NCBI GenBank assembly: GCA_964486045.1
Contig: CAZALK010000002.1
Location: forward strand, 32,001-96,000
DNA: 64,000 nt
Origin: an uncultured archaeon
GTDB lineage: Archaea; Asgardarchaeota; Lokiarchaeia; Sigyniarchaeales; SOKP01
Direction: 5' to 3'
The notes below the pieces were generated by a model. The model made no database searches and was not told where the DNA came from. It saw only the letters and a program-made list of their open reading frames with translations. Positions 1 through 64,000 of the stretch are shown one piece after another (position 1 is the first letter of the stretch; each line of letters starts with the position of its first letter). The translations under genes and the position numbers were made by a program.

Positions 1-306
1 AGTAATAGAAGAAACTTCAGGAATGGATTCAACTTCCGATCCATAAGAGACTTCAATGGATAAATCAGTGTCGTACTTAACTTTTAATTCTATTTCATCA
101 ACCTTATCCCCATTCCTTCTGTGAGATTCAACTTTTATCTCATCAATCCCATATTCAACACTAATGTCTCTCTTATTTGCTTCTTCAAAATCGTCATCTA
201 CACCATCGCTATCATCATCAGACTCAACTGCTACAACAGATCCTATAGTTGTTATTAGTAGAATGCTTAATAAAAAAAATCCTAACAAATTATATTTTTT
301 ATTCAT
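1..306 (-). CDS. Secreted acidic surface protein, N-terminal part (runs off the window edge); paralog of 1260..2597 and 2825..4051
   Basis: Not in the ORF track. Manual translation from ATG at 306 gives MNKKYNLLGFFLLSILLITTIGSVVAVESDDDSDGVDDDFEEANKRDISVEYGIDEIKVESHRRNGDKVDEI, a signal peptide plus the DxDGVDDxFExxNxRxI motif shared with the two neighbours. Confidence 0.85.
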   Translation of the reverse strand, partial: MNKKYNLLGFFLLSILLITTIGSVVAVESDDDSDGVDDDFEEANKRDISVEYGIDEIKVESHRRNGDKVDEIELKVKYDTDLSIEVSYGSEVESIPEVSSIT

Positions 307-547
307 AATAATATATCCCCTAAATAAGCTAAATTTTCATTAAATTGTTCTATTCTAGTGATCTTATTGTGAATATATAAAACAAGTTGGTAACAGATTG
401 AGGTATATAATTTTACAAATTATATTTGTACTAATTTGTTAGAAAAACTTTAAAAAAGGGGTTCAATTTTATTCCAATTTATTATTATGGGTTATTAACT
501 TCTTTTATCATTACTGAAGATAAAGAATTTGAACTAGTGAAATACTA

Positions 548-1246
548 TTATCTAGCTTCATCTGTATTGAGATAATTTTTCATATAAACATCACTCAAAA
601 AATAGATGACTCTTTTTGATACTTTTTTTTTAACAACTATGTTGAATTGTTCAAATAATTTTAAGTATTTTGAGATAGTATTTGGATGCATTTTGAGACT
701 TTTTGAAAGCTGAGTTTTGGTTATCCCGAAATCGTTGTTTTTTAAATAGTTAATAATTTTCTTACTTTTATCTTTTGATGTGATATAGGCAAATTTGGAG
801 TTCTTAACCTCAAAATTCGAATCAAAATAAACATCATGGTTATCAAATTTCTCCTTCTTAATGAAATTAAACTTTAGTAAAACATTAAGGTGCCATACTA
901 CTACATGATTAGATATATGCAATTCAGTCAATAACCGGTTGAAATAAATTCCAGGATTTTCTAAAATATAATCATAAATATGTTTTCTCTTCGAATTTAT
1001 TAATATATCACTACTAATTAACTTAGAACCCTCAACAATATGTTTCTTTTTTACTAACGATCTTAAAATTTCTTCAATTCGTCGAATATTTATGTCTACT
1101 GAGGCCATCCTAAAACGAGAGATTATAAATGGAAGTATTTCACTCATGTCAAAATATCTGTTCTTATTTAAATACTCTCCAACAACACCTAAAATGAGTT
1201 TTTCTTGTTCTGGTTGTTCAAATTGCATTATTTTAAGAAGCCTCAA
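548..1246 (-). CDS. Multi-winged-helix (ArsR/MarR-like) transcriptional regulator
   Basis: Tandem wHTH segments (IYDYILENPGIYFNRL...WHLNVLLKFNFI; KTQLSKSLKMHPNTISKYLKLF). Confidence 0.7.
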   Translation of the reverse strand: MRLLKIMQFEQPEQEKLILGVVGEYLNKNRYFDMSEILPFIISRFRMASVDINIRRIEEILRSLVKKKHIVEGSKLISSDILINSKRKHIYDYILENPGIYFNRLLTELHISNHVVVWHLNVLLKFNFIKKEKFDNHDVYFDSNFEVKNSKFAYITSKDKSKKIINYLKNNDFGITKTQLSKSLKMHPNTISKYLKLFEQFNIVVKKKVSKRVIYFLSDVYMKNYLNTDEAR

Positions 1247-1259
1247 TTACTTACCCATT

Positions 1260-2597
1260 TTACGACACAGATTCAGATTTTTCGACCATCTCATCAAGGA
1301 TTAATTTTCTTTCATAGGGAGTTAAAGCTAACATTTCTTGAATGAATTCATTTTTTTCGTTTCCTTTCCAATTAAAATGGTTCACAGTTTCGTAGAATTC
1401 TTCAGTGACTACTGTAATATTGAGACTTCCTAACCGGGCAAGCTTCTCAACAGATTTTTCTTCAAAAAATAACTGAAGTGGTGAGGGTTCTTCATAACGA
1501 TCTTCAACTTCATTTTCCTCAAAAATTTCATTAAAATATTCTTCTCTATCTTTCCGAATCTTTTTTAGAGGAGATTTTTTAATCCCAAAATGGTAAACAG
1601 AATAAACTACGCTTACGCTTACAGCCCCGATAATTAATACCCCGACCACGAAAGGAATTGGGGAAATCGGCTCTGTTAATGCAATTAATAAATCTTCAAT
1701 ACCAACTTTGGGATCATGATATATGTGATCTCCATGTTGATAATTGAGATATATTTTTTGTTCATATTCATCATGATTATCTAACGTTATATCACTTATT
1801 GGTATTTCATGAGTGTTTTCATCAATCGTGGCAAATCGCTTCCATGTAAGATAACCTGTTTTACCTTCAAAAGATGTGATCACACCTTGTTCATTCTCAG
1901 CATAACCATTTGTTTCATCTTCTGTTTTCTCTATATGTTCATAATTTGTCTCAGATTCTAGTTTTGTATACAACGCGAGATTTGAACTAGTATTAATATA
2001 ATCAAAGTTTGAAATCTCAATATCGATTTTTAATTGTGTAGGGGTGATTAATGAATCATTAACAATTGTGAATTCTTCTGCTAAATAAATATGAGTAGTG
2101 AAAGTATTATTGATGGTACTTATCTTGAAGTAGTGTAAGGAACTTTCATCTGATATCGATAATATCGTGTAATTTGCAGGTTGGAAGTTTCCAATTGAAA
2201 AATTTTGAATCTTTTGATCAACTTCAGGATCATAAATTCCATTCTTCTCTTCTTCACTGTCAATAAACTCAATTATTTCTTGAAAAACAATACTAAATGT
2301 AAATTCCGGGGGTGCTTCTAAGTTTGACCTATAGGCAAAGCTAATACTAATTCCATCTTCGTTATATCCTATATTTATTCTTATACGGTCTTTATTGTTA
2401 TCAGTTCGCCTAATTGAGTCTATTTGGATTTCATTAGCAAAAATATCCGTTTCTACGTTTCTCAAATTAAGTTTTTCAAATTCATCATTTACTTGATCAC
2501 CATCCTCATCAAAAGCTTTAACTGAATTGAGATTAAAACTTAAAAGTAAGATCCCAAAAAAGAAGATTCCTATCAAATAATACTTTCTTTTCATCAT
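1260..2597 (-). CDS. Single-pass surface protein with ~110-aa cytoplasmic tail
   Basis: Signal peptide, acidic ectodomain ending IYHDPKVG, TM helix (PIPFVVGVLIIGAVSVSVVYSVY), then a charged C-terminal tail. Confidence 0.8.
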   Translation of the reverse strand: MMKRKYYLIGIFFFGILLLSFNLNSVKAFDEDGDQVNDEFEKLNLRNVETDIFANEIQIDSIRRTDNNKDRIRINIGYNEDGISISFAYRSNLEAPPEFTFSIVFQEIIEFIDSEEEKNGIYDPEVDQKIQNFSIGNFQPANYTILSISDESSLHYFKISTINNTFTTHIYLAEEFTIVNDSLITPTQLKIDIEISNFDYINTSSNLALYTKLESETNYEHIEKTEDETNGYAENEQGVITSFEGKTGYLTWKRFATIDENTHEIPISDITLDNHDEYEQKIYLNYQHGDHIYHDPKVGIEDLLIALTEPISPIPFVVGVLIIGAVSVSVVYSVYHFGIKKSPLKKIRKDREEYFNEIFEENEVEDRYEEPSPLQLFFEEKSVEKLARLGSLNITVVTEEFYETVNHFNWKGNEKNEFIQEMLALTPYERKLILDEMVEKSESVS

Positions 2598-2824
2598 ATC
2601 AATCTAATTTGTAAATAATCCTTTTCTGTATTGGTTTTTATTTTAGATAACTTTTTCACAAAACTTTTTTTACCTATTTTTATTAAATGAAACTTATCAG
2701 AAACATACCAATAATGATAAATAAATTTGATTTAGTCTGGTGTTATTTTCTAGCATTTTTTGAATTTTTTTTTGATAATTAAAATAAAAAAAAATTTTTT
2801 ATATATTTAGGGATTCTGTGTACA

Positions 2825-4051
2825 TTAAATTATTCTACGTTTTCTCATCATGACTAAAGCAACAGTAGTAATTCCAACAATAGAAGCAAAGCTACCTGTA
2901 ATAATAATTGGAATCAATATACTTGGTGTTTGAATTACATTAATATATATTCCAATTTTTGGATCATGATAAATATGATTTCCTCTGGGGTAGCTGATAT
3001 ACAGTTTCTCTAGATGTTCATCTTCTCCATCCATTATTATTCTATTCGTGAATACAGGCATTTCGACACCATCAATAAGAGCAGTCTCTTTCCAACTAAA
3101 AATTCCAGTATATTCCTCATTATGAATGTATACTTCTTTTTCTTCGGAAGCATACCCGTCCTTTTCATCCTCTGTTTCTTCTTTCTCCTCGTAACTTATT
3201 GCTTCAGACCATAATTTAGTATATAAAGCTAGTTGAGAATTAGTATCAACATAATTATAATTAGTAATTTCAATGTCTACCTTTACCTGGGTTGGAGAAA
3301 TGAGTGTCTCATCAATATAAACGAATTCTTCTACGAAATAAATGTGAGTAGCAAAAACACCATCTGTAGTATTCAGTAAGATATAATGTAAATTAGTGTC
3401 TTCAGAAATACTTATTAAAGAATATTCTACTGGTTGAAAGGAATTAAATCCGTAATCTTCTATTATCTCATCAATTTCAAAGTCTAAAATATCGTTGTCA
3501 TTAAGATCTACGAATTCTATAAGTCCTCGAAACCATACTTCAAATTTCAACTTATGGAGAATTATTTCACAGTCATTTACCCAATGCAGTTCACCCTCTT
3601 CACCATCAGATTCAGGTTCTTCTTGAGGTTCCTCGCATTCAGGATTTTTAATAATTGTTCCAAAGGAGACTCGGACAGAAATACCCCCCTCACCAAAACC
3701 TACCCTCATATCAATTATATCTTTTTGATCGCCATGTCTTCGAATTGAGCCCATTTCAACAACGTTTTCTCCAATCCATATGGATATGTCTCTCTTATTA
3801 TCATCTTCAAAATTGTCGTCGACTCCATCATTATCATCGTCTGGTATATCTGGTTCTTCATCATCAGGGTGATCAGGTTCTTTTGGTTCTTCATCAGGTT
3901 CATCTGGTTCTTCATCACCAGGGTGATCAGGTTCATCTGGTTCTTCATCACCAGGCAGGTCATCTTCAATAGCAAAAGAATTACTTAGACTTGCCGATAT
4001 AAATAGCATCCCTAATAAAAATACTCCAATTAAAAAAATTTTTCTTTTCAT
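2825..4051 (-). CDS. Membrane-anchored acidic surface protein with Pro/Asp/Glu repeats
   Basis: Signal peptide, PGDEEPDEPDH repeats, ectodomain ending IYHDPKIG, C-terminal TM followed by RKRR. Confidence 0.85.
   Translation of the reverse strand: MKRKIFLIGVFLLGMLFISASLSNSFAIEDDLPGDEEPDEPDHPGDEEPDEPDEEPKEPDHPDDEEPDIPDDDNDGVDDNFEDDNKRDISIWIGENVVEMGSIRRHGDQKDIIDMRVGFGEGGISVRVSFGTIIKNPECEEPQEEPESDGEEGELHWVNDCEIILHKLKFEVWFRGLIEFVDLNDNDILDFEIDEIIEDYGFNSFQPVEYSLISISEDTNLHYILLNTTDGVFATHIYFVEEFVYIDETLISPTQVKVDIEITNYNYVDTNSQLALYTKLWSEAISYEEKEETEDEKDGYASEEKEVYIHNEEYTGIFSWKETALIDGVEMPVFTNRIIMDGEDEHLEKLYISYPRGNHIYHDPKIGIYINVIQTPSILIPIIITGSFASIVGITTVALVMMRKRRII
3848..3955. repeat. Intragenic tandem repeat (33-bp period) encoding PGDEEPDEPDH units
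   Basis: atcaggttcatctggttcttcatcaccagg is identical at 3893-3922 and 3926-3955, with degenerate copies to the left. Confidence 0.9.
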
Positions 4052-4311
4052 TATAAAACCTTATTTTAAATAATTTTTCATAGATTGACTTATAATTATA
4101 ATTTCTACGCCCTAATATAAACTAAAATGGTAAAAATTTGAATATTTATTCGTTTTGAAAAGGCTTGCGACTTTAATCCTAATTAGCTTTTCTATGTATA
4201 AATATTAAATAACCCAATTTTGCTTATAGGGTTAACTATTTAAAATTTATATTTAAAAAATATGAGAATTGCCCCATTTTTAAAGATTGAGAATTTGTTA
4301 AAGAAATTTAG

Positions 4312-4421
4312 AGCCAGTGGTGGGATTTGCACCCACGATGCTGAATAGCAACGGCTCTGCGTCGGCTAAAACTTGTAAAAAGTTTTAAAGGCCGCCCCCT
4401 TAACTACTCGGGTACACTGGC
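4312..4421 (-). tRNA. tRNA-Cys(GCA) with a 28-nt BHB intron (4361..4388) between positions 33 and 34 and a long variable arm; CCA not encoded
   Basis: The minus strand folds with acceptor GCCAGTG/CACTGGC, discriminator U73, anticodon stem GCGGC/GCCGT and T arm GTGGG-TGCAAAT-CCCAC. The BHB motif is central helix CGGC/GCCG with 3-nt bulges CT|T and AC|G; splicing yields the loop CT-GCA-GA. Confidence 0.9.
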
Positions 4422-4450
4422 TAATCTTTATTAAGAATTCATCTTAACTA

Positions 4451-4460
4451 TTTTATAAAA
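4451..4460 (-). promoter_or_regulatory. Probable TATA box of the tRNA-Cys gene
   Basis: TTTTATAAAA about 30 nt upstream of tRNA G1, preceded by purines; weak evidence in AT-rich DNA. Confidence 0.45.
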
Positions 4461-4563
4461 CTTCTATAAATAAAAGAAATTCATTTAAAAATATATTATT
4501 TATGTGTTAAATACGATTAAACAAATAATTAAGTCATTTGAATTTCGCAGAAGATTTTTATGT

Positions 4564-4851
4564 TTATCCCCCTGCAATTGCTGGTATAAATGACAATTCA
4601 TCATCCAATTGAACTTTTGTTTCAATACCATTTAAAGATCTGATGTCTTTTCCATTTATAGTAATTATAACGTATTCACTGAGATTCGATGACGTTTTAT
4701 AAATCATTTCCTCAAATTTTTCCCCGAACTTTTTAGCCAAAATTTCCAAAACAGTTCTAATTGTTGAATTATCATCGATTGGTAGATCTAATTCCTCTAC
4801 TTCGGTAATATCTGTTAATAAAGATAAAAATACTATTTTAATATTAATCAT
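4564..4851 (-). CDS. MoaD/ThiS/SAMP-family ubiquitin-like sulfur carrier
   Basis: Beta-grasp pattern with C-terminal FIPAIAGG. Start moved to MINIKIVF (ATG 4851) to give the typical ~95 aa. Confidence 0.9.
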   Translation of the reverse strand: MINIKIVFLSLLTDITEVEELDLPIDDNSTIRTVLEILAKKFGEKFEEMIYKTSSNLSEYVIITINGKDIRSLNGIETKVQLDDELSFIPAIAGG

Positions 4852-4997
4852 ATCAATCTTGTTTAAATTAGTTCTGCTTAAAATTTTAAATTTTTTATTA
4901 TCGGAAAAGTAATTAATTGAATTACCACTTAACATTATAATTATTGAATATTAATTTGTCTTTTACTTATATTAAATAAACAAAATCAGCGAATTTT

Positions 4998-5945
4998 ATG
5001 ACCGTAAATGAGTTAAATCTAGGTCACTTATCAACTGCGTACCACAGTAATTGGATTTTGATGGGAAATGATGAGTTAGAAAAAGCACTTGGGAAAAAAA
5101 TAAAGTGGCATTTGTTCGGTACCGGTCCATTAATGGTAGAAGCTTTTAATAAGGGTAAGTTAGATATCGGTTATATGGGATTACCCCCTGCAATAATTGG
5201 AATAGATGACGGAGTACCAATAAAATGTGTTTCCGGGGGTCACGTTGAAGGAACAATTGTGATTGGTAAAAAAAACCATCAGACCATTTCACAACTAAAT
5301 GACGATATGTACAGAGTCCTTATACAATTTAAAGGATGTACAATAGGGACTCCTAGTGTTGGCTCTATACATGATGCAATTTTAAATTATTACCTAGAAA
5401 AATATGATTTGAAAGAAGATATCAAAGTTAAAAATTATAAACAGGCAGAATTTATAGCTATAGACATGAAAAACGGGATTTTAGAAGGAGGGGTAGGAAC
5501 TCCTGCATTAGTTGTTTTTGCTAAGACTATTTTAGATTCTCATCTAGTTGTTCCGCCAAATTATTTATTACCAAATAACCCTAGTTATGGAATATTTTTT
5601 CATGAGAATTTAATCGAAAATAATCCAGATTTTGTTTTAAAATTCCTTGAACATCATAAAAAAGCTTCCCATTTACTCAGAAATTCACAAGATGAAGCTG
5701 CAGAGATTATTTCAAACACTTTTACAATTCTGAATAACAATACGCAATATGCTAAATCTGTACTTGAAATTTCACCAAAATATTGTATCGCACTTTCGGA
5801 AGGATATATAGAATCAACTGAAGGTTTCGTAAGTACAATGCATAAATTAGGGTATATTAATAAAAAGCTAACAACTGAAAAAATTTTTACCTTTGATTTT
5901 GTCAATAAGGTGCATCCGGAAAAAGAACACTATTCTCAAATATAA
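4998..5945 (+). CDS. SsuA/TauA/NitT-type substrate-binding-fold protein without a signal peptide
   Basis: FGTGPLMVEAF..GKLDIGYMGLPPAI and GTPSVGSIHD motifs; no hydrophobic N-terminus. Confidence 0.75.
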   Translation: MTVNELNLGHLSTAYHSNWILMGNDELEKALGKKIKWHLFGTGPLMVEAFNKGKLDIGYMGLPPAIIGIDDGVPIKCVSGGHVEGTIVIGKKNHQTISQLNDDMYRVLIQFKGCTIGTPSVGSIHDAILNYYLEKYDLKEDIKVKNYKQAEFIAIDMKNGILEGGVGTPALVVFAKTILDSHLVVPPNYLLPNNPSYGIFFHENLIENNPDFVLKFLEHHKKASHLLRNSQDEAAEIISNTFTILNNNTQYAKSVLEISPKYCIALSEGYIESTEGFVSTMHKLGYINKKLTTEKIFTFDFVNKVHPEKEHYSQI

Positions 5946-5964
5946 ACAAGATTAATAAAGTGTG

Positions 5965-6330
5965 TTATAAAGAAAAAATTAGTTGTCCCTCTTCCTGATA
6001 CTCAAGCAATAAATCCGCAACTTTAAAAGATTGAACCAACTCGATCCCGTCAATTAGCTCTGATTTATCCAACCCAATAATGCTAGCCGCCAAATCGCAG
6101 CACCTAAATTTAACTCCCAATTCGATACACTCCACCACTTCATCGTCATATTGCATTCTCCCCTTTTTATTTTTTTTTCCCAGGAGAATTCCCATTGGCC
6201 CCCACAACACTACAGTAACTTCAAGCCCTCTACTTCTGTAATATTTAGCAAAACGTATTGTTTCTAGCGGACTAGTTGATTCATAAATCATATGTTTTAA
6301 AAGTAATAATACTTTCGTAACTTTTCCCAT
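5965..6330 (-). CDS. DsrE/DsrF-like sulfur-relay protein
   Basis: VTVVLWGPMG and GVKFRCC..AASIIGL motifs; 121 aa. Confidence 0.7.
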   Translation of the reverse strand: MGKVTKVLLLLKHMIYESTSPLETIRFAKYYRSRGLEVTVVLWGPMGILLGKKNKKGRMQYDDEVVECIELGVKFRCCDLAASIIGLDKSELIDGIELVQSFKVADLLLEYQEEGQLIFSL

Positions 6331-6537
6331 TTACTCAACTCCATGTTATCCTTACTATACTCTTAAATAATCTCTCTTAATAATTGCGAAATTCATGTAA
6401 TTCTTATGATATTATAAACCAAATTTAAATTTTTCTGTAATAACTATTAAAATTGAGTTGAAAATAAGTTCATTCGGAAAATTATCTGAATTAAACCTTT
6501 TATTAGTAATTTTTGCATTTATTTATTTTATGTTAAA

Positions 6538-7467
6538 TTATGCTTTAAACAAGTCGGTTGTTAAATATCTTTCTCCTGTGTCGGGTAAAATAGTAACAAT
6601 GTTTTGCTCTGAATTAAATTCTTTATGCACAACATTTAAAGCTGCCCACGAAGCTGCGCCAGCCGATATACCAACAAATATTCCTTCTAATTTAGCTAAA
6701 TTTCTTGCAGTTTCTGCTGCATCCTCATATTTGACTTTGATTATACAATTATAAATTTCAGTATTTAAGACATCTGGCACGAATCCAGCACCAATACCTT
6801 GAATTTTATGCGGTCCTGGTTGACCTCCAGATAAAACAGGAGAATCTACAGGCTCTACTGCAAAGATTCTAACTTGTTCTCCAATTTTTTCTCTAAGAAT
6901 TTCTCCAACTCCCGTGATTGTACCACCTGTCCCTATTCCAGAAACAAAACCATCAACTTTATTATCTAAATCTTCTAATATTTCTAAAGCAGTAGTTGTT
7001 CTATGAATTTCAGGATTAGCTTGATTTTTAAACTGTTGAGGAATAAATACTTTATTATTATCTTTAGATAATTCTTCTGCTTTTTGAATTGCTCCTTTCA
7101 TTCCACCTGAAGCCGGTGTTAAAACTAATTCTGCTCCATATGCCTTTAAAATCTTCCTTCTTTCTATTGACATACTTTCAGGCATAGTCAAGATTAATTT
7201 ATAACCTTTAACAGCACAAACTAAAGCTAACCCAATTCCTGTATTTCCTGATGTAGGTTCAACAATTATCGTTTCTTTATTTATAATTTTTGCTTTTTCG
7301 GCAGCATCTATCATAGCCATGCAAATTCTATCTTTAACGCTCGAACCAGGATTAAAAGCTTCTATTTTAGCATAAATAGTTGGTTCAATATCTCTTGCTA
7401 TTCTATTTAATTTTACTAAGGGTGTCCTTCCTATGGTCTCGATTACATTCTTGTATATTCTTCCCAT
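6538..7467 (-). CDS. cysK: Cysteine synthase A (O-acetylserine sulfhydrylase)
   Basis: NPGSSVKDR (PLP Lys), EPTSGNTG, GTGGT, GPHKIQGIGAGF and GERYL motifs. Confidence 0.97.
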   Translation of the reverse strand: MGRIYKNVIETIGRTPLVKLNRIARDIEPTIYAKIEAFNPGSSVKDRICMAMIDAAEKAKIINKETIIVEPTSGNTGIGLALVCAVKGYKLILTMPESMSIERRKILKAYGAELVLTPASGGMKGAIQKAEELSKDNNKVFIPQQFKNQANPEIHRTTTALEILEDLDNKVDGFVSGIGTGGTITGVGEILREKIGEQVRIFAVEPVDSPVLSGGQPGPHKIQGIGAGFVPDVLNTEIYNCIIKVKYEDAAETARNLAKLEGIFVGISAGAASWAALNVVHKEFNSEQNIVTILPDTGERYLTTDLFKA

Positions 7468-7588
7468 TGTTTATCATATGTTTTTTATTGTAATAAAAAT
7501 GTCTAGTTAATAAGTCAAGAAGACAAGTTTTAAAAATGTTTTTTTTATAACATATATGAAGGTATCGAAATGAATCTAGAGGTAAAAT

Positions 7589-8002
7589 ATGAAAATATTC
7601 TCTGAAAAAATTAAGTATGGTCTTGCAGCTTTATTTGAATTGGCAAAAAACCACAATACAGGGCATATTCAGATAAAGGATATCGCAGAAGCTCAAAATA
7701 TTCCTCAGAATTATTTAGAACACCTCCTCATTAAATTAAAAGAATCGAATCTTGTTGAAAGTATTCGAGGTAGCAAGGGAGGTTATAAATTGAAGTTACC
7801 CCCTAATTCAATAAAGGTTCTAAATGTTATTGAGAGTTTAGAAGGTAACATTACTGTTTTTGAAAATCAAGAGATGAATGAAACTTTAAACATTTATTGG
7901 GATAAAATTAAAGCTAGTTTTAGAAATATATTTAACACTACTTTAGATGACTTAATTAATGAAGATGATATAATCCATAAACGTTTATTTTTTCAGATAT
8001 AG
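7589..8002 (+). CDS. Rrf2-family regulator (CymR-like, no Fe-S cysteines)
   Basis: IAEAQNIPQNYLEHLL...SIRGSKGGYKL; no Cys; divergent from cysK and upstream of sat. Confidence 0.9.
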   Translation: MKIFSEKIKYGLAALFELAKNHNTGHIQIKDIAEAQNIPQNYLEHLLIKLKESNLVESIRGSKGGYKLKLPPNSIKVLNVIESLEGNITVFENQEMNETLNIYWDKIKASFRNIFNTTLDDLINEDDIIHKRLFFQI

Positions 8003-8159
8003 CTAAAGAGTTTGTGAAACAAGTTCATCTAGGTTTAGAGTTGTGGTTATATAAGAAATTTTAAAAACAAAAAGTTTAAAATTGTCTTCATGATTAAGTA
8101 ACTATAGATTAAAATTTCGTATTGTTGAGTATACAAGTAAAGATTAACGAGGGAATAGA

Positions 8160-9326
8160 ATGGCTATAAATGGTAATATACCGAACCCACATGGGGGAAG
8201 ACTCATTAATAAAGTCATGTCTGATAAGGAAAAAAACAAGATTCTCGGTCAAATTTCTGAATTCGATAAAATTATAATAGATTCAGAAACCTGGAAGGCT
8301 GTTAAAAATATATGTTTTGGAGTTTTTAGTCCTTTAGAGGGTTTTATGATTGAAAACGAGATGGAAAGTGTGTTAAATAATATGAGGTTAGAAAACGATA
8401 TTCCTTGGCCCTTTCCTATAACATTAGACATTAGTAGTGAGAAAGCAGAGAAAATTAGAATTGGGGATAGTGTAGTATTAACCACTAAGTCAGGATCCAT
8501 AATCTCATTATTGAGAGTAAATGATATTTACCATTATGATAAAAAAAGTTTAGCAGAAAAAGTTTACGGTACATTAGATCGCAACCATCCAGGAGTTGAC
8601 AAAGTTTTAAATCAGCAAGATATACTAATTGGAGGAGACCTCTTCTTAATAAATGAACTCCCGGCTATTTTCCCAGAATTAGATCTAAAACCAATTGAAA
8701 CAAGAAAAATTTTTAATGAAAGAAATTGGAAAAAAGTCGTAGCATTTCAAACAAGGAATCCCCCACATAAGGGGCATGAATATGTTCAAAAAACAGCCCT
8801 TACGCTTGCCGATGGACTTTTTATCAACCCAGTAATTGGTAAGAAGAAACCAGGAGATTTTTTGGATGAAGTTATAATAAGAGCTTATCAAGAATTGATA
8901 AAAGAATATTATCCTGAGCATCGAGTCTTATTAAGTACTTTTGAGACAGAAATGAGATATGCTGGACCTAAAGAAGCTATTTTTCATGCTATTGCTAGGA
9001 AAAACTTTGGTTGCAATTTTATTATTATTGGGAGAGACCATGCTGGAGTAGGAGATTTCTATGATCCCTTTGAGGCTCACAAAATCTTTGATGAATTCCC
9101 AGATTTGGGGATTGAGCCTATTTTTTTCAGATCATTTTCATTATGTAAGGTATGTGAAGACATTGTAAACGATAAAACATGTCCCCATTTACCAGATTGT
9201 CATACAAATTTTAGTGGCTCTGATATCAGGAATCTACTCTGTGCTGGTAAAGAACCACCCAGAGAAGTTATGCGGCCGGAAGTATCAAAAATAATTTTAG
9301 AATATAAAAATCCATTTTCCGAATAA
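8160..9326 (+). CDS. sat: Sulfate adenylyltransferase
   Basis: AFQTRNPPHKGHE, GRDHAG, MRYAGPKEA and Zn site C..C...CPH. Confidence 0.97.
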   Translation: MAINGNIPNPHGGRLINKVMSDKEKNKILGQISEFDKIIIDSETWKAVKNICFGVFSPLEGFMIENEMESVLNNMRLENDIPWPFPITLDISSEKAEKIRIGDSVVLTTKSGSIISLLRVNDIYHYDKKSLAEKVYGTLDRNHPGVDKVLNQQDILIGGDLFLINELPAIFPELDLKPIETRKIFNERNWKKVVAFQTRNPPHKGHEYVQKTALTLADGLFINPVIGKKKPGDFLDEVIIRAYQELIKEYYPEHRVLLSTFETEMRYAGPKEAIFHAIARKNFGCNFIIIGRDHAGVGDFYDPFEAHKIFDEFPDLGIEPIFFRSFSLCKVCEDIVNDKTCPHLPDCHTNFSGSDIRNLLCAGKEPPREVMRPEVSKIILEYKNPFSE

Positions 9327-9362
9327 GAGACTTTAATTTTTAAAATAAAGAGGTAAAAAATT

Positions 9363-10103
9363 ATGACATTAGATATTGAAAATATCAGAATTGATAATGT
9401 AAAAGAAAACATCGAAAAACTTAATGAAGAATTTAAGGTGATGAGCTCAAAAGATATTTTAAATTGGGCTTTTAAGACTTTTGGTGAGAGAATTGTATTA
9501 GCAAGCAGTTTAGGCTTAGAAGACCAAGTATTAACTGATCTATCTGTGAAATTATTCTCAAAAGTTCGGGTTTTTGTATTAGATACTGGAAGACTCCACC
9601 AAAAAACTTATGATGTACTTGAAGAAAGTATGGAAAAATACCACATTAAATATGAGATACTATTTCCTAAACTTGAGGATGTACAAGCTCTAGAAGAAGA
9701 ACATGGTCCTAACCCTTTTTACAAATCTTTGGAATTGAGGCATCGTTGTTGTAGAATTAGGAAAGTAGAACCATTACGGAGAGTTTTAAGTCGCTATGAT
9801 GCATGGATCACAGGACTTAGGCGAGCTCAGTCTGTTACAAGAACTGAAGTTAAGAAGCTAGAATGGGATGATGTAAACAATATAATCAAACTTAATCCGC
9901 TTTCAGATTGGACTGATAAGGAAGTAGAAGATTACATTTACGAAAATGATACCCCTTATAATAAATTATTCGATGAAGGCTTCACCAGTATTGGTTGTGC
10001 TCCATGTACTCGACCTACAAAAGTTGGTGAGCATCCTAGAGCAGGTAGATGGTGGTGGGAGAATCCTGAAAAGAGAGAATGTGGATTACATGAAAGTCAT
10101 TAA
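9363..10103 (+). CDS. cysH: Assimilatory APS reductase ([4Fe-4S] type)
   Basis: LDTGRL, CC..RKVEPL, SIGCAPCT and C-terminal ECGLH. The CC plus CxxC pair marks the APS-preferring clade. Confidence 0.93.
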   Translation: MTLDIENIRIDNVKENIEKLNEEFKVMSSKDILNWAFKTFGERIVLASSLGLEDQVLTDLSVKLFSKVRVFVLDTGRLHQKTYDVLEESMEKYHIKYEILFPKLEDVQALEEEHGPNPFYKSLELRHRCCRIRKVEPLRRVLSRYDAWITGLRRAQSVTRTEVKKLEWDDVNNIIKLNPLSDWTDKEVEDYIYENDTPYNKLFDEGFTSIGCAPCTRPTKVGEHPRAGRWWWENPEKRECGLHESH

Positions 10104-10161
10104 TTAAAATTAGAATTTTTTTTATTTTTATTTTGAATTATACTAAGAGAATGATTATCGA

Positions 10162-10941
10162 ATGTCTGAAGCTTTCATATACTTACAAATAACAGTTGGT
10201 ATAATCGCGTTTGGGAGTGCGCTAATTAATTCATTTGCCGGTGGCGGGTACGGCACCCTAGCAACACCTTTTTTATTATTTACAGGATTGGAGCCAATTC
10301 AATTTATCCCATCAATATTATTGAGCCATGGTCTTGTTAGTTTATTTTTGATAATAAAAGTTCGTCGAAATCCAGAACGCATAGGGATCTGTGAAGTAAA
10401 TGAATGTGTATATGAAAAGACAACGTTAAAGTATATTCTCTCATTCGGTATATTAGGATTAATTTTATCTTTTCTGGTAATGACCTTTTTAAATAGTTTT
10501 TTTATAAAGTTATATATTGGGGTATTAACTGTCTTTTTAGGAGTTCTCCTTCTATTTTTTAGGAAGAGGCAATTTTTATATTCCCGCAAAAAGATAATTG
10601 GTACATCTATAGTTGCCGCATTTAATAAAGGAATTACTGGTGGAGGATATGGGAGCATTATTTCTTGTGGTCAAATATTTTCTGGAATTGATTGTAAAAA
10701 AGCAGTCTCGACATGTTTTCACGCAAATACGGTTATTAGTTTGTTAGGTTTTGCATTTTATGTCATCCTTCTCCAAAATTTAATCACCTTTGAAATTACA
10801 ATTCCGATGGTTATTGGTGCTTTGTTAGCTGTCCCTGTCGCTGTGAAATCATTGGAAAAGGTCACAAGTTTCAAATTAACAATGATAATAGGATTATTAT
10901 TAATAATAATAGGAGTTTTTACATTTATTCAATTATTTTAG
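10162..10941 (+). CDS. TauE/SafE-family sulfite/sulfate transporter
   Basis: About 8 TM helices with duplicated GGGYG motifs. Confidence 0.85.
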   Translation: MSEAFIYLQITVGIIAFGSALINSFAGGGYGTLATPFLLFTGLEPIQFIPSILLSHGLVSLFLIIKVRRNPERIGICEVNECVYEKTTLKYILSFGILGLILSFLVMTFLNSFFIKLYIGVLTVFLGVLLLFFRKRQFLYSRKKIIGTSIVAAFNKGITGGGYGSIISCGQIFSGIDCKKAVSTCFHANTVISLLGFAFYVILLQNLITFEITIPMVIGALLAVPVAVKSLEKVTSFKLTMIIGLLLIIIGVFTFIQLF

Positions 10942-10977
10942 AGATTTTGGAAAACTGAGAAAAATGAGAGAAATCAA

Positions 10978-11985
10978 ATGAAGTTATCAATAAAAAATGA
11001 GAAAAACAGGGCATTACCATTAGATAATAAACTAAAAGTCTATAATAACATAGAAGAGTTAATATCATCATTAGATAATCCAACACCAATAGTAAAACTA
11101 AATGAAAGGATTAATCCTAACCATAGATTCCTAATTTATTTAAAATTAGAACGATTTAATCCATTTGGATCAATTAAAGATAGAATAGCTCTATTAATGA
11201 TAAATAATCTTGATCTTAGAGAAAATAAGACAATATTAGAGCCTTCATCAGGAAATACGGGTATCGCATTAACTGCTATAGCAAATTCAAGAGGAATTCC
11301 TATTGAAATAGCTGTGCCTAGTAGGATCCCAGAGGAGAAAAAATCCCTCCTACGATTTCTTGGAGTTGATTTATTATGGGAGGCTGAAGATGAATTATGT
11401 CCAGCATACCCTAATGAAGGTGCGAGAGGTTTGGTGAATGGTATCCTTGAAAGTGCAGGAGGAGAGAATTATTCGAGTCCAAATCAATATGAGAATAAAC
11501 TAAATGTACTAGCACATTATCACACTACTGGACCTGAGATATGGAAGCAAACAAGAGGGAAAATTGAATATTTTTTTTCGGGTTTAGGAACGTGTGGTAC
11601 AATCACTGGAGTAGGGAAATATCTTAAGGAAAAAAATCCTTCCATAAAGATAATCGGGATAGAACCAGACGTTCCAAATCATAATTTACCAGGAATGAAA
11701 AGAATTACGAACCTCAGAGAAGATTATATTCCAAAAATCTTAAATAAAAACGTAATTGATAATATCATAGAAATTGATGATGATACAGCGTATAGGACTG
11801 GGATAGAAATAGCACGGAAGACCGGAATATTAGTTGGTCCAACAACGGGTGCTATAGTCGCGGGGGCATTAGAATATTCAGAACTATCAGAGGGAATAGC
11901 AGTATGTATCTCTCCGGATGATGCCTTTAAGTATATGAGTTCATATGCTTCTTACGTAAAAGATGATGGTAAATTAATACTTTAA
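10978..11985 (+). CDS. Second cysteine-synthase-family PLP enzyme (CysM-like)
   Basis: NPFGSIKDR, EPSSGNTG, GLGTCGT; divergent C-terminal loop (HNLPGMK). Confidence 0.88.
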   Translation: MKLSIKNEKNRALPLDNKLKVYNNIEELISSLDNPTPIVKLNERINPNHRFLIYLKLERFNPFGSIKDRIALLMINNLDLRENKTILEPSSGNTGIALTAIANSRGIPIEIAVPSRIPEEKKSLLRFLGVDLLWEAEDELCPAYPNEGARGLVNGILESAGGENYSSPNQYENKLNVLAHYHTTGPEIWKQTRGKIEYFFSGLGTCGTITGVGKYLKEKNPSIKIIGIEPDVPNHNLPGMKRITNLREDYIPKILNKNVIDNIIEIDDDTAYRTGIEIARKTGILVGPTTGAIVAGALEYSELSEGIAVCISPDDAFKYMSSYASYVKDDGKLIL

Positions 11986-12066
11986 GGAAATTAGAATTTT
12001 TATTAAAGTGAAAGTAAATACAATCGTGCTTAAAGGAAGATTACAAATATAAAAAGGTGTAAAAAA

Positions 12067-13569
12067 ATGACAAATGATGACATCCTTCGATTTGTAGGAA
12101 GATATTCACTGGGTCGAGACAGTAATCCAAGGAATTATAAGGATTCACTTCATTTTTTAAGATTTAAAGTGCCTGGTGGCTTTATTTCTTCTGAACAATT
12201 ACGAGGAGTAGCAGAGCTAACACAAAAATTTAGTCAAAATTTAGCAGAAATAACTGATAGAGAAGATATTCAACTACATTGGGTAAGATCGGAAGATTCT
12301 ATGGAGATATTTAAAATAATGGAAAATTTAGGGTTTACTACAGATATGTGTGGTCAAGGTTTTGGTGGAGCAAGATATGGTGATGCCCGAAATATTATTT
12401 TATGCCCAGCCTCCGGTATAGAGAAGAATGAGCTAATAGATGGTAGACCTCTTATGGAGAAACTGACAAAATTTCTTATTGGAAACCCAGATTTTCTAGA
12501 TATGCCTAAAAAGTTTAAGTTTTCAATCTCAGCTTGCGGTTCTGATTGTGTAAGAGGCATAACAAATGATCTTGCTTACGTTGGAGTGAAGAAAGGAGAT
12601 GATATTGGCTATACACTTTTTATTGGAGGGAGTGCTGGGAGTACTCAACCAGGTCCTAGGTTAGCAAAACGATTAAATGTGTTTGTAAGACCAGAAGATG
12701 CATTTGATGTAGGTATTGCGATGATAAAAATTCATAGAGATCATAGTAATCGTGAAACTAAAGTCAAAGCCAGATTTAAATGGTTGGTCAATGAATGGGG
12801 TGCTAAAAAGATCCAAAGTATGGTGGAAGAAAAGCTTGGAAGAAAATTTGAATTCTTTGACGGTCCGGCGTTCACAGAAAATAGTAATCATGAAGGAATT
12901 CATCCACAAAGTCAAGAAGGAAAATATTATATCAATGTTCCTATTCAAGGAGGTAGATTGTCCAACGATGAGATGATTTTTTTTGCAGATCTCGCAGATA
13001 ATTATGGATTGGGTGAATTAAGGTTAACTCCTACTCAAAATATTATAATACCTGATGTTAAAGATAGAACAGAAGTGGTAAAAGTCCTTAGTGAAAAGAA
13101 TTTTTCTATGGAAGGTCCAAATTTAAAATGGTCAAGTATTGGATGCTCTTCTGATTTTTGTGGAAAAACTATTGAACCCCACGTCAAACAAATAACTGCT
13201 GATTTAGTTAATTATCTAATTAGAAATTTTAAACTCGAATTACTTAATGAGTCAGGTATAATTATTCAGGCTAATGGATGTCCAAATCACTGTTGTGCTA
13301 GCAGTCTATCTGAGATCGGTTTGAGCGGTGTAGTCGTTAAAATTGAAGGAGAACCAATACAAACATACAATATCGTGTTGGGAGGCGGAGTCGGTCCTGA
13401 TGCGATTTTAGGGAGAGTAATAGAAAGAATTATCCCTCATAATCAAATAAATGAGAAGATTGCTTCCTTGATCAATAATTACATTACGATTAGGCAAGAA
13501 TCTGAAAGATTTCGAGATTTTTGTAACCGCTTTTCAGAAGAAGAATTAATGAATTATCTAAAAGTGTAA
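12067..13569 (+). CDS. sir: Ferredoxin-type siroheme sulfite (or nitrite) reductase
   Basis: PKKFK, LRLTPTQN, ligands GCSSDFC and NGCPNHC; sulfate-assimilation gene context. Confidence 0.88.
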   Translation: MTNDDILRFVGRYSLGRDSNPRNYKDSLHFLRFKVPGGFISSEQLRGVAELTQKFSQNLAEITDREDIQLHWVRSEDSMEIFKIMENLGFTTDMCGQGFGGARYGDARNIILCPASGIEKNELIDGRPLMEKLTKFLIGNPDFLDMPKKFKFSISACGSDCVRGITNDLAYVGVKKGDDIGYTLFIGGSAGSTQPGPRLAKRLNVFVRPEDAFDVGIAMIKIHRDHSNRETKVKARFKWLVNEWGAKKIQSMVEEKLGRKFEFFDGPAFTENSNHEGIHPQSQEGKYYINVPIQGGRLSNDEMIFFADLADNYGLGELRLTPTQNIIIPDVKDRTEVVKVLSEKNFSMEGPNLKWSSIGCSSDFCGKTIEPHVKQITADLVNYLIRNFKLELLNESGIIIQANGCPNHCCASSLSEIGLSGVVVKIEGEPIQTYNIVLGGGVGPDAILGRVIERIIPHNQINEKIASLINNYITIRQESERFRDFCNRFSEEELMNYLKV

Positions 13570-13584
13570 AATAGGTGATAATAA

Positions 13585-13851
13585 ATGTCAGGAAACCAGA
13601 TAAAATTGCAAAAAATTGATGATAATCTTTACGAGTTAGATGTGCGGGGACTTGTGTGCCCATTTCCACAAGTTATGGTTACAAGAGCATTAGTAGACAT
13701 GGAAGAGGAAGAAGTCTTGGAAGTAATTATTGATAATCCACCTTCTATTAGAGATATCCCCCTAGCTTTAGAGAGAAAAGGATATAAATCAGAGGTAATA
13801 AAAGTCGATAAAATCACATCTAAAATCGTAATTCAAGCAAAAAAGGAATAA
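13585..13851 (+). CDS. TusA/SirA-family sulfurtransferase
   Basis: LDVRGLVCPFP motif. Confidence 0.9.
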   Translation: MSGNQIKLQKIDDNLYELDVRGLVCPFPQVMVTRALVDMEEEEVLEVIIDNPPSIRDIPLALERKGYKSEVIKVDKITSKIVIQAKKE

Positions 13852-13912
13852 TTTGAAGTAAATTTATTAAAAAAAAGCCCCTTAGGATATTGAATACTTT
13901 ACTACTTATACT

Positions 13913-15112
13913 TCAAACTATTTTTATTTCATCATCTGTCAAATAGCATGCAGGATCTGGACCCCAAACATCACCTACTAATGCTAACGATCTAACTCTC
14001 GAGCCACCCTTACAAATTTCAAAAAATCGACAATTATTCACTGAACATCTTCCTTTAATATACTGTGCTTTATTTTTTAATCCCTTCATTATTGGGTCTG
14101 AAGTATCCTCCCATATCTCACGAAAAGATCTGTCCTTTATATTACCAAATGAATAGTCGTTCCAAAATTGATTAGCATGAACATTTCCAAGAAAATCTAT
14201 TGAAGCAATAGTCTCACCTGTGCCATCTCCCCCATTTCTTTTTAAAAGTTCATACGCCCATTCTGCTTTGGCTGGATCTTCTTTATGTAAGTAATGATAG
14301 AGAAAGCCCGCATCACAATAATTACCAACAAGCAGAGATTCAATAGGATAACCTTTTTTATGGTGCATTTTAGTTAATTCAAAATACTTTGTAATTGCGT
14401 TCCTCCATTGGTTAGGTGGTAGATCGCTATTTAAAATGTCCCTTCCTCTTCCGGAATAATCAAGGTGATACACACAACATCTATTTACTCCAATATCTCG
14501 AAGTTTCAGCAACACACCTGATAAATCCAAATAATTATATTTAGTGAGTGTAAATCTTAATCCAGTTTTAATATCAGCATTTAATGAATTTCTCATTCCA
14601 TTAATTGCTAATTTGAATGCACCTCTTACACCTCTAAATTTATCATTTATTTCAGCTAAACCATCTAAAGAAACACCGATATATTTAACACCCGCTTTTT
14701 TGGCAGTTAAAGCATTCTCCTTGGAAATAAGTGTCCCATTTGTCGAAATGACAGGTCTTAAATTTAATCCATCCGCATATTCAATTAATTCAAATAAATC
14801 CTTTCTCATGAAAGGTTCTCCACCCGAAAATAGGACAACTGGACATCCATAATTTGCTATGCTTTCTAATAGTGCTTTACCTTCTTCTGTACTCAACTCA
14901 CCTTCAATAGGTTTAGTTGACGCGGAAGCATAACAATGAACACATTTCAAATTACACTGTCTAGTGGAATTCCATACGACTATAGGCTTGTTTGATTTTA
15001 CATCATGTTTATTATAACTAATCTGCTTTGGACTGCCTACGTATGCTGCCCTGTATCTTAATCCATCGGACTCGCTAAGAGCCCCCAATAAAAGTTTTGA
15101 TACTCCAATCAT
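13913..15112 (-). CDS. ahbC: Fe-coproporphyrin III synthase (radical SAM/SPASM, NirJ1-like)
   Basis: Starts MIGVSKLL (start moved to ATG 15112); PIVVWNSTRQCNLKCVHCY; last gene of the haem operon. Confidence 0.85.
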   Translation of the reverse strand: MIGVSKLLLGALSESDGLRYRAAYVGSPKQISYNKHDVKSNKPIVVWNSTRQCNLKCVHCYASASTKPIEGELSTEEGKALLESIANYGCPVVLFSGGEPFMRKDLFELIEYADGLNLRPVISTNGTLISKENALTAKKAGVKYIGVSLDGLAEINDKFRGVRGAFKLAINGMRNSLNADIKTGLRFTLTKYNYLDLSGVLLKLRDIGVNRCCVYHLDYSGRGRDILNSDLPPNQWRNAITKYFELTKMHHKKGYPIESLLVGNYCDAGFLYHYLHKEDPAKAEWAYELLKRNGGDGTGETIASIDFLGNVHANQFWNDYSFGNIKDRSFREIWEDTSDPIMKGLKNKAQYIKGRCSVNNCRFFEICKGGSRVRSLALVGDVWGPDPACYLTDDEIKIV

Positions 15113-15117
15113 TAATT

Positions 15118-16554
15118 CTAACTCCATAGATAATTTAAATATGTGTTAAACATTCCTTGGAAAGTATACTCCCTTGCGGTTAAATGAGGGATCGAAAGAT
15201 GTTTAGAGGTTTCTGGTCCAATTGAAATGATTATAGGTTTTTCCAAGACTTTTTTATCTAACAGCTCAATACCTTTTGCACACGAAGCTGACATGACGAA
15301 GATCGCATCAGCATCTTTCACAATATTAGGATCTGCTGGCAGTGGTTTTATATCATATAAATAAACTGAGGAAACGATAAAAATTGATTTAAGCATATTT
15401 TTTAATTCATTTGTAGCTGCTGAAGATCGGAGTAAGAGAACCTTATCTCCTTTTTGAAGATTTGTTAAAATTTGCTTCCCTAGACCTTCAGAATTGTATT
15501 TTTTCCCCATATGAGCGTTAATTTGAAATTTTTCAAAAAGTAGATTTCTTGTTTTAGGGCCAATTGCGAAAACTTTTCCTTTGAAGGTACTTAAATCTAC
15601 CTTCTCACCAACCCTATTTACTCCTTCTACAGATGTGAATACGATTGCATTAAAATCATCTAATCTTGGAATATCAAATTTTCTGGGAACGACTTCTATA
15701 AGGGGCATAGATATTGATTCAATCTTATATGCTTTAAGCAATTTCTCACTTTCTTTTGAATGTTTTTTAGCACGTGCGATAACAATTTGCTTGTCTTTCA
15801 ATTCTTTTATTTTTCTTTCAAACCAATTTAATTTACTATGTAAATTTGTAATTACTCCTATAACGAAAATTGTGGGGGGTGTTATACCCTCCAGTCCTTC
15901 AGCTAATAGTCCTAACGTTGTAAGTTTTGTATTTTGTTTAAGCGTTGTTCCCCAGTTTATAGCAGCTACAGGAGTAGATTTCTTCCTTCCTACTTTTATG
16001 AGTTTTTGAGAAATTTCTTGAATTTTCGATGCCCCCATTAGAATAATAATGGTTTCTGGTAAAGCTGACCAATTAATTGCTGCTTTTGCTTTAGTTGATT
16101 CATGCCCCGTTAAGACTGCAAATACAGAATTATACTCTCTATGAGTAATTGGAATGCCGGCATATGCGGGTGCGGCAGAAAATGAAGATATACCAGGTAC
16201 TACTTCAAATTTAATGCTTGAAGCTTCACATAGTAAAGCCTCTTCTCCACCTCTACCAAAAATAAAAGGATCTCCCCCTTTAAGCCTTACTACTTTATAA
16301 TCACGACCATACGTTATAATCGCAGAATTAATTTCATTTTGTCTTTGTTGGGATGATATAGATTCACCGTCTCGTTTTCCCATATATATGATTTTACATT
16401 CTGCCTTCGCCCAATTTAGAATTTCTTCATTAATCAATCTATCATAAATAATAACTTCAGCTTCTTCAATTAAGCGTTTAGCTTTTAAGGTAACTAACTC
16501 CATATCACCAGGACCAGCACCAACTATATAAACAACCATGATTTTATTCATCAC
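15118..16554 (-). CDS. cobA-hemD: Uroporphyrinogen-III C-methyltransferase / uroporphyrinogen-III synthase fusion
   Basis: VGAGPGD and RLKGGDPFIFGRGGEE, followed by a HemD domain (IVFTS, AIGPKT, SIGPET). Confidence 0.92.
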   Translation of the reverse strand: MMNKIMVVYIVGAGPGDMELVTLKAKRLIEEAEVIIYDRLINEEILNWAKAECKIIYMGKRDGESISSQQRQNEINSAIITYGRDYKVVRLKGGDPFIFGRGGEEALLCEASSIKFEVVPGISSFSAAPAYAGIPITHREYNSVFAVLTGHESTKAKAAINWSALPETIIILMGASKIQEISQKLIKVGRKKSTPVAAINWGTTLKQNTKLTTLGLLAEGLEGITPPTIFVIGVITNLHSKLNWFERKIKELKDKQIVIARAKKHSKESEKLLKAYKIESISMPLIEVVPRKFDIPRLDDFNAIVFTSVEGVNRVGEKVDLSTFKGKVFAIGPKTRNLLFEKFQINAHMGKKYNSEGLGKQILTNLQKGDKVLLLRSSAATNELKNMLKSIFIVSSVYLYDIKPLPADPNIVKDADAIFVMSASCAKGIELLDKKVLEKPIIISIGPETSKHLSIPHLTAREYTFQGMFNTYLNYLWS

Positions 16555-17456
16555 TTTCTAATATTTTCAAGAATCTCATTACCACCCATAGATAAAAGGT
16601 TTTTGGCTAATTTAGAAGCTATTTTGACGGAATCTTGTATTTTTGAATTAAGCTTGTCCTTTATAAACTGTTTACCGTCGATTGATGAAATAAATCCAAG
16701 TATCTCATATGTATCATTTTCAAAATTTAAATTAGAATAAGCTCCCGCAGGTACTTGACATCCTGCTTCTAGATTAGTTAAAAAAATTCTTTCAGCTTCA
16801 CATGCTATTTTCGAAGGAGGATCTTCTAATTTTGAGATAATTTTTAATACCTTTTTGTCGTCTTTTCTCGCAGTTATTCCCAAAGCGCCTTGACATACGG
16901 CTGGAATAAATTCTTTTGGGGGAAGAGGTGAATAATTATTATATCCTAGTCGGATTAATCCAGCTTCTGCGATTATGATTGCATCATATTGTTTTTCATT
17001 TAACTTCTTAAGTCTCGTATCAATATTCCCCCTTAGTTCAGCGACATTTAAATCTGGACGAAAATTGAGAATTTCAGCCCTCCTTCGAAGGCTTGAGGTT
17101 CCAATCTTTGCATTTTTCGGAATAGAATTTAGATTTTTATAAGTTCCTACTAAAGCATCATTAGCAGATTCTCTCTTAGGGATTGCTGCTATTATTAGTC
17201 CTTCGGGAAGATCTGTTGGTAGATCTTTAAGAGAGTGAACAGCAAAGTCAATTTCACCAGCAAGTAATGCTTGATCTAGCTCCTTTGTAAAAAAACCTTT
17301 ACCTTCAATTTTTGCAAGGGCTATATCAGTTATTTTATCACCTTTAGTTGAAATTTTATTTATTTGTACATCACAATCTAACTTATCTATAATTAATTTC
17401 GTCTGTACTAATGCTAACCTTGATCCTCGAGACCCTGCTATTAAAAGTTTCATCAA
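16551..17456 (-). CDS. hemC: Hydroxymethylbilane synthase
   Basis: GSRGSRLALVQ, KGFFTKEL, AVHSLKDLP, GTSSLRR and GCQVP. Confidence 0.97.
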   Translation of the reverse strand: MMKLLIAGSRGSRLALVQTKLIIDKLDCDVQINKISTKGDKITDIALAKIEGKGFFTKELDQALLAGEIDFAVHSLKDLPTDLPEGLIIAAIPKRESANDALVGTYKNLNSIPKNAKIGTSSLRRRAEILNFRPDLNVAELRGNIDTRLKKLNEKQYDAIIIAEAGLIRLGYNNYSPLPPKEFIPAVCQGALGITARKDDKKVLKIISKLEDPPSKIACEAERIFLTNLEAGCQVPAGAYSNLNFENDTYEILGFISSIDGKQFIKDKLNSKIQDSVKIASKLAKNLLSMGGNEILENIRK

Positions 17457-17463
17457 ATTTGCC

Positions 17464-18729
17464 TCAGCTTTGATTGGAGGGTAGATCTCTATATCCCATG
17501 AATAGGTTTGTAAATTTTTCTAATTCTTCTGCATCCAACGGATTTTCTCGAACTTGTGATAAAAAGTTATGCATTAATTTCTTCATTAAAGATTTTGAAA
17601 AACCTTCAAGAACTTGCTTGATCTTAGGCTCAATAACACCATCTAACATATAAATAGCTTTTTCAAGTTCTTTATTTCTTATAGATTCTGTATATTTATT
17701 GAGATTTGCAAAATATTTTTCAATATGCAACTGCCGTAATTTTTTCATAAAATTCTCATTTTCTCTGTTAATTATCTTCTCAACTTTGCACACTTCGCTC
17801 AAACGAGCTTCTAGGTTCTTATTTGCGATTTCTCTAAGATCTTTATATGAATAGATATGAACATTATTGATTTTTGAAGCTGATGGATCAATATCTCGAG
17901 GTACTGCAATATCCATAAAATATAATGGGTGTTTACGATAACGCATTACTTTTTTTACAAGTTTTTTTTTAATTAACACTTTAGGAGCTGATGTCGCTGA
18001 TAATACCACATCCACAGATTTGAGAATCTCTGGTAAATAATAGAAATCTGCTGCTTGAGCGTTAAATAGTTTACAAAAGTTGAATAGCTTTTCAGGTGTG
18101 CGACCTATTACTATCATATTAGAAATCTCGAATTCTTTAATATACTCCGCTATTAAACTTGCCATTTTACCATTTCCAAATAAAAGAATCTTCTTGTCTT
18201 TTAATGGGCAAACCTTATTAATCATATCTACCGCTATGGAAGCGATTGATACTTTCCCTTTAGAAATTTGAGTTTCAGATCTTACAAGTTTTCCAAGCTT
18301 AATAGCTTTCTCAAAAGCCAATTCAAGCACACTATCTGTAAAACCATGCTTTTTTGAATAATTATAAGCCTCCTTACATTGAGAGAGAATTTGATTTTCA
18401 CCTACAACCATACTCTCTATAGAAGTTACAACTCTAAATAAATGATTCAGGGTATCAAGATATGTCTTTACTGATAAGAAATTCTTGATATCTTCTCCAA
18501 ATCTTGTGAGCAAAACATTTTTTGCTTGTTTTAATCCTTCAGATTCGGTGTTATCGGTAAAATTGATCTCGAATCGATTACAAGTTTGAATAATTATTAC
18601 GGCATTAATGTTTTTCTTGCTAAGTAACATTTTATGTAGATCTAATTTATCAGACTCGTTTAAAAAAAACCTATCCGGAAATCCTACTGGTGGATTTTTA
18701 TAATCTATACTAATGCTTGCTAAGTACAT
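17464..18729 (-). CDS. hemA: Glutamyl-tRNA reductase
   Basis: TCNRFE, SMVVGENQILSQ and DIAVPRDI. Confidence 0.96.
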   Translation of the reverse strand: MYLASISIDYKNPPVGFPDRFFLNESDKLDLHKMLLSKKNINAVIIIQTCNRFEINFTDNTESEGLKQAKNVLLTRFGEDIKNFLSVKTYLDTLNHLFRVVTSIESMVVGENQILSQCKEAYNYSKKHGFTDSVLELAFEKAIKLGKLVRSETQISKGKVSIASIAVDMINKVCPLKDKKILLFGNGKMASLIAEYIKEFEISNMIVIGRTPEKLFNFCKLFNAQAADFYYLPEILKSVDVVLSATSAPKVLIKKKLVKKVMRYRKHPLYFMDIAVPRDIDPSASKINNVHIYSYKDLREIANKNLEARLSEVCKVEKIINRENENFMKKLRQLHIEKYFANLNKYTESIRNKELEKAIYMLDGVIEPKIKQVLEGFSKSLMKKLMHNFLSQVRENPLDAEELEKFTNLFMGYRDLPSNQS

Positions 18730-19831
18730 TATATATCTCCAAAGCTTTGATTTTTGCTAATTCTATTTCTTTTTTTAAAATATGAGACTGGACTTCTGTA
18801 TTCTCATAGATTTTTGATAATACACGATTTTTTTCTTCGATTCCAACTAATTCATTCCGAAATGGAGAGAGCAAGCCCAACCAATCTGTCCAAGGATCAG
18901 TTATTGAATCCAAATATTCTCTTAATTTTTTAGATAGAAATGGACATTTACCTCCTGTCGAAATTGTTATGTTAAGATCTCCATTTTTAGATAATGCTGG
19001 AAAAATTACAGATGAAAGTGCTGGATTATCGACAACATTTACAAGGATATTATGAGTTCTGCAATAATCTGAAATTTTTGAATTTAATTGTGAGTCCGAA
19101 AGTGCCCCTACAACCAAAGATGTATTTTTTGGAATATATTTATAAAATTTTTTTGAATCTAAGTTAATTAAATGAAGTTTAACATATTTTGGTAGATCTA
19201 AAGATTCCTTTGAAATAACTGAAATATTCTTGGTGAATTTTGAAAGAAAATTAACTTTCCTTCTCCCAACTAGGCCTCCTCCAAAGATTATAACAGGTCC
19301 AGATAAGTTCAGAACAATAGGAAGTTGGAATGTACTTTCAATTATTTTTTCATGGTCTTGATGTTCTCTTTTGGGAATTTCGAATGAAATTTTTTTAAAT
19401 TCACGTGTTGAAAACATATGCTTGTATTCAGTTATTCCAAGATCTTCCATAATCTCTTTAGCTCGCGTTATTACCTCTTCTTTAGTTTCGGAATGTATCA
19501 TAAAGAAGAGGTTATAATCCCAACCTACTCGGTAATAACAGTGGGTGACTCCTTCGATCGTTGCAATTTTTTCTCCAATTTCATCTACTAAATCTTCAGC
19601 AATGTTTGCGACAACCATCAAGTTTGCACTAATTCCTACCTTTCTATGATTAACTGAAATTCCAAACCTTCTAATAAGCCCTCTGTCGAGTAAATCCTTA
19701 CAAATATCTATTACTTTTTCTTCCTTCATCCCTAAACGTTTTGCTATTTCTGCAAAAGGTTCTGAGACAAAAGGTAACCTCTGGACTTCCGCCAGAACGG
19801 CTAATTCTTCATCTGAGATCAAATTTAACAC
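18710..19831 (-). CDS. Siroheme decarboxylase subunit (AhbB/NirH-like) fused to precorrin-2 dehydrogenase (SirC/Met8-like)
   Basis: N-terminal PFAEIA...VTHCYYR..WDYNLFFMIH...EFKKISF; C-terminal FGGGLVGRRK, NVVDNP and ISTGGKCPFLS. The start may be TTG near 19822. Confidence 0.85.
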   Translation of the reverse strand: MLNLISDEELAVLAEVQRLPFVSEPFAEIAKRLGMKEEKVIDICKDLLDRGLIRRFGISVNHRKVGISANLMVVANIAEDLVDEIGEKIATIEGVTHCYYRVGWDYNLFFMIHSETKEEVITRAKEIMEDLGITEYKHMFSTREFKKISFEIPKREHQDHEKIIESTFQLPIVLNLSGPVIIFGGGLVGRRKVNFLSKFTKNISVISKESLDLPKYVKLHLINLDSKKFYKYIPKNTSLVVGALSDSQLNSKISDYCRTHNILVNVVDNPALSSVIFPALSKNGDLNITISTGGKCPFLSKKLREYLDSITDPWTDWLGLLSPFRNELVGIEEKNRVLSKIYENTEVQSHILKKEIELAKIKALEIYNVLSKH

Positions 19832-20267
19832 CTATTTTATATATTTTTTCTGCGGGAAGACGAATAACTTTACTTTGTAATTTATTCTCAATTTCTTCAA
19901 GGCTAGCAAACAAAGTTTCCTCATCTTGCTCTGTTAAAGTGAACCAAATATTTGGAGTACCCTCTCTAAGATAATTATGAGTTACTCCCCGGTAAGAATT
20001 GATAATACTTGCGGCTTTTTCAATACATTCATCGGGAATAGAAACTGCTGCGAGTATTGATTTAAAACCGATTTTATTAGCAGCAATAATAGCTCCAACT
20101 TTACGAATCAAACCCTTCTCAGTAAGATTTTCTAGTCTTGAAATTACATTATTAGATTTCAAACCTAATCTCTTCGCAATATCATCATAAGGATGTCGAG
20201 ATAAGGGAAAATAGTTTTGCATTAAATTAATCAATTCTTTATCTGTTTTATCTAATCCTTCAGTCAT
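19809..20267 (-). CDS. ahbA: Siroheme decarboxylase alpha subunit
   Basis: QNYFPLSRHPY, GVTHNYLR, NIWFT and KIGVKFDL. Confidence 0.88.
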   Translation of the reverse strand: MTEGLDKTDKELINLMQNYFPLSRHPYDDIAKRLGLKSNNVISRLENLTEKGLIRKVGAIIAANKIGFKSILAAVSIPDECIEKAASIINSYRGVTHNYLREGTPNIWFTLTEQDEETLFASLEEIENKLQSKVIRLPAEKIYKIGVKFDLR

Positions 20268-20271
20268 TTTT

Positions 20272-21279
20272 TCACCTATTTAACTCAACATATTTAAATT
20301 TATACATGCACCAAGGTTCTTGTGCCATATAATCATCATTATAGAAATAAGCTCTTGCCCGACACCCACCACAGGTTTGTTTATATTCACAAATCCCACA
20401 TGCACCTGAATAATTCATAGTTCTTAGCTTATCTAAAATAGGATTTCTTTTCCAAATTTCACTAAATTTTTTTTCACGTATATTTCCTAGTTTTAAGGGC
20501 AAATAGGGGCAGGGCCATACATCTCCGTTTGGTATAATAGAAATATAAGATATTCCGGCAAGACACCCTCTTGAATATCTATGCATTGGGATATTTAGTT
20601 GTTCTGCTATTCTTTTGAAATGAGGGGCACATGTGGGTTTGATATCAAAATTTAATTCCTCTCGTTTTTTTAGTAATCTTCGGATTAATCTCTCATATTC
20701 AGCAGCACGCAGGGAACTTTCCTCTAAGTCTTTACCCCTTCCTGTGGGTACGAGAAAGAGAACATGATGTGATTTAGCACCCATTTCCTTGGCTAATTTA
20801 CATATTTTTTCTATCTCTTCAATATTAAAATTAAAAACTGTAGTATTAACTTGAAAGGGTAATCCTACTTCATTACAATTCCTCATAGCCTTTAATGACA
20901 TATCGTATGCTCCTTGAACTCCGCAAAAATTGTCGAGTCTTTCTTTATCAATCATATGAAGAGAAATAGCAACCGCTGCCCCTCCCGCTTGTTTAAGGCT
21001 TTTTGCTGTTCTTGAATCAAGATAATACCCATTTGTCCCATAAACGGGTCTAAGACCTAAAGAAAATGCGTACTCTGTCAATTCTAAAATATCTGAGCGC
21101 ATTAAAGGTTCACCCCCTGAAAAAACCATCAGTTTAAAGTTAGCTTTTGAGATCTCATCTAGAAGAGCAAACCCTTCTTCTGTAGTTAATTCATTTTGAA
21201 ATTCTTTTCCAGCATCTCGGTAACAGTGTTTACACTGGAGATTACATTTGTTGGTTACATTCCAGGAACATATATTCAT
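20272..21279 (-). CDS. ahbD: Haem b synthase (radical SAM/SPASM, NirJ2-like)
   Basis: SWNVTNKCNLQCKHCYR, FLVPTGRG, KPTCAPHF, GCLAG, PCPYL and CGGCRARA. Confidence 0.88.
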   Translation of the reverse strand: MNICSWNVTNKCNLQCKHCYRDAGKEFQNELTTEEGFALLDEISKANFKLMVFSGGEPLMRSDILELTEYAFSLGLRPVYGTNGYYLDSRTAKSLKQAGGAAVAISLHMIDKERLDNFCGVQGAYDMSLKAMRNCNEVGLPFQVNTTVFNFNIEEIEKICKLAKEMGAKSHHVLFLVPTGRGKDLEESSLRAAEYERLIRRLLKKREELNFDIKPTCAPHFKRIAEQLNIPMHRYSRGCLAGISYISIIPNGDVWPCPYLPLKLGNIREKKFSEIWKRNPILDKLRTMNYSGACGICEYKQTCGGCRARAYFYNDDYMAQEPWCMYKFKYVELNR

Positions 21280-21315
21280 GCTTTTTTAAACCTTATTTTG
21301 TATCCTATTATTTTT

Positions 21316-22611
21316 TTAACTTATTTTATTTAAAGCTACATCCATCGCCTCTATAGTGGATTGTATATCATCATCCGAATGAGCTATTGATAAGAAACAT
21401 GTTTCAAATTGAGAGGGAGGGATAAAAATATTATTATTTAACAATTCTAGTTGATAAGCTCCAAATTTATCTCTATCACATAGTTGAGCACTTTCATAAT
21501 TATCTACGATCTTGTCTGTCATAAAAATCTGATACATTGATGCTATGGAATTAACCTGAGCAGATATCTTTTTGTCTTCAATAAGGTTCTTTAATCCTTT
21601 TACAATTTTTAAACATTGCTCCCTAAGACGTTTATAGAGACTATCACCACCCTGTATTAGAATTTTGATGGTTGTTAATCCTGCTGTTACTGAGATAGGA
21701 TTCCCACTCAATGTACTTGCTTGATAAATCTTTCCAAGTGGGGAAATATTATCCATAATTTCCTTTCTACCTCCATAACACGCAAGAGGAAGTCCTCCAC
21801 CCATTATCTTTCCAAGGGTAGTTAGGTCAGGAGAAATCCCAAAAGTCTTTTGAGCTCCTCCCAAACCTAATCTAAAGCCGGTTATCACCTCATCAAAGAT
21901 TAGAAGAATTCCATCCTCTTCTGTTATTTTTCGAACCTCTTGAAGATATCCGGATTCTGGAAGAATTAAACCAGCATTACCAATAACAGGCTCTATTATA
22001 ACAGCTGCAATTTTCCCCTTGTTTTTATTGATTTCTCCACTCAAAGATTCAATATCATTATATGGCAAGACAATAGTATTCTTGGTAGTATCAGCAGGAA
22101 TCCCTAAAGAATTTGGAGCACCGAAAGTTGTAGCTCCAGAACCCGCTTTAACAAGGACATAATCATGTGCGCCATGGTAACACCCTTCAAATTTTATAAT
22201 TTTATCTCTTTTGGTAAATCCTCGAGCAACTCTTATTGCATGCATAGTAGCTTCAGTTCCTGAGTTTACTAGCCTTAATTTATCCATGGATTTATATAAT
22301 CTTGAAATTGTTTCAGCTATGGTTATTTCGAGTTCGGTAGGAGTACCATAAATAACTCCTTTGGATAATTGATTTTGAATTGATTCCATTACTCGTTGAT
22401 TGGCATGCCCTAATATTAACGGACCATATGCAAGACAATAATCAATATAGTAATTATTATCTACGTCATATAGTTTAGAACCTTCAGCTTTCAAAGTAAA
22501 AAAAGGAAATGGACTAAATGCTCGAACAGGACTATTTACACCCCCAGGCATAAGGTTTTTGGCTTTTTCATATAACTTTTTTGAGTTCTTTCTCACCTTT
22601 CTTTCAACCAC
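21316..22611 (-). CDS. hemL: Glutamate-1-semialdehyde 2,1-aminomutase
   Basis: PGGVNSPVRAF, NSGTEA, FEGCYHG, FDEVITGFR and GKIMGGG. Confidence 0.97.
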   Translation of the reverse strand: MVERKVRKNSKKLYEKAKNLMPGGVNSPVRAFSPFPFFTLKAEGSKLYDVDNNYYIDYCLAYGPLILGHANQRVMESIQNQLSKGVIYGTPTELEITIAETISRLYKSMDKLRLVNSGTEATMHAIRVARGFTKRDKIIKFEGCYHGAHDYVLVKAGSGATTFGAPNSLGIPADTTKNTIVLPYNDIESLSGEINKNKGKIAAVIIEPVIGNAGLILPESGYLQEVRKITEEDGILLIFDEVITGFRLGLGGAQKTFGISPDLTTLGKIMGGGLPLACYGGRKEIMDNISPLGKIYQASTLSGNPISVTAGLTTIKILIQGGDSLYKRLREQCLKIVKGLKNLIEDKKISAQVNSIASMYQIFMTDKIVDNYESAQLCDRDKFGAYQLELLNNNIFIPPSQFETCFLSIAHSDDDIQSTIEAMDVALNKIS

Positions 22612-23582
22612 CTCGCAACTTCCTTGGCAAAATACGTTAATATCATATCTGCTCCTGCACGCTTCATAGATAGTAGGGATTCTAACACAACTCCTTTTTC
22701 ATCTATCCACCCCTTTTCTGCGGCAGCTTTAATCATAGAATATTCACCACTCACGTTATATACCGCAGTAGGAAATCCAAATTTCTTTTTGATTTGATAA
22801 ACTAAATCCAGATATGCGAGTGCTGGTTTAACCATAATAATATCAGCGCCTTCATTTATATCAAGAAGTACTTCCCTAACTGCCTCATTACCATTCGAAG
22901 AATCCATTTGATAACTTTTTCTGTCTCCAAATGAGGGGGCAGAAAATGCAGCATCTCTAAATGGACCATAAAAATTGGAAGAAAATTTAGCCGAATACGC
23001 CATTATACTTACAGTTTCAAACTTATTATCGTCTAGAGCCTTTCTTAATGCTTGAACTTGCCCATCCATCATGCTGGAAGGTGCAATCATGTCGGCTCCA
23101 GCAGTTACATGACTTACAGCAATCTCCTGCATTCTTTTAAGTGTAGGGTCATTTAATATTTGATTATCCTGTATTATCCCACAATGTCCATGGTCTGTAT
23201 ATTGGCAAAGGCATAGGTCAGTAATTACAAGAAGTTGATCTCCAAATTGTTTTTTGATTAATTTGACAGCTAATTGGACAATTCCTTTTGAATCTGAGGC
23301 TAATGACCCATTACTATCTTTTTCTAAGGGAATTCCAAACAAAATAATAGCCGGTATTCCTAGAGAGATTAATTGCTCACATTCTTTAATAAGATCATCT
23401 AGAGATAAACGGAACTGTCCAGGCATAGCATTTATTGGTTCAGGTTCATTTATACCCTCCTTAACAAAGATTGGATAAATAAGATCATTTATAGATAGTT
23501 GAGTTTCTTTTACAAGAGATCTAATTAGAGGGGTATATCTTAATCGTCGCATACGCGAAATTGGGAACTTAGTTTTTATCAT
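22593..23582 (-). CDS. hemB: Porphobilinogen synthase (Zn type)
   Basis: DLCLCQYTDHGHCG, MVKPAL and YNVSGEY. Confidence 0.97.
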   Translation of the reverse strand: MIKTKFPISRMRRLRYTPLIRSLVKETQLSINDLIYPIFVKEGINEPEPINAMPGQFRLSLDDLIKECEQLISLGIPAIILFGIPLEKDSNGSLASDSKGIVQLAVKLIKKQFGDQLLVITDLCLCQYTDHGHCGIIQDNQILNDPTLKRMQEIAVSHVTAGADMIAPSSMMDGQVQALRKALDDNKFETVSIMAYSAKFSSNFYGPFRDAAFSAPSFGDRKSYQMDSSNGNEAVREVLLDINEGADIIMVKPALAYLDLVYQIKKKFGFPTAVYNVSGEYSMIKAAAEKGWIDEKGVVLESLLSMKRAGADMILTYFAKEVARWLKER

Positions 23583-23837
23583 TTTTGATCATTATTTCAT
23601 TGATTTTTATCGGATTCAATAATTATATTTTGATGATATGTAAGAAATTTATTGCTTTTTTTAATTACGCTACTTTTTTTACTGCTTCTAATTTTAAATA
23701 TCATCTTAAGATTTAATCAATTAATATAGGGCTTATCATAGATAACGAATAAATTTGTTTAAAAGTTTCGGTTTTTTAAAAAAAAAAGCTGATCTGTTAC
23801 GAATTCAGTAACATTATAATGAATTAATCTCTATAAA

Positions 23838-24299
23838 TTACAGTTTAAAACTTGGTTCGATCTTAAGAAGTCGAGTTGTTGCCAAAATCTCGAGATCCTT
23901 GATTCCACTGATTAATTTTATCTTTTCTTTAAGATTCTCAAGTTTTTCCATATTCTCAACATTCGCTACGGCAAGAAAATCATATCTTCCGGTACATTGA
24001 AATATATGTAGAAGCTCATCTAAATTACCAAGTTCCTTAAATATGTTTTTGAATTGTCGGGGATTAACCGTCGCCATAATGATCCCTGTTACAGCAAGCC
24101 CTATTTTACGAGGATTTAATAACGCAGAAAAATGCATTATCACTTCTTTATCAAGTAACTTTTTAACACGAAATCTTACTGTAGCTTCATTCATATTAAG
24201 CTCTCGAGCAATTTCTGCAAAAGACCTTCTTCCATCCTCTTGTAAAATATTCAAAACCTGCCTATCAATTTTATCTAAATCTTTAACCAAATCTATCAC
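23838..24299 (-). CDS. Lrp/AsnC-family regulator
   Basis: LDKIDRQVLNILQEDGRRSFAEIA HTH and TGRYD RAM domain; directly upstream of the haem operon. Confidence 0.9.
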   Translation of the reverse strand: MIDLVKDLDKIDRQVLNILQEDGRRSFAEIARELNMNEATVRFRVKKLLDKEVIMHFSALLNPRKIGLAVTGIIMATVNPRQFKNIFKELGNLDELLHIFQCTGRYDFLAVANVENMEKLENLKEKIKLISGIKDLEILATTRLLKIEPSFKL

Positions 24300-24423
24300 C
24301 CAATTTTATTAATTACGTAGAAATTTTAGAAGCCTTACTAATATTGTAATCATTTTAGTATTATTAATTTTGTCAAGATGATTTAATTTAATCTAAGAAA
24401 TCGCAACCGATACATATTCCCTT

Positions 24424-24638
24424 ATTGACGTCATAATCTTTTAGGCAGATTCTCCCACAACTGGTAGATTCAACATCTATCTTTAAATAAAAGTACGATC
24501 ACCGTAATTAAACCTATTACTCAAAAAACACTTTAAGACATTAATGTTAAAGTTAATATAATACCCGAAGAGTACCTAATTGAGACAATGATAGATTCGC
24601 TCATAGAATTTTTAAACCATGAAAGAGAAAAAATTTGA
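24424..24638 (+). pseudogene. Decayed 3' remnant of a uroporphyrinogen-III synthase (hemD-like)
   Basis: Broken frames read IDVIIF*ADSPTT and TVIKPITQKTL*DINVKVNIIPEEYLIETMIDSLIEF, matching the HemD C-terminal pattern (IDxIxFTS; IGPxTxxxL...VxIxPEEYTIxxM). Confidence 0.65.
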
Positions 24639-24666
24639 TAACAAAAATTGATCTAAAGCGAAGATT

Positions 24667-25506
24667 TTAAATTCCTGAACCGTGTTCTTCAAAATAAATC
24701 TTAATATCTTGGTTTCTAGGATTTTTATCATAAACTAACTTATTTTCTAAATATTCAATTCTAGCATTTAAAGTAGATAGAGTAATTGCTAAAGGATCAG
24801 GTAGATTACCGTGTCTTAAGTCTATTTTTTCAATTTTTTCTCCCTTTCGAGAGACAATCTTACCTGGTACACCAACTACTAGAGAGTTAGGAGGAACATC
24901 AATTACAACTACAGAATTCGCCCCAATCCGGACATTATCCCCGATTGTAATCGGACCTAGAAGTTTTGCTCCTGTTCCTACAACTACATTATTTCCCAAA
25001 GTAGGATGTCGTTTAATTGGGTCCATCGACACACCACCTAAAACAACTCCTTGATAAACAGTGACATTATTTCCAATTATAGAAGTTTCTCCAATAACAA
25101 CACCCCCGCCATGATCAATAAAAAATTCATTCCCAATGTCTGCTCCTGGGTGGATTTCAATCCCGGTTAATTGCCTACTGATTTCAGAAAGATATCTTGG
25201 GACATAAGGCATACCCAATTTCCAGAAAAAATGTGAAATTCGGTATAACAATACTGCTTTAATACCGGGGTAACTAGTGAGCACCTCTATAAGAGAATGC
25301 GCAGCAGGATCCTTCCTAAAGGCTGAAGTTACATCTGATACAAAAAAATCCAGAATTTTTTGTAGATTTCTATCTATTTCCTCGTGATCTAGATCTTTAG
25401 ACCTATAATTTAAGTCTAAAATACATTCAGCACAATAATTATAATGCTCTTTTTCCTTTGAATCTAAACACTTCCCGCAATTCAAACATTTAACTAATTC
25501 TTCCAT
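24667..25506 (-). CDS. cysE: Serine O-acetyltransferase with an N-terminal CxxC-x14-CxxC extension
   Basis: [35 protein letters not shown] and GVPG hexapeptide repeats. Confidence 0.95.
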
Positions 25507-25756
25507 TTTAAAAAATTTCTAATTTTATTGTGTTTCTATAGGATTGGAATGATAAAATAAATTTAAAATTATTTATAATATTTTGAAAATGTTTTCTCTT
25601 TCTTTACAGTTTACTGTTTGATATTCTCGTTAAATAAAATAGTTTTTACCATAAACTAATTACTTATTAAATTTGGTATAGACTCTACCACAAATTTTTT
25701 TAGGTTTACTACAATATCAGACAAAATACTAAATTTTTAACATAGTTACATGGTGA

Positions 25757-26878
25757 TTTAATTTTTTCAGCGATATCCTAAATAAAATTCCAGATATCAA
25801 GTATTTTGTTTGGGATAAAGATTTCAAACTTGAATCTGGTAAAACTTTGAATGGTTTTCAACTTGCATATGAAACCTATGGAAAATTAAATGACACTGGT
25901 TCAAATGTAATAATAATTTTTCATGCTTTATCTGGAAGTTCTCATGTGTATAATAATGAGACTGGAATTGGAGGTTGGTGGGATAAAATGGTGGGTATTG
26001 GAAAACCGTTTGATCCTTCAAAATATTATATTGTGTGTGCTAACATTTTAGGTGGCTGTTATGGATCTACAGGTCCATCTTCAATTAATCCTGAAAATGG
26101 AGAAAAATTTGGCCTTACTTTTCCAATTATCACGGTAGGCGACATCGTAAAATCCATAAAGTTATTGATCGATTATCTTGGAGTTAAAAAAATTGTAACC
26201 GTTACTGGGGGAAGTCTTGGTGGGTTCCAAGCACTGGATTGGGTTGTAAAATATCCACAAATAACTCAATCAGTAATTCCTATAGCAACAGCGTCATACG
26301 CTACGACTTTTAATGTAGCGTTCAACGAAGTACAAAGGCAAGCTATCTACTCCGATCCGAACTGGAATAATGGGAGCTATTATGAGGGAGAGCTTCCAAA
26401 TGTGGGATTAAAATTGGCTAGAGAAATAGGTCACATCACCTATCTAAGTGAAGATTCAATGAGAGAAAAATTTGGAAGAGAATTACGTTATAACCCGGAA
26501 TATATATTCCAATTTAAGGAAGAATTTGAAGTAGAGAGTTATTTACAACACAAAGGAACTACTTTTACTAAACGATTCGATGCGAATTCATATTTATACA
26601 TAACAAAAACTATAGATTATTTTGATATAAGAAGGGAAGGAGATTTAGCATTGACATTTTCTCCTTTAGAAAAAGTTAAATTCTTAGTAATCTCTTTTTC
26701 ATCAGATTGGTTATATCCTACATCTCAATCAAAAGAAATTGTTTATGCTTTAAAATCAAGTGGTATTGAAAGTAGTTTTGTAGAGATTAAGACAAATTAT
26801 GGACACGATTCATTTTTAGTTGAATGTGATGATTTGCGTGTAGTAGTATCCAATTTTCTGAATAACTTTATACTTTGA
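25757..26878 (+). CDS. metX: Homoserine O-acetyltransferase (start codon unresolved)
   Basis: HALSG, GGCYGSTGP, GGSLGG, FDANSY, SDWLYP and GHDSFL. The frame is open from 25757 and includes the conserved FKLESG upstream of the TTG at 25847. Confidence 0.92.
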   Translation, partial: FNFFSDILNKIPDIKYFVWDKDFKLESGKTLNGFQLAYETYGKLNDTGSNVIIIFHALSGSSHVYNNETGIGGWWDKMVGIGKPFDPSKYYIVCANILGGCYGSTGPSSINPENGEKFGLTFPIITVGDIVKSIKLLIDYLGVKKIVTVTGGSLGGFQALDWVVKYPQITQSVIPIATASYATTFNVAFNEVQRQAIYSDPNWNNGSYYEGELPNVGLKLAREIGHITYLSEDSMREKFGRELRYNPEYIFQFKEEFEVESYLQHKGTTFTKRFDANSYLYITKTIDYFDIRREGDLALTFSPLEKVKFLVISFSSDWLYPTSQSKEIVYALKSSGIESSFVEIKTNYGHDSFLVECDDLRVVVSNFLNNFIL

Positions 26879-26902
26879 TAATCCAAAGGGAGTTAGTAAA
26901 AT

Positions 26903-27499
26903 TTGTTAGAACGAAAGGATCTAGGAGCTATCTATGAAATTATTAAAATTAATAGCAGAGTTTTAGATTTGGGGTGTGGTGATGGATTATTATTAAGAGA
27001 GTTAGTTTTAAATAAACAAGTTAAGGGTCTTGGTATAGAAATTTCAATTGGAAAAATAAAAGCCTGCCTTAGTAATGGAATTTCGGTTATCCAAGAAGAT
27101 TTGAATGAAGGTCTTAAAGATTTTAAGAATAGATCATTTGATTATGTAATTTTAAGCCAAACTCTTGAATATATCGCTAATCCCGTTTATTTAATTCAAG
27201 AAATGTTGAGAGTGGGAAAAAAAGTTGTAATAAGCTTTGAAAATCTCTCGTATTGGAAGAATAGAATCACGTTTTTATTAAAAGGTGAGCTTCGAAGAGC
27301 CAGAACTAATAATATTTCATTGTATTTTAGAAAAAAAATTCAAATTCTTACAGTAAAAAAGTTCTTTGATTTTTGCGCCTATTATAAAATTCATACTTCA
27401 CATCAAATTTATCTTCCTGCTAGAAAATTAAATTTAAATCGAAAATTTCCTAATCTTTTAAGTAAAATAGCTATTTTTATATTGCAGGGAGGAAATTAA
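26903..27499 (+). CDS. metW: Methionine biosynthesis protein MetW (SAM-binding fold)
   Basis: RVLDLGCGDG, FDYVILSQTL and EMLRVG; follows metX. Confidence 0.9.
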   Translation: MLERKDLGAIYEIIKINSRVLDLGCGDGLLLRELVLNKQVKGLGIEISIGKIKACLSNGISVIQEDLNEGLKDFKNRSFDYVILSQTLEYIANPVYLIQEMLRVGKKVVISFENLSYWKNRITFLLKGELRRARTNNISLYFRKKIQILTVKKFFDFCAYYKIHTSHQIYLPARKLNLNRKFPNLLSKIAIFILQGGN

Positions 27500-28660
27500 A
27501 TGGGACCAAACTGGACTAAAATAAGAGAGGAGGAATTCCCATCTCTTAAAAATATCATTAATTTAAAGGCTGCGGGAGGTTCACCAATAAGTAAAAGTAC
27601 GTATGATTCTGGAGTTAAATATTTTAATGATATGCTAAATTATGGTGATATTTATTGGGATGAATATTTTAGAGAATTAAATTCAATTCGAGAAAAACTA
27701 GCTATTTTATTTAATTCGAAGCCATCAGAGATCGCGTTCTTAATAAATACCTCATCATGTATGAATACAGTAGCAAGAATATTAAAAAAAAAGGGTGTAA
27801 TTTACCCTGAAGGTGAATTTCCTGCTTCAATTCATATATTTAAAAGGTTAGGATTTAACTGCGAGAAAATTCAACACAAAAATAATAGATATTCAATAAA
27901 TGAAATTAAAAAGAGCATCAAAGAAGAAACCAAGTATCTGATTCATAGTCATATTCAGTATTTAACCGGTTTTAAACAAGATCTCGAAAAATTAGGAACA
28001 TTATGTAGAAATGAAAGCTTAACGAATATAATCAATGCGACCCAATCATTTGGAGCATTCCCACTTGACATTCAACGATTTAAAATTGATATTTTAGTTG
28101 CTTCGGCTTTAAAATGGGCTTGTTGTGGCTATGGAATCGGAATCCTTTTCATAAAGGAAAAGATTATTATGGAAAATGAAATACCATTTTCGAGTTGGTT
28201 AAGTGTGTCAGACCCGATGTCAATGAATAATGATAACCTTCAGATCGGTAAAGAAACGAGGTTTATTGACGGAATGGGTGAAACTCCACACTTCCCTGCT
28301 TTATTAGCATTAAAAGGGGGATTAAATCTAATTGAAAGAATAGGTGGTGGAGATCCTCAAACAGGTCTTAAAAGGATCAGTGGAAGAATCATTGAACTCA
28401 CAACTGAGTTGGTTAAACATCTCAAAGAGCTTGAATTTAAAATAATTACCCCTTTAGAAATAGAAAATAGATCAGGGATTATAACTCTTGAGCATTTAAA
28501 TGCTGAGGAGATTTATAGAGAACTACTTATAAATAATATACACATTTCATTACGAAATTATCCTACCACAGCTAAAAAAACTTTGTTAAGATTTTCTCTT
28601 AATTATTATAATAATTATGAAGATATTGAAAAATCCATTACTATTTTAAAAAAAATTTAA
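27500..28660 (+). CDS. Class V PLP aminotransferase / C-S lyase-like protein
   Basis: NATQSFG, ASALKW (PLP Lys), RSGI and LRFS..YYN. No persulfide Cys in the IscS/SufS loop. Confidence 0.8.
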   Translation: MGPNWTKIREEEFPSLKNIINLKAAGGSPISKSTYDSGVKYFNDMLNYGDIYWDEYFRELNSIREKLAILFNSKPSEIAFLINTSSCMNTVARILKKKGVIYPEGEFPASIHIFKRLGFNCEKIQHKNNRYSINEIKKSIKEETKYLIHSHIQYLTGFKQDLEKLGTLCRNESLTNIINATQSFGAFPLDIQRFKIDILVASALKWACCGYGIGILFIKEKIIMENEIPFSSWLSVSDPMSMNNDNLQIGKETRFIDGMGETPHFPALLALKGGLNLIERIGGGDPQTGLKRISGRIIELTTELVKHLKELEFKIITPLEIENRSGIITLEHLNAEEIYRELLINNIHISLRNYPTTAKKTLLRFSLNYYNNYEDIEKSITILKKI

Positions 28661-28730
28661 TTAAAAACCAAAAAATTAGCACAAAACCTTTTTGTAGGGA
28701 TAATTGAGATAACCATTAATTTACGAAATA

Positions 28731-29294
28731 TTAGAACTTACCACAGCCTTTGCACTTACCATCCAAAAATGCTGAACAGTCCTTACAAATGTTACCACAT
28801 TCACTTTCTTTACTATCCTGGCTGAAAAGATTAAGAGGAAGATATTTTGGTGCTATTAATTCAGACACGAAAATAGTTGCAGAGTGTAATATTCCTTGCT
28901 TATTCGTGGGTCCACAAAAATTCAGATATCTGTGCAAGATATCAATATTTTGTCCAATTATTCCCAAAATCAAGTTATATTGCCCTGTCACTTGAGCTAA
29001 TAAAAATACTCTTGGACAGTCTTCATATGCTTCAATGATTTTTTGTACTTCCTCATAATTGCGCATTTCCATCAGTAAAAATAGAGACTTGTATTGAAGT
29101 TTACTAACATTTGTGTTCGCTTGTACTTTGAGGACCCCAGAATTCTCTAATTTTGAAATTCGCTTAGCAATTCCAGTATGACTCATTGTATCTTTATCAG
29201 ATTTAAATATTACTTTTTCCAAATTTGTTAAGCTTTCCCGCCCATTTTGAAATAAAGTTCTTAAAATTTGCTTATCAATATTATCTAATTCCAT
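28731..29294 (-). CDS. Lrp/AsnC-like regulator with Cys-rich C-terminus (paralog 1)
   Basis: LDNIDKQIL HTH, TGQYNL and CGNICKDC-x7-CKGC. Confidence 0.85.
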   Translation of the reverse strand: MELDNIDKQILRTLFQNGRESLTNLEKVIFKSDKDTMSHTGIAKRISKLENSGVLKVQANTNVSKLQYKSLFLLMEMRNYEEVQKIIEAYEDCPRVFLLAQVTGQYNLILGIIGQNIDILHRYLNFCGPTNKQGILHSATIFVSELIAPKYLPLNLFSQDSKESECGNICKDCSAFLDGKCKGCGKF

Positions 29295-29643
29295 GATTTT
29301 GAAGATTTTGATGAACTATAATTAATATAAATTTGATTTACACTTTTTAAAATTTACTCTTTTAATTAATTTAAACTTTTTATTAAAATTTGAAACAAAA
29401 TTAGTAATATTTGTTTTTTAATGAATAAACACACTTCAAAAATGATAAAAAGGTAAAATTGTTTTTCACTGAAAATTGTTGAATTGTTCTAAGTATTAAC
29501 ATCACTTCGATTGGTTTTAAATTGCAATATTAAGCTAGAACATGTTTAAAAGCGAAAACAAATTCCAACAAATTTTTACAAGTATTCGTGTAAGCAAAAT
29601 ATAATGGATTCTTTTTTATATAAAAGTTTCTAATAATGTTACA

Positions 29644-30207
29644 ATGTCTTTAGATCAGATTGATAAACAGATTATTGATGCTTTATTTAAAAATGGGCGG
29701 GAAAGCTTAGCAAACTTATCAAAAGTAGTAATTAAGGCTCATAACGAAACCATGAGCCATACAGGAATCGCTAAGCGGATTACAAAATTAGAAAGTTCCG
29801 ATATTCTTAAAATTCAAGCAAATATTAGTGTGAAGAATTTAGAATTCAAAGCAGCATTCATATTAATGGAAATGAAAAATTTTGATGATGTGAAGAAAAT
29901 AATTGAAGCATATGAAGAGTGTCCTAGAGTTTTTCTGTTAGCCCCAGTAAATGGACAATACAATTTGATTTTTGGAGTAATGGGACGAAATAATGATGTT
30001 TTGCGAAGATATATTAATTTGTGCGGTCCAACTAACAAACCGGGAATGTTACACTCAACTATTTTATTCACATCTAATTTTCTGACGCCAAAACATCTTC
30101 CTCTTAATCTATTTAGTGAAGTTAGTAAAGAACATAAATGTAAAAATATATGTAAAGGGTGCCAAGCTTTTTTTGATGGTGATTGTCAAGGATGTGGAAA
30201 CTTTTAA
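29644..30207 (+). CDS. Lrp/AsnC-like regulator with Cys-rich C-terminus (paralog 2)
   Basis: Collinear with 28731..29294 (both 187 aa); CKNICKGC-x7-CQGC. Confidence 0.85.
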   Translation: MSLDQIDKQIIDALFKNGRESLANLSKVVIKAHNETMSHTGIAKRITKLESSDILKIQANISVKNLEFKAAFILMEMKNFDDVKKIIEAYEECPRVFLLAPVNGQYNLIFGVMGRNNDVLRRYINLCGPTNKPGMLHSTILFTSNFLTPKHLPLNLFSEVSKEHKCKNICKGCQAFFDGDCQGCGNF

Positions 30208-30319
30208 TAATATTACATTGTTTAAACCAACAATATTTTGTAAACATTAAAACAAGTTCTTTGATTAATTAAATTAATTTAGTTTTCAAATTAAAAGTTG
30301 TCATTAAAGGACCTATATC

Positions 30320-30577
30320 ATGAATGTAAATGATATGTATTCATTAAAAGATTATTCAAGTCATAAAAAATTAATGTCATTACCCCCTTCCTGTAAATTT
30401 ATATTGTATCTACTAAAACGGAAAGGTCCTTTGAATCAACAGGAATTAATAAAAAAATCACTTCTTCCAAAAAGAACGGTTGTTTATTCATTAAAAAAAC
30501 TAAATGAAAGAGAATTTATACGAAAGTATGCTGATGGTAATGATAAACGGATTAGATTCTATGAAACTCTGATATAA
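30320..30577 (+). CDS. Small MarR-like winged-helix protein
   Basis: LPPSCKFILYLL...LPKRTVVYSLKKL...DKRIRFY. Confidence 0.8.
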   Translation: MNVNDMYSLKDYSSHKKLMSLPPSCKFILYLLKRKGPLNQQELIKKSLLPKRTVVYSLKKLNEREFIRKYADGNDKRIRFYETLI

Positions 30578-30679
30578 GATATGAATACCTCAAACTAATA
30601 AGTAAAAAATGTAATTTAAAAGACCTTTTCCCATAAAATGGAGAAATTAGAGTGTGATTCAGGATTATACTGATTTCAT

Positions 30680-31072
30680 AAACTTTTAAACAATCTTAAA
30701 AATTTAAAGAATTTATAAGTATGACCCATATATTCCTTAATAAGGATAGAAAATCTCGAAACATTAACCAGTTTAGAATGGTTAGTCATTACTGGTGGTG
30801 AATGGCTTGAGAAGATTGAAAAGATTGAAAACTTCAACAACTTAAGACATTTGGATGTGAACGAGAATGCATTAACTGAATTTAAGGGACTTAACTTAAA
30901 AATTTAGAGATTTTAAAATGCGATAGGAATAATATTACAGAAATAAAACCGCTTCGATTTCGAAGCGGTTGAAAATTTACCTAAACTAAAAGAGCTAAGA
31001 TTATCCAGAAATCTCCTTAGCTATGATTCAGTTAAAATCATTGGAAGCACCACCTTTAAAATAGAGTATTGA
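30680..31072 (+). pseudogene. Frameshifted leucine-rich-repeat gene remnant
   Basis: Successive frames read IENLETLTSLEWLVI, IENFNNLRHLDVNENALTEF, NLEILKCDRNNITEI and VENLPKLKELRLSRNLL, separated by stops and frameshifts. Confidence 0.75.
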
Positions 31073-31151
31073 GATTTTCCTACCCTTGAAGACTTCCATC
31101 TGTTTACGTTTGATTTATGTATAAATTTACTTCCTGCTAACTTTAATAATT

Positions 31152-31366
31152 TATCGAAATAGATCAGGAAATTTTGGAATGTTATCGAATTTGATCATTA
31201 GATTTAGTATAGTATTGAAATAAATCATTTTTTTAAAAATAAGTATTAACTTAGATCATTTTGAATAAAGAGTCAAAAGAACCAAAACTCAAATAAATTA
31301 TTCAAATTTTAATCAGTTATTAAGATGGATCATAATTTCAGAAAAAAATATATGATATGGATCATA
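31152..31366. promoter_or_regulatory. Array of six degenerate 17-bp operator-like boxes (consensus about TATTGAAWTAGATCATT), phased at 30-32 bp
   Basis: Boxes start at 31152, 31183, 31213, 31244, 31318 and 31350. The last contains the palindrome TATGAT-N4-ATCATA. Confidence 0.6.
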
Positions 31367-31618
31367 TAACTATGAAAACATACCTTTTTAATATAAAAAT
31401 TGTCGGAAATAGTAAAATTAGTTGATAAAAACAGCTCAGTTTGATGTTTGAATTCATTAATGATTTTCGTCAACTATTTCAGTTTAAGACAATTTTTCAA
31501 GCAAATGTTTTAGATCTCTACTTTGTTTAAGCCTAATAGTTCAATTAAAGACTTGGTAAATTTTAAAAAGCATAAACAACATATAAAAGTTAAGAATTTA
31601 ATGTATTTTGTAAAATTG

Positions 31619-31648
31619 TAAAATTAAACCAAAAATTTATTAATAAAA
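31619..31648 (+). promoter_or_regulatory. Putative BRE/TATA promoter, shared with 36394..36420
   Basis: TAAAATTAAACCAAAAATTTATTAATAAAA versus TAAAATTGAACCAAATTTTTAATAAAA. Confidence 0.5.
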
Positions 31649-31717
31649 TTAAAGACTAAAAATACGATTTATTCTTACAGAAATTTACTAAAAAATAAAA
31701 AAAGAGTTAAAGACAAA

Positions 31718-32857
31718 ATGAAGAACAAAAAATTTAGCGCTATATTACTAGCCGTTATTGGCTTATCAATAGTTCTTTTCGTAGCAAAGATACCCCTCGT
31801 TGGAGCAACCTCAGCTGATCTTAACGCACCTGTTGTCACTGGAGCAATTACGGTTGATGGTATGGAAAACGAAGCGTTCTGGGCTGACGCTAACAGCCAA
31901 ACATTCTCGACTACACAAACTCCTGGTGCTGCCACTGTACCAGCAAGTCAACGATTTGTAACGGTAAAAGCTGTAATAACTGATACAGAAATTAGAATTT
32001 TATTTACATGGGAGGACCCAGACGCAAATAATACTGGGGTTGGTAGTGAAGATCGACTTGCTATAATGATTCTTTATCAAGATGCAAATGCTATGGCTGC
32101 ACCATGCATGAACCCAGCTTCGAATGGAGCGACTACTAGCGGTACAGTAGACCAATGGCATTGGAAAGCCGCAAGGACGGATTCTGGTGGGGGAAAATAT
32201 TCAGTGGTAAGCAGAGGAGGAATAAAATTCAATTTAACTAGTGGTAATGCTACCTATGAAAGTTTAGAATCTTCCAAAGGTTGGTTTGATTTCACAGCTA
32301 ACCCTATTCCTACCGGAAACCCTCAAGTTGGAGATGTTGTTTATACAAATGGATCTGATGGTTCTTTTCTAATTGCTAATTCAACAGGTGCTACGAAATT
32401 AGATCTCACTCCACATGATAATTCTTTTGCTGAAAATGAATTTATTGATACGACTTCTCGAAGGAGGTCTGGTGATAGTGAATATACTGCTTTTGGTATC
32501 TTACCTACAGCTCTTAGTCCTGAGAGTCGTTATCTTGTTAAAGCTAAGGCCAATCATGCATCAGGTAATTGGACATTGGAGATGGTTAGAACCTTAGCAG
32601 TCGTCAATCCTGGTGCGGATAAACCAATGATTAGTGGAGAACTTATAAAGTTTGCAGTTGCTGTCTATGACGGTGGTGTCGGTCATAACGAACACGAAAA
32701 ATACATTACAAATGCATGGAAGACTTTACAATTAGGTCCAGTTCCAGTTATTACTCCCATTCCAGGATATCCATTGATGATGGTTGGATTAATAACCATT
32801 GCATCAGTAGGTATTCTATTCATTATCGCAAAAAAATCGAAAATTATCAGAAATTAA
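31718..32857 (+). CDS. Surface DOMON-like haem-binding protein (ethylbenzene dehydrogenase gamma / EB_dh-like) with IPGY-TM anchor
   Basis: Signal peptide; VDG..NEAFW, FTWED, EDRLAI, DQWHWKAAR, WTLEMVR.L and FAVAVYD motifs; PIPGY-TM-KKSK tail. Confidence 0.75.
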   Translation: MKNKKFSAILLAVIGLSIVLFVAKIPLVGATSADLNAPVVTGAITVDGMENEAFWADANSQTFSTTQTPGAATVPASQRFVTVKAVITDTEIRILFTWEDPDANNTGVGSEDRLAIMILYQDANAMAAPCMNPASNGATTSGTVDQWHWKAARTDSGGGKYSVVSRGGIKFNLTSGNATYESLESSKGWFDFTANPIPTGNPQVGDVVYTNGSDGSFLIANSTGATKLDLTPHDNSFAENEFIDTTSRRRSGDSEYTAFGILPTALSPESRYLVKAKANHASGNWTLEMVRTLAVVNPGADKPMISGELIKFAVAVYDGGVGHNEHEKYITNAWKTLQLGPVPVITPIPGYPLMMVGLITIASVGILFIIAKKSKIIRN

Positions 32858-32983
32858 AAATTTATTTTTAATTAAATGTATAATCCAAAATCTTATTTTT
32901 TTATTTTTTAATTTAACACCCAATTTAATAATGCCAACGAACTTTATATTTTATGGAACCATAGCTAAAAAACGCATCTTATT

Positions 32984-34033
32984 ATGACAACACGAGCAAG
33001 AAATGAGTCAAATGAAATTTATTATCAAATACAAAAAGTATATATGTTGTCTCTTCTGATAGAGCTAATAATTGCAAGGATCTTCTTTAGATTTGGGATG
33101 ATTTTTCTTCCGATGGGTGTTTACAACGCCATTTATTACATCGGAGTTATTGCAAGATATGTGGTCGTTTTTTTGAATTTCATACTCCTTGGATTGATTA
33201 TATATCGGGGAGCAATGTTGCTTTTTCTTAATTTTTCATTCCCAGTAGTAATCCCGGTAATAGGGCTATCCTTTGTGTTCTCCTTTTTTCTAAGCAGTTA
33301 TGCTTTTTATACTCTTAATCTTCCATTCCCAGTATTAATCCAGGTAATAAATCTGGTCGTAATTGGTTTTTCTTTAAATTATCTTATAATTCGAAATATA
33401 TTGAGAAAGGAGTTTGCAAAAGAGAAAATAATTTTCCCATTTTTAATAATACTTGTAATTACTTTGAACCTCGCTCTTATTCATCAAATTTTTTTCTCTT
33501 TAAATTCCATTTTTGAGATTCCTTATGCTTTTCATGGTTTCATGTTTGGTATTGCGCAATTAATGTCAGTTTTTGTAATTGCTCCACTTTTTTTTGCTTT
33601 ACCCTTCCTTTTTAGGGAAAAAATTGAGATAAAAGGATTTTTAAAAAAAATACCAATAATCCTAATTTGCGGTGCTGTTATCATAATTCTAGGCTTCATT
33701 AATTCACCCATCGTAATGGGTGAAACGGGTAATATGACTCCACCTATAATTTTTGGTTTGATGGTAGTTTTCGTTTCAGGGTATTATGAGATACAAGCTA
33801 GCTTACTACTCATAAACTGGTCTATCATAGTTCTTGGCTTATTTGCTCTTGGTGGTTACTTTTTATGGATTCTGGGAAAGTCAAAGAAAAATCAGACAAT
33901 GAAGCAGTATAGTTACGGAATGTTTGTTATTTTCTGTACAGCTTTTCTTTTTGTTGAGGCTTCAGATTCTTACTTTCTTATGGTACTTTTGAATGGTTTC
34001 CTTATTTTAACTTGGAGAGGCTCAGAATTCTAA
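32984..34033 (+). CDS. Polytopic membrane protein (~10 TM) of unknown function
   Basis: Continuous hydrophobic helices; no recognised family motif. Confidence 0.75.
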   Translation: MTTRARNESNEIYYQIQKVYMLSLLIELIIARIFFRFGMIFLPMGVYNAIYYIGVIARYVVVFLNFILLGLIIYRGAMLLFLNFSFPVVIPVIGLSFVFSFFLSSYAFYTLNLPFPVLIQVINLVVIGFSLNYLIIRNILRKEFAKEKIIFPFLIILVITLNLALIHQIFFSLNSIFEIPYAFHGFMFGIAQLMSVFVIAPLFFALPFLFREKIEIKGFLKKIPIILICGAVIIILGFINSPIVMGETGNMTPPIIFGLMVVFVSGYYEIQASLLLINWSIIVLGLFALGGYFLWILGKSKKNQTMKQYSYGMFVIFCTAFLFVEASDSYFLMVLLNGFLILTWRGSEF

Positions 34034-34484
34034 TAAACTTTTATTTATTACTGTTTGCAGCATTTTTGCGATCTGCTCTTTTAAAGTTGAAAATTCATAA
34101 GGATTTGAAAAAAAAATATTACTGCTCTTACATTTCTTAAAATATAAGTTTTTCTATTATCTTTCTCTCTAAAATAACTTAATAACCGTTATAGCTAATT
34201 CATTTAAAAAGTTTAAAACAGAGTCGAATTGAGCACATAATTATTTATCTTGATTATTTTTATTGATTTTCTTCAAATAATAGCACAATTTCAGAAAATC
34301 ATTTGTTCCAAAATTTTTATTGAAACCTTACATTATGAAAGAAAAATGTTATCCATTTGAGTCAAAATAAGGATAAAACATTTCAGATCTTGATAAAATA
34401 AATTTAAATATTACTCTTTTCTTTAATCTAATATTCTTGGTGATTTTTCGAATCATCGAGTATTTTATCAAAAAATTAATATAG

Positions 34485-35732
34485 TTGACAAAAATGAATA
34501 AAAAATCTAAAAAAGCAATAATGATTTCACTTGTGATCCTCTTGCCAATTGGGCTTATGATATCAAGCGTCTCCTCAAATTTGCAAGTAAGCGCAGCCGA
34601 TACCTTTAGACCCACTTTTTCCAGTAGTGAGTTAATACTTGATGGGCAAGGAAACGAAGCTGCTTGGACATCTGCAACTCCTTTGGTTATTACTACTACA
34701 GGAGGAACTACTACCCTCACTGCTATAACCTTAAAAGCGGTATATACAAGTGCAAACATCTATATATTGGCATCTTGGGCAGATTCTACATTCAGTATAA
34801 CACGAGATAAATATAATGTTACAGGCGGAGTTTTTGATACAGGTTTAGCAGGGAGTAATTCTGAGGACAGAATTGCCCTTTCATGGGAAATCGGGACAAT
34901 AGCAGGTTTTACCTCAAGTGGATGTGCTACATTTTGCCATTCTTTAGTTGGGAATGTTAATTTCACTAACTCTGGTGAGGTAGCTGATATGTGGCACATA
35001 AAAGCAGCAAGAGGTGGTGGTGCAACTAGCGCAACAATCGATGCCGCTCTTACAATTGATCCTGCGAGTTACGAAGCAACAGCAGGAACTATAACTTTGA
35101 ACGGGTATGCTGATGATAAACATGTAGATACTGTCACAAGACAAAGCGACGCTGGAACAAGCGTATATAGTGATAATACCAATGGGACTCATGCTGCGTG
35201 GATCGAAGCAAATCCAACAGATTGGATAGATGCAATGATATTAACTCAATCTGAAATTGATGGTGGACAAACTATTAACATTACTGAAGCTTTAACAAAT
35301 AGTTGGGCAAACTTAACTTGGGCAGTTAATAATTATACCGCGTTAGATGCTAACGTTCCTAGACATATATTAACTCCTCCCACCGGTAGCCGTGGTGATA
35401 TTGAAGTTTCAATGAGATGGGCAGATGGAATTTGGACAGTCGAGATAAAAAGAGCTCTTGATACTGGGAATGCAGCAGATGATGTTGCATTTACTGACAC
35501 ATCCGCAGGAATGTATCACTTCAGCGTTGCCTTAATGGATAATGAAGGGCAAGGTAAAAGTGGAATTCTTACTCATAGCAAATACACAGGTCCAATTGCA
35601 TTAACATTCGGTGCAGCACCAGGTACCCCTCCAGCAGCTATTCCAGGATTTAATTTAATATTAATAGTTGGAATCACTTTTGCAATCTCAGTAGTTACAA
35701 TTAAGCTAAGGAAATCAAGAATGAATAAATAA
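34485..35732 (+). CDS. Surface EB_dh/DOMON-like haem protein with CxxxCH and IPGF-TM anchor
   Basis: LDG..NEAAW, EDRIAL, GCATFCH (34923-34940), DMWHIKAAR and WTVEIKRAL; AIPGF-TM-basic tail. The start may be ATG at 34494. Confidence 0.78.
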   Translation: MTKMNKKSKKAIMISLVILLPIGLMISSVSSNLQVSAADTFRPTFSSSELILDGQGNEAAWTSATPLVITTTGGTTTLTAITLKAVYTSANIYILASWADSTFSITRDKYNVTGGVFDTGLAGSNSEDRIALSWEIGTIAGFTSSGCATFCHSLVGNVNFTNSGEVADMWHIKAARGGGATSATIDAALTIDPASYEATAGTITLNGYADDKHVDTVTRQSDAGTSVYSDNTNGTHAAWIEANPTDWIDAMILTQSEIDGGQTINITEALTNSWANLTWAVNNYTALDANVPRHILTPPTGSRGDIEVSMRWADGIWTVEIKRALDTGNAADDVAFTDTSAGMYHFSVALMDNEGQGKSGILTHSKYTGPIALTFGAAPGTPPAAIPGFNLILIVGITFAISVVTIKLRKSRMNK

Positions 35733-35749
35733 GAATTTTTTAAAATCCC

Positions 35750-35760
35750 ATTTTTTTTTT
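35750..35760 (+). terminator. Oligo-T archaeal terminator
   Basis: T10 run about 20 nt after the stop codon. Confidence 0.45.
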
Positions 35761-35774
35761 AAATATTTTCCTTT

Positions 35775-35930
35775 AACCTTGTGCTAATTCATCAAATATT
35801 TTTCACTTTGATCCCGTATTTGATATACGTTATAGTTTTAATGGTGTTAAGTTTGGTATTGCAAAGATAGAGTCAATTTTTTTAATTGCTCCACTTTTTT
35901 TTATCTTATCCTTTTCTTATAGCATAAAAA
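35775..35930 (+). pseudogene. Decayed internal fragment of the membrane-protein gene 32984..34033
   Basis: Aligns by eye with about 33467-33620 (attcatcaaat, gtttggtattgc, taattgctccactttttttt), with indels. Confidence 0.8.
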
Positions 35931-36393
35931 AGTATTACTAAACCTATATTTCTGAAAAATTTTATCAAATTATTTTTTCTAATTTAATTTTATTTAATAT
36001 TAGGGATTAGCTAATTTACTTTTTATTAAAATATTAACATATTTCTCTCTTTTTGAAACTAAATTCCTAAGTTTAGTTTATAACTAGATCACAATAACAT
36101 TAATGTAAAAAAAGGTTTCTGAAATTATCAAAAAAGAACATATAATTATTTGAGATTTTTGAATCTGATCATTTAACTAAAGTAAATTATCATTTCTATA
36201 AATATTTCTATTCAAAATTGGCGAAACAAACTTTTGATAATGTTCAATTTTATGATCGAATTTATTAAAGTCCTATTTTCGGTGTTTTAAATTGGGACTT
36301 CTAGAAGTAGAATATCGGGAATTGAAACAATTTATACTTTAATTGTTTAGATTCTCCAAGTTTAGAAATCCTTAAAATATAAGTTACTTTTAC

Positions 36394-36420
36394 TAAAATT
36401 GAACCAAATTTTTAATAAAA
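36394..36420 (+). promoter_or_regulatory. Putative BRE/TATA promoter, shared with 31619..31648
   Basis: Near-identical to the element upstream of 31718. Confidence 0.5.
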
Positions 36421-36456
36421 ACAATTTAAAATCAAAAATTAAAAAGGAAATATAAT

Positions 36457-37122
36457 ATGAGAAGAAGAAATATTTTAAAACTTTCCATTATAGCAATACT
36501 CTTAGTATCGGTTATTGGAGGAGCTTCAGCCTATCATGAGTATATTTATACTTTTGAAGAAGATCACACTGCCGGTTGTCATAATGGTAACGCTAACAAT
36601 GGAGAAAGCGTAATTGGAAATTTAACGATAACGATTACTCCGAGTGGATCTTTAGAAACCCTACAAGCGTTTACTATTGATGTTGTTATAAACAATTTTA
36701 CAGAGCTTGACAATAGTGCTTATGAGAATAGAACCACCATCGGCATTTCAAAAGATCTTGGAGATAATGCTGCCTTTCTAAGAGGTGTAAGTAATAAATC
36801 TTTTTCCAGGAGAACTAAAGTTGATAAATATGGAAGTGATTTGACACCTACAACACTTGATGCTGTTGCGCCACAAACTGCAGGAGTATACGAGCTTGTT
36901 ATTACAGCTGTCGCAGCTATGAACCAATCAGATGAAAGTGGATACAATTTCACCTTTGCTAAAGGTTCTATTAGTGTGACTGTTGTAGCACCTACTGGAC
37001 CTGCCGCAGCTCCAGGAACAATTTCAGGGGGCATTCTTACAATTATTCTAGGAAGTGTTTTTACTGTCTCTACCGTTATAATACTAAAAATGAGAAAGCG
37101 ATTTAGAAAAAAAGAACTCTAA
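36457..37122 (+). CDS. Exported single-pass beta-rich protein with HTAGCH motif (candidate atypical c-type cytochrome)
   Basis: Signal peptide (ASA|Y), DHTAGCH at 36565-36582, APQTAGVYEL, C-terminal TM with basic tail; directly upstream of ccmC. Confidence 0.65.
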   Translation: MRRRNILKLSIIAILLVSVIGGASAYHEYIYTFEEDHTAGCHNGNANNGESVIGNLTITITPSGSLETLQAFTIDVVINNFTELDNSAYENRTTIGISKDLGDNAAFLRGVSNKSFSRRTKVDKYGSDLTPTTLDAVAPQTAGVYELVITAVAAMNQSDESGYNFTFAKGSISVTVVAPTGPAAAPGTISGGILTIILGSVFTVSTVIILKMRKRFRKKEL

Positions 37123-37135
37123 AATTAGTATTTTA

Positions 37136-37150
37136 ATTTTTTTTTTTTTT
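37136..37150 (+). terminator. Oligo-T archaeal terminator
   Basis: Long T run just after the stop codon. Confidence 0.45.
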
Positions 37151-37255
37151 ATTTAAGAATCTCAAATTTTAAATTGGAATGAAAAAGGTCTTAAATGTTA
37201 AAAAATTTTCAAATTTAATCAAATAGAACAAAAACAAAATTGTATTGATAAGTTA

Positions 37256-37996
37256 ATGAGTATTAATTTACCAAATTTTATTCGAACTAATGGTTTGTTA
37301 ATTATTTCATTATACATGCTATTAATTAACTTATTCTTAATTATTGGATTAAGCGTTTCTAACTTAATAATATGGGGAGAAACGGGCAGAATTGTCTATA
37401 TAGTTTTTTTTTACCATGTATCGGGAGCATGGCTTTCATATTTTTCATTTGGGGTTAGTTTAGTTTCGCATGTTTTATATTTCAAATATAGGGATTTAAA
37501 ATGGAATAGAATTGGTACAATCAGCATTATAGTTGGGATTTTTTTTATTGCTTTTGCATTAATAACAGGATCTTTATTCTACAATGCCACTTCAGGAGGA
37601 TATAATAACATTTTTTGGCAGTGGAGTGATGGAAGGCAAACTATGACCCTTGTATTGTTTCTTTCTTATTTATCATACCTTATTTTTAGAACCATGATTG
37701 AAGATAAAGATAAGAAAGCAAAATTATCATCAGCTCTAGGAATTGCATTATTTCCTACTGTTCCTCTAAGTTACATTTCAGCAATAATATTTACGAGTTT
37801 GCATCCATTGATTAATCCCAGCGCAGGTACCGAAAGTCTCGTATCATACCGTGATCCTATAAAACTTTTTATTTTAATATTTAATTTAATCGCGATTTCT
37901 ATTTTATTTGTTTATCTAGTCCAGAAATTATATAATTTAGATTTGAATAAAGAAAAATTAAATGAAATTATCCAAAGAAAACTAATGGAGGAATGA
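37256..37996 (+). CDS. ccmC: Cytochrome c maturation haem-delivery protein
   Basis: Six TM helices, FFYHVSGAW, ALITGS, variant WWD domain FWQWSDGRQT, and SLHP. Confidence 0.85.
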   Translation: MSINLPNFIRTNGLLIISLYMLLINLFLIIGLSVSNLIIWGETGRIVYIVFFYHVSGAWLSYFSFGVSLVSHVLYFKYRDLKWNRIGTISIIVGIFFIAFALITGSLFYNATSGGYNNIFWQWSDGRQTMTLVLFLSYLSYLIFRTMIEDKDKKAKLSSALGIALFPTVPLSYISAIIFTSLHPLINPSAGTESLVSYRDPIKLFILIFNLIAISILFVYLVQKLYNLDLNKEKLNEIIQRKLMEE

Positions 37997-38148
37997 GTAT
38001 CCTGTCAGTACAATTCCAAGATATCATCACAATCACTATATGTTATTCATTATTTTGGGGTGTTATTATTATCTTAATCCTATATCCTAAACTCCGACTA
38101 AGAAAAATTTTAAAAAGAATTGAAAATTTTGAAAAAAATCTAGACTGA
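37993..38148 (+). CDS. ccmD: CcmD-like small membrane protein (51 aa; not in the ORF track)
   Basis: ATGA overlap with the ccmC stop; MSILSVQFQDIITITICYSLFWGVIIILILYPKLRLRKILKRIENFEKNLD has one TM and a basic amphipathic tail; lies between ccmC and ccmE. Confidence 0.7.
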   Translation: MSILSVQFQDIITITICYSLFWGVIIILILYPKLRLRKILKRIENFEKNLD

Positions 38149-38160
38149 AGGAGGAAATAA

Positions 38161-38499
38161 ATGCATAAATCTAAGTTAATTGCGATTGGAGGAATTGTTG
38201 TCTCAATAATCGTTATTGTTTCATTGATATCAATAAACTCACGACCATATCTCCAGGTTTCTCAAGTTGTATCGAGTCCATCTCAATATAATAATAAACA
38301 AGTTCAAGTTATCGGAATAGTCCAAGGATTTTCTGGTGGAAATTTTAATTTAACCGAAAATGAGCACAGTGTATTGATTGATATGACCGGAGTTTCAATA
38401 CCAGATGAATTAGATAACGGTATACAAGTAGTAGTAACAGGTGTATTTGATTCTTCTTTAATTATAGTTGCGACTCAACTTCTTACGCAGTGTAGCTAA
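38161..38499 (+). CDS. ccmE: Haem chaperone CcmE, Cys type, ending at QCS
   Basis: N-terminal TM; YLQVSQV, QVIGIV, IPDEL..GIQVVVTG and ATQLLTQCS*; SD GGAGG upstream. Confidence 0.8.
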   Translation: MHKSKLIAIGGIVVSIIVIVSLISINSRPYLQVSQVVSSPSQYNNKQVQVIGIVQGFSGGNFNLTENEHSVLIDMTGVSIPDELDNGIQVVVTGVFDSSLIIVATQLLTQCS

Positions 38500-38506
38500 A
38501 TTTGAT

Positions 38507-39232
38507 TCAATCATATAACAGAGTCTGAGAAAGTAAAATTAAGATTGAAATCATAAGAGTAATATGCGCTACTAGGAATATAATTTCATAGAACAACTCG
38601 GATATAAAACTACCCCCCAATATTTTTAAATTTAGAGAGATAATAGGAGCTGTAATTGGTAAAATTAAAGGAAATAATAAAATGGGTAACACAAAGGATT
38701 TATTTTTAACATACATCGAAAAAGCAGATACCATGCTACCGCATATGGATAAATCTAATGTCGGTAATAACACACCTAAAACAATAAAAATACCTAGTTG
38801 AGAAAGGCTCAAATTTTCAACTGACGGTACGGATAAAAAAATGCTGAAAAGGAATAAAATTACCTCAATAAAACTTAATAAAATTAAACAATAGAAAATT
38901 TTACTTAAAAGTATTATATTGCCTGATATTGGGGAAGAGATTAATCCCCCGAGTGTTCCAGACTCTTTTTCTTTAATAAATAACTTTGACATAAGATAAA
39001 TGAGGGTAAAAAAAATTATTAACCAAACTTCAATTACAAAAATTTCTAAAGGCATATTTTGAATTTGAGTGCTGAAGTTATACACCGATGAAAATATAAA
39101 AACTGAGATAATATCAAAAAGAAAAATAGAAAACATATCATTAATTTGCCTAATCTCCGATTTTATATCTTTAAACAGGATTGTTTTAAAAATTTTAAAT
39201 CGTGATTTTTGGTCTTTATCCTTATTATGCAA
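38507..39232 (-). CDS. ccmB: Haem exporter / Ccm ABC permease
   Basis: KDIKSEIR, FIKEKESGTL and LPILLFPLILP. Confidence 0.9.
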   Translation of the reverse strand: MHNKDKDQKSRFKIFKTILFKDIKSEIRQINDMFSIFLFDIISVFIFSSVYNFSTQIQNMPLEIFVIEVWLIIFFTLIYLMSKLFIKEKESGTLGGLISSPISGNIILLSKIFYCLILLSFIEVILFLFSIFLSVPSVENLSLSQLGIFIVLGVLLPTLDLSICGSMVSAFSMYVKNKSFVLPILLFPLILPITAPIISLNLKILGGSFISELFYEIIFLVAHITLMISILILLSQTLLYD

Positions 39233-39247
39233 CTATATGAAGTCACC

Positions 39248-39961
39248 CTAAAAATATGATTCAATTTGAATTTCTCTATATTCCTTTTTGGTAAGGAATT
39301 TATTGACCTTACCTCTTTTTAAAACAACGATTTCATCACAAATTTGTGTTAAGATCTCAATTTTATGAGTGGTAAGAATTATCGACACATTCTCTTTATC
39401 TCTCAACTCTATTAATGCATCAATTATTAATTTAGTTGTATTAAAGTCTAAACCTGAAAATGGCTCATCCAAAAACATAATCGAGGGATGATGCATAAAC
39501 ACCCTTATTAATTCTACTTTTTTTTTCATCCCATGCGATAAATTCTCAACAGGTTCGTGAATCCATTTTGTTAAGTTGAATTTTTTTGCGAATTTTTCAA
39601 TTTTGGTTTTAATCCTATTTTTATCAAAATTTTGGTGCAGATTATCATAGAACTTTAAGTTTTCAAAAATAGTCAATTCTTCATAGAGAAAAGATTCATC
39701 GGTTGAAATCCCTATTTTCTTCTTTAAAGCATTTGAATGGTTAATATAATCCATCCCTTTAATCACAATTCTCCCCAAAGTGGGAGTGATTAATCCACAC
39801 ATGATCTTTATTAAGGTTGTTTTTCCAGCTCCGTTCGCACCTGCTATTCCGATTATTGTATTTTCTTTAGTTTTAAAAGATATATTTTTGAGAGCAAAAA
39901 AGTAACCAAATTGTTTTGATACATTTACACAGTTTATTAATTCTTTTTTAGTCTCAATCAT
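39248..39961 (-). CDS. ccmA: Ccm ABC ATPase
   Basis: GANGAGKTT, LYEELT..ENL, LSHGMKK and LDEPFSGLD; adjacent to ccmB. Confidence 0.88.
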   Translation of the reverse strand: MIETKKELINCVNVSKQFGYFFALKNISFKTKENTIIGIAGANGAGKTTLIKIMCGLITPTLGRIVIKGMDYINHSNALKKKIGISTDESFLYEELTIFENLKFYDNLHQNFDKNRIKTKIEKFAKKFNLTKWIHEPVENLSHGMKKKVELIRVFMHHPSIMFLDEPFSGLDFNTTKLIIDALIELRDKENVSIILTTHKIEILTQICDEIVVLKRGKVNKFLTKKEYREIQIESYF

Positions 39962-40094
39962 GTAATAACCGTATTAACCATATCATATTTTAAAATGAAA
40001 GAAAATTCTATTTGATACTATCGAAAGAATTTAAAATGAAATTCAGCATTTTTATATCTTTAAATTAATAATAGAAAAAAAAGTTTTTCAGAGT

Positions 40095-41834
40095 TTATTT
40101 TATTTCATATTTGGGTTCAAGCTTCTTAATACTCTTTTTTTTTGTAAGGAACAAAGCAAGTATTGAAGGGACTATCCCGATTATTAATATAATAAATCCA
40201 GTAATGAAAAAGATATCTTGATACAATTCTAAATCAGGATTAATTAAAAATCCTATCATAATGAATGAAATTCCTACATGGATAATCGTTTTTGAATTTA
40301 ATCTAAAAAAGTATACAAATCCTTTTCTAATTTTAATATTCTTTGATAATTTGAAGATGGAAGCAAACATTGATGTGAAGTAGATTACCATTATCGGATT
40401 TATCCATACATTCAAGAGAAATAATAGTATGTAGGAAACGACTAATTGGATTGATATTCCAATAAGAATTGCTGCTATTATCCATTTAACCTCAAAATAC
40501 TCCCATAAAGAACAAAATATAAGTGTTACGGCTAATCCCACAGCTAACGTCAATGTTGTAATGATGAAGTATTCAGGACCGATATAAATAACATTGATGG
40601 GAAAATAACTTGACAGCAATAGAGTGAATGGAGGAACAAAAAGTCCAAAAATACAAACGAATGAGAAGGCAAACAAAAGAATATAACTCAAGTAGTTAAA
40701 GAAAAGCTTTTTATTCTTATATTCCTCCATTAAATAATCTAATACAATATATATAACATAAAGAGAAAAACATAATAAAATGAGTCCCACAACTACTACC
40801 CAGATTACTAACTCTGCTCCTCCTGCAAAAGAGTGGAGAGGACTTAGATTACCAGTTCTAGTAATAAGTGTAGAAAAAATAATTGCAAAGAAAATTAAAC
40901 TTACGTTTATTTTAATTAATAACGGATTTTTTTTTTTAAAAATTATTGTATGGAAGAATGCTGTAATAAAAAACCATGGAACAAGCAATACTGTTTCAAC
41001 TGGATCCCAACCCCAATATCTTCCCCAATTTAAAGCAATTTTAGCCCAATAAGCACCTAATCCAAGGCTTAAAGTTGAAACTAACCATCCAAATTTTAAG
41101 GAAAAATCGTAAAAATTTCGTTGATAGGAATTCAGCAATTTAGAGTTTCGAGTCATCACCTCAGCAATGATAATTGTAAAAGGGATTAAGAAGATCGCAT
41201 AGGTAATGAATGTAAAAAGTGGGTGCCAAATCATAAAGGGAGATATTAAAAGGGGGTTTAAACCTCGGCCAGTTGGGAATGCAAGTGTTAATTCAACGTT
41301 AAATGGGTTCATTGAAAATAAAATTATTGAAAATATTGTCGAAATAATTAAGGATGTTATTACAGAGCGTATAAACACTAGATCTTCTTTATTTTGATTC
41401 TTGATTCGATAAAAATTTATTACGATTGAATTAAACAGCATCCAGGTCATGATGGAACCGTCTTGACCTGCCCAAATCGCTACAATCTTATATATTAAAG
41501 GGAGTGTCGTAGCATTATAGTTCATGACATATACTACTTCGAAAATATTATTCAGAAAACTATACATCATGAGTATAAATATGACTAATGATAAACTCAT
41601 GTTGACTAAAGAGAAAATATAATAGTTCTGTTTTTTTATAAATAGAAAAATTATATCAACAATCATAAGAGCAATTAGTAAAAGAAGAAATAAATTACCT
41701 AAGATTAAGATAACAAAAATTCTATTACTAATTTCGATGAGGTCTAAAAGCACAGGAATGAATACAAATAAACTTGCCATTAGTACAAGATTAAGCGCAA
41801 TAATTTTTTTTGTTGATATTTGACTAATCTTCAT
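40095..41834 (-). CDS. ccmF: Cytochrome c haem lyase
   Basis: WAGQDGS, GRGLNPLL, MIWHP, LGAYWA...WGRYWGWDPVE and PLHSF. Confidence 0.93.
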   Translation of the reverse strand: MKISQISTKKIIALNLVLMASLFVFIPVLLDLIEISNRIFVILILGNLFLLLLIALMIVDIIFLFIKKQNYYIFSLVNMSLSLVIFILMMYSFLNNIFEVVYVMNYNATTLPLIYKIVAIWAGQDGSIMTWMLFNSIVINFYRIKNQNKEDLVFIRSVITSLIISTIFSIILFSMNPFNVELTLAFPTGRGLNPLLISPFMIWHPLFTFITYAIFLIPFTIIIAEVMTRNSKLLNSYQRNFYDFSLKFGWLVSTLSLGLGAYWAKIALNWGRYWGWDPVETVLLVPWFFITAFFHTIIFKKKNPLLIKINVSLIFFAIIFSTLITRTGNLSPLHSFAGGAELVIWVVVVGLILLCFSLYVIYIVLDYLMEEYKNKKLFFNYLSYILLFAFSFVCIFGLFVPPFTLLLSSYFPINVIYIGPEYFIITTLTLAVGLAVTLIFCSLWEYFEVKWIIAAILIGISIQLVVSYILLFLLNVWINPIMVIYFTSMFASIFKLSKNIKIRKGFVYFFRLNSKTIIHVGISFIMIGFLINPDLELYQDIFFITGFIILIIGIVPSILALFLTKKKSIKKLEPKYEIK

Positions 41835-42155
41835 ATAAATTACCTCAATTGGAAATATTAATGAAAAATAATAAACATTTTCAATACTTATATTTTGGAC
41901 TAAAATGGGGAAATTTTAGCTATAATGGTTGTTCTGTGAGAGGAGATTTTGGTTAACTCTAAGTCTATTTTTATATAATTTTGGGACATATGTTAGATTT
42001 TTTCTATTGTTTCAAGATCAACTTTATTATCCTTGATTTTCTTCTTAAATAAAAAAAAATGTAAAATTTATAATTTAAAAGAAAGATTTTTTTCTATAGT
42101 CAAACTATTATTTTAATGATTATTTTTTACCATTAAAGAATTTAGTCTTGGATTC

Positions 42156-42482
42156 ATGTCAATCGAATTAACAAACAAATCCCGGGAATATATTGGTAAG
42201 AAGAATATAAACAATTTGTTTATTGATTTAATTTATATGGAGGAATCCTGTGCACAAATTTATGACCCTAAGATAAGAATAATTGAAAAAAGAGATCTAG
42301 AAAAATTTGAAGATTATGATAATATTTCTATTGATAATTTAACTTTATATATTTCAAATGCATTTACTAAAATTTATGGAAAACTTGACAAATATCTCCT
42401 GGATACAAGTGGGATTGTTAAGAAGAGTTTAGTTCTTAGGAATGTAGACTCAATTATAAGAAATATCTGTAAACCAAAATAA
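42156..42482 (+). CDS. Hypothetical protein (weak HesB-like appearance)
   Basis: 108-aa ORF co-oriented with TlpA and CcdA; two Cys; family not established. Confidence 0.5.
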   Translation: MSIELTNKSREYIGKKNINNLFIDLIYMEESCAQIYDPKIRIIEKRDLEKFEDYDNISIDNLTLYISNAFTKIYGKLDKYLLDTSGIVKKSLVLRNVDSIIRNICKPK

Positions 42483-42511
42483 AATCAAAAAGGAATGACG
42501 CTCCTAGAGTT

Positions 42512-43045
42512 ATGAAAAAAAAAATTTCACAAATACTTCCTCTATTTGTTATTGTTTTTGGAGCTATTTTTTTTGTCACCTTTATAGGTTTTGTAGCAAT
42601 ATCCGAATCTGGGAACACGGGATCTAATTTATACAACACAGATTTACCGTATGTAGATATTGACGGAGAGACAATAAGATTAACGGATCATAACGAAAAA
42701 GTCATAATTTTATATTTTTTTTATTTGAGTTGTCCATATTGTAAGATTTCAGATCCTTTTTTAGCAGCTATAGAAGATGATTATTTTAGCAGTCAGTTAT
42801 TAATCATTACTATTACTATTGCTACTGCAGATTCAGACATAAACCTTAATAATTGGAGAAATAACCTTAACGCTTCTTGGAATATTGTTCGTGATGACAT
42901 AAGTCTCACCTACGCCAGTAATTGGGATGTTGCATATACTCCTACAGCAGTAATTATCCATCTAGATAGCAATTTCTTGGAAATAATTGAGGGATCACTT
43001 AATTTTGATGCTAAAGTAAGAAGTGAACTTCAATTATTAATTTAA
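42512..43045 (+). CDS. Membrane-anchored TlpA/ResA-like thiol-disulfide oxidoreductase
   Basis: N-terminal TM, DIDGETIRL, FFYLSCPYC and the cis-Pro motif YTPT. Confidence 0.88.
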   Translation: MKKKISQILPLFVIVFGAIFFVTFIGFVAISESGNTGSNLYNTDLPYVDIDGETIRLTDHNEKVIILYFFYLSCPYCKISDPFLAAIEDDYFSSQLLIITITIATADSDINLNNWRNNLNASWNIVRDDISLTYASNWDVAYTPTAVIIHLDSNFLEIIEGSLNFDAKVRSELQLLI

Positions 43046-43102
43046 ATTATGAGAATATTTCTCGTCTAAAATCCAAACCAAAGTAATCTAATCCATTTAT
43101 CA

Positions 43103-43846
43103 ATGACAGATGTTTTTATTTTTTTTTTAGTATTAGGTGGTGGAATCCTTTCTTTTATCGCTCCCTGTAATATAGCTGTTTTACCATCTTTTATAAGCTA
43201 CGTTGGAAGTCAATCAAAAACTGCAAAGAAAAGCGCGTTATTGAGTCTATTCTTCTCATTAGGTTTTATTTTTATGTTTACTGTAATCTCTACTTTAATT
43301 ATTATTATTAGTGGTTTTATCAGATACACATTTTGGCTAAAGTTGTTTTCTGGAATAGTATTAATTCTTCTTTCTATCTATCTGTTTTTTTATAAACAGG
43401 TATCATCATCAACTCCTAAGTCGAATCTATCTTTAGAGGAAATAGATAATGAAGGAAATCATGCTCAAGATTTAAAAGGTGGATCGACTATAGATAAATC
43501 TAAAAGGAATTATGAAGGTTATTCAGGATCTTTTTTCCTCGGTTTTTCGCTAGCTTATTCATGGCTCCCATGTGTTACTCCCATTTACATGTCGGTGGTC
43601 ATAATTATTTCAAATCAAGCAGATTTCTTACTTGGTATCATTTTGTTTCTAGTTTATGGATTAGGAATTATGATCCCTTTTATTCTAATTGGAGTTTTAA
43701 TCGGGGTAATAAAGATGAGGTTTCTTGTAAAATTAATGAAAATAGGATCTAAGATTCAGAAAATTTTTGCTTTAATTTTATTTTATATAGGAATTGAGTT
43801 AGTTATGTCTGCGTTTGGGATTCCTGGTTTGATACCTTATTTCTAA
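43103..43846 (+). CDS. ccdA: Cytochrome c biogenesis protein CcdA (DsbD-beta)
   Basis: SFIAPCNIAVLP, WLPCVTP and YGLGIMIPF. Confidence 0.92.
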   Translation: MTDVFIFFLVLGGGILSFIAPCNIAVLPSFISYVGSQSKTAKKSALLSLFFSLGFIFMFTVISTLIIIISGFIRYTFWLKLFSGIVLILLSIYLFFYKQVSSSTPKSNLSLEEIDNEGNHAQDLKGGSTIDKSKRNYEGYSGSFFLGFSLAYSWLPCVTPIYMSVVIIISNQADFLLGIILFLVYGLGIMIPFILIGVLIGVIKMRFLVKLMKIGSKIQKIFALILFYIGIELVMSAFGIPGLIPYF

Positions 43847-43993
43847 AGTTTAATGAATTATTAACTCAATTTCTTCCTTCTTAGCTTTCTTACCATATCC
43901 TCAGGCTCAGTTGTCATTTTCTGACATCTTAATAAAACTTTTAGTAAGGGGATATTGAAATCGAGAAACTTAATATCGGCAACCAGATTCCAA

Positions 43994-44168
43994 GTATCAC
44001 TACGAAATTTAAAACTTCTATTTATGAACTTTAAATGAAATAAGAGAATTAGAAAATGAAGATATTGTAGGTTTATCTAAATTAAAAAAGACAAAAGTAT
44101 TCCGAAATCCCCTTAGATATAATTCAATTAAAATCAAAGGATGTTCCGGTTTTTATATAAAATATTAA
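43994..44168 (+). pseudogene. Second LRR-gene 3' remnant, homologous to 30680..31072
   Basis: SLRNLKLLFMN, a frameshift, then NEIRELENEDIVGLSKLKKTKVFRNPLRYNSIKIKGCSGFYIKY*, which aligns with ...LPKLKELRLSRNLLSYDSVKIIGSTTFKIEY*. Confidence 0.65.
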
Positions 44169-44233
44169 AGGTTTTAATGGGTTTTAATTATAAATTAATT
44201 TCCTTTTCTTGATTGATAAATTCATTTTAGTAA

Positions 44234-44407
44234 AATGATCTATATCACCAATTTGTTAAGGATTAAATTATTCATCATCTAAATTTCCTAATTATTGACC
44301 CTAAAATAAATATATCAAATTTTTAATTGTCAGATCTTCTATCTCTTTTTTTTAAAAAAATTTGATCTATATCGGTCTTCTATAGGTTTGAATGATCAAT
44401 TCTGATA
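44234..44407. promoter_or_regulatory. Reverse-oriented copies of the GATC-core boxes
   Basis: AATGATCTATATCAC (44234), TTTGATCTATATCGG (44361) and AATGATCAATTCTGATA (44391); GATC cores at 44333, 44364 and 44394. Confidence 0.5.
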
Positions 44408-44585
44408 ATACTTCATGATTAAATAATCCATTTTGATAATAAAATTAGAAAGGGTTTACTAAAAAGTAAGAATAATATACTAAAATCGATGCAGATTTTG
44501 CTAAAAAGTTATAAATGTGTGATCATATTTAATTATTAGAGTTAAAAAAATTTAATTATTCAAAATCTTTGGATGGATAGGAAAT

Positions 44586-45476
44586 ATGAAAAAAAAGGCT
44601 CTTATTATTTTTTTAAGTATCTTTAGTTTAATGATTGCGTTTGCAGCATTTAATGGAACGGCAAGGCCTGGTTATGGTGAAAATCATAGTGCTTGCCATG
44701 ATTCAGCAGGATATACGATTGAAACTAATGTTGAAGGGGATATTCTAGCCACTAATTCTTCAAATGTTGTTTTTAATATAACAGCGACGGGTACTAACTT
44801 GTTTGTGCAAGTAATTCCTGCCGCTGAAGATAATGATCTTTTTGTGATTTCACCCTCTACAAACAGAATAAATGATAGTTCGATAAATGATTTGGACCCA
44901 ACGGCAAATTCGATAATAGTAGAATTTAATGTCACAACACCTGCAACTGATGGTTATTACACTATTTTTATAATTGCAGGTGATGATACAACTGGTTCAG
45001 CCATAGATTTCGCGTATCACCGAATTATTATTAATGTCGGAGATGTTCAGGCACCTGTTGAAGATCCCATTGCAAAAATATTTTCGGCAATATTTGATCA
45101 TCTGGGATTTTACTTAGGGATGCCAGCCCTAATATTCTTATCGCTTGGAACTGTTTTAGTGTTAGTAGATGAGAATAAATTCGTCAAGTCGCATGGATTT
45201 CTTGCTGGAGCTTCTTGGATTTTGACCGTAATCAATGTAACAGCAGCCTTTATAAAAATTGAACCTCAAGCTTGGTTATTGGGTTATGAGTTGATTTATC
45301 ATATTCCTCACATAATTTTAGGAGCTGTAGGGTTAGTAACTGGATTTATTAGTATGTTATTCGGAATTGCAGCTGAACGACGTCCAGCCAGATTATGGGG
45401 ATATATAACATTAATTTGCTGGTGGGCAGCCTTCTTTACAGGTTATTTATTGAAACCTAATCTCTTCATATTTTAA
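44586..45476 (+). CDS. Exported HSACH-motif domain plus 4-TM His-containing (b561/DUF420-like) membrane domain
   Basis: Signal peptide; NHSACH at 44685-44699; TPATDGYY; TM histidines in FDHLG, KSHG and PHIILG. Confidence 0.7.
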   Translation: MKKKALIIFLSIFSLMIAFAAFNGTARPGYGENHSACHDSAGYTIETNVEGDILATNSSNVVFNITATGTNLFVQVIPAAEDNDLFVISPSTNRINDSSINDLDPTANSIIVEFNVTTPATDGYYTIFIIAGDDTTGSAIDFAYHRIIINVGDVQAPVEDPIAKIFSAIFDHLGFYLGMPALIFLSLGTVLVLVDENKFVKSHGFLAGASWILTVINVTAAFIKIEPQAWLLGYELIYHIPHIILGAVGLVTGFISMLFGIAAERRPARLWGYITLICWWAAFFTGYLLKPNLFIF

Positions 45477-45507
45477 CTATTATAATAATTAAAAGTGTAA
45501 TCTTACA

Positions 45508-46995
45508 ATGAGAAAGACAAATAACAAACAAGTTAAAGAAAACAACAAACGAGTAGAAGAAAGGGACCTCGAGAGTCAATTTTTGGATTTTATATCCTCT
45601 TATCATGTTAGCACCAATCGATATGAACTTGAATCTGCTTCGGCTGATCTCACTTCATTACCATCCTATCATTATAAATTCAAAAATAAATATCTTGCAA
45701 GTTATATAGTTCGTCCAGCTAATACTGATGAGCTTTCCTTAGCAATTAAAAAGTGCAGGGATTTAAAAATCCCAGTTACAATTAGAGCTGCCGGTACGTC
45801 TTGCTTTTCTTCAGCAACGCCTTCTAAAGGTGGTGTTATTATTGATGTGCGAAGATTAAACAAAATCGTTGAAATTGACGTAGACAATAAAACAGTTAAA
45901 GTTGGGTCGGGGATTTCATGGCTTAATTTAATAGAAGCACTTGCAGATTATGGACTTGAACCTAAAGTTTTTCCAACAAGCTTTAAGACCTCATGCGTGA
46001 GCGGTTTTATTGCAACCCCGGGAAATGCAGGTATAGGTGTTATTAAATATGGCTCGATGGAGGATTCAATTATTTCATTAGAATTAGTTAAGCCTGACGG
46101 GTCAATAATTAAAATTTCAAAAGATTCCAAGGAAGAAATTTCTATTCATGATGTTATAGGAACATATGGAATTTATGGAGCGGTTGCGAGTGTTGAAATA
46201 TCTATAACTACATTGAAGACTTCATTAGAGATAATTGGTTATGGTTTTGACTCTGTTGAAGAGGCTTTCAACTTTTATTCAATAATTAAAAATAACCTCC
46301 CAAATAAACCCTTGTTCCTCTCAATTTCTGAGAGAAATTTCGAAAAATATTCTCATGTTAATTTCCCTGAAAGTGAATGGTTAGTATGGGCAGTTTTCTT
46401 TGATGATCCTGAGGAAACTTCAAAAAGTGTATCAGACATTAAAGATCATGCTTCCACACTGAATGCTGTTGAGGTTGAAAGTTCATATTTAAAAGAAAAA
46501 TGGCGGGATATTAGCGATGCTGAAGTAGCAATTGGATTATCAACAAGAAATTTAATATTTCAAGAATATTGGGTATCTGATGATAGAATAAAGGATTTTA
46601 TAGAACGTTACGTAAATAATCGAAAGAAATATAAATTTCCTGTTGCTTCTTACGCAATTTCAGGAGAAACGGGATGGACTCGGTTAAAAATCTTTGGACT
46701 TACTGATATCAACAGAACCCGAGAATTTTTCGCTGTTAAAGCTTTCTTACATGATTTGGCTGTTCAAGCATTCAGTCAGGGAGATAGACTCTATACTATA
46801 GGGATTGTCAATACTTTTTACTTACTTAAATTTAAAAAAGAGGAAGTACTAAACTGGAAAGCTTTGAAAGATAAATTAGATCCCCAATACTTGTTTAATT
46901 CACATCGATTAATTAAAGCTAACATGAAATTCTGGCGTGTAGCTCTGTTATTTAAAATGGCTAAAATCATGTACAAAATTTTTTGGAAAAAATAA
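45508..46995 (+). CDS. FAD-binding oxidoreductase (GlcD/D-lactate dehydrogenase superfamily)
   Basis: VRP...VTIRAAGTS...GGVIID, GTYGIYG and LDP..LFN; no C-terminal EHG motif. Confidence 0.82.
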   Translation: MRKTNNKQVKENNKRVEERDLESQFLDFISSYHVSTNRYELESASADLTSLPSYHYKFKNKYLASYIVRPANTDELSLAIKKCRDLKIPVTIRAAGTSCFSSATPSKGGVIIDVRRLNKIVEIDVDNKTVKVGSGISWLNLIEALADYGLEPKVFPTSFKTSCVSGFIATPGNAGIGVIKYGSMEDSIISLELVKPDGSIIKISKDSKEEISIHDVIGTYGIYGAVASVEISITTLKTSLEIIGYGFDSVEEAFNFYSIIKNNLPNKPLFLSISERNFEKYSHVNFPESEWLVWAVFFDDPEETSKSVSDIKDHASTLNAVEVESSYLKEKWRDISDAEVAIGLSTRNLIFQEYWVSDDRIKDFIERYVNNRKKYKFPVASYAISGETGWTRLKIFGLTDINRTREFFAVKAFLHDLAVQAFSQGDRLYTIGIVNTFYLLKFKKEEVLNWKALKDKLDPQYLFNSHRLIKANMKFWRVALLFKMAKIMYKIFWKK

Positions 46996-47102
46996 ACTGA
47001 ATGTTAAAATCAAATATAATAAAAAAGGAATAAAATATAACGATTTAATTTAAAATAATAATATTTTCAACTATTAAAGTACAAAAAAAGAGCGAATAAT
47101 AA

Positions 47103-48449
47103 ATGAGTGAAGGTAAAGAAAAGGAGGATTTAAAAAATGTAATTACTTCTGGTCCACCAGTAGCGGGGTTAGTCTCTCCTTCGAAAGAAAATCTTGTTGA
47201 ACCTACAGATCCAAAAGATCCAAAATACTCCTATGAACGTTGTACTCACTGTGGGTATTGTCGCCATGTTTGTAAAGTATATAATGTTTCTTGGAGTGAA
47301 ACTGATTATGCTGGTGGTCGAAACAGAATTATCAAAGCGCTTGATCGTAAGGATATTAAGTTTGACAAAGAAGATATTATCCCTTCTGTTTTTCGCTGTA
47401 TGTTATGTGGAAATTGTGCTGTTGTTTGTCCAGTGGGAGTTGATACTCTAAGTGTATTTCAACACTTTAGAAAAACAGTTGTAAAAAAGGGGGCGATGCC
47501 AGAAAAATTAAAAGTTTTAAGAGGTTCAATTATGGAGAATAATAATCCATTTCTTGAAAAACATGTTGATAGATTCAACTGGTGCGATTCCTGTGAAGAA
47601 GGGGCAAGAGCTTACGAACGTGCAAAACAAACTTCTGCTGTAAATGAGGGAAAACAAAACTCTTATAAGGTTGGCTATTTTACAGGCTGTACTTCTGCAT
47701 ATAGAAATAAGGAACTCGTTTCTGCTACAAGCCAAGTCTTGGAAAAACTAGGTATTGGATTTGTGGTTTTTCCTGAAGAAAAATGTTGTGGATCTGTTTT
47801 ATTTAGAACCGGATTAGAAGATGATGCTCTTGAAGTTGTGAAAAGTAACTATGAAATGATTCAAACCAGTGGGGTAGATGAGGTAGTTTTTTCTTGCTCT
47901 GGGTGTTTTTCAACCTTTATGTTAGAGTATTCTAAATTTGCAGGCGGTAATCTTGGATTCAATCTTTTTCATATAACTCAATACGCCTTAAAAGTTGCAA
48001 AAGAAAAAAATCTAAAGATAAGATATACAAAACGATCTAAAGAGGATCCCTTAATTATAACCTACCATGATCCTTGTCATTTAGGGAGATATTGTGGCGT
48101 TTATGAAGAACCAAGGGAACTTATTCGAAGAATAGAGGGGGTAAAGTTGTTAGAAATGAAACATAATAGAGATATGTCTTGGTGTTGTGGGGCTGGGGGT
48201 GGAGTGAAGGCTCTCTATGGGGATATCGCAGTAGAAGTTGGGAGAGACAGACTAGCTGAAACTCGTGCTTGTATGGTACGGATCCGGGAAGATCGTTTGA
48301 AAGAAGCTTTGGAAACTACTGCTGAAGTCTTAGTTAGTTCTTGTGTTTTTTGCAAGAATAATCTATTCCAAGTAGCAAATGAAGATAATTCGGCTATTAA
48401 AGTCATGGATATCTCACAGCTTTTGGCTGATTGTGAATTTATTAGATGA
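47103..48449 (+). CDS. GlcF/HdrD-like Fe-S oxidoreductase (2x[4Fe-4S] plus 2 CCG domains)
   Basis: CTHCGYCRHVC, CMLCGNCAVVCP, EKCCG, YHDPCHLGR, CCGAGGG and SCVFC. Confidence 0.9.
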   Translation: MSEGKEKEDLKNVITSGPPVAGLVSPSKENLVEPTDPKDPKYSYERCTHCGYCRHVCKVYNVSWSETDYAGGRNRIIKALDRKDIKFDKEDIIPSVFRCMLCGNCAVVCPVGVDTLSVFQHFRKTVVKKGAMPEKLKVLRGSIMENNNPFLEKHVDRFNWCDSCEEGARAYERAKQTSAVNEGKQNSYKVGYFTGCTSAYRNKELVSATSQVLEKLGIGFVVFPEEKCCGSVLFRTGLEDDALEVVKSNYEMIQTSGVDEVVFSCSGCFSTFMLEYSKFAGGNLGFNLFHITQYALKVAKEKNLKIRYTKRSKEDPLIITYHDPCHLGRYCGVYEEPRELIRRIEGVKLLEMKHNRDMSWCCGAGGGVKALYGDIAVEVGRDRLAETRACMVRIREDRLKEALETTAEVLVSSCVFCKNNLFQVANEDNSAIKVMDISQLLADCEFIR

Positions 48450-48483
48450 CTCGTGTCAGTTTACTTTAAAATCTTCTAAAATT

Positions 48484-48861
48484 TTAATTCAATGGTTCGA
48501 AACCCACAATATGTGGTGTTTCTGTTAATTTACCGTTAGCCCATACCACTTTAACTTTCATACCAGGCTTTAAATTTTTTGGGTTTGCATTAAATATACG
48601 CATAATAACTGGTGTATCTGATAAGTCAACTTGGACCAAACCAAATAATTCTCGATTTTTTTTTCTTTGTTTTGAATTAAAATCCCCGATAAAGTTTTTT
48701 AACATTCCAGTGGGAGGTAATTCTATAAGTTCTATAGTTTTTTTAAAACAGGTTCGACAAGTTTTTAGGGGTGGAAAATAAATTATTCCACATTTTGTAC
48801 ATTTGGCACCATAAATTATTTTTTCATCCAATCCGTCATAAAACTCATCCAAAATATACAT
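48484..48861 (-). CDS. Zn-ribbon plus OB-fold protein (DUF35 family)
   Basis: KCTKCG..YFPP...CRTC and GMKVKVVW. Confidence 0.85.
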   Translation of the reverse strand: MYILDEFYDGLDEKIIYGAKCTKCGIIYFPPLKTCRTCFKKTIELIELPPTGMLKNFIGDFNSKQRKKNRELFGLVQVDLSDTPVIMRIFNANPKNLKPGMKVKVVWANGKLTETPHIVGFEPLN

Positions 48862-49266
48862 AATTTTACTTTTCTGCCAATATATATTAATTTAAACTTA
48901 TCTTTCCAATAATAATATGATATTCTACATATTAAAAAGTTTTGATCTTAAACTATCACAATTATATTAGTTAATTATTGAATGATTTTATTAATTTAAG
49001 TAATAAATGTGATATTTTTAGTATGGATTATGTACCAAATTGTTGAAATGACCATCAAAAAACTATTTTGGTTTTTTTTGAGACACAATTTTTTTTATTC
49101 CTTGAATATTCTTAAGAAATTCATCCAATCTGCTATTATTGGTAATTATTAAAAATTAAAGTAAAAAATATATGGTTTAAAATTTTTTTGTTTCATAGTA
49201 TTATAATCTTTTATCAGTAGTACTAATTTTTATCAAATTCTGAAAATTAGAAATAGAAATTTTTGT

Positions 49267-50088
49267 GTGATTTATATGGATTTATCCCAAGATCAGATTA
49301 CAAGATACTCGCGTCAAATAGTACTCAAGGAAGTGGGTGGAGTAGGCCAAAAAAAGCTATTAAATTCAAAAGTTACTATAATTGGAAGTGGGGGATTAGG
49401 GTCTCCAGTTGCGTTTTACTTAACAGCTGCTGGAATCGGGAACATACAAATTGTTGATTTTGATACAGTTGACTTATCGAATTTACACAGACAAATTCTT
49501 CACTTTACTAATGATGTAAATAAGAAGAAGACCCAAAGTGCATATGAAAAGTTACATCAATTAAATCCTGATGTAAATATTGAAATTGTGGATGAAGCAC
49601 TTTTTCCGAATAATGTAAAAGAGATATTTAAAGAATCTACCTTTGTTATTGACGGTTCTGATAATATTCCGACTAAAATGCTAGTGAATGATGCTTGTAT
49701 CGGTTTGGGTATTCCTTTTAATATTGCTGGTGTTATTCGATTTAACGGTCAAATTATGACTGTTGTACCTGAAAAAAAAACTTCATGTTACAGATGTGTA
49801 TTTGGTGATATCTCTGAAAACGATCCAACTATGTCATGTTCTCAAGCGGGGGTAATAGGGTTAATACCCGGCATAGCTGGCTGTATCCAAGCTAATGAGG
49901 CAATAAAATATATTTTAAACATAGGAGATTTGATAACTAATAGGATGCTTTTCTTAGATTTATTAAAATATAGATTTAGCTTCATAAAAATAGTTAGAAA
50001 CGAGGATTGCTCTGCATGTGGGGATAACGCAAAAGATTTAGTTGAAACCTATAATTATAAGATCGGTGATGCATGTTTTGGTGAGTGA
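49267..50088 (+). CDS. MoeB/ThiF/UbaA E1-like adenylyltransferase
   Basis: RYSRQ, GSGGLG, DFDTVDLSNLHRQ, CYRC, SCSQAGV and CSAC. The start is likely ATG at 49276. Confidence 0.93.
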   Translation: MIYMDLSQDQITRYSRQIVLKEVGGVGQKKLLNSKVTIIGSGGLGSPVAFYLTAAGIGNIQIVDFDTVDLSNLHRQILHFTNDVNKKKTQSAYEKLHQLNPDVNIEIVDEALFPNNVKEIFKESTFVIDGSDNIPTKMLVNDACIGLGIPFNIAGVIRFNGQIMTVVPEKKTSCYRCVFGDISENDPTMSCSQAGVIGLIPGIAGCIQANEAIKYILNIGDLITNRMLFLDLLKYRFSFIKIVRNEDCSACGDNAKDLVETYNYKIGDACFGE

Positions 50089-50335
50089 AAAAGAGAACAA
50101 TAATATTCAAAAGTTAGATATAACTGGGAAAGTTTGTCCGATGACTTTTGTTTATACTAAACTAACTTTAGAAAAAATGAATTCTGGAGAAATTCTAGAA
50201 GTTACATTAGACTTTCCAGCTGCAGTAAAAAATGTGCCTACAAGTTGTGAAAGGCAAAATATAGGAGAATTACTGGATACTAAAACTATCGACAATGAAA
50301 AAAAAGTTTGGATTCTTACAATCAAAAAGATTTAA
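50042..50335 (+). CDS. TusA-family sulfurtransferase
   Basis: LDITGKVCPMT; true start probably 50069-50081. Confidence 0.88.
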   Translation: MKPIIIRSVMHVLVSEKENNNIQKLDITGKVCPMTFVYTKLTLEKMNSGEILEVTLDFPAAVKNVPTSCERQNIGELLDTKTIDNEKKVWILTIKKI

Positions 50336-50347
50336 GGCAAAAATGAT

Positions 50348-51376
50348 ATGACTGAGACTAAGAAGATAAAAAAAGGCAATTTGATCGGGCTTGGGTTAGT
50401 CTCTGGAGGATTAGATAGTTTAACTGCTTGTCTTTTGCTTAAACAGCAAGGGATTGAAATAATAGGACTAAATTTTAAATCTCCCTTTTGTCTTTGTGAT
50501 AAAGCGCTTAGTAATTCAGAATGTGGATTAAATTTATTCCATGAAAAACTTGGCATAAAGGTTTATAATTTATCCAAAGGAGATGATTATCTAGAAATTG
50601 TTCGTAATCCTAAGTTCGGTCACGGTAAGAATCTTAATCCGTGCATTGATTGCAGAATATACATTTTAAAAAAAGCAAAAGAATTTAACAAAAAAATTAA
50701 AGCTGATTTTATTTTCACTGGAGAGGTTCTTAACCAAAGACCTAAATCTCAACATCGGGAGGCACTTAAAATAGTTGAAAAAGAATCAGGACTAGAAAAA
50801 AAGCTATTAAGACCTCTATCTGCCCTAGAAATGGAGCCAACTATTTATGAAGAACAAGGGTTAATAGATAGAGCGAAATTATTAGGGATAAAAGGAAGAA
50901 GTAGAAAAAAACAAGTAGAATTAGCCAAAAAACACGGAATTCTCAACGAATACTATGCATGTGGTGGTTGTTTATTGACAGACATACACTTTTCAAGTCG
51001 GATGAGAGATTACTTTAAATATAACGTCATATTAAGGATGGAAGATGTCAGGATTTTAAAGTACGGACGCCATTTTCGTTTCAATAACTCAAAAATAATA
51101 GTGGGGCGAAATGAAGTAGAAAACAATATACTACTCCAACTTAAAAAACCTGAAGATTTAATATTAGAAGTAAAAACCGAGGTTGGACCAATAACGATAA
51201 TTCAAGGTGAAATAGATGATAACGTATTAAACTTTGCTGCAATGCTCACATTAAAATACTCCGATTTAAAAAGTTCAAAAGGAACAGTAATTTATGGAAA
51301 TAATTATCAAGATTTAGATAAAGAAATTAATGCTGGAATAAGAGACAAAATTATACTAGAAGAATTTAGCTTATAA
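50348..51376 (+). CDS. PP-loop tRNA thiouridylase-like protein (ThiI/MnmA-related)
   Basis: SGGLDS, NPCIDCR, TGEVLNQRPKSQ, LRPLSA, GGCLLTD and GRHFR. Confidence 0.8.
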   Translation: MTETKKIKKGNLIGLGLVSGGLDSLTACLLLKQQGIEIIGLNFKSPFCLCDKALSNSECGLNLFHEKLGIKVYNLSKGDDYLEIVRNPKFGHGKNLNPCIDCRIYILKKAKEFNKKIKADFIFTGEVLNQRPKSQHREALKIVEKESGLEKKLLRPLSALEMEPTIYEEQGLIDRAKLLGIKGRSRKKQVELAKKHGILNEYYACGGCLLTDIHFSSRMRDYFKYNVILRMEDVRILKYGRHFRFNNSKIIVGRNEVENNILLQLKKPEDLILEVKTEVGPITIIQGEIDDNVLNFAAMLTLKYSDLKSSKGTVIYGNNYQDLDKEINAGIRDKIILEEFSL

Positions 51377-51601
51377 CGAATTCTATTGTTTTTTTGAAGT
51401 TTAACAACTGAGCTGAGAAGGGGTAATTTTCTCTTAATAATAATTTCATTTCAGCTTTAAATATGTGTGATTAAGATTTTTCCTTGAGAAATCAATTTGT
51501 GTGTATAAACATTACGTATTTATCGCATTTAGATAATATATAAATAAAGCTTCTATTTCTATTGACATACAAGAGAACTTAATATTATTCTAACAAATTT
51601 A

Positions 51602-54600
51602 GTGTGTATTATTATGATTTCTAAAAAGAAAAATTTTTTTGAGAATTCTGATAACTTTATATCTCTCATTACTGAAGTGACAAACGATTTGCTAGTTGTA
51701 ACTCAAACTGATTATAACTTTAAAATTCAATTTATTAATGATTGTATCTTCTTGGAGAGATTAGGATATTCACGTAATTCAATAGAAGAAACTTCATTTT
51801 TGAATTTAATATATCTCGATGATGTTGAGAAAACAGTGAATTATTTAAAAAATAATATAAATTCTACGGCTCAATCACAAGAAATAAGAATCAAATCAAT
51901 GAAGGATAAATTTATTTGGGTTGAAATTACGGCAAAAAAATTTACTTATGGGGCTACTGATGAACAGATTTTGATAAATCTAAGAGATTTAACAAAACAA
52001 AAAGAAATTGAAGGTAAATTAAAAGAATCAAAACAAAAATTTGAAATATTTAACGAAAGATATCAGAATCTATTTAAAAATATGTTTGTAGGTTTCGCCT
52101 ATCACAAAATTATCGTGAATAAAGAGAATAAACCAATTGATTATGAATTCTTAGAAGCAAATCCTGCTTTTGAAAAACTTACTGGTTTAAAAGTAGATGA
52201 AATAGTTGGCAAGACTGTTAGAGAAATATTACCAGGAATAGAAAATGATCCTACAGATTGGATCGGGAAATATGGTAAGGTCGCACTATCGGGAATTCCA
52301 ATAACCTTTGAAAGCTATGCAGAACCTCTCGATCAGTGGTTTAGTATTACTGCATATTCCCCCAAAAACGAATATTTTGCTGTTATATTTACGAATATTA
52401 CTAAACACAAAAAAGCAGAATATGAGCTAAAGGAATCCGAAAACAAATTTAGGACCTTATTTGACAATGTTGGAGATTCTATAATAATTGTCGATCTTGA
52501 CAGTAATATACTTGAAGTTAATAAGACGGCATGCAAACACTTAGGATATTCTAAAGATGAATTGCTAAAAATGACACCAATGGATTTAGTGACTCCTGAA
52601 TATGCGGTACTTATTCTAAGTCGAATAAAAGAATTAACCCAAAAAGGTAGTGCTTTTTACGAGAGCATTACTGTTTCTAAGGACGGTGAAATACGTCCAG
52701 TTGAAATAAGTTCAAAAATTATTAATTATAAAAATGAAAAAGCAGTTCTTAGTGTAATTAGAGATATTACTGAACGAAATAGAGCAAAAGAAAAATTAAA
52801 AGAATCAGAAGAAAAATACCGATTAATTTCTGAAAATGCAAATGATATGATTGTAGTTCTAAATGATAAATTCGAATATGAATATCTTAATGAAAACATG
52901 CATAAACATTTATTAGGTTATTCAAAAAATGAGTTATTAGGAAAAACTCAATTGCATTTAATACATCCAGATGATTTAAAGCAAACAATCATTGCAACTA
53001 GTAGAATTTTAAGGAAAGGGAAAGGATCCCATCAAGTTAGGTTCTTACATAAGAATGGATCTTATAAGTGGTTAGAAATAACAGGCAAAACTTTTTTTGA
53101 TAGTAGAGGTGATAAAAAGGTTTTAGCAATATCAAGAGACATTACAGATCGTAAAGAAGTAGCAAAGAAATTAGAAGAATCAGAAGAAAAGTATCGATCC
53201 TTGTTTGAAAATATGAATGTTGGTTTTGCATATCATGAGGTCCTTGTTGATGACGAGAATAAACCTATCGATTACAAATATATTGAAGTAAATCCTGCCT
53301 TTGAGAAATTGACTTCCTTAAAAAAGGAAGATTTAATTGGGAAAACTGTTACTCAAGTATTACCTGGAATAAAGAATGATCCTGCAGATTGGATTGGTAA
53401 ATTCGGGAATGTTGGACTCACGGGAATTCCTTTAAATATAGAAGAATATTCAGAACCAATAAAAAAATGGTATAAAGTTTCAGGTTATTCTCCTAAGAGA
53501 CGGTTTTTTGCAGTAACGTTTACAGATATAACTGATCAAAAAGAAGTTGAAAGCAGAATCAGAGAATCTGAGGCTAAATATCATGATTTATTTGAAACAT
53601 CTCCTCTTGGAGTAATTCTTACTGATTTAAAAGGAGATATTATAGAATGCAATTCTGCTATCGAAGATATCACAGGATATCCGATTGAGAAATTCATTGG
53701 TAAAAACATCAGGGATTTAAGTATTTATTATGAAAATGGGCTTAAAGTCTTATTAGAAGGATTTAAAGACCTGTTAAACCAAAATAAATTGGAATATGTT
53801 GAGTTTCAGATAAAACATAGAAACAATCGATTAAGATGGGTTCAATTAAAGTCGAGAATCGTGAAAAGAAAGGAAGAAAGTTTCATTTTATCTGTTGTAA
53901 ATGATATTTCTACACAAAAAACGGCAGAAGAAGCATTAAAAGAAAGCGAAAAAAAATATAGAGACTTATTAGATAGTTCATCAATAGGTGTTATGGAAAT
54001 AGATGTCATAAACAACAGGATTTCCTATATTAATCCCAGATTATTAGCTATTATTGGTTATAAAAAAGAAGAATTAACAGGAGTGGCAATCCGTGATAAA
54101 ATTATCCATCCAAATGATTTAAGTAAATTAATCCCATCAAGTGAGGAAACAGATCTAGAATTTAGAATTATTGATAAATATGGAAATCTGAAATGGTTAA
54201 ATGGGAAGAAAATTCCTCACTTTGATGAGAATAAGGCTATAGTTAGTGTTAGATTTTGGCTAGATGATATTACTGAGAAAAAAATGTATGAAGAGCTTAT
54301 CTATGAGTTAAATATCAATTTCTTAAATTTTACCGCAGATATTAGAAATAATATAGAATTATTATTAAACACAGGGCTTAAATTACTAAATGGGGATCTT
54401 ATCCTGTATGCTCATAAGAATAGTTCAGATGGGGAAGAAAATTATCAGCTAATATCTTCAGATAATGAATCCCTTGTTTATACCCCTGAGGATTTTTTTG
54501 AGAATCTCTTTATAAGCGAGATCTTCAAGGAAGAACACGATTTTCCTCAATCATATTTTGATGTTGATAAAAAAAAATATGCAAGAACCGATCCATTTCT

Positions 54601-55513
54601 CAAAAAAAACGGAATTAAGGGTTGCTTTGGAAAAATTATCAGATCTCAAGACGACTTAGATAATGTTGTCTGTGTTTATTATAAAGAAAATCCTAAAATT
54701 ACTGGTCAAGATAAATTAGTAATGTTTTTAATTTGCGATGCAATCGAAATTGAACAAAGACGATGGCAAGTACAACAAGATTTAGAAAAACAAAACATTA
54801 CCTTAAATAAAATGAACCATTTGAAAACTGAGTTATTTTCGAGGACGTCTCATGAATTAAAAACTCCTTTGATATCAATTAAAGGCTTTACTGAACTTTT
54901 GCTAACACTCCATAAGTCTAAATTAGATACTGAAATGATATCAATTTTAGAAGAAATAAAAGAAGGCAGTAAACGTCTAGAAAAAACTATCAATTTGCTC
55001 CTTGAAGGTACGAAATTAGAAGCAGAACAATTAGAATTGAATCTTAGGGACGATGATTTAGCATTTCTAATAAAATTTTGCGTTAAGGAATTAAAGGGAC
55101 TCGCAACGCTTAGAAATCAAAATGTATCAATTAACTTACATGATGAATTAAAGACCGAATTCGACAAGGAAAGAATTTATGAGGTTATGTCAAATTTACT
55201 TCTTAATTCAATCAAGTATACACCACCAGGGGGAGTAATCTCAATTTTCTCTGAATCAAATGATAATTTTTATATAATTTCAATAAAAGACAACGGAATA
55301 GGATTTACAGAAGAAGAAAAAACCCAAGTTTTTAAGCAATTTGGAAAAATTGAACGTTACGGTCAAGGATGGGATGTTGCTATAGAAGGAACCGGTCTTG
55401 GGCTTTATATTACTAAAAAATTAGTTGAATTACATGGTGGAAAAATTTGGCTTGAATCGGAGGGAAGAAATAAAGGAAGTACATTCAAATTTTCCCTTCC
55501 AAGGAGAAATTGA
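51602..55513 (+). CDS. Soluble multi-PAS sensor histidine kinase (about 7 PAS, GAF-like, HisKA, HATPase)
   Basis: Repeated DIT/ESEEKYR linkers, SHELKTPL, NSIKYT, DNGIG and GTGLGL; no TM segment. Confidence 0.93.
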   Translation: MCIIMISKKKNFFENSDNFISLITEVTNDLLVVTQTDYNFKIQFINDCIFLERLGYSRNSIEETSFLNLIYLDDVEKTVNYLKNNINSTAQSQEIRIKSMKDKFIWVEITAKKFTYGATDEQILINLRDLTKQKEIEGKLKESKQKFEIFNERYQNLFKNMFVGFAYHKIIVNKENKPIDYEFLEANPAFEKLTGLKVDEIVGKTVREILPGIENDPTDWIGKYGKVALSGIPITFESYAEPLDQWFSITAYSPKNEYFAVIFTNITKHKKAEYELKESENKFRTLFDNVGDSIIIVDLDSNILEVNKTACKHLGYSKDELLKMTPMDLVTPEYAVLILSRIKELTQKGSAFYESITVSKDGEIRPVEISSKIINYKNEKAVLSVIRDITERNRAKEKLKESEEKYRLISENANDMIVVLNDKFEYEYLNENMHKHLLGYSKNELLGKTQLHLIHPDDLKQTIIATSRILRKGKGSHQVRFLHKNGSYKWLEITGKTFFDSRGDKKVLAISRDITDRKEVAKKLEESEEKYRSLFENMNVGFAYHEVLVDDENKPIDYKYIEVNPAFEKLTSLKKEDLIGKTVTQVLPGIKNDPADWIGKFGNVGLTGIPLNIEEYSEPIKKWYKVSGYSPKRRFFAVTFTDITDQKEVESRIRESEAKYHDLFETSPLGVILTDLKGDIIECNSAIEDITGYPIEKFIGKNIRDLSIYYENGLKVLLEGFKDLLNQNKLEYVEFQIKHRNNRLRWVQLKSRIVKRKEESFILSVVNDISTQKTAEEALKESEKKYRDLLDSSSIGVMEIDVINNRISYINPRLLAIIGYKKEELTGVAIRDKIIHPNDLSKLIPSSEETDLEFRIIDKYGNLKWLNGKKIPHFDENKAIVSVRFWLDDITEKKMYEELIYELNINFLNFTADIRNNIELLLNTGLKLLNGDLILYAHKNSSDGEENYQLISSDNESLVYTPEDFFENLFISEIFKEEHDFPQSYFDVDKKKYARTDPFLKKNGIKGCFGKIIRSQDDLDNVVCVYYKENPKITGQDKLVMFLICDAIEIEQRRWQVQQDLEKQNITLNKMNHLKTELFSRTSHELKTPLISIKGFTELLLTLHKSKLDTEMISILEEIKEGSKRLEKTINLLLEGTKLEAEQLELNLRDDDLAFLIKFCVKELKGLATLRNQNVSINLHDELKTEFDKERIYEVMSNLLLNSIKYTPPGGVISIFSESNDNFYIISIKDNGIGFTEEEKTQVFKQFGKIERYGQGWDVAIEGTGLGLYITKKLVELHGGKIWLESEGRNKGSTFKFSLPRRN

Positions 55514-55674
55514 AAGTTTCCTCAAAATCCCAATTCCGTCTTATTTTAAATTTTTAATATTATCTGATAGTCAATAGAAGATTTAGAAGAATTGGACTCC
55601 TAATTTTTTTTAAAACTTGTTTTTTATTATTATATTGATGTTGATTTTATTAACCCTTTCCTGCAAAAATAAAG

Positions 55675-55920
55675 GTGAGAAGAATTAAAGGAGATAAGGA
55701 AGACCATGAACTAGAAGAGATAGAAGAAGTCAAAAAGTATTTTAAAAGAAACTATTCAATATTTTCAAAAAGAGTTCGAGAGTTACTAATGGATTTAGAG
55801 CTTCCTGAAAATAGAAAAAAACTTCTAATAAAGGAACTAGCTTTTTTACCAGAAAAAAAACAGATTAAATATATTGAAGAACTTTGCAGAATTTCCAACG
55901 TTAAAATTAGAGATTCTTAG
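55675..55920 (+). CDS. Small helical hypothetical protein
   Basis: 81-aa ORF; its C-terminal half resembles the tail of 1260..2597. Confidence 0.55.
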   Translation: MRRIKGDKEDHELEEIEEVKKYFKRNYSIFSKRVRELLMDLELPENRKKLLIKELAFLPEKKQIKYIEELCRISNVKIRDS

Positions 55921-56391
55921 ACGTTTCTTTTTTTAAAATTAAATTTTAAGAAAAGCATTTAATTTCTTGAATATTGGGGTTAAAAATAAAATATTTTTAT
56001 TAAAACAATATAAATTTAAAAAGTTGAGATGTAAATTAAAAGCCTTTCTTAATTTTAATGTCATTAAGTATGAGAAATAACTAAATTTGTATATTTTATT
56101 TTAAATTTCTTTAATTAATTTTTTATGATAAACTGTTTTACCCAAATTGAGGAGTTTTTGATTAAATTGAAACAAATTAGGAAGTAAAGTATATTACAAT
56201 TAAATACTAAAATCTTTACAACGAATATGATTATATGATTGAATTTGCTGAAAATCCAGTAAAAGAGAGATAATCTCTTCTATTGAAAAAAAAAAAATGG
56301 ACTTAGAAGTAAGTTTAATTCTGAAACCGAACAATTCAAATACTAAAAAAAATTTTAAAATAAAACAAATTTTATAAAAAGGATTTTCAAT

Positions 56392-57303
56392 ATGAAAAAG
56401 AGAATCATAGGAATATTATTTTTTTTTATAAGTGCCGTTACACTACTTTTCGTTCTAAACGCAACCGCAATCCCTCCTTATGGAAATGATCACAATTCTG
56501 CTTCATGTCATAATTCTCTCTCTGGAGCGTATACAATTACAACAAATACAACAGATATAATTACAGCAGATAATTCTTCAGTTATTAATATTGAAATAAC
56601 AGCCACAGGATCAAATTTATTTGTACAGGCTCGATTTAATGCAAAAGATAATGATGAGTTCGTAATTACAACTCTTAAACTAGAAGATAACACCGGATAT
56701 GATACAAATCCTAGTTTAAATGCAATGACAGTTGTTTTTAATATCACTACTCCAGCAACTGATGCTTATTACACTCTTTTTATCATAGCTGGAGATGACT
56801 TAGCTGGTCGGCCAGAGTTTGCTTATGCAAATATTGGGTTTAGTATAGGCGGAGTTCTTCCTCCGACAATTCCTATTGATTACATTGGAATAATTTTCTC
56901 TCACACAGCTAATTTTATTATAGGCGGAATAGCTATAATTACTCTCGCAGTTGGTACTGTCTTGTATTTAGTTAATCAAGAAAAATTCACTAAATCTCAT
57001 GGTCTTCTAGCTGGTACATCATTAATTTTCACGACAATCAACATAGTAGCAATAATTCCGTATTTAGCAAAACAGGGAGTCTTACTAGGTGTGGTTCAGT
57101 CATTACCCCTAACCTTTTTGCATATCATTTTAGGGACAATAGGATATGCAGCGGGAATCATAGCTTTTATAGCTGGGTTAAGCGGACATAGATCGAGAAT
57201 ATACGGTTTTATTGCTTTAGGTTGTTGGAGTTTTAATTATATACAAGGTTTTCTATCACTAATGGCTGCATTAAGTATAGTTCCAGCGGGGTTTATATTA
57301 TGA
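56392..57303 (+). CDS. Exported HNSASCH-motif domain plus 4-TM His-containing membrane domain (paralog of 44586..45476)
   Basis: Signal peptide; DHNSASCH at 56491-56511; shared ITATG.NLFVQ, TTPATD.YYT, KSHG and HIILG. Confidence 0.7.
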   Translation: MKKRIIGILFFFISAVTLLFVLNATAIPPYGNDHNSASCHNSLSGAYTITTNTTDIITADNSSVINIEITATGSNLFVQARFNAKDNDEFVITTLKLEDNTGYDTNPSLNAMTVVFNITTPATDAYYTLFIIAGDDLAGRPEFAYANIGFSIGGVLPPTIPIDYIGIIFSHTANFIIGGIAIITLAVGTVLYLVNQEKFTKSHGLLAGTSLIFTTINIVAIIPYLAKQGVLLGVVQSLPLTFLHIILGTIGYAAGIIAFIAGLSGHRSRIYGFIALGCWSFNYIQGFLSLMAALSIVPAGFIL

Positions 57304-58781
57304 GTAAAACGAAATTTAAACTTTCAAGGAATCTCTCTGATATAAAGGCATCCTATTCAAAAATCAAAGAAGCAGGAATTGACTTCTCTCGCACATTATC
57401 CGAAAGGATTAGTTCAAGCGGTGATACAACTGGAACCCCATTTTATCATTTTCGGTGGAAACAACACTTTTTAGCTGATTATATAGCGTATCCTAAAAAC
57501 GATGAAGATATTATGAAGATAGTTCAATTGGCAAATGAATATACTATTTCAGTTACACCTAGAGGTGCTGGTAGCTGTTACTATGGATCTGGATCACCGA
57601 CTAATGGTGGTGTTGTAATTGATATGAAACGAATGAAAGAATGTCATATCAATAGAGATAACATGACCGCTACCGTTCAAACTGGTATCTGTTTCTCCCG
57701 ATTAATGGACCTTCTCGACGAACAGGATTTAGAATTAGGGTGTTATCCAACAAGCGCTCTTACAACAACCTTAGGTGGTTGGATTGGAACGGGGGGAGTA
57801 ATGGGTATTGGAACTTTACAAAATGGGCCTTTCTCAGATCAAATGGTTTCAATGAAAGTGGTAAGTCCAACAGGGGATTTAAAAGAATATGACAAAAAAG
57901 TTGATTTTGATCAATTTTTTGGTAGTAATGGAATTTTTGGAATAGTGACTGAAGTTGTATTAAAAGTCTTTCCTAAATCGAGAAAAATTGTTCCTCTTCT
58001 GCTTGGGTTTGAATCTCTGGGGGAATTATTAATGTCTATCAAAGATATACTTTCTAAAACAGACCCTTTTGTATTAAGGTTTTCAGATAAATATCATGAA
58101 TACAATTGTTCTGGTCTAAGTAGACACTCGCATTATATTTTTCTTTTATACAATGGGAGAAACAGGGATTTGGATGAAGATGTGAAAGAAGCTTTAAGGT
58201 TAGTAGAAAACTATAACGGAACTTTTTTAGGTAACAAGTTTTCAAACAGTACTTGGGATGATTATTTAAAACATGAATTAAAAATTAAACTTGAAACACC
58301 TGTCCAAATGCTTCAGCAAATTTATATTAATTTTGAAAAGACTGAATCCATTATTACCTATTTCGAAAAGTTGATAAAGAAAAATAAATTAAACCATTGC
58401 TTTTATGGGCTTATCAATAGAGATAATAATGTTAGACTTTGTCTTTATACCCCAACCGACAACGAATATTGGATGCATTTTATAGCAAGCAAGGCTGTTA
58501 TCAGTAGGGCTGTTAAATATGCATATAAGCTTGGTGGAAGAATTTATACTTACGGTCTTCAAAATACGATTTATTTACACAAATTCGAGAAAAATAAACT
58601 GAAGAGATTAAAAGAAAAAAAAGCAGAAGTTGATCCTAACTATATATTAAATCCACTTAAAATTGTGAAGTCAAAGATAAGTTTCTGGCGCGTCAATAGC
58701 ATGTTCGAGCTAATGTTGCGTTGGAGAAGGTGGGCTGTAAGACTAGGTCTTGCTAAAGAAATTCTAGTTCTAGATATATAA
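57300..58781 (+). CDS. FAD-binding oxidoreductase (paralog of 45508..46995)
   Basis: VTPRGAGS, GGVVID, GSNGIFG and VDPNYILNP; ATGA overlap with the upstream gene. Confidence 0.82.
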   Translation: MSKTKFKLSRNLSDIKASYSKIKEAGIDFSRTLSERISSSGDTTGTPFYHFRWKQHFLADYIAYPKNDEDIMKIVQLANEYTISVTPRGAGSCYYGSGSPTNGGVVIDMKRMKECHINRDNMTATVQTGICFSRLMDLLDEQDLELGCYPTSALTTTLGGWIGTGGVMGIGTLQNGPFSDQMVSMKVVSPTGDLKEYDKKVDFDQFFGSNGIFGIVTEVVLKVFPKSRKIVPLLLGFESLGELLMSIKDILSKTDPFVLRFSDKYHEYNCSGLSRHSHYIFLLYNGRNRDLDEDVKEALRLVENYNGTFLGNKFSNSTWDDYLKHELKIKLETPVQMLQQIYINFEKTESIITYFEKLIKKNKLNHCFYGLINRDNNVRLCLYTPTDNEYWMHFIASKAVISRAVKYAYKLGGRIYTYGLQNTIYLHKFEKNKLKRLKEKKAEVDPNYILNPLKIVKSKISFWRVNSMFELMLRWRRWAVRLGLAKEILVLDI

Positions 58782-58804
58782 AATAAAGGGAAATTGAGCG
58801 AAAA

Positions 58805-60091
58805 ATGTCAAAAACAGAAGAAAAAAAAATACCAAAAACTAAGAAAAAAAAAGCAAAAAAGAAAATTTCAAAACGCTATATAAATTCAGTAGTTGAGGCT
58901 AGTAGTCCTTCTGAACAACGAATAAAATTTAAGGAATATTCAAATAATGACCTGATAAAAGCTTGTGCTAATTGCTCGATGTGCAGAGATGAATGCCCTA
59001 CTTATGTATCTCGAGAAGCAGAATCCTTTTATGCTGGTGGAAGAATGAGAATACTTAGAACGATTGTAGAACGTAATTTACCCATCACTGATGACTTTGT
59101 TGAAGCAATGTTTTTATGTACAACATGTAAACAATGCGAAGACATCTGTCCTATAGGTGTAAAATATGTGGATTTGATCGAAGAATTAAGAGCTGAACTT
59201 GTTCAAGAAGGGATAGGTCCTTACGGGAATCTAATCGGTTTTTCCAAAAGTATTTGTCTTAATAATAACCCGTACGGGGAACCCCCTTCTAAAAGAGCAG
59301 ATTGGGTTGAAGAAGGAATAAATGTAATTGAAAAAGGACCTTATGCTTATTTTGTTGGGTGTACATCTTCCTATAGAACACAAAGTGCAGCTGTAAGTAC
59401 TGGTAAGATTCTTACCAAAATTCTTGGAGGGATTGTATTACTTGGACCTGAAGAGGTTTGTTGCGGGAGCCCAATAATTCGGACTGGGCAAATTGACTTT
59501 CAATTAGAAATTGAAGAAGGAAAGTTTGTTCCTTTTACAGTTGAGGATTACATTACACGAAATATTGAAAATATCATAAAGAAGGAGGTAGAAGAAGTTA
59601 TCTTTTCTTGTTCTGGATGTTATAAAACCTCCACAGATGATTGGCCGAAATATTTTAGTAAAGACATTCCTTTTAAAAGAACTCATATATCACAATTCTT
59701 AGCTCGTTTAGTTGAACAAAACAAGATCCAATTCAAACCATTTAACAAAAAAGTCACATATCATGACCCTTGCCATCTAGGAAGACATCGAAAAGTCTAC
59801 GATGATCCGAGAACGGTATTACAAGCAATCCCAGAACTAGAGTTTATTGAAATGAGGAAAAATCGTAATCGGTCCAGATGTTGTGGTGCTGGTGGTGGAG
59901 TAAAGGCAGGATTCGCTGCAGATGCATTAAGTATTGCGACGGTTAGAGTTCAAGAGGCAATTGATGCTGGAGCAGATATTTTAGCTACTTCTTGTGTATT
60001 TTGCAAATATAACTTCTTAGACGCTAAAAAGGAAATGGGTGCCGACATCGAAATATTAAATATAGAGGATATCGTAGTAGATCTTTTATGA
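58805..60091 (+). CDS. GlcF/HdrD-like Fe-S oxidoreductase (paralog of 47103..48449)
   Basis: CANCSMCRDECP, CTTCKQCEDICP, EVCCG, YHDPCHLGR and CCGAGGG. Confidence 0.9.
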   Translation: MSKTEEKKIPKTKKKKAKKKISKRYINSVVEASSPSEQRIKFKEYSNNDLIKACANCSMCRDECPTYVSREAESFYAGGRMRILRTIVERNLPITDDFVEAMFLCTTCKQCEDICPIGVKYVDLIEELRAELVQEGIGPYGNLIGFSKSICLNNNPYGEPPSKRADWVEEGINVIEKGPYAYFVGCTSSYRTQSAAVSTGKILTKILGGIVLLGPEEVCCGSPIIRTGQIDFQLEIEEGKFVPFTVEDYITRNIENIIKKEVEEVIFSCSGCYKTSTDDWPKYFSKDIPFKRTHISQFLARLVEQNKIQFKPFNKKVTYHDPCHLGRHRKVYDDPRTVLQAIPELEFIEMRKNRNRSRCCGAGGGVKAGFAADALSIATVRVQEAIDAGADILATSCVFCKYNFLDAKKEMGADIEILNIEDIVVDLL

Positions 60092-60395
60092 ATTTTCTGA
60101 GAGCAACTTAAAATAATTGATTTGAATTTCAATTCTTTATAATTTTTTTTTATTTCATTTGTCTTACAGATACAATAAACAAACCTATTTTACTTTCAAA
60201 TTAATATTGAAAAGTTTATCTAAAAAATTGGTACTTTTTAAAGAACTTAGATATAAGAATAAGCTCTCTCTTTTAAATTAGTTATAAAATTATTGTAACA
60301 ACTTTTTTATTAAAAAATACTTTATTTACTTAAAGATATTGAGATTATCAACAAAAACTTATTAATAATAAATTAAAAATCAAATTGATAATGCA

Positions 60396-60950
60396 ATGGA
60401 AAATATAAAATCTGATAAGATTGTTGAATTTACTGATGATTTAGCTGATTTACTGAGAGACGCTGGATATTTGGAAATTGGGGCATGCATAAGTTGCGGA
60501 ACTTGTACTGGTGGTTGCCCTTCTGGAAGACGAACCGCACTGAATACGAGAGCTTTAATAAGAAAAGCTCAATTAGGACTTGATGAAATCCTTTCAGATA
60601 AAGAGTTATGGTTCTGCTCAACATGTTATACCTGTTTAGAAAGATGTCCCCGAAGTGTACCAGTTACAGATGTAATAATTTATTTAAGAAACCTTGCTGT
60701 TCAAAGAGGTTTTATCCAAGAACCTCACCGAGTGTTATGCAAAATGTTTTATAATACAGGACACGGAGTTCCTATAAACGAAGAGAAATGGAACAAATTA
60801 AGAGAATACTATAAAATAAGCAGTATTCCTCCTACTACTCACAAATTTCCTAATGCTCAAAAAGAAGTTCAAACTCTTCTCAAAAGTACAGAGTTTGATA
60901 AACTTGTGGCTGTTGGAGATTTTGAAAAAAAAGCAGAGAATGGTGAATAG
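60396..60950 (+). CDS. hdrC: Heterodisulfide reductase subunit C
   Basis: CISCGTCTGGCPSG and LWFCSTCYTCLERCPR. Confidence 0.93.
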   Translation: MENIKSDKIVEFTDDLADLLRDAGYLEIGACISCGTCTGGCPSGRRTALNTRALIRKAQLGLDEILSDKELWFCSTCYTCLERCPRSVPVTDVIIYLRNLAVQRGFIQEPHRVLCKMFYNTGHGVPINEEKWNKLREYYKISSIPPTTHKFPNAQKEVQTLLKSTEFDKLVAVGDFEKKAENGE

Positions 60951-60955
60951 AAATC

Positions 60956-61897
60956 ATGGTTTATAAGAAATTGAAGTATTCCCTTTTTTTAGGTTGCGTC
61001 ATTCCTAATAGATATTCTTTTATAGAAGCTGCTACAAGAAATGTTTTTGAAGAGTTAGGAATAGAATTGATCGATATGGATGGTGCATCTTGTTGTCCTG
61101 CACCAGGAGTGTTTCGAGGGTTTGATATAGATACATGGTTAGTAATAGGCGCAAGGAATATTAGTATTGCTGAAGAAAACGGAACAGACATCGCGCTGAT
61201 GTGTAATGGATGCTACGGAAGTTTACTTGACATAAATCATACATTAAAACATGATAAAAAAAAACTAAAAATGGTAAATCAACATCTTGCAAAAATCGGC
61301 AGGAAATTTCAAGGAACGTCAGAAATTAAACATGTAATGGATATTTTATATAATGATTATGGTGTAGACAGAATTAAAAAGCGAATGATCAACCCTTTGA
61401 ACTTAAATCTTGCTGTACATTACGGCTGTCATCTTTTAAAACCCTGTGAAATTCGACCTTGGGATAAGGAAGTTGAAGATCCACACTTTTTCGATGAGAT
61501 GGTAGAAACAACTGGGTGTAAAAGCTTAAATTACAAAGATAAACTGATGTGTTGTGGTGCCGGAGGTGGTGTAAGAGGTGCATTCAAGGAAGTTTCTCTC
61601 GATTTTACTAGAGAGAAATTAGAAAACATAGTTGCAAGTGGCGCTGATGCAATTATAACCGCTTGCCCATTCTGTCAATTACAACTTGACCTAGGTCAAT
61701 TAGAAGTAAATGGAATTTTTAAAGATAGAATTAATGCACCATTTAAAATTCCTGTAGTTTACTTTACTCAATTATTGGGTCTTGGGATGGGGATGACGAA
61801 TGATGAGCTTGGATTATTAAAAGAACATGATTTAGCAGGGGTTCCCCCATTTACTTCATTAGAACCTTTTTTACAAAAAATTGCTAAAAAAACATAA
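60956..61897 (+). CDS. hdrB: Heterodisulfide reductase subunit B
   Basis: FLGC, SCCPAPG, CNGC, HYGCH, CCGAGGG and CPFC. Confidence 0.95.
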   Translation: MVYKKLKYSLFLGCVIPNRYSFIEAATRNVFEELGIELIDMDGASCCPAPGVFRGFDIDTWLVIGARNISIAEENGTDIALMCNGCYGSLLDINHTLKHDKKKLKMVNQHLAKIGRKFQGTSEIKHVMDILYNDYGVDRIKKRMINPLNLNLAVHYGCHLLKPCEIRPWDKEVEDPHFFDEMVETTGCKSLNYKDKLMCCGAGGGVRGAFKEVSLDFTREKLENIVASGADAIITACPFCQLQLDLGQLEVNGIFKDRINAPFKIPVVYFTQLLGLGMGMTNDELGLLKEHDLAGVPPFTSLEPFLQKIAKKT

Positions 61898-61911
61898 AAG
61901 GAGTTAAAAAT

Positions 61912-63924
61912 ATGGCAGAATCTAAAAAAGAAATAAAACTGACTGGTAGAGAAGATCCAAAAGTTGGTGTTTATGTTTGTTGGTGTGGAATAAACATTGG
62001 TGGTATTGTAGACGTTCCAAAACTCGTAGAATACGCCAAAACCTTACCCAATGTCGTTGAAGCTAAGGATTACAAGTTTTATTGCTCTGATATTGGACAA
62101 ACAATGATTCAAGAAGATATTAAGGCTGGTTTGATTAATCGTGTTGTTGTCGCCGCTTGTTCTCCAAGAATGCATGAACCTACATTCAGGACAGCGTGTC
62201 AGGAAGCTGGATTAAATAAATTTCTATTTGAACAAGCTAATATACGTGAGCACTGCACTTGGGTAAATGCAGATGATATTCCGGGAGCTACAAATATAGC
62301 TGAGGATCATATTAGAATAGCAGTGGCTAAAGCCTCAAATTTAATGCCTTTGGAGGTGACTAAGGTCAAGGTTGAACCATCTTGCCTTATAGTGGGTGCA
62401 GGAATATCTGGAATGAACGCCGCTTTGGATCTCGGAAATTCGGGTTATAAAGTCTATTTAGTGGAAAGAACATCTACTATAGGCGGACATATGGCCCAAT
62501 TAGATAAAACTTTCCCCACAATGGACTGCTCGGCTTGTACTATTACTCCTCGTATGACTGATGTATCCCGAAATCCTAATATAGAGTTATTAACATACTC
62601 AGAAGTAGAATCTATAGATGGTTTTGTAGGAAATTTTAATGTAAAAATAAAAAAAAAACCACATTATATTGACCAGAGCACATGCAATGGTTGCGGTGAT
62701 TGTGCTGAAGTATGCCCCATTGTATGTGGTAATGAATTTGATCTAGGAATGAAACCAAGAAAAGCCGCCTACATTCCTTTTCCACAAGCTGTTCCAGGCC
62801 AATATACTATAGATATGGATCATTGTATAGTATGCGGACTCTGTGCTGATGCTTGTGAACCTAGGTCTGTAAACTATGATGAAAAGCCAGAATTCATGGA
62901 AGTAAAAGTAGGCACTATAATTTTGGCAACTGGTTACGATGCTTTCGATCCTACTACTAAATTGAAGCAATATGGGTATGGAAAATATCCAAATGTTATT
63001 ACTGGTTTCCAAATGGAAAGACTTTTAAGTTCATTTGGACCGACGGAAGGCAAAATAAAAAGACCTTCAGATTTAAAAGAACCTAATACAGTGGTTTTTC
63101 TCCAATGTGTGGGTAGTCGAGATTTCTCAGGAAAAACTAATAAATATTGTTCAAGAGTTTGTTGCATGTATGCTACAAAACAAGCGCGTCAGTATAAGGA
63201 AAAGCATCCTGAAGCGAAAATTTATATTTTTTACATGGATATAAGAGCATTTGGTAAAGGCTATGAAGAATTCTATGAATCAGCTGGTAAAGATTACGGG
63301 GTTAAATACATTAGAGGTCGAATTGCCGAGGTTTTAGAGGATGAAAATCATGATATTCTTATACGAGCTGAAGATACTTTACTCCAACGACGAGTTGAAA
63401 TAAAAGTTGATATGTTAGTATTATCTGTAGGGTTAGAACCACGTAGCGATATGGAAGATGTAGCACGTAAATTTAATGTTCAAAGAACTGAAGACGGTTT
63501 TTTAATGGAAGCACATCCGAAGCTGCGTCCAGTTGACACGCTAACAGAGGGAATATTCTTGGCAGGAACAGTCCAAGGCCCAAAAGACATACCGGATGCA
63601 GTTGCTCAAGCAAAAGGTGCAGCATCAGGCGCAGCTACTTTAATGGCTCGAGGAGAAGTTGAGATCGAACCATACTATGCAAAAGTTCTTAATTATAAAT
63701 GTGCTGGCTGTAAAAGTTGTATCAGTCTATGTGCCTTTTCCGCTATAACATTCAATGAATTTGAAAAAGTTGCTGTTATTAACGAGATTCTTTGTAAAGG
63801 GTGTGGTACTTGTGTAGCAGCGTGTCCTTCGGATGCTATTGTTCAGAATCAATTTGGAGACATCCAAATCTTACCGATGATAGAGACCGCAATTCCACAA
63901 AAATCTAAAGCTGGAGGAGACTAA
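61912..63924 (+). CDS. hdrA: Heterodisulfide reductase subunit A (Cys form)
   Basis: GVYVCWCGINI, AACSPRMHE, NIREHC, KTFPTMDCSAC, QCVGSRD, CSRVCCMY and C-terminal ferredoxin motifs. Confidence 0.96.
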   Translation: MAESKKEIKLTGREDPKVGVYVCWCGINIGGIVDVPKLVEYAKTLPNVVEAKDYKFYCSDIGQTMIQEDIKAGLINRVVVAACSPRMHEPTFRTACQEAGLNKFLFEQANIREHCTWVNADDIPGATNIAEDHIRIAVAKASNLMPLEVTKVKVEPSCLIVGAGISGMNAALDLGNSGYKVYLVERTSTIGGHMAQLDKTFPTMDCSACTITPRMTDVSRNPNIELLTYSEVESIDGFVGNFNVKIKKKPHYIDQSTCNGCGDCAEVCPIVCGNEFDLGMKPRKAAYIPFPQAVPGQYTIDMDHCIVCGLCADACEPRSVNYDEKPEFMEVKVGTIILATGYDAFDPTTKLKQYGYGKYPNVITGFQMERLLSSFGPTEGKIKRPSDLKEPNTVVFLQCVGSRDFSGKTNKYCSRVCCMYATKQARQYKEKHPEAKIYIFYMDIRAFGKGYEEFYESAGKDYGVKYIRGRIAEVLEDENHDILIRAEDTLLQRRVEIKVDMLVLSVGLEPRSDMEDVARKFNVQRTEDGFLMEAHPKLRPVDTLTEGIFLAGTVQGPKDIPDAVAQAKGAASGAATLMARGEVEIEPYYAKVLNYKCAGCKSCISLCAFSAITFNEFEKVAVINEILCKGCGTCVAACPSDAIVQNQFGDIQILPMIETAIPQKSKAGGD

Positions 63925-63926
63925 AA

Positions 63927-64000
63927 CTGAGTAGCCAAGTAAGTTTTAAACCTTATATTTTAGGAATTTTTTGTAATTGGTGTTCGTATGCTGGAGCGGA
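63927..64000 (+). CDS. mvhD: Hydrogenase/Hdr-associated [2Fe-2S] subunit MvhD, 5' part (CTG start)
   Basis: Reads (M)SSQVSFKPYILGIFCNWCSYAGA; SD GGAGGA 8 nt upstream of the CTG. Confidence 0.88.
   Translation, partial: MSSQVSFKPYILGIFCNWCSYAGA

Follow-up and report, generated by a model that had tools for sequence, protein, structure and literature searches.

The window analysed here is a stretch of 64,000 nucleotides from the 5.18-Mb genome of a Lokiarchaeon (an Asgard archaeon), and the region of interest spans its positions 13913-64000. The closest named homologues belong to Lokiarchaeum sp. GC14_75 and 'Promethearchaeota archaeon' MAGs, and a contig from Loki's Castle sediment is 88% identical; these support the assignment to Lokiarchaeia made in the first-pass annotation, all of whose gene groups we found again within 13913-64000. 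A tRNA search returned none with ARAGORN and one with Rfam. The locus was compared with 24 genus-mates, 40 close relatives, 133 other genomes of the family and 400 Asgard genomes. The left part of the window holds the following genes:

6538-7467: PALP gene, left native flank (orthologues 70-79% identical in genus-mates)
8160-9326, plus: ATP sulfurylase (Pfam)
9363-10103, plus: PAPS reductase (Pfam)
10162-10941, plus: TauE (Pfam)
10978-11985, plus: PALP/CysK-like protein (Pfam)
12067-13569, plus: sirohaem-type sulfite reductase (Pfam)
13585-13851, plus: TusA (Pfam)
13913-15127, minus: AhbC/NirJ1-like radical SAM protein (Pfam, NCBIfam)
15118-16554, minus: CobA-HemD fusion (TIGR01469, 269 bits vs cut-off 185)
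16551-17456, minus: HemC (Pfam)
17464-18729, minus: HemA (Pfam)
18710-19831, minus: AhbB fused to a CysG-N-type precorrin-2 dehydrogenase/chelatase domain (NF040707, TIGR01470)
19809-20267, minus: AhbA-like protein (NirDL-like HTH and AsnC_trans_reg2 domain pair)
20272-21279, minus: AhbD/NirJ2-like radical SAM protein (Pfam, NCBIfam)
21316-22611, minus: HemL (Pfam)
22593-23582, minus: HemB (Pfam)
23838-24299, minus: Lrp/AsnC regulator upstream of the haem operon (Pfam)
28731-29294, minus, and 29644-30207, plus: divergent AsnC-type HTH pair, 187 aa each, with Cys-rich C-termini (Pfam)

The predicted operon from Glu-tRNA through sirohaem to haem b (Ahb) is present with all nine genes (13913-23582, minus strand). 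The route to sirohaem is complete (HemA, HemL, HemB, HemC, HemD, CobA and CysG-N domains), and it is followed by both subunits of the sirohaem decarboxylase AhbA/AhbB. The fusion protein scores above the NCBIfam cut-offs in its AhbB part (NF040707, 152.5 bits vs 125) as well as in its CysG N-terminal domain (TIGR01470, 94 bits vs 62). The two radical SAM proteins stay below the cut-offs of their best NCBIfam families: AhbC (448 bits vs 650) and NirJ1 (433 vs 650) for 13913-15127, and NirJ2 (480 vs 500) and AhbD (336 vs 500) for 20272-21279. Directly beside this operon lie the sulfate-assimilation genes (8160-13851), which the first-pass annotation did not mention; the sulfite reductase encoded there needs sirohaem.

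To the right follow the candidate cytochromes and the genes for cytochrome c maturation:

31718-32857, plus: EBdh1, surface protein with EB_dh haem domain and C-M site (PF09459)
32984-34033, plus: polytopic membrane protein between EBdh1 and EBdh2
34485-35732, plus: EBdh2, surface protein with EB_dh haem domain and C-x3-C-H site (PF09459)
36457-37122, plus: CH221, exported, H-x3-C-H site, beta-sandwich domain, C-terminal membrane anchor
37256-37996, plus: ccmC (Pfam)
37993-38148, plus: ccmD candidate, 51 codons, single TM (weak Pfam CcmD match)
38161-38499, plus: ccmE (Pfam)
38507-39232, minus: ccmB (Pfam)
39248-39961, minus: ccmA (Pfam)
40095-41834, minus: ccmF (Pfam)
from 42156, plus: 108-aa protein, first of a trio with the TlpA-like protein and CcdA
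42512-43045, plus: TlpA-like thioredoxin (Pfam)
43103-43846, plus: CcdA (Pfam)
44586-45476, plus: CH296, HSACH site, beta-sandwich, four TM helices with conserved His (first gene of module 1)
56392-57303, plus: CH303, exported, H-x4-C-H site (first gene of module 2)

The claim of a ccmABCDEF cluster with TlpA and CcdA stands, with ccmD as a weak match. CcmA, CcmB, CcmC, CcmE and CcmF all exceed their Pfam gathering scores, and CcmF carries the WGxxWxWD motif; the trio ending in CcdA is 71-82% identical in genus-mate G022. For ccmD there is a candidate, a 51-aa ORF between ccmC and ccmE that is conserved in five related loci and whose best Pfam match is CcmD, below the cut-off (E 0.009). Neither CcmH nor CcmI was seen within the window. 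In Methanosarcina acetivorans the streamlined System I consists of CcmABCEF, and the CxxxY motif of CcmE, of which the Cys is required, was reported to be universal in archaea (PMC9084895). The CcmE encoded in the window ends in ...LTQCS, keeping the Cys without the Tyr, as it does in five loci of the family, while CcmE in a second Asgard family (f31) retains CPSKY.

All five exported haem-protein candidates of the first-pass annotation (EBdh1, EBdh2, CH221, CH296 and CH303) are present. As 'surface cytochromes' they are not of the classical type: CxxCH is absent from all five, as from every protein in the window, and the motifs read HSACH, HNSASCH, HTAGCH, CATFCH and C-M. We found no exported CxxCH protein in the whole genome, and the search for multihaem cytochromes elsewhere, which the first-pass annotation had recommended, gave at most two CxxCH per ORF; canonical and multihaem cytochromes were thus rejected as candidates genome-wide. 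For quinone synthesis, also to be sought outside the locus, the genome has no MqnA but five UbiA-family genes. Cytochrome bd, haem-copper oxidase, NarI/HdrE-type cytochrome b (PF02665) and catalase were searched for in the genome and not found, so haem made here would have few other recognisable clients.

The variant site is nevertheless homologous to a canonical haem-c site. In an alignment spanning two Asgard families, all 19 sequences have the Cys of the CH pair and 18 have the His after it. At this same position, four homologues from f31 read CSDCH, CGNCH, CSVCH and CGDCH; their genes likewise share operons with those for flavoproteins and CCG proteins and adjoin CcmF. Because the position reads CxxCH in this second lineage, the CH proteins are most likely one-thioether c-type cytochromes, with haem binding suggested by homology to the CxxCH relatives and by the genomic context. 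Among 15 family members, C39, H40, H171, H203 and H244 are invariant. Three histidines are conserved in each of the four-helix anchors of CH296 and CH303, which probably hold haem b; to bind two bis-His haems, a monomer would need more. In the AlphaFold2 (AF2) model of CH303, the haem-site loop has a pLDDT below 50. Fold searches with CH303 returned only generic Ig-like sandwiches and four-helix bundles, at a Z of about 10 that is under the meaningful level for helical bundles, and the anchor matches in the ESM Atlas (score ≤0.81; DUF420, b561) serve as leads only. One haem on the outside makes a short relay rather than a wire.

The two EB_dh proteins are the only ones in the genome and match PF09459 well (76.3 and 79.5 bits vs cut-off 33.3). 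Searched with Foldseek, an AF2 model matched the haem-b gamma subunits NxrC (7b04_C, E 1e-8) and EbdC (2ivf_C, E 3e-7), while a PDB sequence search with EBdh2 gave no match up to E = 1. The CbsA model, with a cut-off of 468 bits, reached 38 on these proteins. Throughout the family the CH pair varies little or not at all, and since the predicted axial His/Met comes after an invariant Cys, the haem of these proteins may be covalent. No molybdopterin gene occurs in the window; the eight PF00384 matches of the genome lie elsewhere.

CH296 and CH303 each head an operon with a flavin and an Fe-S protein, and the second of these is followed by hdr genes:

44586-48449, plus: module 1 (CH296, flavoprotein, CCG protein)
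45508-46995, plus: GlcD-like flavoprotein of module 1
47103-48449, plus: 2x[4Fe-4S] and 2xCCG protein of module 1 (PF02754 twice, Fer4)
51602-55513, plus: multi-PAS histidine kinase between modules 1 and 2 (Pfam)
56392-60091, plus: module 2 (CH303, flavoprotein, CCG protein)
57300-58781, plus: GlcD-like flavoprotein of module 2 (4-nt overlap with CH303)
58805-60091, plus: CCG protein of module 2 (PF02754 twice, Fer4)
from 60396, plus: hdrC (Fer4)
from 60956, plus: hdrB (CCG x2)
61912-63924, plus: hdrA (HdrA2 model 882 bits, below cut-off 1100)
about 63927-64364, plus: mvhD (PF02662, E 3e-36; first ~24 codons inside the window, the rest beyond 64000)

Both dehydrogenase modules (flavin and Fe-S genes at 45508-48449 and 57300-60091) and hdrCBA-mvhD are where they had been annotated, the latter with HdrA, HdrB, HdrC and MvhD encoded together. 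Signal peptides and TM segments are absent from both the flavoproteins and the CCG proteins. Both CCG proteins match TfrB best among NCBIfam models and also resemble TmcB, HmcF, DsrK and GlpC, all far below cut-off; the closest named homologue for module 2 is in Lokiarchaeum GC14_75 (64%). Cytochrome-type membrane proteins in operons with cytoplasmic flavin/Fe-S dehydrogenases form an architecture that fits transmembrane electron transfer. The hdr genes begin 305 nt after module 2 and are linked to it by adjacency only.

The ccm genes, cytochromes and flavoprotein/CCG genes form one conserved syntenic unit. Ten of the 24 genus-mates encode CcmF, and exactly these ten encode the cytochrome; in nine of the ten, a CH221 homologue lies beside ccmC. 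Gene order is kept in genomes G016, G024, G017 and G227. In four fully annotated genus-mate loci module 1 adjoins ccmF, in some with one large exported protein between; in several further loci the coordinates put CH296 no more than about 200 nt from ccmF. Identities in genus-mates are 54-62% for CH296, 77% for the flavoprotein and 81% for the CCG protein. Intact ccm genes with 58-75% identity between species argue for selection. The flanks of the ccm cluster in relatives hold HdrCB and a [NiFe] hydrogenase. Across the 400 Asgard genomes, 62 of the 85 with CcmF also have a cytochrome (CcmF only, 23; cytochrome match only, 24; neither, 291), although related genomes are not independent samples and such counts overstate the statistical weight. 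A profile search with a single family found 23 loci, all in Asgard MAGs.

The haem operon does not share this distribution. It lies in an island of ~21 kb (about 7.6-28.7 kb of the window) that combines haem and sulfate-assimilation genes and has native flanks on both sides: the PALP gene on the left and, as the first native pair on the right, the AsnC-type HTH genes, which are 62-79% identical to pairs flanking the ccm cluster in genus-mates. HemB was found in none of the 40 close relatives and none of the 133 other genomes of the family, 27 of which have ccm, and in 20 of the 400 Asgard genomes; sulfite reductase was found in none of five close genus-mates. HemB homologues of 87-94% identity exist in metagenomes, with genomic context provided by contig LAZR01001120.1 from Loki's Castle sediment. 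This contig matches 12592-29298 of the window (16.7 kb) at 88% nucleotide identity, with the haem operon collinear and the right-hand junction included. A chimeric contig, which would have overturned the first-pass annotation, is therefore ruled out by this independent contig, together with the left-flank orthologues and the synteny of the right flank with four genus-mates. Among the genomes compared, the island occurs only in this species and in the near relative behind the Loki's Castle contig. In a HemB tree its sequence falls in a clade with Asgard-labelled MAG sequences (support 98/96) adjoining Bathyarchaeia clades, so a bacterial source of the operon is not supported.

The first-pass annotation described the region as one clustered route supplying cofactor, maturation and wiring. 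Haem synthesis, Ccm and exported candidates do lie within 50 kb, and the ccm genes, cytochromes and one flavoprotein/CCG module are syntenic in relatives; co-inheritance fails for the haem operon and for the EB_dh genes (in 1/40 close relatives), and Hdr is joined by adjacency only. The haem operon adjoins sulfate-assimilation genes, so it may have come to lie next to the cytochromes by chance, through the place where the island inserted. We consider it probable that a native, Asgard-specific redox unit and an island of different age meet here. In the native unit, the streamlined System I (CcmABC(D)EF, TlpA and CcdA) would mature exported proteins with a haem-c site near the mature N-terminus from which the first cysteine has been lost (H-x(2-4)-C-H or x-x-x-C-H). 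An outward haem domain would be joined to a four-helix anchor in CH296 and CH303, which, co-transcribed with the cytoplasmic GlcD-like flavoprotein and the HdrD/TfrB-like CCG protein, would form a small transmembrane complex of three gene products. Electrons from a cytoplasmic substrate, putatively of the 2-hydroxyacid type, would reach haems on the outer face and could then move to the anchored monohaem CH221 and the EB_dh (CbsA/NxrC-like) proteins, and finally to a soluble or partner-borne acceptor outside the cell. The island would add sulfate assimilation and the full sirohaem and Ahb pathways, and with them self-sufficiency in sirohaem for sulfite reductase and in haem for the cytochromes.

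A more specific version is attractive, although we hold it only tentatively. A tailored Ccm (CcmE without the axial Tyr, with a CcmD-like partner) may attach single-thioether haem to the outward domains of a compact dehydrogenase that spans the membrane, perhaps with help from the His in place of the first Cys. This would give supposed pure fermenters a cytochrome outlet for electrons to the environment or a partner, in a species that also acquired a whole haem pathway.

Outward transfer is plausible, although the sequence itself fixes no direction. The complex could instead run inward, from an external donor (reduced humics, partner cytochromes, reduced sulfur or iron) through the outer haems to a cytoplasmic disulfide- or fumarate-type acceptor, as in HdrDE, thiol:fumarate reductase and DsrMK. 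The CCG proteins' resemblance to TfrB, DsrK, HmcF and TmcB, which take electrons from outside or the membrane, fits this direction, as do HdrCBA-MvhD directly downstream and the hydrogenase genes around ccm in relatives. The flavoprotein, however, belongs (far below cut-offs) to the GlcD/VAO family of typically substrate-oxidising dehydrogenases, and fermentative syntrophs would be expected to require electron outlets rather than inlets. We regard inward flow as unlikely.

It is quite doubtful that the variant proteins are haem-free, with Ccm a relic or put to other use, the CH pair binding metal or serving structure, and the haem operon serving only sirohaem supply and a few unrecognised haem-b proteins. 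The lack of canonical CxxCH, the missing Tyr in CcmE and the 27 family genomes that keep ccm without HemB would be in keeping with this, as would the very poor performance of E. coli Ccm on single-cysteine sites (PMC3268396). Yet the CH pair is conserved across two Asgard families at the exact position of CxxCH, its genes co-occur with and adjoin intact ccm genes, and AhbABCD turn sirohaem into haem b and take no part in making sirohaem (PMC3942049). It is highly improbable that the outer haems protect or sense (O2, peroxide or other oxidants, or a redox signal to the PAS kinase) rather than dispose of electrons: single haem sites without multihaem chains, the kinase between the modules and a genome without catalase or terminal oxidases agree with such a role, but three paralogous modules with dedicated dehydrogenases, flavoprotein and CCG subunits so conserved (77-82%) as to suggest a core metabolic role, and no peroxidase-type features found all speak against it.

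By current descriptions, cultured Lokiarchaeia ferment and release electrons to their partners in the form of hydrogen or formate, a picture that underlies models of eukaryote origin. If outward transfer through the CH proteins is correct, cytochromes hidden by their motif and wired to dehydrogenases would provide a direct haem-based route, missed by CxxCH screens; our literature search found no account of ccm genes, haem synthesis or c-type cytochromes in Lokiarchaeia. Within the family, one species is apparently able to make haem, whereas relatives that share its cytochromes apparently produce no tetrapyrrole. Those without HemB are by implication haem auxotrophs that would have to scavenge haem, which predicts a dependency within Asgard consortia. 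This organism and its Loki's Castle relative would be the best targets for enrichment and biochemistry.

The locus can be compared with several known systems. The haem operon shares HemALBCD, CobA, precorrin-2 dehydrogenase/chelatase, AhbA/B and two NirJ-like radical SAM enzymes with the Ahb pathway of archaea and sulfate reducers (PMC3942049, PMC3004389); it differs in the AhbB fusion and in AhbC- and AhbD-like proteins under the equivalog cut-offs, and within its Lokiarchaeial family the pathway was found only here. As in M. acetivorans (PMC9084895), System I comprises CcmA, B, C, E and F, a Cys replaces the bacterial His in CcmE, and no CcmH or CcmI is seen at the locus; unlike there, CcmE lacks the Tyr in all five loci of the family, a CcmD-like ORF is conserved, and the apparent substrates are without the first cysteine. 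Single-cysteine (A/F)xxCH sites are known from the mitochondrial cytochromes c and c1 of Euglenozoa (PMC8262978), which likewise keep the second Cys and axial His only. These are matured by a non-Ccm system and have the class I cytochrome c fold, whereas the CH proteins are linked to Ccm, usually have His at the first position and form a beta-sandwich. The EB_dh proteins share their domain, export and C-terminal anchor with CbsA (cytochrome b558/566 of Sulfolobus) and the EbdC/NxrC gamma subunits, and, as with CbsA/CbsB, a polytopic membrane protein is encoded beside them; in contrast to EbdC/NxrC (type II DMSO-reductase family) they have no molybdoenzyme partner at the locus, and the invariant Cys before the predicted axial His/Met is a further difference. 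Finally, the modules have the cytoplasmic CCG Fe-S protein (two [4Fe-4S], two CCG) and, as predicted, the outer haem protein and membrane haem anchor of TmcABCD, HmcABCDEF and DsrMKJOP of sulfate reducers and HdrDE of Methanosarcina. Here, however, outer haem domain and anchor are fused in one polypeptide of 300 aa, the anchor is a 4-TM bundle unlike the HdrDE/NarI type, the haem-c site has one cysteine, and a GlcD-like flavoprotein is added.

The genome comprises 5.18 Mb in 45 contigs (99% complete, 7.8% contamination), and the AT-rich window (contig C2, positions 32001-96000) has a G+C content of 28-35%. Searches with Pfam and NCBIfam models recovered every gene group listed in the first-pass annotation, from haem synthesis through Ccm to Hdr; that list did not include the sulfate-assimilation block at 8160-13851. 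The main gene blocks are:

8160-13851, on the strand opposite to the haem operon and directly upstream of it: sulfate-assimilation genes (ATP sulfurylase, PAPS reductase, TauE, CysK-like protein, sirohaem-type sulfite reductase, TusA)
13913-23582, minus strand: haem operon (HemA, HemL, HemB, HemC, CobA-HemD fusion, AhbB fusion, AhbA-like protein, two NirJ-like radical SAM proteins)
Ccm genes (Pfam): ccmC, ccmE, ccmB, ccmA and ccmF, then an unknown 108-aa gene, a TlpA-like thioredoxin and CcdA
37993-38148, between ccmC and ccmE: CcmD candidate, a 51-codon ORF with a single TM helix
305 nt downstream of the second dehydrogenase module: hdrC, hdrB and hdrA
About 63927 to 64364, ending 364 nt past the window end (L134:28-465): mvhD (PF02662, E 3e-36)

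None of the five proteins proposed earlier as exported haem proteins contains a CxxCH motif. No multihaem cytochrome was found in the genome, in which no ORF has more than two such motifs, and genome-wide only two signal-like ORFs carry one; from their sequences, we read these as a probable zinc alcohol dehydrogenase-like protein and a probable zinc-ribbon membrane protein. The motifs of the candidates, and of paralogues on contig C5 of the same genome, are:

44586-45476: CH296, HSACH
56392-57303: CH303, HNSASCH
36457-37122: CH221, HTAGCH
34485-35732: EBdh2, an EB_dh haem-domain surface protein, CATFCH
31718-32857: EBdh1, likewise an EB_dh protein, C-M
Contig C5 paralogues: HGGCH and TIGCH

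In an alignment of 15 CH303 homologues, C39 and H40 never vary and H34 hardly does. Homologues from another Asgard family (f31) have the same architecture and operon partners as those of the window's own family, lie next to a CcmF of their own and to a seven-haem cytochrome, and read CSDCH, CGNCH, CSVCH or CGDCH at the exact position of the variant site. Since this position is CxxCH in f31, the variant site derives from, or has a common ancestor with, a bona fide haem c site. The seven-CxxCH cytochrome lies directly beside CcmF and the CxxCH-type CH proteins (L023:13803-15194; L024:14057-15562), and hence classical multihaem cytochromes exist in some Asgard archaea. Members of the EBdh2 family keep the Cys-His pair with few or no exceptions but have either Cys or Gly at the first position of C-x3-C-H; the AF2 model of EBdh2 (pLDDT 77.7) matches the haem b subunits NxrC and EbdC.

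CcmD, CcmH and CcmI have been reported absent from archaeal Ccm systems, and CxxxY universal in archaeal CcmE (PMC9084895). The 51-aa ORF has a 4-nt overlap with the ccmC stop and is retained in five related loci; its top Pfam match, though weak, is CcmD (E 0.009). CcmE ends in LTQCS in all five loci from the window's own family (window 38161-38499, L011, L012, L014 and L026), so that the Tyr of CxxxY is missing, whereas CcmE of f31, the lineage with CxxCH clients, retains CPSKY; the CcmE Tyr and the first Cys of the clients are lost together. The 108-aa protein (42156-42482), encoded upstream of TlpA and CcdA, contains two Cys and weakly matches the 'CC/Se motif family (seleno)protein' model NF041239 (E 3e-4). 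In the related genome G022, its counterpart (82% identity) likewise accompanies TlpA and CcdA.

CcmF occurs in 10 of 24 genus-mates, and exactly the same 10 encode a CH296/CH303 homologue; CH221 is present in nine of them. Across 400 Asgard genomes, 62 have both CcmF and a CH296 match, 23 have CcmF alone, 24 the match alone and 291 neither, although all these co-occurrence counts are descriptive, as related genomes are non-independent. In the match-only genomes the match mostly covers the 4-TM domain alone, and 17 of the 23 CcmF-only genomes belong to a single family, which presumably uses ordinary cytochromes. A search of 185,579 species genomes returned 23 loci, all in Asgard MAGs.

Four fully annotated genus-mate loci share the order HdrCB, [NiFe] hydrogenase, two 187-aa AsnC-like genes, CH221, ccmC, (ccmD), ccmE, ccmBAF, a 955-aa gene, CH296, flavoprotein and CCG protein, with an element set that varies by locus (HdrCB in the fetched stretch of two of four, the 955-aa gene in two of four). 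Their flavoprotein and CCG protein are 77-82% identical to the window's. The divergent 187-aa AsnC-type HTH pair (28731-29294, minus strand; 29644-30207, plus strand), which bears a C-terminal CxxCxxC...CxxC tail, is kept (62-79%) beside the ccm cluster in genus-mates and may encode regulators of the locus that respond to haem or redox state. Past these regulators, genus-mates carry a [NiFe] hydrogenase large/small pair (L011:112-2731, L012:2332-4967, L026:3858-6491), with HdrCB still further out in L012 and L026; in the genome studied here, the sulfur/haem island occupies this position. The 955-aa protein is exported, has an N-terminal HGSCH and is encoded between ccmF and CH296 (L011:10931-13798, minus strand; L014:7976-10852, plus strand), where our genome has the 108-aa gene, TlpA and CcdA. 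Between the window's two dehydrogenase modules lies a gene for a histidine kinase of 1303 aa with four or more PAS domains (51602-55513), a domain type able to bind haem or flavin.

In the haem operon, AhbB is fused to a CysG-N-type precorrin-2 dehydrogenase/chelatase domain, and the AhbB, CobA and CysG-N models each exceed their NCBIfam cut-off. The radical SAM proteins fall below the equivalog cut-offs of their best NCBIfam families, AhbC/NirJ1 (13913-15127) and AhbD/NirJ2 (20272-21279). As the sirohaem-type sulfite reductase adjoins this operon, there is a local need for sirohaem apart from haem. HemB was found in none of 40 close relatives, in none of the 133 other genomes of the family and in 20 of the 400 Asgard genomes; nor were an AhbC-like protein or the sulfite reductase found in the relatives tested. 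The left-flank gene at 6538-7467 has genus-mate orthologues (70-79% identity) and the right flank, with the regulator pair at 28731-30207, is also native, which delimits a foreign stretch of ~7.6-28.7 kb. A 110-nt tRNA (4312-4421, minus strand; Rfam, 46 bits), evidently intron-bearing and not reported by ARAGORN, lies some 3 kb to the left of the island's edge. A chimeric contig can be excluded; LAZR01001120.1, from the Loki's Castle sediment metagenome, is collinear with 12592-29298 at 88% nucleotide identity, a match that runs across the island's edge into the native regulator genes. This collinearity shows the same arrangement in a sister population. In the HemB tree, the sequence groups (support 98/96) with others from Asgard-labelled MAGs, in a clade beside those of Bathyarchaeia and apart from HemB of other Asgard families. 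The restricted occurrence of HemB could reflect either transfer or differential loss.

CcmF without HemB is the rule among the 400 Asgard genomes sampled. CcmF is found in 27 of the 133 other genomes of the family, all HemB-less, and tetrapyrrole auxotrophy is therefore expected in these 27. Family f16 has CcmF in 17 of 22 genomes and HemB in one of 22; f31 has CcmF in ~37 genomes and HemB in one. Most CcmF-positive genomes of these two families are without HemB and, by gene content, are expected to be tetrapyrrole auxotrophs as well. External haem may be a general dependency of cytochrome-bearing Asgard archaea.

At the window's right edge, mvhD has no in-frame ATG, GTG or TTG start upstream of the conserved FCNWCSYAGAD motif; an in-frame CTG occurs nine nt after GGAGG, and a standard ORF call shortens MvhD by ~31 residues. 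A third paralogous module is found on contig C5 (L016, 152750-157580), with a CH221 paralogue (HGGCH) and a CH296-type protein whose TIGCH has no leading His; 440-aa HdrC-like and 302-aa HdrB-like proteins replace the flavoprotein/HdrD pair. G022 carries a tandem pair of such modules.

Literature searches found neither cytochromes c nor ccm nor haem synthesis described for Lokiarchaeia; ccmC/E/F do appear in a figure that shows gene clusters conserved around novel families of genes from uncultivated taxa (PMC10849945).

CH296 and CH303 begin with a cleavable signal sequence, which is followed by the haem site, a beta-sandwich (AF2) and four TM helices, whose K/R-rich loops would put H203 on the cytoplasmic side of the membrane, opposite H171 and H244 on the outer side. 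Their partner flavoproteins and CCG proteins are without export signals. No cytochrome bd, haem-copper oxidase, NarI/HdrE-type cytochrome b or catalase was found in the genome, which leaves the window's proteins and the third module as the recognisable haem clients. On balance, we favour a transmembrane redox module that faces outward and is matured by a tailored Ccm system, while the island supplies the sirohaem and haem. Electrons would probably enter through the GlcD-like dehydrogenase; the direction of flow, the acceptor, an anchor haem b and any coupling to HdrABC-MvhD are all inferred. The CCG proteins resemble TfrB, TmcB, HmcF and DsrK, and the architecture matches that of the Tmc, Hmc, DsrMK and HdrDE complexes, here cut down to three genes.

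Follow-up and report, generated by a model that had tools for sequence, protein, structure and literature searches.

Within the window analysed here, a 64,000-nucleotide stretch of the genome of an uncultured archaeon of the class Lokiarchaeia, three exported proteins (P1 to P3, Table 1) carry a His in place of the first Cys of CxxCH. We tentatively read them, giving this slightly less than even weight, as outward-facing, membrane-anchored monohaem c-type cytochromes matured by an adjacent variant of System I (Ccm). It appears likely that they bind haem covalently, and the best reading is that it is held by one thioether, with the His of the Cys-His pair as proximal ligand. The 2-vinyl edge is the probable place of the first His, and these archaea probably make cytochromes that are invisible to normal CxxCH screens. 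The observations behind this are the homology to proteins that have Cx1-4CH in this position and the co-occurrence with ccm genes, from which we infer the rest.

Table 1. Features of the window discussed in the text
Feature	Position	Strand	Description
Siroheme-route (Ahb) haem synthesis cluster	13913..23582	-	Complete; haem supply in this genome
EB_dh/DOMON-like surface protein	34485..35732	+	PF09459; CxxxCH: C147, C151, H152 (C-A-T-F-C-H)
P1	36457..37122	+	Signal peptide, H37-x3-C41-H42, Ig-like beta-sandwich, single C-terminal TM anchor, basic tail
P1 motif HTAGCH	36565..36582	+	H37-T-A-G-C41-H42
ccmC	37256..37996	+	Haem-ligand His H54 and H183 both kept; WWD with one-residue insertion (WQWSDGRQ)
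ccmD-like	37993..38148	+	51-aa TM protein; PF04995 E 0.009, TIGR03141 E 0.03, both below cut-off
ccmE	38161..38499	+	Cys-type, ends T-Q-C-S-stop, without the Tyr of CxxxY
ccmB	38507..39232	-	PF03379
ccmA (ABC ATPase)	39248..39961	-	PF00005 and position
ccmF	40095..41834	-	Canonical WWD, four conserved His; no C-terminal soluble insert, unlike Thor-like CcmF
Thioredoxin-like (CcmG-like) gene and ccdA	42512..43846	+	Accessory
P2	44586..45476	+	Signal peptide, H34-x2-C37-H38, beta-sandwich as in P1, four-TM domain
P2 motif HSACH	44685..44699	+	H34-S-A-C37-H38
GlcD-like FAD oxidoreductase and Fer4/CCG (GlcF/HdrD-like) Fe-S protein	45508..48449	+	Downstream of P2; synteny in relatives
P3	56392..57303	+	P2 paralogue (46% identity); H34-x4-C39-H40; four-TM His domain
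P3 motif HNSASCH	56491..56511	+	H34-N-S-A-S-C39-H40
Second GlcD-like and Fer4/CCG pair	57300..60091	+	Downstream of P3; then hdrC/B/A-like genes

Three exported proteins and their domain family

The reading frames, coordinates, motifs, signal peptides and single ectodomain Cys given for these proteins in a preliminary description of this DNA were all recovered when the sequence was read again. Signal peptides were judged visually and with a hydropathy heuristic rather than by SignalP; predicted cleavage after A25, A26 and A26 (P1, P2 and P3) leaves 11, 7 and 7 residues ahead of the His, within the range of 7 to 11 claimed before. By the same heuristic they have the pattern of Sec export. Tat export of P1, from its RRRNILK sequence, was ruled out: a twin Arg is found in only 8 of 150 His-forms, and no TatC scored above the cut-off in the source genome. 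C41 is the sole Cys of the whole of P1, while P2 and P3 have one other, C278 (inside the last TM helix in P2), so that with one ectodomain Cys per protein none of the three has the two-Cys CxxCH/CxnCH pattern. In the predicted structure of P2, H9 to C12 form one helical turn, like CxxC (moderate confidence in that stretch), and the alignment of the family ectodomain holds no further conserved His or Met. The first His is encoded by CAC or CAT. Sequencing error had been discounted before and, like chance, can be ruled out as its source: the motif is conserved at the relatives' loci, and H-x(2-5)-C-H at residues 26 to 60 is expected 0.02 times among the ca. 170 signal-peptide-like proteins of the genome, where four family members and one unrelated match were observed.

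A membrane anchor had been described for all three; this is correct for P1, with its single TM helix, but P2 and P3 end in a four-helix domain. Three His of this domain are conserved in at least 90% of homologues. Its matches to DUF420 and to cytochrome b561 (PF03188), 7 of 50 each, are weak, and its structural matches (Z up to 11.5) are to generic bundles.

Judged by sequence, P1 to P3 are one Ig-like domain family, related to the NCBIfam family choice-of-anchor V (NF041895). This model is matched by 42 of 76 members at E up to 0.1 (best 5e-10), over about positions 5 to 135 of 150; its curated cut-off of 42 bits was reached by none of the 10 members checked (best 39.6), and P1 to P3 themselves gave no match to it. 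The window proteins had no Pfam match to Reeler (PF02014). Their neighbours in the structure atlas are Reeler-annotated (TM 0.59), Foldseek and VIA gave generic Ig-like matches with no solved Reeler domain among the matches listed, and a PDB sequence search returned nothing meaningful. Literature searches, with most subscription journals outside their reach, found no paper for “choice-of-anchor V” and no haem paper for “HxxCH” (one unrelated paper). To speak of a new cytochrome class, as had been done, is an overstatement: candidate choice-of-anchor V/Reeler-like monohaems had been predicted before as a fold family, and the novelty lies in the motif and the maturase.

Alignments of the ectodomain, one with 47 and one with 76 sequences (22-29% mean identity), show no variation in the Cys-His pair. 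The check proposed before, for alternation of His and Cys two to six places ahead of this pair, was positive within one homologous family: among 128 homologues bearing Cys-His, the residue there is His in 70, Cys in 39 and neither in 19, with the spacing to the Cys running in parallel (1-4 in Cys-forms and 1-5 in His-forms). A syntenic homologue reads PGYGEDCGECH where the window has PGYGENHSACH. One related locus (L149) combines a P2/P3-GlcD-CCG unit with CGECH, near ccmF, and two His-form paralogues, both forms sharing one Ccm; another (L150) has a CGCH protein directly before ccmC-ccmE. Thorarchaeia-like (Thor-like) members have two Cys (Cx1-4CH) in all 35 cases read, beside a canonical Ccm, and some homologues have textbook CxxCH. 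A tree built without the motif columns needs at least 10 His/Cys switches, with weak support, and gives no direction of change because it has few columns and some spurious rows. The first His is kept in 74 of 82 members of the archaeal family. It is not strictly required, since Ccm genomes also contain single-Cys forms with neither His nor Cys upstream (6 of 81 members). These include C5:154442 in the source genome itself; in G126 such a form is the sole complete member seen, and in G211 and G212, where CcmF is present, both members are of this type.

The Ccm system, its neighbours and its distribution

The P1 gene ends 134 bp before ccmC, in agreement with its reported place directly upstream of ccmCDE, and its family holds that position in most fetched loci. 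P2 is the first gene of a P2-GlcD-CCG unit and adjoins ccmF, or lies one gene away, in 11 of 11 close relatives. The P3 gene, ca. 14.5 kb from ccmF, overlaps the start of the second GlcD-like gene. From its motifs, the Ccm of the window is an altered, specialised System I, as had been proposed. The Tyr at +4 is absent from all 30 CcmE copies read, with the Cys kept, and W-x-W-[SG]-D, with its one-residue insertion, replaces canonical W-x-W-D-P-R in 28 of 28 CcmC copies of this family. Thor-like CcmE reads C-[PL]-S-[KR]-Y/F, and the canonical CcmC WWD is found in 27 Thor-like copies and in L150. Stop read-through restoring CxxxY in CcmE was ruled out: the stop is TAA, the converging ccmB follows 7 bp on, and in relatives the reading frame closes at this point too, with TAA, TAG or TGA. 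The Tyr is dispensable in E. coli CcmE (PMC3601427), so its loss need not be functionally decisive. The ccmD-like gene is conserved in position and syntenic in most loci.

The preliminary description had reported no exported canonical CxxCH in the window. This is literally correct, but it overlooked the exported CxxxCH protein just upstream of P1. No further exported two-Cys haem motif was found in the source genome; no exported CxxCH protein was found by the hydropathy heuristic in the whole of its 5.18 Mb (99% complete). The scan for exported two-Cys substrate motifs covered the source genome, and other Ccm genomes may hold more. The CxxxCH protein is accessory, being present in 3 of 30 Ccm genomes, and can be ruled out as the general reason for keeping Ccm. 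Neither PF13435 nor Thor-type multihaem proteins were found in these 30 genomes. ccdA was found in 4 of the 30, and also in 27 genomes without Ccm. Its absence from the other 26 agrees with one-Cys substrates; we did not count it as evidence, because M. acetivorans can do without ccdA (PMC9084895) and those 27 Ccm-less genomes have it. The Ahb cluster of the window (hemB, hemL, ahbD, ahbA, ahbB-cysG, hemA, hemC, cobA-hemD and ahbC) is not general in the lineage as a complete set. hemC was not found in five of five near-complete Ccm relatives, where haem must therefore be scavenged, and the same holds for five of five Thor-like genomes.

Of the 161 genomes of the class, 29 have CcmE, and every one of these also has the family, with His-forms in 28 of them and a Cys-form in none. 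Conversely, CcmE accompanies the His-form in each of the 28 genomes that have one, and in ca. 129 genomes both CcmE and the family are missing. The CcmE family search recovered one genome (G006) that was absent from the CcmC-protein search. Wherever context was available, each genome or contig with a His-form also had Ccm, which supports the suggested association of His-forms with this ccm variant. These counts overstate independence, because the genomes are related to each other and the block travels as a single island. Homologues common in Ccm-less genomes had been named as an observation that would speak against the cytochrome proposal. Two genomes without detectable Ccm do have Cys-His homologues, G155 (93% complete, D-N-C-H) and G043 (78%, C-N-C-H), so the domain can persist without Ccm. 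In G055, a one-contig genome with no Ccm, the homologue is without the Cys and reads G-A-H.

Proposed haem attachment and alternative readings

Under the single-thioether reading, Sec would export the unfolded chain, CcmABCD would load haem onto the Cys of the Tyr-less CcmE, and CcmF would then join the single substrate Cys to the 4-vinyl, the His of Cys-His becoming the proximal Fe ligand. The upstream His would replace Cys1 beside the 2-vinyl with no bond, packing on the ring edge. Conserved as it is, it may do more than packing, and it might aid the release of haem from CcmE, where the E. coli Ccm, which handles one-Cys substrates very poorly, leaves them trapped as CcmE-haem-cytochrome adducts (PMC3268396). 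The sixth ligand would not be a conserved His or Met and, following the precedent of cytochrome f, its simplest candidate is the mature N-terminal amine. P2 and P3 would carry electrons between the cytoplasmic GlcD-like FAD/CCG Fe-S oxidoreductase, a His-ligated haem b within the four-TM domain and the surface haem c, and P1 would act as a surface relay. The Cys-form Reeler-like monohaems are themselves predictions (PMC4429474).

A haem linked twice, by the Cys thioether to the 4-vinyl and by a His nitrogen to the 2-vinyl, with the His taking the vinyl over from CcmE, seems unlikely to us. It would fit the exact placing of the His at the Cys1 position, with the same variable spacing, the repeated switches on the weakly supported tree and the sharing of one Ccm by both forms in L149. 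Such chemistry exists in holo-CcmE and, as one-Cys substrates stall cross-linked to it (PMC3268396), a second nucleophile would solve release. The His-less single-Cys forms of Ccm genomes argue against it, since with them Ccm may not need a second nucleophile. The first His had also been proposed as second axial ligand, which would give a bis-His haem with one thioether, the His being possibly given to the haem of a neighbouring copy. An ectodomain without other conserved His or Met, several paralogues per genome that could pair, and the precedent of SfmD, a single-thioether bis-His protein (PMC8179489), would suit this arrangement. However, the SfmD ligands are ca. 38 residues apart, whereas the two His here are separated by 3-6 residues and modelled on one helical turn, from which the opposite face would be out of reach. 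Moreover, the His replaces Cys1 position for position, at spacings of 1-5, and Cys-form homologues without it keep the same layout, so that we consider this proposal very improbable.

It is also decidedly unlikely that there is no c-type haem, the H/C/H site with the N-terminal amine binding Zn or Cu, or haem b non-covalently as a scavenging receptor of haem auxotrophs, and Ccm serving other substrates such as the CxxxCH protein. Two His and a Cys are a plausible metal site, the Ig-like sandwich is a generic fold, and the family includes surface proteins of 800-1700 aa. hemC and AhbA are missing from most of the Ccm relatives tested, which would therefore need haem uptake, and Cys-His homologues occur in the two genomes without detected Ccm. 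Against this, 27 of 30 Ccm genomes have no CxxxCH protein and no multihaem was found, with Ccm intact beside the His-forms; homologues have textbook CxxCH, the Ccm-less G055 has lost the Cys, and fusion (one homologue, P0044, to a Fer4/CCG protein) and synteny are with redox enzymes, not transporters. Partial or full loss of the motif in some homologues might suggest degenerating relics of CxxCH cytochromes, with haem binding gone, but conservation of His, Cys and His across paralogues at ca. 20-30% identity in 28 genomes, with ccm genes intact, makes this extremely improbable.

Implications and known systems

System I is regarded as requiring two cysteines (PMC3268396). With a natural Ccm whose main apparent clients have one Cys and a conserved His, both the need for Cys1 and the exit of haem from CcmE become testable, and His- and Cys-form homologues are available for swapping. 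Screens for the CxxCH pattern, the method of PMC4429474, would call ca. one-fifth of these Lokiarchaeia-type genomes cytochrome-c-free despite a full Ccm. The TM anchor and the GlcD/CCG partners point to electron transfer across the membrane in a lineage for which fermentation and syntrophy are the usual model. Should the His-vinyl link prove true, enzyme-made attachment of haem c would have a third natural mode, and Lokiarchaeia a hidden outward electron conduit.

The likeness to cytochrome f pointed out in the preliminary description is weak, an analogy only. The N-terminal haem motif, beta-sandwich and C-terminal TM anchor are shared, but the window proteins are without the small domain, no b6f genes were seen, and the structural match (Z 7.2, rmsd 4.2, 128 aligned, 9% identity; rank 25 of 48,161) is below the trust level of the tool and ranks under unrelated Ig-like domains. 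Mature cytochrome f starts with Tyr1-Pro2, which is resembled by the aromatic-Pro start common in the family after predicted cleavage (Pro at +2 in 101 of 238 members). The membrane redox complexes HdrDE, TmcABC and DsrMK combine a b-type anchor with a CCG protein. P2 and P3 recall them in having a His-bearing TM subunit, a neighbouring Fer4/CCG protein and, as predicted here, a c-type haem domain on the outer side, and differ in that the four-helix, three-His anchor is fused to this domain and coupled to a GlcD-like flavoprotein. The haem ci of cytochrome b6 is a natural single-thioether attachment made by System IV, with a maturase and fold that differ from those of the window family. The euglenozoan A/FxxCH cytochromes c and c1 (PMC8262978) share the single-thioether attachment (predicted here) and keep the second Cys and proximal His, but have a different maturase (the kinetoplastid system), another fold and a non-polar residue, not His, at position 1. 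Natural single-Cys attachment had been ascribed mainly to euglenozoans and haem ci; SfmD (HxnHxxxC; PMC8179489) is a prokaryotic one-Cys case with two His in its motif, although it is autocatalytic and not made by Ccm, as well as cytoplasmic, TDO-like in fold and different in motif order.

The predicted Reeler/spondin-fold monohaems of Ignicoccus (Igni_0759 and Igni_1052; PMC4429474), taken with choice-of-anchor V, share the exported beta-sandwich and the N-terminal C-H haem-type motif, and the window proteins have His for the first Cys; Igni_0759 was compared by description only, and the haem of the Ignicoccus family is a prediction. The closest maturase described is the archaeal System I* (CcmABCEF) of Methanosarcina acetivorans (PMC9084895), with which the window shares ccmA, B, C, E and F, a Cys-type CcmE and the haem-ligand His of CcmC and CcmF, and, judging from the locus only, the lack of ccmH and ccmI. 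The two differ in CcmE (CxxxY against C-S-stop), in CcmC (W-N-W-D-P-R against the inserted motif of the window family) and in CcmD, a CcmD-like gene being present in the window and archaea having none according to PMC9084895. The window CcmF is also shorter, and the apparent substrates of the window Ccm have one Cys.

The His-motif module and its family

The module formed by P1, P2 and P3, three exported proteins with a Cys-His motif near the N-terminus, is real and conserved, and apparently unpublished. Rereading of coordinates and sequences confirmed the three open reading frames and motifs of the preliminary description, each ectodomain holding one Cys. A scan of the whole host genome (5.18 Mb, 31% GC, 99% complete; the window is C2:32001-96000) gave 40 CxxCH strings, none in a protein that is evidently exported, together with a fourth His-form (His two to six residues before Cys-His) and a His-less form (neither His nor Cys there), both on contig C5. 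The chance expectation of the His motif at its N-terminal place is 0.02. The claim that the window encodes no exported CxxCH protein holds, but an exported EB_dh-like CxxxCH protein had been overlooked, and what had been described as a membrane anchor in P2 and P3 is actually, in both, a C-terminal membrane domain of four helices that carries three conserved His.

Features of the window, the host genome and related loci
Location	Strand	Feature
Window 6538-13851		Assimilatory sulfur genes next to haem cluster: cysteine synthase, sulfate adenylyltransferase-like, sulfite reductase-like
Window 13913-23582	-	Full Ahb haem synthesis pathway, with ahbB-cysG fusion
Window 28731-30207		Two divergently oriented Lrp-like regulators (187 aa), tail rich in Cys; many relatives have ORF pairs of matching length and Cys number upstream of their P1-ccm block
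Window 31718-32857	+	EB_dh/DOMON-like surface protein, Loki-CTERM-like tail, one Cys only (P-C-M); separated from the next by a polytopic gene (349 aa)
Window 34485-35732	+	Its paralogue, same type of tail, CxxxCH
Window 36457-37122	+	P1, H-x3-C-H
Window 37993-38148	+	CcmD-like ORF, conserved position between ccmC and ccmE (archaea reported without ccmD, PMC9084895)
Window 44586-45476	+	P2, H-x2-C-H
Window 56392-57303	+	P3, H-x4-C-H
C5:152750		Fourth host His-form, THGGCH
C5:154442		Host His-less form, STIGCH
L021:10751-15581 (C5:152750-157580)		Second host locus: His-form P1 paralogue, His-less (I-G-C-H) P2-like gene, TM-fused HdrC-like gene, HdrB-like gene
L028:8911-13452, L129:9887-14428, L149:3102-8270		Giant surface proteins (800-1700 aa), His-form domain at tip; within or beside ccm cluster in many relatives, none in window
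L036:9149-9925 (G022)		P1 homologue, variant motif H-E-H-C-G-H, adjoins ccmF copy
L127:1477-1770, L128:3761-4030 (G126, G006)		Second CcmE type, end Y-C-C-D-R-S-x-G-V
L226:1803-3194, L227:212-1555, L236:1687-3060, L239:18108-19508		Thor-like exported multihaem protein, 19 Cys, CxxCH and longer-spaced motifs, near ccm/GlcD/CCG island; no counterpart found among the 30 Ccm genomes of Loki type
L271:8550-9856		P0044: His-form ectodomain and one TM helix fused to Fer4/CCG Fe-S domain; contig labelled Hodarchaeota; CcmF-like gene adjoins

P1-P3 share one alignable domain whose only invariant residues are C, H and one Phe, a relative of NCBIfam choice-of-anchor V that scores below its cut-off; one close P1 homologue is labelled Candidatus Lokiarchaeota, and on that basis the host is treated as an Asgard archaeon of Lokiarchaeia type. 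Among the best 150 matches of a profile search against 1.84 billion representatives, 128 bear CH (70 as H-x(2-5)-CH, 39 as C-x(1,2,4)-CH, 19 as neither), and the alternation of H and C at the first position, raised in the preliminary description, thus occurs within one homologous family. The clearest pair is P2 (PGYGENHSACH) and the Cys-form of locus L149 (PGYGEDCGECH), which shares the P2 gene order (GlcD-like FAD oxidoreductase, CCG Fe-S protein, near ccmF/A/B) beside two His-form paralogues. A tree built without the motif columns, weakly supported and unrooted, implies at least 10 His/Cys switches. In family f31, whose members cluster with a protein labelled Thorarchaeota, each of the 35 homologues read carries two Cys, and most are neighbours of GlcD/CCG genes and a canonical Ccm. 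GlcD-like and Fer4/CCG genes directly follow P2 and P3, and one homologue is fused to an Fe-S protein, an arrangement that supports a putative transmembrane redox role for both.

Ccm and haem supply across the class

Among the 161 class genomes, 29 encode CcmE and all 29 carry the P1-P3 family, 28 with His-forms and none with a Cys-form (74 His-forms, P3 included, and 6 His-less), counts that kinship of the genomes inflates. A thirtieth Ccm genome, G103, has ccmF beside a fragment. Family carriers without detected Ccm never have a His-form (G-A-H in G055, a single contig; C-N-C-H in G043, 78% complete; D-N-C-H in G155, 93%). Where context was available, the co-occurrence of His-forms with this ccm variant, proposed earlier as a test, is supported. 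The exported CxxxCH protein occurs in 3 of the 30 Ccm genomes, where two probes for multihaem proteins had no match; one-Cys proteins are thus the only Ccm clients found in most of them, the full proteome scan covering the host genome only.

The genes ccmC, ccmD-like ORF and ccmE run towards ccmF, ccmA and ccmB. CcmC keeps both haem-ligand His, and CcmF its WWD motif and four His. The CcmC motif is W-x-W-[SG]-D in 28 of 28 copies and W-N-W-D-P-R in Thor-like genomes; Tyr at +4 is found in none of 30 CcmE copies, 27 of which end in Q-C-S-stop. Because these changes track lineage, they are not causally attributable to the His motif. Contig L150 combines a C-x-C-H protein with truncated CcmE and canonical WWD, so a truncated CcmE by itself does not mark His-forms, and the CcmC WWD insertion, on this one data point, may do so. 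Genome G006 has two ccmF copies, and ccmC was not found there using the window's query.

AhbA exceeds its family cut-off in the host alone among the 161 genomes, which suggests that its Ahb cluster was acquired recently and that the lineage is mostly haem-auxotrophic. As neither the five near-complete Ccm relatives nor the five Thor-like genomes searched yielded hemC, scavenged haem is likely the norm; since those Thor-like genomes have canonical motifs, scavenging is no specific argument against His-forms.

Proposed haem attachment and known systems

In c-type cytochromes the 2-vinyl is bound by Cys1 and the 4-vinyl by Cys2 (PMC3601427), and with a one-Cys substrate of E. coli Ccm a CcmE-haem-cytochrome cross-link builds up, with a reverse Michael reaction considered as its way of release (PMC3268396). 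Since Cys1 binds the 2-vinyl and one-Cys substrates stall at CcmE, the upstream His most likely sits at the 2-vinyl edge, at the normally failing step. That P1-P3 carry covalent Ccm-made haem is predicted with good confidence; that the His would assist haem release from CcmE non-covalently is put at nearly even chances. His-less forms in Ccm genomes favour this release aid over a His that would replace CcmE as covalent partner of haem, a reading considered unlikely. The upstream His as second (distal) ligand, as originally proposed, is sterically awkward and very doubtful. A site binding metal or haem b fits worse than Ccm-made haem and is distinctly unlikely, and motif proteins as relics, also fitting worse, are highly improbable.

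The AlphaFold model is an Ig-like sandwich of seven strands (pLDDT 83.5, about 60 over the first 20 residues); in the P2 model, within this stretch of moderate confidence, H9-C12 form a helical turn followed by H13. Matches to solved structures are generic, and cytochrome f, whose likeness had been noted, appears among them at Z 7.2 and rank 25, a weak resemblance. The ectodomain has no further conserved His or Met, and the predicted mature N-terminus, often aromatic-Pro, precedes the Cys by about 13-16 residues, which together suggest that the N-terminal amine may be an iron ligand as in cytochrome f.

No haem paper on HxxCH as a haem motif was found in the literature searched. The P1-P3 family resembles in design the predicted Reeler-fold monohaem candidates of Ignicoccus (PMC4429474). 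In archaeal System I*, CxxxY of CcmE has been called universal and ccmD absent (PMC9084895); in contrast, host-type CcmE lacks the Tyr of CxxxY, and the host Ccm has a CcmD-like ORF.
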